Shown: positions 1-34,582, numbered from the stretch's first letter. The stretch is DNA of 34,582 nucleotides from an uncultured Mycoplasma sp. (GCA_964455135.1 CAYVXN010000001.1:1-34582); one strand, 5' to 3'. Notes: a model not told the origin generated them from the letters alone. Translations and numbers: made by a program.

Positions 1-10
1 GATTGGCATT

Positions 11-39
11 ATTATAACACTTTTGACTAAATTTGTCAA
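11..39 (-). promoter_or_regulatory. Consensus sigma-A-type promoter firing leftward out of the window
   Basis: The minus strand reads TTGACA (39-34), a 17-nt spacer, then TGT-TATAAT (19-11). That is a perfect -35, a perfect -10 and a TGn extension. The transcribed gene lies beyond position 1. Confidence 0.55.
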
Positions 40-217
40 ACTTTATTTGATTTGGGATGTAGTAAACTAGATGTGGGAATAAGATTTGTAGGTTTTTATG
101 ATTAATTTATGATAATGTCTTAAGTGTTAACTTGCAAAAATGTCTCGCTATTATATAATATATTTGGTTGATTGTTTTTTAAGGTTTATTGAAACTACTA
201 AAACAAAAAAAGAAATG

Positions 218-751
218 TTATTTTGTATATTTTTCAAACATTTCTTTTATATATAAACTATATTCAATATTTTCATTATTATTCTCTTCTGTTTCGAGTG
301 AACATAATGGTGGAAATAAGATGCACCACCAGTTATCTCCTTTTCCTTTGCCTAGTGTTACAAGTAATGATTCATACTCTCCTTCTTTGTATTTTACTCC
401 TTTATAAGTTTTTTCTGGAAAATAGTGATAACCATAATCTATTTTAAAGTTTTGATTTATATTTTCATTTTTAAGAACTTTTTGAATTGTTTTTTTATAA
501 TTATTTAGGTTGTTTTGAATTATTTTTCTTGAATTTTCTATTGTTTTTGTGTGGTTCAAGTCTTTTTCTATTTCTATTTCTAGATTTGTTTTTACTTGGT
601 TTTTGAGATATTGATCTTTTATATTGTTACTATTTGGTATTATTCTAATTCTTATTGATTTATCTGGAATTATATAATAATCTTCTTTGTATGCTCCTAT
701 TACGTTTATTAAAATAATTAATGATAATATAAAAAGAATAAGTTTTTTCAT
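218..751 (-). CDS. spoIIR: Stage II sporulation protein R (SpoIIR)
   Basis: 177 aa with an N-terminal signal/TM segment. IRIRIIPNSNN matches the SpoIIR IRLRILANSDS motif, and GKGDNWWCILFPPLC matches GDGANWWCVLFPPLC. It sits next to prfA-prmC as in B. subtilis. Confidence 0.9.
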   Translation of the reverse strand: MKKLILFILSLIILINVIGAYKEDYYIIPDKSIRIRIIPNSNNIKDQYLKNQVKTNLEIEIEKDLNHTKTIENSRKIIQNNLNNYKKTIQKVLKNENINQNFKIDYGYHYFPEKTYKGVKYKEGEYESLLVTLGKGKGDNWWCILFPPLCSLETEENNNENIEYSLYIKEMFEKYTK

Positions 752-797
752 TTAATCACCTATATAGTTAATGATACTTATTCTTAGATTTTATTCA

Positions 798-2003
798 TTA
801 TTTTTTTATGTATGCTGCAATAGTGGTATTATCTTTTCCTCCGTTTATTTTATTCATATAAATATCTGGATTATTTTTTATAGCTTTAACCGCTTGTCTT
901 TTTTCTTTTTTAGGAAGATTATCTATTGCTTTTTTTAAATAACTATCGTTTTGGATTGCGTAATTTACGATGTCAGAAGTCATTTTTTCTTTGTTTTTTG
1001 TCATCATTAAGTTTTCTAATTCTTTTTCACTTATACAGTCTGTAACTCCATCACTTACTGCGATTATTCTATCGTAACTTGTGTTTTTTATTATAGAATA
1101 TGATGGCTCTATTGATTCTTTTTGTTTACTAATGCTATTTGTTATTATGTTGCTGTTTCTGTTAAATCTCATTAATTCTTTGTTTGGAATCGCTTTTGTT
1201 TCAAACATTTTTTGTACTATTGAGTCATCTATTGTTTCTTGTATGATTTTTTGGTTTTTCATAGAATATACTCTTGAATCTCCAATATTTGTTATTAGAG
1301 TTTTATCTTTTCCTATTATGACTGCCGATAGTGTTGCAGATGCCTCTTTTGGAGCTTCTAAATCTTTTAAAATATATGGTAACATATTATTAAGAGATGT
1401 TTTTACTTGTTCTATGTCGTTATATAAATTTGGATTTAGATTTTCGAACCAACTGGTAAGTTTTGCAACTATATGACTACTTGCAAGTTCTCCGCCGGCA
1501 TTTCCTCCAACTCCATCTGATACTGCAAGTAATTTAAAATCGTTGTTTAAAGGGTGTTCTAAGATAATCACTGAATCTTCTTGGTTATTTCTTCTTTTTC
1601 CTACATCTTGAGTTGCATACATTGTATCTCCTAGACTATATTCGGAATGCATTAATTTTATTTGTTTTCCGAGAATGATATCTTCTTTACATCTGTTAAT
1701 TACTTTTTCATATATCTTTGTATTTGATATTTTTGTATTTGTTTGCTGACTTATTTTTTGGTCAAAATTTTGTATATTTTCTTTTGATTGATTTATTTTT
1801 TCAAGATAATTGTCTAATTCTTTGTTTGATAGTATTCTTGTTGAATTGGGACAAAAATATTCTTGTTTAAAACCTGGATATTTTTCTTCAATTTTGTTAA
1901 ATTCTTTTGATAAATTATTAGAGCTTATTAAGAATGATTCATTTTTATATACTACTAAAATTATTTGATCTTTATCTTTTATTCCTATTAATATTTTTTC
2001 CAT
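798..2003 (-). CDS. PP2C-family Ser/Thr protein phosphatase with an unrecognised ~130-aa N-terminal extension
   Basis: 401 aa. PP2C motifs are RRNNQEDS, AVSDGVGGNAGGELAS, AVSDGV and a C-terminal GGKDNTTIAAY. There is no TM segment and no adjacent kinase gene. Confidence 0.85.
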   Translation of the reverse strand: MEKILIGIKDKDQIILVVYKNESFLISSNNLSKEFNKIEEKYPGFKQEYFCPNSTRILSNKELDNYLEKINQSKENIQNFDQKISQQTNTKISNTKIYEKVINRCKEDIILGKQIKLMHSEYSLGDTMYATQDVGKRRNNQEDSVIILEHPLNNDFKLLAVSDGVGGNAGGELASSHIVAKLTSWFENLNPNLYNDIEQVKTSLNNMLPYILKDLEAPKEASATLSAVIIGKDKTLITNIGDSRVYSMKNQKIIQETIDDSIVQKMFETKAIPNKELMRFNRNSNIITNSISKQKESIEPSYSIIKNTSYDRIIAVSDGVTDCISEKELENLMMTKNKEKMTSDIVNYAIQNDSYLKKAIDNLPKKEKRQAVKAIKNNPDIYMNKINGGKDNTTIAAYIKK

Positions 2004-2027
2004 TTTACATCGCTTCCTATTGTAAAA

Positions 2028-2056
2028 ATTTTACTAAATTTTTTTGGGATTGTCAA
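2028..2056 (-). promoter_or_regulatory. Candidate sigma-A promoter for the PP2C-spoIIR pair
   Basis: The minus strand reads TTGACA (2056-2051), 17 nt, TAAAAT (2033-2028). The -35 overlaps the prmC TGA stop. An AGGAAG SD lies upstream of the ATG at 2003. Confidence 0.4.
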
Positions 2057-2871
2057 ATACTTACAGAGTATATATATCTGTCAAAACCATTGTAATCTTT
2101 TTTTATTATTACTTTGTCTTTTGGAAATTGTTTTTTGATTAGTTTTTCTATTTTTTCACCTTGATTTTCTCCTATTTCAAAAGCAATGATGTGTTTGTTT
2201 TTTGTGATGGTTTTTATGTCTTTTAGTATATTTCTGTAAAAGTCTAATCCATCTTTTCCTCCGAATAATGCTAGGTGTGGTTCATTTTTTATGACTTGTT
2301 TTTGTACTTGTTTTGAATTTTCATTTATATATGGAGGATTACTTATGATTATATCAAATTCATCTTTTATGTTTTTATATAAATCTGTGTTTATAAATTT
2401 TATATCTGTTTGATGAGTTTTTTGATTTTTTTTAGATACTTTTAGAGCTTTTTTTGATATATCTGTTGCTGTTATTTTTAGATTTTTATTTTCTTTATTT
2501 AGAGTTATTGCTATTATTCCAGAGCCTGTTCCTATATCTAATACTTTTAAGTTTTTATCTTTAAAATGTTTATCTATTAGAGTTAGTGTATCTTTTACTA
2601 AGGTTTCTGTTTCTGGTCTTGGAATTAAAACATTTTTATTAACAAAAAATTCTTCTCCATAGAAATAGGCTTTGTTTGTTATATATTGAATAGGTATATC
2701 TTTTTGAAGTTTTTTTATTATTTTTTGATAAGATTTATACTCTTTTTTTGTTAGTTTTCTTTCTTTGTTTAGAATAATTTCTGGTTTAGATAGATTTAAA
2801 ACTTGCTCTAAGGCAAGTTTTTTTTGTTCTTTTTCTATATTTTCTTCTTGTAATATTTCTTTAATCTTCAT
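2053..2871 (-). CDS. prmC: Release-factor glutamine N5-methyltransferase PrmC (HemK)
   Basis: 272 aa with the SAM motif LDIGTGSGIIA and the catalytic NPPY (ISNPPYI). It overlaps the prfA 3' end by 11 nt, the classical prfA-prmC pairing. Confidence 0.92.
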   Translation of the reverse strand: MKIKEILQEENIEKEQKKLALEQVLNLSKPEIILNKERKLTKKEYKSYQKIIKKLQKDIPIQYITNKAYFYGEEFFVNKNVLIPRPETETLVKDTLTLIDKHFKDKNLKVLDIGTGSGIIAITLNKENKNLKITATDISKKALKVSKKNQKTHQTDIKFINTDLYKNIKDEFDIIISNPPYINENSKQVQKQVIKNEPHLALFGGKDGLDFYRNILKDIKTITKNKHIIAFEIGENQGEKIEKLIKKQFPKDKVIIKKDYNGFDRYIYSVSI

Positions 2872-3922
2872 TTTCTTGTAACTTTCTTTTTTGATCTTCA
2901 GAGATTAGACTTTCTATTACTTCTTCTAATTCTCCTTCAATTATTCTATCTAATTTGTTTAGAGTTAATCCTATTCTGTGATCTGTTACTCTATTTTGAG
3001 GATAGTTGTAAGTTCTTATTTTTTCTGATCTATCTCCAGTTCCTATTTTGCTTCTTCTTTCTATTCCTGATTCTTCTTCTTGTTTTCTTTTTTGTTCTTC
3101 ATATATTTTTGATTTTAGAATTTGAAGTGCTTTTTCTTTGTTTTGCAACTGACTTCTTTCATTTTGACAAGTTACTACTATTCCTGTTGGTAAGTGTGTC
3201 ATTCTTACTGCTGAATCTGTAGTGTTTACTGATTGGCCCCCTGCTCCGCCACTTCTATAAACATCTACTTTGATGTCTTCAGGTTTTACTTCTATTTCTA
3301 CATTTTCTTCTTCAGGCATTACTATTACTGTTGCTGTTGAAGTATGGATTCTGCCACCAGACTCTGTTTGTGGAATTCTTTGAACTCTGTGAGCTCCACT
3401 TTCGTATTTTAATTTTGAATAAACACCCGTTCCTTTGATTAAACATTCTATTTGAGAGAAGCCTCCACTTGAAGATTCTTCAGCGTTTATTATTTCTATT
3501 TTCCAATTTTGCTTTTCTGAGTATCTTTGATACATTCTAAAAAGATCTCCGGCGAAGATATTAGCTTCATCTCCTCCGGCTGCTCCTCTTATTTCCATTA
3601 TGACGTTTTTTTCATCATTTTCATCTTTTGGAAGTAGTAGAATTTCTAATTTTGATTCTAAGTCTTGTTTTTGTTCTTCTAAAGATTTTAAATCTTCTTT
3701 AGCTATATCTTTTAATTCAGGATCTTTTAGTAGTTCTTCATCTTCTGTTATGTTTTTTAATACTTGTTTATATGTTCTATATAAAGATACTGTTTCTTCA
3801 AGACTACTTTGTTTTTTTGATAGTTCTGTTAATAAATTAACATTTTGAAGTGTTTCTGGCTTTGTTAATTCTTTTGTTAATTCTTCATATTTTTTTTCGA
3901 TATTTTCTAATCTATCTATCAT
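2861..3922 (-). CDS. prfA: Peptide chain release factor 1
   Basis: 353 aa with the GGQ motif (SGGAGGQSVNTTDSAVRMTHLPTG) and an RF1-type PxT loop (RIPQTESGGRIHTS). Confidence 0.97.
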   Translation of the reverse strand: MIDRLENIEKKYEELTKELTKPETLQNVNLLTELSKKQSSLEETVSLYRTYKQVLKNITEDEELLKDPELKDIAKEDLKSLEEQKQDLESKLEILLLPKDENDEKNVIMEIRGAAGGDEANIFAGDLFRMYQRYSEKQNWKIEIINAEESSSGGFSQIECLIKGTGVYSKLKYESGAHRVQRIPQTESGGRIHTSTATVIVMPEEENVEIEVKPEDIKVDVYRSGGAGGQSVNTTDSAVRMTHLPTGIVVTCQNERSQLQNKEKALQILKSKIYEEQKRKQEEESGIERRSKIGTGDRSEKIRTYNYPQNRVTDHRIGLTLNKLDRIIEGELEEVIESLISEDQKRKLQENED

Positions 3923-3933
3923 ATTATCACCTT

Positions 3934-4365
3934 CTAGTTTTCTTCTAGGCTATCTTCATCTACAATTACTAAGTTTTTATATTCCTCAGTTACATCTGAA
4001 ATATCATCATCTGTATCCTCTATAAAGGTTTCCTCTGGTTCTTTTTCCGTTTCTATATCATCATAATCTTCAATATCTTCTTCGTAATCTTCTAAGTCTT
4101 CTTCTAAAGTAATATTTGTGGATTTGTGGTTTTGTCTTAAATCCCAATTTCCGTTTTCAAGGAGAATGAATCTTTTATCGTTGGTTAGTGCAGTGTAAAA
4201 TTCCCCTATTTTACTTTCTAATGTACTTTTTGGTAGTTCTAACATTTCTACTATTTTACTAAATATCTCTAAAGTAGATTGTTCTTTTGTTTCTTTTAAT
4301 AAAAAAATTGCAATATCATTATAAGACATTAATTCTAAGTCTTCTTTTGTTAATTTTTTTGCCAT
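3934..4365 (-). CDS. rpoE: RNA polymerase delta subunit (RpoE)
   Basis: The N-terminal HARE-HTH-like region (MSYNDIAIFLLKE ... FYTALTNDKRFILLENGNWDLR) is followed by a long D/E-rich acidic tail. I prefer the ATG at 4365 (MAKKLTKEDL), which follows AAAGGGTG. The track start at 4389 has no SD. Confidence 0.85.
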   Translation of the reverse strand: MAKKLTKEDLELMSYNDIAIFLLKETKEQSTLEIFSKIVEMLELPKSTLESKIGEFYTALTNDKRFILLENGNWDLRQNHKSTNITLEEDLEDYEEDIEDYDDIETEKEPEETFIEDTDDDISDVTEEYKNLVIVDEDSLEEN

Positions 4366-4460
4366 AATTACACCCTTTCTTTTAATCATTATATGTTAAT
4401 ATATGTTATTGTTTCTTAGTATGTTTTAGGAAAATTGTTTTTTTCTCCTATCGATAATTA

Positions 4461-4489
4461 ATAATAACTTGTTTGTTATAATTAGTCAA
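4461..4489 (-). promoter_or_regulatory. Candidate promoter for rpoE-prfA-prmC
   Basis: The minus strand reads TTGACT (4489-4484), 17 nt, TATTAT (4466-4461). This would give a ~95-nt leader. Confidence 0.3.
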
Positions 4490-4524
4490 CGAAAAATTAG
4501 TGAAATGTCTATGAAATTTTTACT

Positions 4525-4884
4525 TTAAATTATTTTATATTCTATTTTTAGCTTAAATATGTCGTTTTCTATTTGATAAATTCCTATTATTTTGGTTTTT
4601 TCTTTGTTAAATTTGTTTATTTTTATTGGAAAAGTTGTGCTTTTGTTTTCTTGTTTTAAATGGTATTTTATTTGTTTATTTAGAAAATCTATATTCATTT
4701 CTATTTCTTCATTTTCTCTTGTTAAAATATTATTTTTGAGGTCAAAAGATATTTTTGTAATGTTATCATTGTTGTCTGTGCAGTGAATTATTTCATTATA
4801 TTTTGTACCATTATTATTTATTTTATATTCATTTACTTCTATGTATACTTTAATTTTTTGTATTTCTTTAATTAATTCTTTCAT
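4525..4884 (-). CDS. Hypothetical protein, possibly a DUF1934-like small beta-barrel
   Basis: 119 aa with a GGTGAT SD-like element before the ATG. Alternating hydrophobic beta-strand pattern. It has the A/C-ending codon style shared by all minus-strand genes here. The family assignment is only a guess. Confidence 0.55.
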   Translation of the reverse strand: MKELIKEIQKIKVYIEVNEYKINNNGTKYNEIIHCTDNNDNITKISFDLKNNILTRENEEIEMNIDFLNKQIKYHLKQENKSTTFPIKINKFNKEKTKIIGIYQIENDIFKLKIEYKII

Positions 4885-4981
4885 GTCATCACCATTTCAG
4901 TAGGATTATAGCATATCTTTTGATTATTTTACATATTTTTTTGATTTTTTTTCATACTAATTCTAGAAAAGGAGCCTTGTT

Positions 4982-6931
4982 ATGAAAACTAAAGTTTGTA
5001 AAATTACTATTAAATGTATGCTTGTTTTGATATTTGTTTTTATTTGTTTTAATTTGATAGGGTTTTTGTATGCTGTTATAACTCCAAAACTTGATATTAG
5101 TGATGCTAATGCATTTTCTGTTTATGATAATAAAAAAAATCTTGTTTTTCAAGGAAATGGAAATGATTCTTGGGTTTCTTTAAGTGATATGAATGATAAT
5201 ATTATTAATGCTACAATTAGTGTTGAAGATAAAAATTTTTATAAACATTGGGGATTTGATTTTCCTAGAATTGCTAAAGCTCTTTTGGTTAATATTGCTT
5301 CTGGTCAGGTAGAGCAGGGGGCTTCTTCTATTACACAGCAATATGCTAAAAACTTGTTTTTAGATTTTGAAAAGTCTTGGTCTAGAAAATGGAAGGAAAT
5401 GTGGCTTACTTATGAACTTGAGGCTCATTATACTAAGGATGAAATTTTAGAAGGTTATCTTAATACTATTAATTATGGTCATGGAATGTATGGAATTAGT
5501 AATGCTAGCAAGTATTATTTTAATAAGGATGTTAAGGATCTTACTTTAGCTGAGGCTTCTATACTTGCAGGTATTCCAAATAGTCCTTCTGATTATTCTC
5601 CGATTGATAATTATGAACTGTCTAAAAAACGACAAAATGTGGTGTTGGAGAGAATGTATAATAATGATTATATAAATGAGCGTGAAAGGGATAATGCTTA
5701 TGATGTTAAACTTGTTTTTAAAAATGATGAGTTTGGAAATGATCTTACTTCACTTATTTATTATAACGATGCTGTTATGAATGAGCTTAATAGTTTAGAT
5801 AGCATTCCTAGTAGTTATTTGGATACTGGCAATATTAAAATTTATACTACTTTAGATGTCGATGCTCAAAAATCATTAGAAAAGGGACTGAAAGAGAATG
5901 CTACTGATGATAGAGTAGAGACTTCAAAAATAATGATGAATCCAAATAATGGGGGAATTATTGCATTAATTGGGGGAATTAATTATGGAAAAAGTCAGTT
6001 TAATCGTGCTATTAATTCTTATAGACAACCTGGTTCTACGTTAAAACCTTTTTTGTATTATAAAGCTATTGAAAATGGTTTTACTGCTAGTACTACATTT
6101 TTTAGTAAAGAAACTAGTTTTTATTTTGATAATAAAAAGACATATTCTCCGAAAAATTATGGTAATATTTACGCTAACAAAGAAATTTCTCTTGCCGCTG
6201 CAATTGCTTATTCTGATAATATTTATGCTGTTAAAACTCATTTGTTTTTAGGAGAAGATGAATTATATAATACACTAAAAAAGGGTGGGCTTACTTCAAA
6301 AATTGATAAATCTCCTTCGCTTGCTTTGGGTACGTATGAGGTTAATATAATGGAATTATCTGCTTTGTATTCTGCTCTTAGTAATGGTGGTAAAAAAGTA
6401 GAGCCTCATTTAATTTCTAAGGTGGTTGATAAAAATGGAAATGTTTTATATGAATATGAGAAAAAAAAAGAGGAAATTATTTTTAATAGTGATGTTACTT
6501 TTATTATTAGTGAACTTCTTACAGGAACTTATGATTTTAATTTAATTGATTATACTTATCCAACTTGCATAAGTATGGCACCTAATATTACTAATAAATA
6601 CGCTATTAAAACAGGAAGTACTGATACTGATTCTTGGGTTGTTGGTTATACTCCAGAAGTTGTTTTTGCTTCTTGGGCTGGTTACGATGATAGTTCTGAT
6701 ATTTCAACTGATGTTACTATTGGTAATAAAAAATCTTGGATTACTACTATGGAAGAATTTTTTAAAAATAAAGAAGCAACTTGGTATAAAGTGCCAGAGG
6801 ATGTAGTAGGGGTTTTAGTTAATCCGATTACTGGTAATGTTGTTAGTAGTGATAAAGAAAATAAAAAAATTTTATATTATTTAGAGGGTACTGAACCGAT
6901 TAGAGAGGAGAAAAGTTATGATAAGACGTAA
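4982..6931 (+). CDS. Class A penicillin-binding protein (bifunctional glycosyltransferase/transpeptidase)
   Basis: 649 aa with an N-terminal TM anchor. GT51 motifs are EDKNFYKHWGFD and GASSITQQYAKN. Transpeptidase motifs are STLK (SxxK), SDN and KTGST. An AAAGGAG SD precedes the ATG. Confidence 0.95.
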   Translation: MKTKVCKITIKCMLVLIFVFICFNLIGFLYAVITPKLDISDANAFSVYDNKKNLVFQGNGNDSWVSLSDMNDNIINATISVEDKNFYKHWGFDFPRIAKALLVNIASGQVEQGASSITQQYAKNLFLDFEKSWSRKWKEMWLTYELEAHYTKDEILEGYLNTINYGHGMYGISNASKYYFNKDVKDLTLAEASILAGIPNSPSDYSPIDNYELSKKRQNVVLERMYNNDYINERERDNAYDVKLVFKNDEFGNDLTSLIYYNDAVMNELNSLDSIPSSYLDTGNIKIYTTLDVDAQKSLEKGLKENATDDRVETSKIMMNPNNGGIIALIGGINYGKSQFNRAINSYRQPGSTLKPFLYYKAIENGFTASTTFFSKETSFYFDNKKTYSPKNYGNIYANKEISLAAAIAYSDNIYAVKTHLFLGEDELYNTLKKGGLTSKIDKSPSLALGTYEVNIMELSALYSALSNGGKKVEPHLISKVVDKNGNVLYEYEKKKEEIIFNSDVTFIISELLTGTYDFNLIDYTYPTCISMAPNITNKYAIKTGSTDTDSWVVGYTPEVVFASWAGYDDSSDISTDVTIGNKKSWITTMEEFFKNKEATWYKVPEDVVGVLVNPITGNVVSSDKENKKILYYLEGTEPIREEKSYDKT

Positions 6932-7088
6932 GGATGACGATAGTATAAATCGTGAATATTTGTATTATTTAATGAATGATATTGGACTTTTAAATGATTA
7001 TGAACTTTACGAAGCTGGTATAACTTTTGATGAATTTGATAATCCTGATGATGAAGTTTTGGAAAAACTTGAGGATTATAGAGATAAG
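6918..7088 (+). CDS. Small acidic hypothetical protein (56 aa), below the ORF-track cutoff
   Basis: ATG at 6918 lies 7 nt after GGAG (6907-6910) and overlaps the PBP stop by 14 nt. Translation: MIRRKDDDSINREYLYYLMNDIGLLNDYELYEAGITFDEFDNPDDEVLEKLEDYKR. It has the G/T-ending codon style of plus-strand genes and is followed by a strong terminator. Confidence 0.55.
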
Positions 7089-7117
7089 CAAAGTTAAAAT
7101 AATTTTTGTTGTTTATA

Positions 7118-7153
7118 AAAAAAATTGGATTATGTTAGATCCAATTTTTTTTA
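7118..7153. terminator. Bidirectional intrinsic terminator between the small ORF (+) and typA (-)
   Basis: AATTGGAT (7124-7131) pairs with ATCCAATT (7140-7147) around an 8-nt loop. An A-run on the left and a T-run on the right supply a U-tract on either strand. Confidence 0.7.
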
Positions 7154-7176
7154 TTTTGTTAATCTTTTTGTAAAAA

Positions 7177-8973
7177 TTATTTTTTATTTCTATATCTTTC
7201 TTTATCGTCTAAAATCTTTTTTCTAAGTCTAATAGCCTCTGGGGTTACTTCAACAAGTTCATCATCTTCGATAAATTCTAAGGCTTCTTCTAATGTAAAT
7301 ATTTTAGGTTTAATTAGAGTAAGAGCTTCGTCTGATCCTGCTGCTCTTGTATTAGTAAGTTGTTTGTTTTTACAAGGGTTAACATTTAAGTCATTGTCAC
7401 GATTATGAATTCCAATTATCATTCCTTTATATACATCGACACTTGGCCCTACAAGCATTGTACCTCTGTCACTTAGATTAAATAGGGAATATGCCATAGT
7501 TTTACCATCTTCCATTGATACTAAAACACCGTTTTTTCTTCTTTTTATGAAACCAACGTATGGTTTAAAACTATGAAAACTTCTTACCATGATACCTTCG
7601 CCTTTAGTATTGGTAATAAAACTACTGCGATATCCTATTAATCCTCGAGTAGGAACTAGGAAGGTAAGTTTAGTATAATTATCATCATTTGTAACAGATT
7701 CCATTATTCCTTTTCTTTCGTTTAAGTCATTTATAATTGTACCAGCATATTCATTTGGACAATTTATTAATACTTCTTCGAAAGGTTCGCATTTTATGTT
7801 ATCTATTTCTTTAAATAATACTTCTGGTTTTGAAACACTAAGTTCATATCCTTCACGACGCATATTTTCAAGAAGAATAGATAAGTGAAGTTCTCCACGT
7901 CCTGATACTTTATATCCATCGCTGTCTTTTAATTCTTCAACTTTTAATCCTACATTTGTTTCTAGTTCTCTATCTAGTCTTTCTTTGATATGACGATTTG
8001 TTAGAAATTTACCACTTTTACCAGCAAATGGTGAGGAATTTACTAAGAAATTCATAGAAAGAGTAGGTTCTTCAATAATAATAGGGTCAAGTGGAATTAT
8101 ATTATCTTTGTCACAAATTGTATCTCCAACTTTAATGTCTGGAGATGATGCTGTTATTACTATGTCACCATATCTTGCTTCTTTAACTTCTTTTCTTTTT
8201 ATTCCTTCGTTTACAAAAATTTTGTTAATTCTTACATTTTCTGTAGTACCATCATTTTTACTAATTGCTACCATCATGCCTGTTTTTATAATTCCTTTAG
8301 TTATTCTTCCAATTCCAAGTCTTCCTAAATAGTCATCATAAGAAAGTGATGATATTTGAAGTTGTAATGGATCTGTTTCTGTTCCTTCGAGTAGCTTTGT
8401 ATTTTCTATGACTGTATCAAGAAGAGGAAAAATGCTACTACTTTCATCTTCTAAATTTATTTTTGCTATTCCTTGTTTTGCTATTCCATATACGATAGGA
8501 AAATCAAGTTGTTTGTCATTTGCATTAAGTTCTACAAATAAATCAAAAGTCATATTTACTACATCATCTATTCTAGCATCTTTTTTATCTATTTTATTGA
8601 TAAAAAGAATAGGGTTTAAGTTGTTTTTTAGTGCTTGTTCTAATACGAATCTTGTTTGTGGCATTACTCCTTCTTTTGAATCAACCATTAGTATTACTGT
8701 ATCTACTGTTTTTATGATTCTTTCTACTTCTGATGAAAAATCTGCGTGTCCTGGAGTGTCTACTATATTTATTTTGTAATCTTTATATCTTATTGAACAA
8801 TTTTTTGAATAAATTGTTATCCCACGTTCTTTTTCTAGATCATTGCTATCCATTATTTGATGAGTTTCTAATTCTTTTTCTAGGGCGCCACACTGAGAAA
8901 GTAAAGCATCTACTAAGGTACTTTTTCCTACGTCAACGTGTGCTACTACTGCTATGTTTAATATTTTATCCAT
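7177..8973 (-). CDS. typA: Translational GTPase TypA/BipA
   Basis: 598 aa. Motifs are AHVDVGKSTLVDALL, MDSNDLEKERGITI, DTPGHADF, NKIDK and the BipA-specific C-terminal domain. Confidence 0.96.
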   Translation of the reverse strand: MDKILNIAVVAHVDVGKSTLVDALLSQCGALEKELETHQIMDSNDLEKERGITIYSKNCSIRYKDYKINIVDTPGHADFSSEVERIIKTVDTVILMVDSKEGVMPQTRFVLEQALKNNLNPILFINKIDKKDARIDDVVNMTFDLFVELNANDKQLDFPIVYGIAKQGIAKINLEDESSSIFPLLDTVIENTKLLEGTETDPLQLQISSLSYDDYLGRLGIGRITKGIIKTGMMVAISKNDGTTENVRINKIFVNEGIKRKEVKEARYGDIVITASSPDIKVGDTICDKDNIIPLDPIIIEEPTLSMNFLVNSSPFAGKSGKFLTNRHIKERLDRELETNVGLKVEELKDSDGYKVSGRGELHLSILLENMRREGYELSVSKPEVLFKEIDNIKCEPFEEVLINCPNEYAGTIINDLNERKGIMESVTNDDNYTKLTFLVPTRGLIGYRSSFITNTKGEGIMVRSFHSFKPYVGFIKRRKNGVLVSMEDGKTMAYSLFNLSDRGTMLVGPSVDVYKGMIIGIHNRDNDLNVNPCKNKQLTNTRAAGSDEALTLIKPKIFTLEEALEFIEDDELVEVTPEAIRLRKKILDDKERYRNKK

Positions 8974-9002
8974 TTTTACATCTCCCTTGCATAGACCTTC
9001 AC

Positions 9003-9031
9003 ATTATACCAAATGTTGGTGTTTTATGCAA
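9003..9031 (-). promoter_or_regulatory. Sigma-A promoter of typA
   Basis: The minus strand reads TTGCAT (9031-9026), 17 nt, TGG-TATAAT (9008-9003), with a TGn extension. It lies ~25 nt upstream of an AGGGAG SD and the typA ATG. Confidence 0.6.
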
Positions 9032-9143
9032 CATAAAGTTTTTGTTATTTAATATTATAAAAAAATAAAAAAGATATAATTAAAAAATAAATAAATTGTT
9101 TTAAAACTTATACTTATTCGTTTAATTTATCTTTTTTGTTCTA

Positions 9144-10472
9144 CTAATACCAAATGTTAGTGTATTTTCCATCTTTTTTGTATACTTTGTCCATTAAAGT
9201 TACTTGGACAAATTCTTCATCTAATTCATCTAATTTATAAGTATTTACAACAACTCCGCCATATGTCCAAAGCGATTCTGCTACATAAGCATTTTCACTA
9301 TCTATGCCTGCGATTATTGCTATATGGCCCCATATTCCTACTATATCTCCTGCTTTTACTTTACCTGATTTCATTAGTTCATCTGTTAATTCTACTTTAT
9401 CTCCAACATCATTTAATTCTGTATCGTCTTCAAGATTGTCTCCAGCACCTTTGTCTCCTACATCGAATCCTCCATTTAAGATTGCCCACGAAACAAAGCC
9501 ACTGCAATCAAGTCCGTTGTTATTATATGAATTGCTTCTATATTTTGGTGGATAATCTTCAAAGTTTTTCAGAGGACATCCCCAGATTGCTGGTCCTGCA
9601 TAGGAACTTTCAATACTTTTCTTTTTGTAATCGTGAAGATAAAGGCCTTTATGATAATATCTTCCTTCACCATCTGCATAATGCATTCCACCAGTAATTC
9701 TTCCATTTTCGAAGAAATAGTCTATTTTATATTTTAAATCAAGGGTTAAAAATCTAATTGCTTCGACTACTGCTGCTCTTGTTTTGTATCCCCCAACATT
9801 TTCAATTCTGTTTTCTAAAATTTCATCTAATTTTTTTGCTTCTTCTTCTGTATAAACATTACAAGGTAAATATGGTTTTTCATTATTTATTTTTTTTGTT
9901 CTTTTGTTTATTAAATTAGTTACTTCAAATTCTATACTTTTTTGTTTTTTGCCATTTAGATAAATACTTACTGAAGATGTGCCTGTTTTATTAGCTTTTA
10001 CTATGTTTTTTGAAACAGAAATTATTTTTTCATTATCAGATTTATATTCTATTTCAGCGGTACTATTAATTGTATCTATAACAGGAGTAAGTTTGTATGT
10101 TTCTCCTTTTGCTAAGTATACTTTTTTTGGAATTTCTATATTTAAAACTAAATTTTCTACTGATATTTTTCTTTTTATAGGTCCTCTGGTTAAATATATA
10201 TTGTTAATATCTTTTTCTGTTAATTCTAAAGTGCATTTTTTGTTTTTTATTTTTATTTTTGAGTTATTTGTTTTACAGTAAATATAGGAATGATTTTTTG
10301 TAAATTTTATTTCTAGTTTTATAATTTTTGTTTTATTGTCATAACTTTTTACATCTATACTATTTATTAATTCTTTGTTATATATAGGACTTATGTAGAC
10401 ATAGCTTATAAATAATACTACTGCAATTAAGGAAAGTGCAATAGCTAGTTTAATTAACTTCTTTTTTTTCAT
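9144..10472 (-). CDS. Membrane-anchored NlpC/P60 (C40) cell-wall hydrolase with a Big_2-like Ig domain
   Basis: N-terminal MKKKKLIKLAIALSLIAVVLF anchor. Big_2-like segment KGETYKLTPVIDT...KANKTGTSSVSI. C-terminal NlpC/P60 catalytic Cys in GLDCSGFVSWA and His in IWGHIAIIAG. An alternative GTG start at 10478 overlaps the MBL stop. Confidence 0.85.
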   Translation of the reverse strand: MKKKKLIKLAIALSLIAVVLFISYVYISPIYNKELINSIDVKSYDNKTKIIKLEIKFTKNHSYIYCKTNNSKIKIKNKKCTLELTEKDINNIYLTRGPIKRKISVENLVLNIEIPKKVYLAKGETYKLTPVIDTINSTAEIEYKSDNEKIISVSKNIVKANKTGTSSVSIYLNGKKQKSIEFEVTNLINKRTKKINNEKPYLPCNVYTEEEAKKLDEILENRIENVGGYKTRAAVVEAIRFLTLDLKYKIDYFFENGRITGGMHYADGEGRYYHKGLYLHDYKKKSIESSYAGPAIWGCPLKNFEDYPPKYRSNSYNNNGLDCSGFVSWAILNGGFDVGDKGAGDNLEDDTELNDVGDKVELTDELMKSGKVKAGDIVGIWGHIAIIAGIDSENAYVAESLWTYGGVVVNTYKLDELDEEFVQVTLMDKVYKKDGKYTNIWY

Positions 10473-10474
10473 GT

Positions 10475-11005
10475 TCACTTAAAGTAATGATTATATTTTT
10501 TTTCATGACCAAGTGTTGTTTTTTCGCCGTGTCCTGGGTATAAAACTATATCATCGTTATATTTTTTTATTTTTTCAAGTGATGTAATCATATCTTGGTA
10601 GGAACCTCCTGGAAGGTCTACTCTTCCGATGTTTTCATAAAATATAAAGTCTCCGACAAACATTAAATTATAATCTTTGAAGTAAAAAGTTATACTTGTA
10701 TCTGAATGGCCTGGGGTGTATATTGTTTCAAACTCAAATGGGTCTATTTTTTTTGTTCCTTCAAAAAGGTTTTTATGATCAAAAACTGGTATTTTATATA
10801 GATTACTTAGACTATCAGCATACATTGCATGATCAAAATGATTGTGAGTAAGTAATATTCCTAATGGTTTTAATCCTAATTTATCTATTTTTTTTATGAT
10901 GTTATTTTCTTCATCTCCTGGATCTATTATTAAACATTTATTGTCTTGATACAAAATGTAGCAGTTTGTTTTTAAGGGACCTACTACTAGTTTTAACATT
11001 TCCAT
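10475..11005 (-). CDS. MBL-fold metallo-hydrolase
   Basis: 176 aa with the HxHxDH motif (LTHNHFDH), followed by TPGHSD and PGHG. Its start shares one nucleotide with the murC stop (TAATG). Confidence 0.85.
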   Translation of the reverse strand: MEMLKLVVGPLKTNCYILYQDNKCLIIDPGDEENNIIKKIDKLGLKPLGILLTHNHFDHAMYADSLSNLYKIPVFDHKNLFEGTKKIDPFEFETIYTPGHSDTSITFYFKDYNLMFVGDFIFYENIGRVDLPGGSYQDMITSLEKIKKYNDDIVLYPGHGEKTTLGHEKKYNHYFK

Positions 11006-12303
11006 TATTTTAATCCCTCTTTGTACGCATTAATCAACCATGTTGGATCTTTGCAACCCATGAATGGTATTACAGCGTTTTTGTGTTTATAAAGTTTACT
11101 TATTTCTTCTTTTGAGATGTGTTCAGCATTTGGAATTTCATTAATTATTAAGTCTGATGTTATTCCAGGAAAATCTTCTGGATTTTCTCTAGCAGGTTCT
11201 ATATCAGTTACATATACTTTGTCTGCAGATTTTAAAACCTCTGCAAAATCTTTATAGAAAGCTTCTGTTCTTGAAATAGTATATGGAATTAATACAGGAA
11301 CAAGTTCTTTATCAGGATATTTTTGTCTGGCTGTTTTTAATACTGTTGCAACTTCGTTGGGATGATGTGCATAGTCATCTACTAAAATTACATCTTTTAT
11401 TTTTTCTTCACTAAATCTTCTTTTTGCTCCATGAAATTCATTTAAGTATTTTGTTATTTCTTCAATTGATATTCCCTCTAGATAAGCCATATATATACAA
11501 GCAAGGGAATTTTCGATCATATGTTTTCCAAAAATATTTAGATTAAAACTTCCAAATAATTTATTTTTTATATAAACATCAAAACTACTGCCACTTGCGT
11601 GAAGTTCTTTTATTACTGCTTTTACATCGTTGTTGTCATTAAAACCATAATATACTATTTTATCTGATTTTAATTTTCTAACGTTTTCATTATCTCCACA
11701 GGCAATAACTTTTTTTTCGGTTTGATTAACAAATTTTTGAAATGTTTCAATTATTTCATCGATGTTTTTATAGCAATCAACATGATCATAAAAAATGTTG
11801 GTGATTATTGTATATTTTGGATAATAGTTTAATAAATGTCTATCAAATTCACAGGATTCTACTATAAAATTATTGGAATTTTTATCTATTACCCCAGTTC
11901 CATCTCCTATTAAGTAATTAGTTCCAATTGTATTTTTTAATATATTAGAGAGCATTGCTGTTGTTGTTGTTTTTCCATGAGTTCCACTTATGCAAATGGT
12001 GTCGTATTTTTTGGTTAATTCTCCGATCATTTGATAATATTCATACATTTTGCATCCGAGTTCTTTTGCTTTTTTATATGAATAGTGATCTTCGTGTATT
12101 GCAGAACTATAAACATAGATCATATCTTTTTCTAAAGCTTCTGCAGTTTTGTAGACTTTTATATTTCTTTTTTCTAGTTCTGCTAAAGTAAATGAATAAA
12201 CTTTAGCGTCATCGCAACCGGTTACGTAATTTCCAGAATCGTGAAGCATTGATGCAAGTGCTGACATTCCTGAACCTTCAATTCCAGCAAAAAAATATTT
12301 CAT
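11005..12303 (-). CDS. murC: UDP-N-acetylmuramate--L-alanine ligase
   Basis: 432 aa. N-terminal FAGIEGSGMSALA Rossmann segment, Mur ligase P-loop GTHGKTTTT and DDYAHHP motif. ACGGAGGA SD. Confidence 0.93.
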   Translation of the reverse strand: MKYFFAGIEGSGMSALASMLHDSGNYVTGCDDAKVYSFTLAELEKRNIKVYKTAEALEKDMIYVYSSAIHEDHYSYKKAKELGCKMYEYYQMIGELTKKYDTICISGTHGKTTTTAMLSNILKNTIGTNYLIGDGTGVIDKNSNNFIVESCEFDRHLLNYYPKYTIITNIFYDHVDCYKNIDEIIETFQKFVNQTEKKVIACGDNENVRKLKSDKIVYYGFNDNNDVKAVIKELHASGSSFDVYIKNKLFGSFNLNIFGKHMIENSLACIYMAYLEGISIEEITKYLNEFHGAKRRFSEEKIKDVILVDDYAHHPNEVATVLKTARQKYPDKELVPVLIPYTISRTEAFYKDFAEVLKSADKVYVTDIEPARENPEDFPGITSDLIINEIPNAEHISKEEISKLYKHKNAVIPFMGCKDPTWLINAYKEGLK

Positions 12304-12330
12304 AAAAATTCCTCCGTTCTTATTACTATA

Positions 12331-12359
12331 ATTATATAGTTTTTTTATTGAAAATACAA
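12331..12359 (-). promoter_or_regulatory. Candidate sigma-A promoter of murC operon
   Basis: The minus strand reads TTGTAT (12359-12354), 17 nt, TATAAT (12336-12331). Confidence 0.5.
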
Positions 12360-12416
12360 GAATTTATATGTGCTAATGTGGTGTTTTGTTAATATCAACT
12401 CTTTTTTTTAATATAA

Positions 12417-12448
12417 AACAAGTTGGCTTTTTGATAGCTAACTTGTTT
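12417..12448 (-). terminator. Intrinsic terminator after ychF
   Basis: AAACAAGTTGGCT (12417-12428) pairs with AGCTAACTTGTTT (12436-12448), with one G-U pair and a 7-nt loop. The minus-strand RNA continues into a U-rich tract. Confidence 0.6.
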
Positions 12449-12459
12449 GTTTTACTTTT

Positions 12460-13557
12460 TTATAAATTGAATCTAAAGTGACATATATCTCCATCTTGCA
12501 TTATATAGTCTTTTCCCTCTAATCTTAGTTTTCCTTGTTCTTTTACTTTTTGTTCGTCTCCTGCTTCTATTAAATCTTTATAAGCTATTACTTCTGCTTT
12601 TATAAAACCTTTTTCAAAGTCAGTGTGAATGATTCCAGCACATTTTTTAGCATTAGTTCCATCTTTATATGTCCATGCTTTTACTTCTTGTGGGCCAGCG
12701 GTAAAATACGTTTTAAGTCCTAGAAGACTATACGTTGTTTCTATTAGTTTATCTAGACCACTTTTTTCTATACCAAGTTCTTTTAACATTTCATTTTTAT
12801 CTTCATCTTCTAGTTCTGCTAGTTCTGCTTCTATTTTTGCTGATACTGTTATTACTTTTGAATTTTCTTTGTTTGCGTATTCTGTTAGTTTATCAACATA
12901 TTCATTAGGACTATTTATTTCTTCTTCACTTATGTTTGCTAGGTATATGTGTGGTTTTAGTGTCAATAAATTGAATGATTTTAAGGAAAGTAATTCTTCT
13001 TCTTCATATTTTATTAATCTTAAAGGAGTGTTTTTTTCTAAAGCTTCTTTTGATTTTTCTAGTGCTGTAAGCTCTATCAGAGTTTCTTTATCTTTTGTTG
13101 TTTGGGCTTTTTTCTTTATTTTATCTATTCTATTAGATACTATTTCTAGATCTGCGAGTGCTAATTCTAGGTTTATTATTTCTACGTCTCTTATTGGGTC
13201 TACTGTTCCTTCGACGTGAGTTATTTCTTTGTTTTCGAAACAACGTACTACTTCACAAATAGCGTCTACTTCTCTTATATGAGATAGAAATTTGTTTCCT
13301 AATCCTTCTCCTTCAGATGCTCCTTTTACTATACCTGCGATATCTACAAATTCAAATGAAGCTGGTTTTATTTCTTTTGGATTATAAATGTTTGCTAAAT
13401 TATTTAGTCTTTCATCTGGTACGTTTACTATCCCTATGTTTGGATCAATTGTTGCAAAGGGATAATTTGCTATTAGTATATCTTTTTTTGTTATTGCATT
13501 AAAAAGTGTTGACTTCCCAACGTTGGGAAGTCCTACAATTCCTGCTTTTAAACTCAT
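12460..13557 (-). CDS. ychF: Ribosome-binding ATPase YchF
   Basis: 365 aa. [19 protein letters not shown]-loop, an Obg-like GTPase fold and a C-terminal TGS-like domain (GFIKAEVI...[12 protein letters not shown]). Confidence 0.97.
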
Positions 13558-13571
13558 ATTTTACCTCCTTG

Positions 13572-15167
13572 TTACAATACTGGGTATGCTCCTGGTCCTA
13601 GTGGTAATCCAACTAAATACCATAATAATAGGATTGCTATCCACGCTATTGACAGAGCTATAAGATATGGTGTCATTAATTTAATTCCATCTCTTATCCC
13701 ATATACTTTCTTTTCTTCTCGGTTATAAATGTTTAAGTAACCTATGTATACTATGAAGTATGCTAAAAGGGGAGTTACTCCATTTGTCATTGATTCTGCT
13801 GCTCTAAAAATGAATTGTGAGTATTGAGGAGACATATTTAGCTGCATCATAGCAGGAACTAGAATAGGGGAGATTATCATCCATTTTGTCATTGTACTTG
13901 GTACAAAAAGGTTAGATATTGCTATTACTATGATTGCTACAATTATTAGAAGTATTCCAGATAGGGAAACTGTTTTTAAGATTCCTGATAGCCATACTAC
14001 TATTATTGTTCCTATATTTGTTTCTTTAAAAATTGCTATAAATTGTGCTGCAAAAAAGATCATTACTAAAAGTATACCTAAGTTGCTTAATTGTTTTGTC
14101 AATTTTTGAAATAATTCTTTATCATCTTTTATTGATTTTGCTCCAATTGCATATGCTATTCCTGTTATTATTAAGAATATGGCAAGCATATAAGTGAATC
14201 CAGCTTCTAAATATGATGAATCTCCAAATAATTGATATGCATAAGATTTTTCTGTTTGGTCAAGTAATGCTCCTGATAGGGGAAGACCTGGTATTATCAT
14301 ATATATAAAAATTATTGTTATGATTATTGAAGCAATAAAAGCATATTTTAATCCTTTTTTTTCTTTTTCTTCTTCTTTTATTTTCTTTTGTTCTTCGTAT
14401 TGAAGATCTAAATATTCTATTTCTTTTGTTTGATCTAAATCATCTTTTTTCTTAGATACGTATCTACCTATTTTTTTTACTATGTATTTTTCTGTTATGA
14501 TTGTTCCTATTATGGAGATTACAATACAAGAGAAGATCATAATAAATAGGTTAGAGGTCATTCTTACATAGAATGTTTCATCTATTAGATTGGCTGCACT
14601 TATAGTATATGGAAGTAGTGACATGTCTGTTGCTCCGACAAAAAAACTTACACTATAACCGAATGCCACTCCTGCGAAAGCTGTTGCTATTCCTGCTAGT
14701 GGGTTTCTTCCATTAAACAAGAATAAAAGTGCTCCAAGTGGTATTAATACAGCATAACCAACTTCATTTACGATGCTAGAAAATACTGCAAGTAAGAAAA
14801 GGATGAAAGTTATAATTTTAGGATTTAGTTTTGCCAGTTTTCTTTTCATAAATGTTTGTATTAATCCTGTTTCTTCTGCAACAGCAACTCCTATTAAAGT
14901 GATTATTAAGGTACTTACAGTAGTGAAACTAATGAAATTAGTGGAAGCATTACTTATCATTGATTTTATTCCATCGTAAGATAACATGTTTTTTACTGTT
15001 ACTATAGTTTGTTCTAATTCATTAGTTTTTAAATTTATACTATCGTAAGAAGCTGATACATTAAATAGTGATAAGATAGCGCTTAATAAAACTGTTGCTA
15101 TTATTAAGATAATAAAACTTGTTACTGGATGTAGTTTTAATTTTTTGTTTTTTTTCTTCTTTGCCAT
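13572..15167 (-). CDS. AbgT-family transporter (p-aminobenzoyl-glutamate/antimetabolite efflux family)
   Basis: Polytopic membrane protein. VKNMLSYDGI, IGVAVAEETGL and GALLFLFNGRNPLAGIATAFAGVAFGY parallel conserved blocks of E. coli AbgT. I prefer the ATG at 15167 (MAKKKK), 7 nt after GAGGAG. The track start at 15182 is a TTG inside the DUF951 gene. Confidence 0.85.
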   Translation of the reverse strand: MAKKKKNKKLKLHPVTSFIILIIATVLLSAILSLFNVSASYDSINLKTNELEQTIVTVKNMLSYDGIKSMISNASTNFISFTTVSTLIITLIGVAVAEETGLIQTFMKRKLAKLNPKIITFILFLLAVFSSIVNEVGYAVLIPLGALLFLFNGRNPLAGIATAFAGVAFGYSVSFFVGATDMSLLPYTISAANLIDETFYVRMTSNLFIMIFSCIVISIIGTIITEKYIVKKIGRYVSKKKDDLDQTKEIEYLDLQYEEQKKIKEEEKEKKGLKYAFIASIIITIIFIYMIIPGLPLSGALLDQTEKSYAYQLFGDSSYLEAGFTYMLAIFLIITGIAYAIGAKSIKDDKELFQKLTKQLSNLGILLVMIFFAAQFIAIFKETNIGTIIVVWLSGILKTVSLSGILLIIVAIIVIAISNLFVPSTMTKWMIISPILVPAMMQLNMSPQYSQFIFRAAESMTNGVTPLLAYFIVYIGYLNIYNREEKKVYGIRDGIKLMTPYLIALSIAWIAILLLWYLVGLPLGPGAYPVL

Positions 15168-15171
15168 ATTT

Positions 15172-15357
15172 TTACTCCTCAATTATTTTTTTTAATTTTT
15201 TATTAAATTCTATTCTTGGTATCATAACTGTTCTTCCACAATTTATACATTTTAATTTTATGTCTGCTCCAAGTCTTACTATTTCCCATAGGTTTGTGCC
15301 ACATGGATGAGCCTTTTTCATTGTTACTTTTGTTCCTATTGTATAGTTTTTATCCAT
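15172..15357 (-). CDS. DUF951 family protein (YyzM-like)
   Basis: 61 aa. KKAHPCG...W.I.R.GADI.LKC..CGR matches the DUF951 signature. It occupies the same origin-proximal position as B. subtilis yyzM. Confidence 0.85.
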   Translation of the reverse strand: MDKNYTIGTKVTMKKAHPCGTNLWEIVRLGADIKLKCINCGRTVMIPRIEFNKKLKKIIEE

Positions 15358-16141
15358 TTTTTACCTCAATTATGTTGTAAGGAACAGAAATGCTTTCTTT
15401 ATCATATTCTTCTTTTATTATTCTATTTATTTGTCTTTTTGCAGAAAATTGTGTATTTATTTCCACTGGAATAATCATCCTATATTCTATGTGAGATTCT
15501 GCAAATTTATTTAAGCCCCAAAGTTCTACTTCTCCTTTTATGGAAGTTAATTCTTTTTCTATTCTTTTTATTATTTTAGATATAACTTTATCTGCTAATT
15601 TGTTATCTATTTCGTAAGGAATTGGAATATCTATTGTTAAATTTGGGTTCGATTTAGAGTAGTTTATTACTTCAGTTATTGTTCTATTAGAAATTATTTT
15701 TACTGTATTTTCATAACTTTTGATTTTTGTACTTTTTAATCCTAAATCTATTATTGTTCCTGTAAATCCATTTATTTCTACTAAATCTCCTATGTCAAAT
15801 TGATCTTCCATTATAATTGAAAAACCTGCTAAAACATCTTGCATTACGTCTTTTAGAGCTAAACTAAGAATTACTGATGCTACTCCTAGTCCTGCGACTA
15901 TTGATGTTACATTTACTCCAAGTATATTTAGTGTTGCTGCTGAAACTAATATTATTATTACATATTTTATTGTATTTAATATAAGTTTTTGCATGGTTAA
16001 TTGACGTTTCTTTTTTAATTTTTTGGTTTGATTTATAATTATTGTTTTTAGAATTTGATATATTAACCATCCTAAAAAGATATAAATAATTATTAAATGA
16101 ATATCTTTTTCTATTAGGTATTTTAGAAAATCTAATAGCAT
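15350..16141 (-). CDS. Small-conductance mechanosensitive channel (MscS family)
   Basis: 263 aa with three N-terminal TM helices followed by the MscS beta-domain block QFDIGDLVEINGFTGTIIDLGLKSTKI. Confidence 0.88.
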   Translation of the reverse strand: MLLDFLKYLIEKDIHLIIIYIFLGWLIYQILKTIIINQTKKLKKKRQLTMQKLILNTIKYVIIILVSAATLNILGVNVTSIVAGLGVASVILSLALKDVMQDVLAGFSIIMEDQFDIGDLVEINGFTGTIIDLGLKSTKIKSYENTVKIISNRTITEVINYSKSNPNLTIDIPIPYEIDNKLADKVISKIIKRIEKELTSIKGEVELWGLNKFAESHIEYRMIIPVEINTQFSAKRQINRIIKEEYDKESISVPYNIIEVKNG

Positions 16142-16149
16142 ATTACCAC

Positions 16150-17028
16150 CTACTTATTAAAATTTATTATTTCTAGTATTCTGTTTAAATCACTTTCATT
16201 TTCATAATTTATTTCTATTTTTTTTGGTTTTATTTTTACTTTTGTTCCTAGATAATCTGAAAGTTCTCTTTCTATGTGCTTATATTCATTGTGTTTGTTT
16301 TGTGTTATTTGTTTTACTTTTTTTGTAAATTCTTCTTCTTTTGTTGTTTCCTCTATTTGTCTAACATTTAAGTTTTCATTTATTATTTTATTTGCTAAAT
16401 CTATAATTTTTTCTTTATTTTCTAATTTTGATAGGGCTCTAGCATGACTTGTTGTTATTTTTTCTTGTTTTACTAAGTTTTTTACTTCTTCTGGAAGTGT
16501 TAGTAATCCTAGTAGATTTGTTATGTAACTTCTGCTTTTACCAACTCTTTTTGATAGTTGCTCTTGAGTTAAATTTAGATTTTTCATAAGTGTTTCGTAG
16601 GCTTGAGCTTCTTCAATTGAGTTTAAATTTTCTCTTTGAAGGTTTTCTAGTACCGCTATTTCCATCATTTGTTCATCGGTAAAATCTTTTACTATTGCAG
16701 GAATTGTTTCTTTTCCTGCAAGACGTGATGCTCTAAATCTTCTTTCACCTGCAACTATTTCATAGTCTTTTATACTTTTTTTAACAATAATTGGTTGAAT
16801 TACCCCATGTTCTTTTATAGATTCTGCTAATTCTTGTAATGATTCTTGATTAAATGTTTTTCTTGGTTGATAAGGATTTACTCTTAGTTTGTTTATTGGT
16901 ATTTCCTTAATTTCTTCTTCTTTTGCCTTTTCCATTATCTTTTCTTCCATTTTGTTATAGTTGATATCTTCAATATTAAATAATTCTTCTAGTCCACGTC
17001 CTAATGCTCTTCTTTTAGTTTGTTCCAT
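16150..17028 (-). CDS. spo0J: Chromosome partitioning protein ParB/Spo0J
   Basis: 292 aa. N-terminal RALGRGLEELF, CTP-binding GERRFRA box, an HTH region and a C-terminal dimerisation segment KIEINYENESDLNRILEII. Confidence 0.95.
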   Translation of the reverse strand: MEQTKRRALGRGLEELFNIEDINYNKMEEKIMEKAKEEEIKEIPINKLRVNPYQPRKTFNQESLQELAESIKEHGVIQPIIVKKSIKDYEIVAGERRFRASRLAGKETIPAIVKDFTDEQMMEIAVLENLQRENLNSIEEAQAYETLMKNLNLTQEQLSKRVGKSRSYITNLLGLLTLPEEVKNLVKQEKITTSHARALSKLENKEKIIDLANKIINENLNVRQIEETTKEEEFTKKVKQITQNKHNEYKHIERELSDYLGTKVKIKPKKIEINYENESDLNRILEIINFNK

Positions 17029-17800
17029 TTCCTTTTATCACCTCTTTGGCTAAATTTAAATAGGCTTCTGAGCCTCTTGATTTTGGATCGTATGCTACGA
17101 TCGGTTTTCCATGTGATGGTGCTTCTGTTAATCTGATTAATCTTGGTATTATTGTGTTATAAACTTTATCTTTAAAGTAGCTTCTTATTTCTTCAACTAC
17201 TTCTAGACCTAAATTTGTTCTGGCATCAAGCATTGTAAGTAAAACTCCTTCAATTGTTAGGTTTGGATTTAAGTTTGCTTGAGTATACATTATTGCTTTT
17301 AATAATTGGGTTATTCCTTCTAATGCGAAATATTCACATTGAACTGGAATAATTACTGAATTTGAAGCTGTTAGGGCATTAGTTGTTATTATTCCTAGTG
17401 CTGGAGGACAATCTATTATTATATAATCATATAAATCTTTTATTTTGTTTATATGTTCTTTTAATCTTTCTGATTTTGAAACTGATTCTAAGGTTTCAGT
17501 TTGTTCTAATTCTATATCTATTCCTGCTAAATTAATGTTTGCTGGAAGAACATATAAGTTTTTATATTTGGTTTTTACTATCGCATCTTGAATTGTTGAT
17601 GTTCCATTGAAAACATTATAAATACTTTTTTCTATATCACCTTTGTTTAAACCTATTCCTGTTGTTGCATTACATTGTGGATCTAAATCTATTAATAGTA
17701 CTTTTTTACCTAGAAGTGCAAGAGATGCAGATAAATTTATGCTTGTGGTAGTTTTTCCTACTCCGCCTTTTTGATTTATTAAAGATATTACTTTTCCCAT
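17015..17800 (-). CDS. soj: Chromosome partitioning ATPase ParA/Soj
   Basis: 261 aa with the deviant Walker A NQKGGVGKTTT and the IIIDCPP Walker B-like block. It overlaps spo0J by 14 nt. Confidence 0.96.
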   Translation of the reverse strand: MGKVISLINQKGGVGKTTTSINLSASLALLGKKVLLIDLDPQCNATTGIGLNKGDIEKSIYNVFNGTSTIQDAIVKTKYKNLYVLPANINLAGIDIELEQTETLESVSKSERLKEHINKIKDLYDYIIIDCPPALGIITTNALTASNSVIIPVQCEYFALEGITQLLKAIMYTQANLNPNLTIEGVLLTMLDARTNLGLEVVEEIRSYFKDKVYNTIIPRLIRLTEAPSHGKPIVAYDPKSRGSEAYLNLAKEVIKGNGTN

Positions 17801-17885
17801 TTTGTTACCACCTATTCCTTTTTTTGCTATTACTATTTTATCAAATATTTATATTTTTTTAAAGGTTTTTTATAATTTTATATTT

Positions 17886-17909
17886 AAAAAAGCTCTTTGT
17901 TTGAGCTTT
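17886..17909 (-). terminator. Intrinsic terminator after the noc-like gene
   Basis: The minus-strand RNA reads AAAGCUC-AAACAAA-GAGCUUU followed by UUU AAAUA. The hairpin starts inside the TAA stop codon. Confidence 0.65.
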
Positions 17910-19239
17910 AATCTTTTTTCTCTATTTCTATGACTATTTGATACTTGTCTTCGCTGTCATATTCTTCAGCTTTTATTTTGAATCCAAATTTTTCTGTGTT
18001 TTGAATTGCTTGTCTAAAGTTATTTATAGCAAATCTTAAGTCATATATATTATTAAAATTTTGTGTTTCTGGTTGCTTTTCACTTTGAACAACAGTTGGT
18101 TGATTTATTATACTAGGTGCTTGTTCTATATTAGATACTGATTGCGTATTTTGTGTTTCTAAATTTGGTAGTTTTGGTTCTTCATTTGGCATGACTGGAT
18201 CTGGTTGTTGTGTTTGTTCTACGTTTTGAACTCTTAATTTATCAAAAATATTATTTTTTGGTAATTCTGGTTCTTTATTTGGCATGACTGGATCTAGTTG
18301 TGGTGATGAGTCTTGAACCATGTTGTTTTGATGATTTTCGTTATTAAATGTTTCTTGAGACTCTATATTATTTGTATTAGGTAGATTAAGTTCATTAATG
18401 TTTTGATTAACTTGATTCATTTGTGGAATTTCCACTGAGTTTTCACTATTTATTTGTTCCTTTATTATATTGTTGTTGCTAAGATTAGTTTCTCTTGCTT
18501 GTTCATTATTTTCTGAAATTGGACTTGCAAATATTGGGTTTTGTACTACTGGATTTTGATTCATATCCATAGGAATTCTCCCTTCTGATAAATTTTGTGG
18601 TCTTGGCATTTGAATTTGATTATTTCCTAATGTTTGTCCTGTTGCATTTGATATTATTTCTTCATCAAGTTGCCTAACTGTTAACTTTTCGTTTATTACT
18701 TTATGTAATAATTCTTTTTGTCTAGAATGATCTAACCCGATTAAACTTCTTGCATGTCTTTCTGAAATTTGAGAATTAAGAAGTGCTGTTTGAACTTCTT
18801 CATCTAGTGTTAATAATCTTAGTTTGTTTGCTATAGTACTTTGTGATTTCCCTAAGTTTTGAGCTAATTCTTCTTGAGTTATATTATCTAGTTTTAGAAT
18901 TGTTTGATATGTTTTTGCTTCTTCGATTGGAGTTAAATTACTTCTTTGAAGATTTTCTAAAAGTGCTATTTTTGCAGCTTCTTTATCATCAATATCTCTT
19001 ATTAAAGCGGGAATCGTTTCTTTTCCTGCAAGTTGTGATGCTCTAAATCTTCTTTCTCCTGCGATTATTTCGTATTTATCTCCAACTTTTCTTACTATTA
19101 TTGGTTGAATTACTCCATGTTCTTTTATAGATTGTGAAAGCTCTTGAAGTGCTTCATCATCAAACATTTCTCTTGGTTGAAATCTATTTGGAATGATATC
19201 TTGTAAGGATATATCAAAAATTTCTTTTTCTAAATTCAT
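17908..19239 (-). CDS. noc: Noc-like ParB-family protein with a long Q/N/P-rich internal insertion
   Basis: 443 aa in the rsmG-noc-soj-spo0J position. Noc-type IPNRFQPR motif, GERRFRA box and an HTH region. About 200 aa of low-complexity Q/N/P-rich sequence follow, then a C-terminal FGFKIKAEEYDSEDKYQIVIEIEKKD segment resembling the Noc C-terminus. Confidence 0.8.
   Translation of the reverse strand: MNLEKEIFDISLQDIIPNRFQPREMFDDEALQELSQSIKEHGVIQPIIVRKVGDKYEIIAGERRFRASQLAGKETIPALIRDIDDKEAAKIALLENLQRSNLTPIEEAKTYQTILKLDNITQEELAQNLGKSQSTIANKLRLLTLDEEVQTALLNSQISERHARSLIGLDHSRQKELLHKVINEKLTVRQLDEEIISNATGQTLGNNQIQMPRPQNLSEGRIPMDMNQNPVVQNPIFASPISENNEQARETNLSNNNIIKEQINSENSVEIPQMNQVNQNINELNLPNTNNIESQETFNNENHQNNMVQDSSPQLDPVMPNKEPELPKNNIFDKLRVQNVEQTQQPDPVMPNEEPKLPNLETQNTQSVSNIEQAPSIINQPTVVQSEKQPETQNFNNIYDLRFAINNFRQAIQNTEKFGFKIKAEEYDSEDKYQIVIEIEKKD
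18165..18303. repeat. Two ~46-bp direct repeats, 93 bp apart, inside the noc-like low-complexity region
   Basis: 18165-18210 and 18258-18303 match at about 41 of 46 positions. They encode (Q)PDPVMPN(K/E)EP(E/K)LP twice, in frame (31 codons apart). Confidence 0.8.
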
Positions 19240-19302
19240 ATTAATCCCTCTATTCTTTTTATACTTCTTCTATGTTAACATTTTATAATAAAAAAAGAAA
19301 TT

Positions 19303-19998
19303 TTACAATGGTTTTTTCTTGATTTTTGCAAAATTTCTTGGATATTTAGTTGGAATAGGGGATATTTTTTTTATTTTTAAAATTGTTCTTTGACTGTTTT
19401 CTATTGGTAAATTAAATGTTTCTTTTTTTTCTATAGTAAGATTTAATTCTTTAATAGCATTTTGTGATTCTTTTAGTTCTTCTTCTATGTTTGCTTTCAA
19501 AAATATGAAATATCCATTTGTTTTTGGTAATTTACAGGATAGTTCTAGAAGTATATTTGTTTTTGCTACTGCTCTTGAAGTTACTATGTCAAAGGTTTCT
19601 TTTTGATAGTCTTCTATTCTACTGTTTACTGTTTTTATGTTTTTTAAATTTAATTCTTTTATTACTTTATTTAAAAATTCTATTCTTTTATTTAATGAAT
19701 CTAATAAAGTTATGTTTAGGGTAGGGAAGACTATTTTTAAAACCAATCCTGGAAAACCAGCACCTGTTCCTATGTCTATTAAACTTAAATTTTGGTTTAG
19801 ATCAATTACTTTTGTTATAGTTAATGAATCATAGAAGTGTTTTAGATATACTTCATCTTTTTGTGTTATTCTTGTTAAATTTGTTTTTTTATTTTCTTCT
19901 ATTAATAATTCATAGTATTTTTCTAGTTGCTGTTCTTGTTTTTTGGTTAGTTCTATGTTTAATTTTTTTAGTTCTTCTTTAAATTGTTCTTTATTCAT
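19303..19998 (-). CDS. rsmG: 16S rRNA (guanine527-N7)-methyltransferase RsmG (GidB)
   Basis: 231 aa with the SAM motif [11 protein letters not shown]. Conserved mnmG-rsmG pairing with an 8-nt overlap. Confidence 0.93.
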
Positions 19999-21847
19999 TT
20001 TTACCTCTTTTTAAAAAAATCATAATCATATTTATATCACTTGGATTTACTCCACTTATTCTCATTGCTTGTCCTATTGATGTAGGTTTTATTTTGTTTA
20101 GTTTTTCTCTTGCTTCAAGTGCTAAATTAGGTATTTTGTTATAATCAATGTTTTCTTTTAAAGTTATTTTTTCGTAATCTTGTAATTTTTTGGCTTCTTC
20201 TTCACTTTTTTTGATATAACCTTCGTATTTTATCATTATTTCAACTTCTTCTTCTACTTCTTTTGAGTAGTTATTTTTTATAAAAGTTTTTAAGCTTTGA
20301 ACTGTTACTTCTTGTCTTTTTAAAAGGTTATGTAGAGTAGTTTTGTCTGTTATTGGATTTAAATTATTTGTTTTTAATATTTCATTTATTTTTTTTGTTG
20401 GAGTTATTTCTTTTTCAAGTTCTTTTGTTAAACTTTTTATTTCATTTTTTTTATTTTTAAATCTTTGATAATCTTTATCTGTTACTAGACCTATTTCTTT
20501 TCCATATTCTGTTAGTCTTAAATCAGCATTATCATTTCTTAGAAGAAGGCGATATTCTGCTCTTGAGGTTAGTAGTCTGTATGGATCTTCAATACCTTTT
20601 GTTACTAAGTCATCAATTAGGACTCCGATATATGCTTCATCTCTTCTTAGGATAAGTGGTGTTTTGTTTTTTAATTTTTGATTTGCGTTTATTGCTGCGA
20701 TTAATCCTTGACATGCTGCTTCTTCGTAGCCACTTGTTCCATTTATTTGTCCTGCGGTGTAAAGGTTTTCTACTAGTTTTGTTTCTAGTGTTCTTTTTAA
20801 TGTTCTTGGGTCGATTGCATCGTATTCTATTGCATAAGCGTAGTTTAGTATTTTGGCATTTTCTAGGCCTGGTAAACTTTTTACCATTTGCTCTTGGACA
20901 TCTTTTGGCATACTGGTTGAAAATCCTTGGATATATATGGTGTCATAGTATTTGCTTTCTGGTTCTAGGAATAGTTGATGACGTTCTTTGTCACTAAATC
21001 TTACTATTTTATCTTCAATTGAGGGACAATATCTTGGTCCAATTCCTTCGGCATAACCTCCATACATTGCTGATTTTTCTAAATTTTTATTGATTATTTC
21101 GTGTGTTTCTTTGGTTGTATAGATAAGGTAACAGTTTTCTTGGTTTTCTGGACTGTACATTACTTTATTTTGATAAGAGAAGGTTAGGGGAGTTTCTGAT
21201 CCTTTTTCTGTGTTTGTTTTTGTGTAATCTATGGTATCTTTTTTTATTCTTGGAGGAGTTCCTGTTTTTAGTCTTTTTACTTGGAAACCTAGATTTTTTA
21301 AGTCTTTACTTAAGTTTAGTTCTGTTTCTTCTCCATGTGGTCCTTCTTTTTTCTTGGTGTTTCCTATTAGAATGTTTGAGTTAAGATAGGTTCCTGTTGT
21401 TAAGATTACTGCTTTAGATAGAATTTTTTCTTTTTCTCTTGTTAGGACTCCTTTTATTTTATTATTTTCTACTATTAGGTGTTCTACTAGGGTTTCTTTT
21501 ATTTCCAAGTTTTCTTGATTTTGGATTGTTTCTAACATATTTTTTTGATAATCTACTTTATCTATTTGAGCGCGTAATGCCCAGACTGCAGGTCCTTTTC
21601 TAGTATTTAATTTTTTTATTTGAAGAATTGATTTGTCGGTGTTTTTTGCCATTTCTCCACCTAAAGCATCTATTTCTCTTACTACGATACCTTTTGCAGG
21701 TCCTCCGATTGAGGGGTTACATGGTGCATCTGCAATGTTTTTTATGTTACCTGTTATTAGGAGGGTTTTATTGTTAAGTCTAGCGGATGCTAGTGCGGCT
21801 TCACAACCTGCATGTCCTCCGCCTACTACGATTATGTCATAATTCAT
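19991..21847 (-). CDS. mnmG: tRNA uridine 5-carboxymethylaminomethyl modification enzyme MnmG (GidA)
   Basis: 618 aa. FAD motif [16 protein letters not shown], plus [11 protein letters not shown] and [11 protein letters not shown] blocks. Confidence 0.97.
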
Positions 21848-21877
21848 TTTTATTTCACCTCGTTTTATTGCGTTTGT

Positions 21878-21906
21878 ATTGTAGCATATTTTTTATATTT
21901 AAACAA
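21878..21906 (-). promoter_or_regulatory. Candidate promoter of mnmG-rsmG
   Basis: The minus strand reads TTGTTT (21906-21901), 17 nt, TGC-TACAAT (21883-21878), with a TGn extension. A GAGGTG SD precedes the ATG. Confidence 0.5.
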
Positions 21907-21907
21907 G

Positions 21908-21930
21908 AAAAAAGCCTTTATTGTGGCTTT
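21908..21930 (-). terminator. Intrinsic terminator after mnmE
   Basis: AAAGCC (21911-21916) pairs with GGCTTT (21925-21930) around an 8-nt loop. The minus-strand RNA continues UUUUUUCUUG. Confidence 0.65.
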
Positions 21931-21933
21931 GAT

Positions 21934-23277
21934 TTATTTTCCAACACAAAAGTTTTTAAATAAATTATCTAATAGTTCTTCGGTATAGGTTTCTCCGATT
22001 ACTTCGCCAAGTGTTTGCCAAATGTTTTTTAGATCTACTTCTATTAAGTCGATTGGAGTGTTATTTTTAAGTCCTTCTTTAATACTTATTATGTTTTCTT
22101 TTGATTTTTCTATTTTATTTAATTGTTCTATGTTTGAGACATAGCAAAAGTCATTTGTTTCTAGTTCTTCTAGGGAAAACATTTCTTTTATTTTTTTAAT
22201 TAAGTTTTCTATACCTGTTTCACTTGTTGTTGTGGTGTAAACTATGTTTTCTTCTTTTAGATTTAGATTTGTTTTTAGATCTGATTTATTAGCAACAATG
22301 ATTCTTTTTTTATTTTTTGATATTTCTAGTAATTTTTTATCTTCTTCTGTTAGGGGTTCATTACTGTTTAATACTAGCAATACTAAATCAGCTTGCTGTA
22401 AGGCTTGTTTTGATTTTTCTACTCCTATTTTTTCTACAATATCTTCTGTTTCTCTTATTCCGGCGGTATCTATTAGGTTTAAAGTTATTCCGTTTAGGTT
22501 AAGATGAGCTTCTACTATGTCTCTTGTTGTTCCTGGAATATTTGTTACTATGGCTTTTTCTTCTTCGATTAGTTTATTTAGAATACTGCTTTTTCCAACA
22601 TTTGGTCTTCCTATTATTGCAACATTTATTCCTGATGTTAAGAGTTTACTTGTTTTTGAGTTTTCTATTATTTTATTTAAGTCTTCTTCTATGTTATCTA
22701 TTTCGTTTTCTATTGTTTTTGTTGTTATTTCTTCTATATCTTGATACTCTGGATAATCTATATTTACTTCGATATTACTTATTATTTTTACTAATTTTTC
22801 TCTTAATCTTTTTATTTTGTTTGTTGTTGTGCCTGTTAGATTATTTATGGCTATTTTTCTTGCTTTTTCATTTTTTCCATTTATTAAATCCATTACTGCT
22901 TGGGATTTTGTTAGGTCTATTCTTCCATTTAAAAATGCTCTTTTTGTAAATTCACCTGGTTCTGCTAGTCTTATTTCTTGTTTTAGAAGTAATTCTAGTA
23001 CTTTTTCTGTAGTTGCAATTCCTCCGTGACAATTTATTTCTACGGTGTCTTCAGTTGTAAATGTTTTTGGACTTTTCATTATTGTTATTAGAACTTCATC
23101 TATTATTTCATCTTTTTCTTTTATGTATCCATAGGATACTGTATGACTTTCTTTTGTTGTTAAATCAATACTTGTTAATTTATTTACTTTTTGTATTGAA
23201 TCTTTTCCTGATACTCTGATTATTGAAATTGCACCGACTCCTAGAGTTGTGGAAATTGCAGCGATAGTATCATTCAT
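21934..23277 (-). CDS. mnmE: tRNA modification GTPase MnmE (TrmE)
   Basis: 447 aa. N-terminal DTIAAISTTLGVGAISIIRVSG, G-domain GRPNVGKSS / DTAGIRE / NKSD, and the C-terminal CVGK motif. Confidence 0.97.
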   Translation of the reverse strand: MNDTIAAISTTLGVGAISIIRVSGKDSIQKVNKLTSIDLTTKESHTVSYGYIKEKDEIIDEVLITIMKSPKTFTTEDTVEINCHGGIATTEKVLELLLKQEIRLAEPGEFTKRAFLNGRIDLTKSQAVMDLINGKNEKARKIAINNLTGTTTNKIKRLREKLVKIISNIEVNIDYPEYQDIEEITTKTIENEIDNIEEDLNKIIENSKTSKLLTSGINVAIIGRPNVGKSSILNKLIEEEKAIVTNIPGTTRDIVEAHLNLNGITLNLIDTAGIRETEDIVEKIGVEKSKQALQQADLVLLVLNSNEPLTEEDKKLLEISKNKKRIIVANKSDLKTNLNLKEENIVYTTTTSETGIENLIKKIKEMFSLEELETNDFCYVSNIEQLNKIEKSKENIISIKEGLKNNTPIDLIEVDLKNIWQTLGEVIGETYTEELLDNLFKNFCVGK

Positions 23278-23308
23278 TTTTTTTGCCTCCTTTAATGAAA
23301 AAAGAAGA

Positions 23309-23920
23309 TTATTTTTCTTCTTTTGGTTTTATAACAACGTGTCTATTTGGTTCTTCTCCTTCAGATTCTGTTATTACATCTTTTGAATTTGTTAAAATGT
23401 TATGAATTATTCTTCTTTCGTATGAATTCATTGGTTCTAGATGTGCTTCTATTTTTGTTTTTGCTACTTCTTTTGCGGTATATTTTGCTGTTTTTTCTAA
23501 TCTTTTTCTTCTATTTGATTTATAATCGTTTACATCTATTATAAATCTGTAATAAGTGTTTAGATTTGTACTTATCATTTGATTTGTTATGTTTTGAAGA
23601 GCTTCGATAGTTCTACCATTTTTTCCTATTAAGATTGATATATCTGGTGCGATTAGGTTAAATATTGGGGTTTCTTCTCTTGTTTTTGTTTCTATTTTTG
23701 CATTTATTCCCATGTTTTTTACTATCTTTGTTATATAATCTTTTATTTCTTTATTTAGTTCTTCTTTTGTTATTGCTTCTATTTCTACTTTTTTGGAAAA
23801 AAGTGATTTTTTTATTTCTTTTTCTACTATGACTAATTCATTTTCATTAGCGTTTAATCCTTCGGTTGCGTTTATAATTGCTTCTTCTTTGGTTTTTCCG
23901 GAAAATGTTTGTTTATTCAT
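23309..23920 (-). CDS. jag: RNA-binding protein Jag/KhpB (Jag_N, KH and R3H domains)
   Basis: 203 aa. Jag_N (GKTKEEAIINATEGL), KH-like GKNGRTIEALQ and R3H (ERRIIHNIL). Conserved yidC-jag pairing. Confidence 0.9.
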   Translation of the reverse strand: MNKQTFSGKTKEEAIINATEGLNANENELVIVEKEIKKSLFSKKVEIEAITKEELNKEIKDYITKIVKNMGINAKIETKTREETPIFNLIAPDISILIGKNGRTIEALQNITNQMISTNLNTYYRFIIDVNDYKSNRRKRLEKTAKYTAKEVAKTKIEAHLEPMNSYERRIIHNILTNSKDVITESEGEEPNRHVVIKPKEEK

Positions 23921-24842
23921 GTTTGTTCCTCCTTGTTAATGCAAAATTTTGGAATATTGTAAATAATGATGATGTTATCCAGTAGAATGCTATTGCTGTT
24001 GGCAATGTAAATGACATAAATCCTATAAAGATAGTCATTACTGTTGTCATCATTTTTTGTTGTTTTGCCATTTGATCATTTACTGCCATTGATGGATTTA
24101 ATTTATAAGAGAAGTAGGTTACTGCGATTAGAATTATACAAATTATTATATAATACCAATCTCCAGATGACATTGCGGATAGGGGAGTTGTTCCCATGTT
24201 TATTCCTAAGAATTTTTCTTCAAATATTGCTGGAACTCTATTTATTGCTTCCCAGAAAGCTAGAAGTATTGGTAATTGAATAAATGCAAATAAACAACCT
24301 GATAATGGTTTTATTTCGTATTTTTTATATACTGCCATCATTTCAGTACTTTTCTTTGTCATTGATTCTTGATCTGTTTTTCCTTCATATTTTTTTTCTA
24401 TTCTTGTTAATTCTGGTTGAGCTTTTTTCATATTTTCTGATTGAAGTAATGTTTTTCTAGTCATTGGGAAAAGCGCGAATCTTAAAATTAGTGTAATTAT
24501 TACTATTGATATTGCTGTCGATCCTACGAGTGAGCCTATTTTTATGATGATAAATGCAAGTGGTCTTACAAAAAGTGTATTCCATATTCCTTCGTAATCA
24601 CCGACAATTTTCATATCATCACAATCTGGAAGTTTTTCTATATTTACTTTGTTTTCTTCGTATAGTTTTATGCTTTCTTTGTCTGTAGGTTTACAAATAA
24701 TATTTTCTGTTATTGCTTGACCTGTTTCTTCATTTTTAACTATTTTTCCTTCTTTATCTTTTAATGTAGTTGTACAACCGGTTAAAGTTACTAATAATAC
24801 TAAGACTATTAGCGCTTTTAGAATTTTGTTTTGTTTTTTCAT
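23913..24842 (-). CDS. yidC: Membrane protein insertase YidC (SpoIIIJ/YidC1 type lipoprotein)
   Basis: 309 aa with the lipobox LTLTGC, a 60-kDa-IMP core with five TM segments, and a basic C-terminal tail. Confidence 0.93.
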   Translation of the reverse strand: MKKQNKILKALIVLVLLVTLTGCTTTLKDKEGKIVKNEETGQAITENIICKPTDKESIKLYEENKVNIEKLPDCDDMKIVGDYEGIWNTLFVRPLAFIIIKIGSLVGSTAISIVIITLILRFALFPMTRKTLLQSENMKKAQPELTRIEKKYEGKTDQESMTKKSTEMMAVYKKYEIKPLSGCLFAFIQLPILLAFWEAINRVPAIFEEKFLGINMGTTPLSAMSSGDWYYIIICIILIAVTYFSYKLNPSMAVNDQMAKQQKMMTTVMTIFIGFMSFTLPTAIAFYWITSSLFTIFQNFALTRRNKHE

Positions 24843-24843
24843 A

Positions 24844-25176
24844 CTATTCTCCTTTTATTTTTTTGAAAAGATATATTAATTCTTTTTCTAATTCTTGATA
24901 TGTTAAATCTAGAGTTTGTTTTTTTGCTATAATTATGTAATTTTGATTATGTTGGTATATATTTTTATTATTATCTATGACAGATTTTATTCTTCTTTTT
25001 AATTTATTTCTTGTTACTGCGTTTCCTATGTGTTTTGTGAATGTTATACCAAATTTTGGAATATTTTCATTATTTTTTTCTTTATTTATAATGAAATATT
25101 TACTAGCTTTTCCTTGATGTTTTTTTATTATTCTATTAAAATCTTTTGACTTTTGAACAATATTTTGTTTTTTCAT
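24844..25176 (-). CDS. rnpA: Ribonuclease P protein component
   Basis: Basic protein with the RnpA RNR-like block AVTRNKLKRRIK, immediately downstream of rpmH. I prefer the ATG at 25176, 5 nt after GGAGG (25186-25182). The track start at 25194 is a TTG. Confidence 0.9.
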   Translation of the reverse strand: MKKQNIVQKSKDFNRIIKKHQGKASKYFIINKEKNNENIPKFGITFTKHIGNAVTRNKLKRRIKSVIDNNKNIYQHNQNYIIIAKKQTLDLTYQELEKELIYLFKKIKGE

Positions 25177-25195
25177 TGTTACCTCCATAATCAAA

Positions 25196-25215
25196 AATCC
25201 ACTTTTTAGTGGATT
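25196..25215 (-). terminator. Hairpin between rpmH and rnpA (partial terminator or processing signal)
   Basis: AATCCACT pairs with AGTGGATT around a 4-nt loop, a perfect 8-bp stem. It starts 2 nt after the rpmH stop. The minus-strand RNA continues UUUUGA. Confidence 0.45.
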
Positions 25216-25216
25216 A

Positions 25217-25342
25217 CTATTTTGATAAGTTTTTTCTTCCTTTTCTTCTTCTTTTATTAATAATTCCAGATTTCATACGTGAGAAAAAACCATGTTTTTT
25301 CTTCATTCTTCGATTATTTGGTTGAAAAGTTCCTTTTTTCAC
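25217..25342 (-). CDS. rpmH: 50S ribosomal protein L34 (not in ORF track; GTG start)
   Basis: Hand translation gives (M)KKGTFQPNNRRMKKKHGFFSRMKSGIINKRRRKGRKNLSK, 41 aa. The TFQPNN...HGF..RM...GR..L..RR.KGRK signature is L34. GGAGGTG lies 7 nt upstream of the GTG. Confidence 0.9.
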   Translation of the reverse strand: MKKGTFQPNNRRMKKKHGFFSRMKSGIINKRRRKGRKNLSK

Positions 25343-25373
25343 TTCTTGCACCTCCAGTCAATTTATCGGTATT

Positions 25374-25403
25374 ATTGTATATGAAAAACTAGTTATTTGT
25401 CAA
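25374..25403 (-). promoter_or_regulatory. Candidate rpmH promoter
   Basis: The minus strand reads TTGACA (25403-25398), 18 nt, TACAAT (25379-25374). Confidence 0.45.
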
Positions 25404-25411
25404 TATTTTTT

Positions 25412-25570
25412 GAGTTATTAACAAAATTAACGTTAATTAACTTTTTAACTATTAACAATTGTTAATTTGTTAATAAAAAAATTGTTGAAATTTGTTAAAA
25501 AGTATTTTATAGTATTGTGATAAAAGGAAATTGACTGTTGATAAGTCTGTTAATAAGTCTGTTAATAACT
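25412..25570. promoter_or_regulatory. oriC part 1: DnaA-box cluster upstream of dnaA
   Basis: Perfect TTATTAACA sits at 25415-25423. Perfect reverse boxes TGTTAATAA sit at 25468-25476, 25548-25556 and 25560-25568, and TGTTGATAA at 25536-25544. The last three form a 12-bp tandem array, CTGTTGATAAGT CTGTTAATAAGT CTGTTAATAACT. Several 7-8/9 boxes lie in between. Confidence 0.8.
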
Positions 25571-25649
25571 TTTTTCACTTTTCAAAAATTAAAAATTGTA
25601 TTACAATTGTTTTAGGTTGTAAATACTTTATAGATGGGGAGATGGTATT

Positions 25650-27026
25650 ATGGATAACAATTTGTTGTGGCAAAAAGTATTAGATAATATCAGTAATATC
25701 GTTGATCCTTTATCTTTTGAAACTTGGTTTAAGAATATTGATTTTATTGGTATTGTAGATGATAAAATAAGACTTGTTATTCCTATTATGTGGTATAAGA
25801 GTCATATTGAACAAAACTATAAGGATATTATTTTAAATAGTTTTAATAACTTATTAACAAGTCCTGTTGATAGTATTATCTATATTTTAAAGGATAACGT
25901 TGAAGATGTTTTGGAGCGGGATAAAGAAAAGAATATTTCTAGTGTCAGTATACCTAATTCTTCTAATTATGCTTTAAATCATGAATCTAATTTGAAGAAA
26001 AATTATACTTTTGAAAATTTTATTGTTGGGGAATCTAATAAATTTGCTCAAGCTGCTGCGCTTGCTGTTGCTGAAAATCCTGGAACTATGTATAATCCTT
26101 TGTTTATTTATGGTAATAGTGGTCTTGGTAAAACTCATTTGATGCATGCTATTGGTAATTATATTGAAACTAAATATAAGAAAAAAGTATTGTATGTTAC
26201 TAGTGATGATTTTATGAATGATTTTACTGGACTTGCTAGAAAAAACAATAATGTTAACAATTTGGATTATGTTGAGTTTTTTAAGAATAAATATAGGAAT
26301 GTTGATGTTCTTTTAATAGATGATATTCAGTTTTTAGGAGGAGCAGAAAAGACTCAGCAAGAGTTTTTCCACACTTTTAACAATTTATATAATGATAGTA
26401 AACAAATTATTGTTTCTTCTGATAGGTCTCCGGAAGATTTAAAAGTGCTTGAAGATAGACTTAGGACTCGTTTTGCTTGGGGGCTTCAAGTTGATATTAG
26501 TCCTCCAGATTATTCTCTTAAAGTTGCTATTATTAAGAATAAATTAAAAAGAGAGAATATTGTTATTGGAGAAGATGTTATTTCTTATATTGCTTCAAAT
26601 ATTGGTAATGATGTTAGACAACTTGAGGGTTCTATTACTAGACTTGTTGCATATTCTGCTATTATGTGTGAAAATAATATTACTTTAGAATTTGCTATGG
26701 AAGCTTTAAGAGACTTCACTAAAAGGGATGCTGTTACTGATCAAAATGATATAAGACGTATTCAAAAGAGTGTAGCTAATTTTTATAATATTTCTTTTGA
26801 AGATATGAAATCTAAGAAAAGAACTCCAAATCTTGCTATTCCTAGACAGGTTGCTATGTATTTGTGTAGAAAGCTTACTGATGAGTCTTTTGAGAGAATA
26901 GGGATAGAGTTTTCTGGAAAAAATCATGCTACTGTTATTCATGCTTGTAATAAAATTGAAAATGAGATGAAAATTAATAAAGATTTAAATGATGCAATTG
27001 TTAATATTGAGAAGCAATTAACATAA
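25650..27026 (+). CDS. dnaA: Chromosomal replication initiator protein DnaA
   Basis: 458 aa. AAA+ Walker A GNSGLGKTHLMHAIGN, Walker B LLIDDIQF, and sensor/arginine-finger blocks. The domain IV signature reads KNHATVIHA where the canonical sequence is RDHTTVIHA. Confidence 0.98.
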   Translation: MDNNLLWQKVLDNISNIVDPLSFETWFKNIDFIGIVDDKIRLVIPIMWYKSHIEQNYKDIILNSFNNLLTSPVDSIIYILKDNVEDVLERDKEKNISSVSIPNSSNYALNHESNLKKNYTFENFIVGESNKFAQAAALAVAENPGTMYNPLFIYGNSGLGKTHLMHAIGNYIETKYKKKVLYVTSDDFMNDFTGLARKNNNVNNLDYVEFFKNKYRNVDVLLIDDIQFLGGAEKTQQEFFHTFNNLYNDSKQIIVSSDRSPEDLKVLEDRLRTRFAWGLQVDISPPDYSLKVAIIKNKLKRENIVIGEDVISYIASNIGNDVRQLEGSITRLVAYSAIMCENNITLEFAMEALRDFTKRDAVTDQNDIRRIQKSVANFYNISFEDMKSKKRTPNLAIPRQVAMYLCRKLTDESFERIGIEFSGKNHATVIHACNKIENEMKINKDLNDAIVNIEKQLT

Positions 27027-27038
27027 TTTTGTTAAAAT

Positions 27039-27150
27039 TGTTGATAGATATTAACAAGAAAAAGAGATATTAACTGTTGATATATAAGGGCTTTGTGAGT
27101 TATTAACATTATTAACAGTAATAATATAAATAATATAATAATAAAAAAAG
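27039..27150. promoter_or_regulatory. oriC part 2: DnaA boxes plus an A-centred triplet array / AT-rich unwinding candidate between dnaA and dnaN
   Basis: TGTTGATAG abuts ATATTAACA at 27039-27056, and TGTTGATAT sits at 27075-27083. Two abutting perfect TTATTAACA boxes occupy 27100-27117. After one G come 10 successive triplets (27119-27148: TAA TAA TAT AAA TAA TAT AAT AAT AAA AAA), all with a central A. Confidence 0.75.
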
Positions 27151-27166
27151 AAAGAAGGTTTTAAAA

Positions 27167-28285
27167 ATGAAATTAAAAATTAAAAGATTAGTCTTGTTAG
27201 AAGCTTTAAATAATGTTGCTAAAGCTATATCTAGTAAGAATATTATACCAATATTATCTGGAATTAAGTTTGAACTTAGTAAAGAAAAACTTGTTATTAC
27301 AGCTTCAGATAATGATATTACTATTCAAACTGTTATTAATAAGGGAGATAATTTAATAATAGAAGGTACTGGTAATATAGTTATTAAAGGTAAATATATT
27401 TTAGATATTATTAGGAAACTTGAAGCAGATTTTATAAATATAGAAATAATTGATGATCATAAGATTATGATATTCACAGAAAACAGTGAATTTAATCTTA
27501 ATGGTATTGATGCTAAAGAATTTCCTGATATAGATTTAGAGTTGTCTCCTGATTTTGTAAGTATGAGTATTTCTTCTTTTAAATCTTTGATTACTCAAAC
27601 AAATTATGCTTGTTCTTTGGATGAAGCAAGGGTAGTGTTAACAGGAGTTAACATAAAAATAAATGATGATAATTTAGAATGTAGTGCAACTGATTCTTAT
27701 AGACTTGCTTTAAAAAAACATAAATTAACAAAGAGTGTTAATAATTCTGCTGATATTATAATTCCTAGTAAGAATTTGTCTGAACTTTTGAAATTACTTA
27801 CTTCTTCTGATGATGAATCTATTGAAATGCATTTATTTAGTAATAAAGTAATTTTTAAGTTTAATAATATTTTATTTCAATCTAGGCTTATTAACGGAAC
27901 TTATCCTAATACTAAGAATTTAATACCTAGTGAATCGTTATTTGATTTGAAGCTTGATACTAATGAATTTTATAGTATGGTTGATAGAGCTAGTATTTTA
28001 AATAATGATAATGATAATAATATAATTACCTTAGAAATTAAGAACAATCTTCTTAAGATAACTTCTATGTCTTTAGAAATTGGTAAAGTTGAAGAAAAGA
28101 TGAGTGTTGATTGTAATAATAGTATTAAAATTTCTTTTAGTGCTAAATATATGATGGATGCTCTCCGTACTATAAATTCTAAGAATGTAGTTTTAACTTT
28201 TGTTGGAGAAATAAAACCTATTTTGCTTAATAATGATGATAGCGAAGATCTTGTGTGTTTAATTTTACCTATAAGAACTTATTAA
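27167..28285 (+). CDS. dnaN: DNA polymerase III beta sliding clamp
   Basis: 372 aa with a three-domain clamp. N-terminus MKLKIKRLVLLEALNNVAKAISSKNIIPILSGIKFEL and C-terminal LILPIRTY. GAAGG SD. Confidence 0.96.
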   Translation: MKLKIKRLVLLEALNNVAKAISSKNIIPILSGIKFELSKEKLVITASDNDITIQTVINKGDNLIIEGTGNIVIKGKYILDIIRKLEADFINIEIIDDHKIMIFTENSEFNLNGIDAKEFPDIDLELSPDFVSMSISSFKSLITQTNYACSLDEARVVLTGVNIKINDDNLECSATDSYRLALKKHKLTKSVNNSADIIIPSKNLSELLKLLTSSDDESIEMHLFSNKVIFKFNNILFQSRLINGTYPNTKNLIPSESLFDLKLDTNEFYSMVDRASILNNDNDNNIITLEIKNNLLKITSMSLEIGKVEEKMSVDCNNSIKISFSAKYMMDALRTINSKNVVLTFVGEIKPILLNNDDSEDLVCLILPIRTY

Positions 28286-28311
28286 CAATTGTTGTTGATA
28301 AGTTTTTTTTT
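28278..28311 (+). terminator. Intrinsic terminator of dnaN, built from two convergent DnaA boxes
   Basis: CTTATTAACAA (28278-28288) pairs with TTGTTGATAAG (28292-28302): an 11-bp stem with one G-U pair and a 3-nt loop, followed by T9. The arms contain TTATTAACA and TGTTGATAA. Confidence 0.75.
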
Positions 28312-28350
28312 GTAAACTTTTTGTTTATTTTAAACGCAAATTTTCTTTTT

Positions 28351-28384
28351 TAGTTTTTATCGACATATTTCTAGTTTTTTCGAC
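28351..28384 (+). repeat. Phased direct repeat TAGTTTTT(A)TCGAC x2 upstream of the ComK-family gene
   Basis: The copies lie at 28351-28364 and 28372-28384, 21 bp apart (two helical turns). The cores ATCGACA and TTCGACT each match 6 of 7 positions of the Spo0A box TTCGACA. Confidence 0.3.
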
Positions 28385-28455
28385 TTTTGTTTATGTTAAT
28401 TTAAAAATTGTAACATTTTTTGTTGCGAAATTTGTATTTTGAGGGGGTGAATTTT

Positions 28456-28911
28456 ATGAAGTATGAGATTAATGACGAGACACTTGCTATACTGCCTTTT
28501 GATAAAGATAAGGCTAGGGTTTTAGAAGAATCTGATGAATATATTGTTGATGAGATTCCTTATTCTATTATGGAAGACTCTTGTAAGTATTTTGGTAGTA
28601 GTTTTGAAGGTAGAATACTTGGTTCTAAAAATATTTTAGGTAGTGTTTATAAGGCTCCGATTATTGTTGAAGAATCACAAAACTTGATCTTTTTTCCTAC
28701 CGAAGCTCTTAGTTCTAATACTGTTTCTTGGATTTCTTATAAAAAGATAAAAAGTGTTGAAAAATGTGGTAAAAGGTCTAAAATTATTTTTAATAATGGT
28801 GAGTCAATTATTGCTAATTGTCCATATTTTTCTATCAAGAATCAGATATTTAGATGTAATATGTTAGATTCTATTTCTAGTAATAGAAAAATAGTGAAAA
28901 AAAACGATTAA
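28456..28911 (+). CDS. comK: ComK-family transcription factor
   Basis: 151 aa from the ATG at 28456, which follows GAGGGGGTG. YEINDETLAILP, SCKYFGSSFEGR, KAPIIVEESQNLIFFPT, WISY and FNNGESI...S..NQIFR parallel B. subtilis ComK blocks YEVNGATIAVLP, SCRFFGSSYAGR, KPPIMVDPSNQIFLFPT, WISH and FSNGKTM. It is shorter than B. subtilis ComK at the C-terminus. Confidence 0.85.
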   Translation: MKYEINDETLAILPFDKDKARVLEESDEYIVDEIPYSIMEDSCKYFGSSFEGRILGSKNILGSVYKAPIIVEESQNLIFFPTEALSSNTVSWISYKKIKSVEKCGKRSKIIFNNGESIIANCPYFSIKNQIFRCNMLDSISSNRKIVKKND

Positions 28912-28934
28912 AAAGTGTAAAATCGTTTTTTTTT
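28901..28934 (+). terminator. Intrinsic terminator after the ComK-family gene
   Basis: AAAACGATT (28901-28909, including the stop codon) pairs with AATCGTTTT (28921-28929) around an 11-nt loop, followed by a T-run to 28934. Confidence 0.6.
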
Positions 28935-28945
28935 AGGGCTTTTTG

Positions 28946-28954
28946 TGGTATAAT
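28946..28954 (+). promoter_or_regulatory. Extended -10 element upstream of recF
   Basis: TGG-TATAAT (TGn plus a perfect -10) about 75 nt upstream of recF. There is no recognisable -35. Confidence 0.35.
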
Positions 28955-29027
28955 GTAATAGTAAGTACTGGAGTACTAGGTTTTGGAGTTGATGCAAATT
29001 TGAGGGAATTAAATTTAAATTTTAAAT

Positions 29028-32043
<3,016 letters not shown>

Positions 32044-32052
32044 GAGGTTATT

Positions 32053-34503
32053 ATGGATAGATTAAAGGAAAATAATATTGTTGATGAAGTTAAGAAGTCA
32101 TTTTTGGATTATTCTATGAGTGTTATTGTATCTCGTGCACTTCCTGATCTTCGTGATGGTCTTAAACCTGTACATAGACGTATTTTGTATTCTATGTTTG
32201 ATTCTGGATATACTCCGGATAAGGGTCATCGTAAATGTGCTAGAATTGTTGGGGATGTAATGGGAAAATATCACCCTCATGGTGATAGTTCCATTTATGA
32301 AGCTATGGTTAGGATGGCTCAGGATTTTAGTTATCGTTATATGCTTGTAGATGGCCATGGTAACTTTGGTAATATGGATGGCGATGGTGCTGCGGCAATG
32401 CGTTATACTGAGGCTCGTCTTTCTAAGATTAGTTTGGAACTTCTTCGTGATTTGAATAAGAACACTGTTGATTTTGCTCCAAACTTTGATGAGGAAGAGA
32501 AGGAACCGGTTGTTTTACCTAGTAGATTTCCTAATATTTTGGTTAATGGTACTATGGGTATTGCTGTTGGTATGGCTACTAATATTCCACCACACAATTT
32601 ACGTGAAGTTATTAATGGTTGTATTGCTTATATTGATAATAATGAGATTACTTTGGATGAGTTGATGCAACATATTAAGGGTCCTGATTTTCCTACTGGT
32701 GCGATTATTCTTGGCAATAGTGGTATTCGTAAGGCTTATGAGACTGGTAGGGGTACTATTACTGTTAGGTGTCGTGCATCTATTGATGAAAGTGGCTCTA
32801 AAAGTAGGATAGTTATTTCTGAGATTCCTTATGGTCTTAATACTATGGATCTTAAGAATCGTATTGCTTCTTTAGTTAGGGATAAGGTTCTTGAGGGTAT
32901 TGCTGATTATCATGAGGAAAATGATACGGATTTTGGTGTTAAGATTGTTATTACGCTTAAGAAGGATGCTAATGCTAATGTTGTTCTTAATAATTTGTAT
33001 AAGCATACTCAGCTTCAAAATACTTTTGGTATTATTCTTCTTATGCTTGATCAGGGTGTTCCTAAGTTACTTGGTTTAAAGGATATTATTTCTAAGTATG
33101 TTGATCATCAAAGGGAAGTTGTTATTCGTAGGACTAAGTTTGATTTGGATAAGGCTCTTGCTAAGGCTCATATTTTGGAGGGTTATAAGATTGCTCTTGA
33201 TCATTTGGATGATTTTATTAAGATTATTCGTGAGAGTGAAAGTGATGTTATTGCGAAGGACAGGCTTAAATCTTCTTATGGTATAAGTGATGCTCAAGCT
33301 GATGCTATTTTGGAACTTAGACTTCGTAGGCTTACTGGTCTTGAAAGGGAAAAGATTGAGAGAGATTTGGAGGAAACTCTTAAACTTATTGAGGATCTTC
33401 GTGGTATTTTGGTTAGTGATGACAGGGTTAATGATATTATTAAGTCTGAGATGAGAGAAATTGCTGATAAGTATGGTGATGATAGGAGAACTTCTATTGA
33501 TATGACTGCGATTGATTATATTGAGGATGAGTCTTTGATTCCAAATGATAGTGTTATTGTTTCTATGACTAAGAATGGTTATATTAAGCGTTTGGTTTCT
33601 GATACTTATAGGAGTCAACATCGTGGTGGTGTTGGTATTAAGGGAATGGCTACTAATGATGAGGATCAGGTTGATATGTTAATAAGTTGTTCTACTCATG
33701 ATTATTTGTTATTCTTTAGTAATTATGGTAAGGTTTATCGTATAAAATGTTATGAACTTCCGGAATTTAGCAGACAGTCCAAGGGAGTGCCAATTGTTAA
33801 TATCTTACCTTTGGAGAAAAATGAGTATGTTAATGCTATTATTCCTGTTGAAAAGGATGATATTTGTAAGAATTTGATGTTCTTTACTAGGAATGGTTTG
33901 GTTAAGAGAACAGAGATTTCTGAGTTTGATTCTATTCGTAAGAATGGTAAGATCGCTATTACGTTGAAGGATGGAGATGAACTTACTAGTGTTAAGAAGA
34001 CTACTGGTGATGATGAGGTAATTATGGCATCTAATTCTGGTAGGATGGTTAGGTTTAATGAGAATGAAGTAAGAGTTATGGGTCGTAGTGCTTCTGGTGT
34101 TAAGGGTATTGATATGAATGACGGATGTGTAATTGGTGCTGAAATTGTTAATAACTCTGAACTTATTTTGGTTGTTACTGAAAAGGGTTATGGTAAGAAG
34201 ACTGCTGTTGATGAGTATCGTTTGACACATCGTGGTAGTAAGGGTGTTAAGGCTCTTAATATTACTGATAAGAATGGATTAATTGTTGCATTTAAGTCTG
34301 TTGTTGGTGATGAGGATATTATTATTACTACTGATGAGGGTACTGTGATTAGATTAGATGTTTCTAATGTATCTACTTTGAGACGTAATACCCAAGGTGT
34401 TAGGCTTATGAATTTGAAGGATAAGCAAGTTGTTACTTCTGTTACTGTTGTTAGTAAGGAAGAAAGTGATAATGATGATAATAATGTTCAAGATACTGAG
34501 TAA
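32053..34503 (+). CDS. gyrA: DNA gyrase subunit A
   Basis: 816 aa. Motifs are [20 protein letters not shown], the QRDR region [18 protein letters not shown], the catalytic AAMRYTE tyrosine, and the C-terminal beta-pinwheel with GyrA-box-like [18 protein letters not shown] precedes the ATG. Confidence 0.98.
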
Positions 34504-34532
34504 TGTTTCACGTGAAACATTACTTTTTTTTT
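34501..34532 (+). terminator. Intrinsic terminator of gyrA
   Basis: TAATGTTTCAC pairs with GTGAAACATTA, a perfect 22-nt palindrome starting in the stop codon, followed by CTTTTTTTTT. Confidence 0.8.
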
Positions 34533-34556
34533 ATGGGGATTAGTCTATTTTTTAAT

Positions 34557-34575
34557 TGTTAATAAGTGTTAATAA
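34557..34575. promoter_or_regulatory. Pair of perfect DnaA boxes downstream of gyrA
   Basis: TGTTAATAA at 34557-34565 and 34567-34575 (10-bp phasing). GTTAATAACTTTT is identical to 25561-25573 in the oriC upstream cluster. The window ends 7 nt later. Confidence 0.5.
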
Positions 34576-34582
34576 CTTTTAC

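Follow-up and report, generated by a model that had tools for sequence, protein, structure and literature searches.

Whether the compositional polarity of a DNA strand flips at an intact-looking oriC is the question raised by a 34,582-bp stretch from an uncultured Mycoplasma sp. (GCA_964455135.1, CAYVXN010000001.1:1-34582), the whole of which is referred to here as the window. A preliminary description, relying on hand counts of third codon positions in soj, recF and a PBP gene, had proposed that it does not flip, and that codon style tracks the coding strand instead of the side of the origin.

Gene names were checked against NCBIfam. Gene orientation splits at dnaA (25650..27026, plus strand; TIGR00362, 506 bits): of the 23 left-hand ORFs that reach 80 aa, 22 lie on the minus strand, together with rpmH, and dnaA and all genes to its right (6/6) lie on the plus strand, the divergence falling exactly at dnaA in every clade examined. 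The left block (218..25345, minus strand) comprises 23 genes of A/C-ending, lagging-type style, all directed away from dnaA, in the order spoIIR, PP2C, prmC, prfA, rpoE (RNA polymerase delta), a hypothetical gene, typA, a further hypothetical gene, MBL, murC, ychF, abgT, mscS, parB, parA, a noc-like gene, rsmG, mnmG, mnmE, jag, yidC, rnpA and rpmH. The PBP1A gene (4982..6931; PBP_1a family) is the sole plus-strand gene left of dnaA. The right block (27167..34503, plus strand), of G/T-ending, leading-type style, consists of dnaN, a ComK-like ORF, recF, gyrB and gyrA.

Origin-like elements are found on both sides of dnaA. The rpmH-dnaA spacer (25346..25649) contains a cluster of variant DnaA boxes, with TTATTAACA/TGTTAATAA at 25415, 25468, 25548 and 25560, and TGTTGATAA at 25536. 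The variant TTATTAACA occurs 17 times in the window versus 2.1 expected, in clusters at 25415-25568 and 27100-27117 that flank dnaA; the canonical box TTATCCACA shows no enrichment in the window. Within the 140-bp dnaA-dnaN spacer (27027..27166), two tandem TTATTAACA boxes (27100-27117) precede a 31-nt pure A/T run, an arrangement resembling a DNA-unwinding element. This spacer is conserved among relatives (115-153 bp, 0-4 boxes, A/T run of 14-44 nt), and the bipartite oriC-like architecture is kept equally in clades with unflipped polarity (polar clades) and in normally flipping ones. At 34504..34582, where the gyrA-ffs intergenic region starts, a parS palindrome without mismatch (34504-34519) is followed by a tandem pair of DnaA-box-like repeats (34557-34575); with these opens a conserved cluster of 10 parS sites by gyrA, which extends past the end of the window.

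Codon style follows the coding strand

Full-gene counts bore out the hand counts in 29/29 genes. All 22 minus-strand genes counted (218-25194; 22 of the 23 left-block genes, rpmH with its 44 codons being read separately) have A3>T3 and C3>G3 on their own coding strand, with AT3 skews of +0.12 to +0.54 and GC3 skews of -0.07 to -0.74; none has T3>A3 and G3>C3. The latter is the pattern of all seven plus-strand genes (PBP1A, dnaA, dnaN, the ComK-like ORF, recF, gyrB and gyrA), with AT3 skews of -0.31 to -0.69 and GC3 skews of +0.59 to +0.84; dnaA itself has a GC3 skew of +0.61 and an AT3 skew of -0.46. The PBP1A gene serves as an internal control: although left of dnaA, it has the G/T-ending style of the right-hand genes (third positions A154 T398 G85 C12; GC3 skew +0.75, AT3 skew -0.44), which shows that strand sets style, not side. 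It is thus confirmed that codon style is set by the coding strand and not by the side of dnaA, as the preliminary description had it.

The codon contrasts reported earlier hold over the whole minus- versus plus-strand gene sets, with Ile ATA at 65% versus 17%, Lys AAG at 4% versus 51% and Leu TTG at 2% versus 26%. The same comparison gives 67% versus 16% for Ala GCA, 22% versus 79% for Ala GCT, and 64% versus 11% for Thr ACA.

Read on the plus strand, third positions left of dnaA (A2167 C313 G853 T4568) give a GC skew of +0.46 and a TA skew of +0.36, and those right of dnaA (A528 C69 G476 T1753) give +0.75 and +0.54, so that the plus-strand polarity is indeed unflipped at the intact-looking oriC. 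Four-fold degenerate sites of the window genes follow the same strand pattern as third positions. At third and four-fold sites, cumulative G-C and T-A both climb monotonically over the whole window, from a minimum at ~224-284 to a maximum at ~34350-34500, with no extremum at dnaA or anywhere in the 25.3-27.2 kb interval. After correction for the coding-strand term, the amplitude is equal on the two flanks (~0.6 on each side of dnaA), and no step or gradient in it is found at dnaA within the window.

All-site GC skew has a kink at ~25 kb and a cumulative minimum at 17994, and the extremum of first-position G-C lies at 25267, reflecting the switch of the purine-rich coding strand at that point; read naively, a GC-skew plot would thus continue to indicate dnaA.

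Reach and mutational origin of the polarity

In the window's species the polarity persists over at least 54 kb (35 kb left and 19 kb right of dnaA), and no skew flip occurs within 10 kb further on each side of the window. It is uniform over ~110 kb in a sister species. No flip was found left of dnaA out to ~99.5 kb in the L018 species, in which dnaA and uvrB share one 164,761-bp contig and the remainder was covered by same-species contigs joined through linking proteins 99% identical, nor out to ~100 kb in a second sister species, the distance there being taken from synteny. Within this reach (35 kb left and 19 kb right in the window's species, ~100 kb left in the two sister species), no skew switch with origin elements was found elsewhere.

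In the window's clade, virtually all native gene runs in the ~100 kb on the left side of dnaA are directed away from it, among them, in sister species, rpsL-rpsG-fusA-tuf, infC-rpmI-rplT, rpsB-tsf-frr, pgk-tpiA and rpsP; despite this orientation, rpsL-rpsG-fusA-tuf, infC-rpmI-rplT and rpsB-tsf are of lagging-type composition. Native opposite-strand genes on the left flank of relatives are all of right-hand style (GC3 skew +0.45 to +0.89). Foreign islands inserted in relatives have a skew of ~0, and the native genes adjoining them are fully skewed. The skews of the highly expressed tuf, fusA and rpsG, and those of yidC/jag, are somewhat damped.

In the window's clade, a group of uncultured gut Bacilli, the dnaA-sense strand is rich in G and T to either side of dnaA; the polarity is reversed in another clade, and further clades flip weakly at dnaA. 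Skew states mapped on a DnaA tree show the trait to be clade-wide and absent from more distant relatives, the polar pattern being common to species with DnaA identities of only 75-87%. The same orthologues have opposite codon styles in clades A and B, with reciprocal shifts at codon positions 1 and 2. The polarity is heritable by clade, both polarities occurring. When skew is described as a flipping component plus an offset, the former is ~0.1-0.3 in every lineage, against offsets anywhere between -0.64 and +0.66; a strong skew combined with a flip at dnaA is seen in none of the lineages sampled. Intermediate lineages (L037, L042, L046, L050) have a left flank near zero and a right flank of +0.4 to +0.6. 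Synteny is fluid within the order.

Third-position singleton SNPs from five strains, read on the plus strand, comprise 11.7 A>G changes per 1000 A sites versus 3.7 T>C changes per 1000 T sites, in the same direction on the left (10.7 versus 4.2) and right (13.1 versus 3.3) flanks. Together with the shifts at positions 1 and 2 and the unskewed foreign islands, these SNPs indicate that the cause of the asymmetry is mutational and ongoing. On the plus strand a uniform, still-active pressure is shown to favour G and T, and on its complement C and A, strongest at synonymous sites and weaker at amino-acid-changing ones; this pressure keeps its sign across the dnaA-linked oriC although gene orientation changes there. 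A lineage-specific mutational asymmetry, as suggested in the preliminary description, is borne out as far as the trait is both mutational and confined to lineages, but does not alone explain polarity across the origin.

Fork direction across dnaA and its alternatives

Processes that depend only on local fork and gene direction give co-oriented genes left and right of an origin the same coding-strand composition; here the compositions of co-oriented genes are opposite on the two flanks, and a chromosome-wide polarity is therefore needed. To our knowledge, no established mechanism other than fork direction breaks reverse-complement symmetry between flanks. The pairing of keto (G+T) against amino (A+C) bases, with an A>G excess on the G/T-rich strand, matches the outcome of replication-linked single-strand damage. 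On balance we consider it probable, if only modestly so, that a single fork direction, left to right in the window, serves the sequence on either side of dnaA. The plus strand would then be the leading-type strand throughout, the opposite-polarity sister clade would be the mirror case, and the rpmH-to-spoIIR block would be replicated head-on, as would the str, infC and rpsB-tsf operons in relatives. Replication from oriC may in effect run one way or be strongly asymmetric, origin and terminus lying side by side (variant a); alternatively, initiation may occur leftward at a distance exceeding 35 kb (in relatives, ~100 kb or beyond), the dnaA-linked boxes being kept for regulation (variant b). 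The two variants carry roughly equal weight.

Several observations pull the other way. A left-to-right fork, already raised in the preliminary description, gains from the extension of the pattern past position 1, but the sequence within reach yielded no switch point; the splitting of gene orientation at dnaA and the conserved oriC also argue against a single fork. The native gene runs on the left are directed away from dnaA, as a working bidirectional origin there would yield, and long-term head-on placement of operons like those listed above is unusual in Firmicutes-type genomes. Equal conservation of the oriC-like architecture in polar clades weighs against variant (b). The same architecture accompanies both polarities, and direction is therefore not set by oriC layout, which in turn weighs against the simple form of variant (a). 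Strand-displacement replication from the dnaA-linked oriC would predict a step or gradient in skew at dnaA, against which stands the equal amplitude of the flanks.

Some of these observations lend weight to an alternative that we judge unlikely, though worth retaining: that replication is bidirectional from the dnaA-linked oriC, and that the skew comes from another process always treating one physical strand differently, chromosome-wide. Candidates would be recurrent single-stranded exposure in a unidirectional DNA transaction (transfer or rolling-circle copying) or biased template-strand inheritance. The bipartite oriC (boxes, ~140-bp spacer and A/T run) is conserved in all clades, and a parS cluster is conserved beside gyrA; gene orientation splits at dnaA, with the translation-gene operons lying within 50-100 kb directed away from it, as would be expected of forks departing there; the small flip beside a wide-ranging offset suggests that the strong skew is a separate, added phenomenon, and in UBA1400 the rRNA genes likewise lie on the C-rich strand. 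Set against this, the account is without a known mechanism, and we know of no such process established for bacterial chromosomes; the G+T versus A+C pairing and the A>G excess fit replication-linked damage, and two clades must have gained the process in opposite polarity. A non-equilibrium relic of a past rearrangement or replication regime, with replication and mutation now symmetric and the skew slowly decaying, would accommodate the intermediate lineages and the fluid synteny, but seems highly improbable: the pattern is saturated and common to divergent species, recently acquired islands are unskewed beside fully skewed native genes, and singleton SNPs reveal asymmetry arising now on both flanks, which puts this reading under strain. 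Inversions, moreover, move orientation and composition together and should not be able to give left-pointing A/C-style genes from leading-strand ancestors.

An artefact or gene-specific effect (chance, translational selection, horizontally acquired blocks or a chimeric assembly at dnaA) finds a foothold in the damped tuf, fusA, rpsG and yidC/jag, from which it follows that gene-specific terms exist. It is nonetheless effectively refuted, given that the strand rule is obeyed by every gene counted in the window, that the rnpA-dnaA junction is contiguous in at least four independent assemblies, and that the same orthologues are opposite in style in clades A and B; the pattern also recurs in dozens of independent assemblies and species, in core housekeeping genes of conserved synteny.

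More broadly, and tentatively, since we would not put it as high as an even chance, gut Bacilli clades may copy the main chromosome essentially one way, or else undergo a novel chromosome-wide strand-specific mutation process. Two clades of opposite polarity would then both keep a canonical dnaA-oriC, and ribosomal-protein and elongation-factor operons would stay permanently on the lagging-type strand. If true, one of two rules breaks down in a natural lineage: the Firmicutes-type co-orientation of highly expressed genes with the fork, or the use of skew as a report of fork direction. Entire clades of abundant, uncultured Bacilli of the gut would be affected, the closest precedents being the monotonic skew of UBA1400 and the separation of dnaA from oriC in E. 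coli.

Comparison with known systems

The two dialects, G/T-ending and A/C-ending according to the strand of the gene, resemble those of Borrelia burgdorferi, as does an effect strong enough to alter amino-acid composition; strand-specific codon usage is also known in Lawsonia, Chlamydia and others. Borrelia-type dialects are those of a bidirectional replicon's leading and lagging strands and change strand at its origin, whereas the dialects here do not swap at dnaA.

In E. coli K-12, oriC (3,925,744-3,925,975) and dnaA (3,882,326-3,883,729) lie 42 kb apart, so that both dnaA flanks are replicated one way and rpmH-rnpA-yidC-mnmE is head-on, pointing toward oriC. Its dnaA and dnaN, however, are contiguous, without spacer or unwinding element, whereas spacer, boxes and A/T run are retained here. 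Closer to oriC, E. coli genes have a changed orientation (atp, rsmG, mnmG), leaving only a few core genes head-on, and the local GC3 contrast is negligible (+0.012 versus +0.014); here the head-on stretch would measure at least ~100 kb, and the sequence within reach yielded no alternative origin.

Complete genomes of the UBA1400 Microgenomates (Ch65, Ca. Collierbacteria and Ca. Beckwithbacteria) show monotonic cumulative GC skew, for which adjacent ori and ter or unidirectional theta replication were proposed (Kadnikov et al., 2020; PMC7143001). In both systems one strand is compositionally distinct without inversion, genes lie on both strands irrespective of skew with highly expressed genes on the C-rich strand, the trait is common to related lineages but missing in more distant relatives, and unidirectional replication or adjacent ori and ter has the standing of a proposal. 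The UBA1400 genomes are closed, whereas ~54-110 kb around dnaA are seen here; those CPR genomes have no AT disparity, whereas the TA skew here is as strong as the GC skew. A canonical Firmicutes-type rpmH-dnaA-dnaN origin with strongly divergent gene orientation, and two sister clades of opposite polarity, further set the present case apart.

Among 16,103 large replicons, unidirectional replication was predicted for 77, including a few from Firmicutes (Xie et al., 2021; PMC7858055). The Pseudoalteromonas chromids of that work share the one-signed GC skew taken as unidirectional replication, but they are mainly plasmid-derived secondary replicons with plasmid-type initiators, whereas the polarity described here belongs to a main chromosome with dnaA, gyrAB and ribosomal protein genes.

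Codon style follows the strand across dnaA

Whole-gene counts on the coding strand resolved two codon dialects in the window, and these are extreme. All 22 minus-strand genes have A3 above T3 (AT3 skew +0.12 to +0.54) and C3 above G3 (GC3 skew -0.07 to -0.74), the A/C-ending, lagging-type style; all seven plus-strand genes have T3 above A3 (AT3 skew -0.31 to -0.69) and G3 above C3 (GC3 skew +0.59 to +0.84), the G/T-ending, leading-type style. Four-fold degenerate sites agree with the third-position skews of both strands. Individual codons differ accordingly between minus- and plus-strand genes, with shares of 4% vs 51% for Lys AAG, 65% vs 17% for Ile ATA, 67% vs 16% for Ala GCA, 64% vs 11% for Thr ACA and 2% vs 27% for Arg AGG. 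PBP1A (4982-6931, plus strand) lies left of dnaA (25650-27026, plus strand) and shows the style of the right-hand genes (GC3 +0.75, AT3 -0.44); codon style is therefore set by strand, not by side of dnaA. Together with PBP1A, the full counts, in which 0/22 minus-strand genes had T3 above A3 and G3 above C3, bear out the preliminary description on this point.

Third-position skews, expressed on the plus strand, are +0.46 (GC) and +0.36 (TA) left of dnaA, and +0.75 and +0.54, respectively, to its right. At third positions and four-fold sites alike, the cumulative G-C and T-A curves show a monotonic rise from ~224-284 to ~34350-34500, running through dnaA with no synonymous-skew extremum at 25.3-27.2 kb, and the proposed absence of a polarity inversion at dnaA was thereby upheld. 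At first positions the G-C extremum falls at 25267, and GC skew over all sites has a kink at ~25 kb, both caused by the purine-rich coding strand switching side there. Owing to this kink, a conventional GC-skew plot would conceal the anomaly and standard tools would miss it.

In jag and especially yidC (23309-24842), which lie just left of dnaA, GC3 skew is nearer zero or positive compared with the neighbouring genes, AT3 skew being typical, and the same shift occurs in the equivalents at the related loci L010-L018, L042, L050 and L081. It is probably gene-specific, since yidC is shifted, to a lesser degree, in other clades as well; a leftward-replicated tract, very short, is a remote possibility.

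Gene content and origin elements

The window (G+C 27-28%) has the gene neighbourhood that is classical for the origin in Firmicutes-type chromosomes. In window order, its minus strand carries spoIIR, a PP2C phosphatase gene, prmC, prfA, the RNA polymerase delta gene, typA, murC, ychF, abgT and mscS, then parB, parA, the gene of a Noc-like ParB, rsmG, mnmG, mnmE, jag, yidC, rnpA and rpmH; besides PBP1A, the plus strand carries dnaA, dnaN, a ComK-family ORF, recF, gyrB and gyrA. The nearest genomes are MAGs of uncultured gut bacteria that carry the labels Bacilli, Tenericutes or "Mycoplasma sp. CAG", with a Bacilli MAG as top match (DnaA identity 98%), and many metagenome contigs, the longest of 85 kb, encode proteins identical to those of the window. 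As the rnpA-dnaA junction is spanned by at least four independent assemblies, the gene arrangement is not an assembly artefact. A metagenome scan returned only relatives at up to 87% identity and not the window's own species, and an Rfam search of the window gave no matches.

Several genes deserve separate mention. The ComK-family ORF (28420-28911, plus strand; called product 151 aa, Pfam PF06338) lies between dnaN and recF and has no NCBIfam match; in Bacillus subtilis this position is occupied by a small S4-like RNA-binding gene. Two ParB paralogues are encoded on the minus strand (16150-17028 and 17908-19239), one of ordinary type (292 aa) adjoining parA, and the Noc-like protein (443 aa), whose N-terminal 200 residues match Noc/ParB and are followed by a long C-terminal part beyond the match. 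Two conserved minus-strand ORFs (4525-4884, 119 aa; 9144-10478, 444 aa) matched nothing in NCBIfam and have no Pfam match on record. L005, a locus from another strain of the window species, carries between mnmE and jag a ~1.1 kb insert with two small ORFs of near-neutral skew (508-1167); the window has no insert at the corresponding position (~23277-23309), which makes this strain-level variation adjoining the origin. Sporulation genes comprise spoIIR (218-751) and, in sister species, spo0A and cotE (L179 11966-12739; L181 14812-15357), and the peptidoglycan genes PBP1A, murC, murA and mreB are present in a lineage often labelled Mycoplasma or Tenericutes in public records. At the level of overall codon usage, the codon table gave no sign of the AGG-to-Met recoding described in some uncultured Bacilli (PMC8629427): ATG is well used and AGG tracks the other G-ending codons.

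The canonical DnaA box TTATCCACA, allowing up to one mismatch, occurs in the window as often as expected (11 matches, 11 expected) and was abandoned for the variant TTATTAACA, present in 17 exact copies vs 2.1 expected. Boxes of this type lie at 25415-25568, 27100-27117, 28279-28301 and 34557-34575. They form a cluster between rpmH and dnaA, and the dnaA-dnaN spacer (140 bp) holds two in tandem, with a pure A/T run of 31 nt immediately after them. TTATTAACA appears to be the DnaA box of the window's lineage; a sister clade of opposite polarity retains canonical boxes, and the bipartite box layout is kept in polar and normal clades alike. Judged by sequence, the origin elements look intact, as had been proposed, with box clusters on both sides of dnaA, an A/T run and a conserved layout.

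In every clade, a cluster of 1-14 parS palindromes lies just downstream of gyrA. The window species has 10 parS-like sites within 1.5 kb (window 34504-34582; L005 12452-13990), the first being a perfect palindrome, TGTTTCACGTGAAACA (34504-34519); tandem TGTTAATAA repeats resembling DnaA boxes lie in between, and the sites flank the gene for SRP RNA as well as tadA. Outside this cluster, no parS was found in ~54 kb around dnaA, nor in the left-flank loci scanned in relatives (~47-100 kb from dnaA).

Reach and distribution of the polarity

In the window species, the 10 genes of the next 10 kb to the left, including murA, rpmE and mreB, are all of A/C style, and tadA, dnaX, recR, holB, pth and mfd in the next 10 kb to the right are of G/T style, so that uniform polarity extends over at least 54 kb. 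At locus L018, from a sister species, a single contig of 164,761 bp carries both dnaA and uvrB, the latter 57.5 kb to the left and directed away from dnaA. The walk was extended through same-species contigs (linking proteins ValS and RNase R, 99% identical) to ~99.5 kb from dnaA, passing uvrB, uvrA, lgt, trxB, valS, rpsL-rpsG-fusA-tuf, secG, rnr, smpB, a tmRNA-linked integrase island, infC-rpmI-rplT, rpsB-tsf, frr, dinB, pgk-tpiA and spo0A. All left-pointing native genes along it have GC3 skews of -0.14 to -0.87 and AT3 skews of +0.24 to +0.69, and opposite-strand native genes have GC3 skews of +0.73 to +0.89. A 334-kb contig of a second sister species, one of the contigs of 334-569 kb that public assemblies contain for the window's clade, keeps the same polarity to ~100 kb, a distance inferred from synteny; no skew switch was thus found to ~100 kb left of dnaA in either species. 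Two inserted islands in relatives (L173 13000-18500; L182 10987-19900), one the tmRNA-linked integrase element and the other a block with RelA/SpoT-like and radical-SAM genes, have third-position skew near zero amid fully skewed native genes. Skew is therefore generated in place and slow to build, and such islands could serve as a clock for its rate of build-up.

Third-position skews on both sides of dnaA were determined in 80 related loci and mapped on a DnaA tree. In the window's clade (DnaA 75-98% identical), the dnaA-sense strand is always G/T-rich on both flanks. The opposite strand is always the G-rich one on both flanks in a second clade, also monophyletic, with Mycoplasma sp. CAG:776 (for example scaffold FR903076.1) and Ca. 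Caccenecus among its members; other lineages show a weak flip at dnaA or are intermediate. When plus-strand skew was written as the sum of an offset and a term that flips at dnaA, this term, largely a coding-strand effect, was 0.1-0.3 in all lineages sampled and the offset ranged from -0.64 to +0.66; none of these lineages flips strongly at dnaA. The number of parS copies has no clean relation to skew polarity, L056 having 14 copies and an offset of ~0. The Mycoplasma sp. CAG:611 lineage (L099, L101, L103, L186), a fairly close relative (MraY-like protein 77%, MurA 70% identical) with contigs of up to 985 kb, carries the same genes rearranged as one co-oriented run, clpC-cysS-sigH-rpsF-ssb-rpsR-rplI-dnaC-mraY-murA-mreB, in which G3>C3 is only modest (~+0.3 to +0.5) and AT3 skew is absent; as this run could not be placed relative to dnaA, the lineage (L099-L103, L186) was set aside as a polarity case.

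Mutational cause, replication and known systems

The cause of the skew is mutational and ongoing. In matched gene sets, GC skew at codon positions 1+2 shifts reciprocally between clades: for left-flank genes it rises from 0.148 in the window's clade through 0.212 in normal lineages to 0.256 in the opposite clade, and for right-flank genes it falls across these three groups, from 0.274 through 0.239 to 0.217. Third-position singletons from five strains of the window species (a small count, n = 166, polarised by majority rule) gave 11.7 A>G per 1000 A sites vs 3.7 T>C per 1000 T sites, in the same sense on the left (10.7 vs 4.2) and right (13.1 vs 3.3) flanks, along with A>T 4.8 vs T>A 1.1 and G>T 8.2 vs C>A 2.5. 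These replaced an all-site spectrum, which was confounded by codon position.

In gene direction the blocks to the left and right of dnaA mirror each other, and they do so in fork direction too if forks leave dnaA. Processes set only by gene and fork direction must then give both blocks equal coding-strand composition; the compositions are opposite, and some chromosome-wide polarity is therefore at work, for which fork direction is the sole established candidate. We lean slightly towards both flanks being swept by one fork direction, in either of two variants of about equal standing: replication may be effectively unidirectional at a dnaA-linked oriC, with origin and terminus adjacent, or it may start far to the left of dnaA. 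The retained origin elements and the lack of a switch within ~100 kb weigh against a remote origin, and the same oriC architecture accompanied by both polarities weighs against simple oriC-encoded unidirectionality. Gene orientation, including that of the most highly expressed operons, is as a bidirectional dnaA origin would give and speaks against both variants. The earlier suggestion that a single fork crosses the window stands in part: the missing polarity flip at dnaA favours it, and gene orientation does not.

Bidirectional replication combined with an unknown polar mutation process would agree with this orientation and would call for a polarity other than fork direction; we regard it as rather improbable, and a relic state or an artefact carries small weight. 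Strand-displacement replication from the dnaA-linked oriC, as stated, was ruled out by the lack of an amplitude step or gradient at dnaA, and inversion scenarios were rejected on logic, since an inversion moves gene orientation and composition jointly.

Bacterial origins are placed by GC/TA skew, gene orientation and DnaA-box clusters, three signals that are normally concordant. Here they conflict across 100 kb or more; the conflict recurs throughout a clade and, in mirror image, in its sister clade, and such organisms are frequent in public gut metagenomes. If a one-way fork does pass through dnaA, head-on str, infC and rpsB-tsf operons would have been tolerated over long evolution in a Firmicutes-type organism, which bears on the strength of selection against replication-transcription conflicts. 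If replication is bidirectional instead, skew would not invariably record fork direction, and origin prediction, skew-based assembly checks and gene-inversion inferences would be affected.

Strand disparity over a whole replicon is already known, as is displacement of the origin from dnaA. The reading with adjacent origin and terminus resembles UBA1400 Microgenomates, in which cumulative skew is monotonic and unidirectional replication with adjacent origin and terminus has been proposed (PMC7143001). The remote-origin variant recalls the geometry of E. coli, in which 42 kb separate oriC from dnaA and rpmH-mnmE is directed toward oriC; as a compositional control E. coli was discarded, its GC3 contrast being too weak to inform, and it was kept for geometry only. 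No report of strand disparity or a displaced origin in a comparable genome was found in the open-access literature searched. Distinctive here are a sporulating Firmicutes-type chromosome with a canonical oriC and strongly divergent gene orientation, the lagging-type composition of its translation operons, and sister clades with mirror-image polarity.
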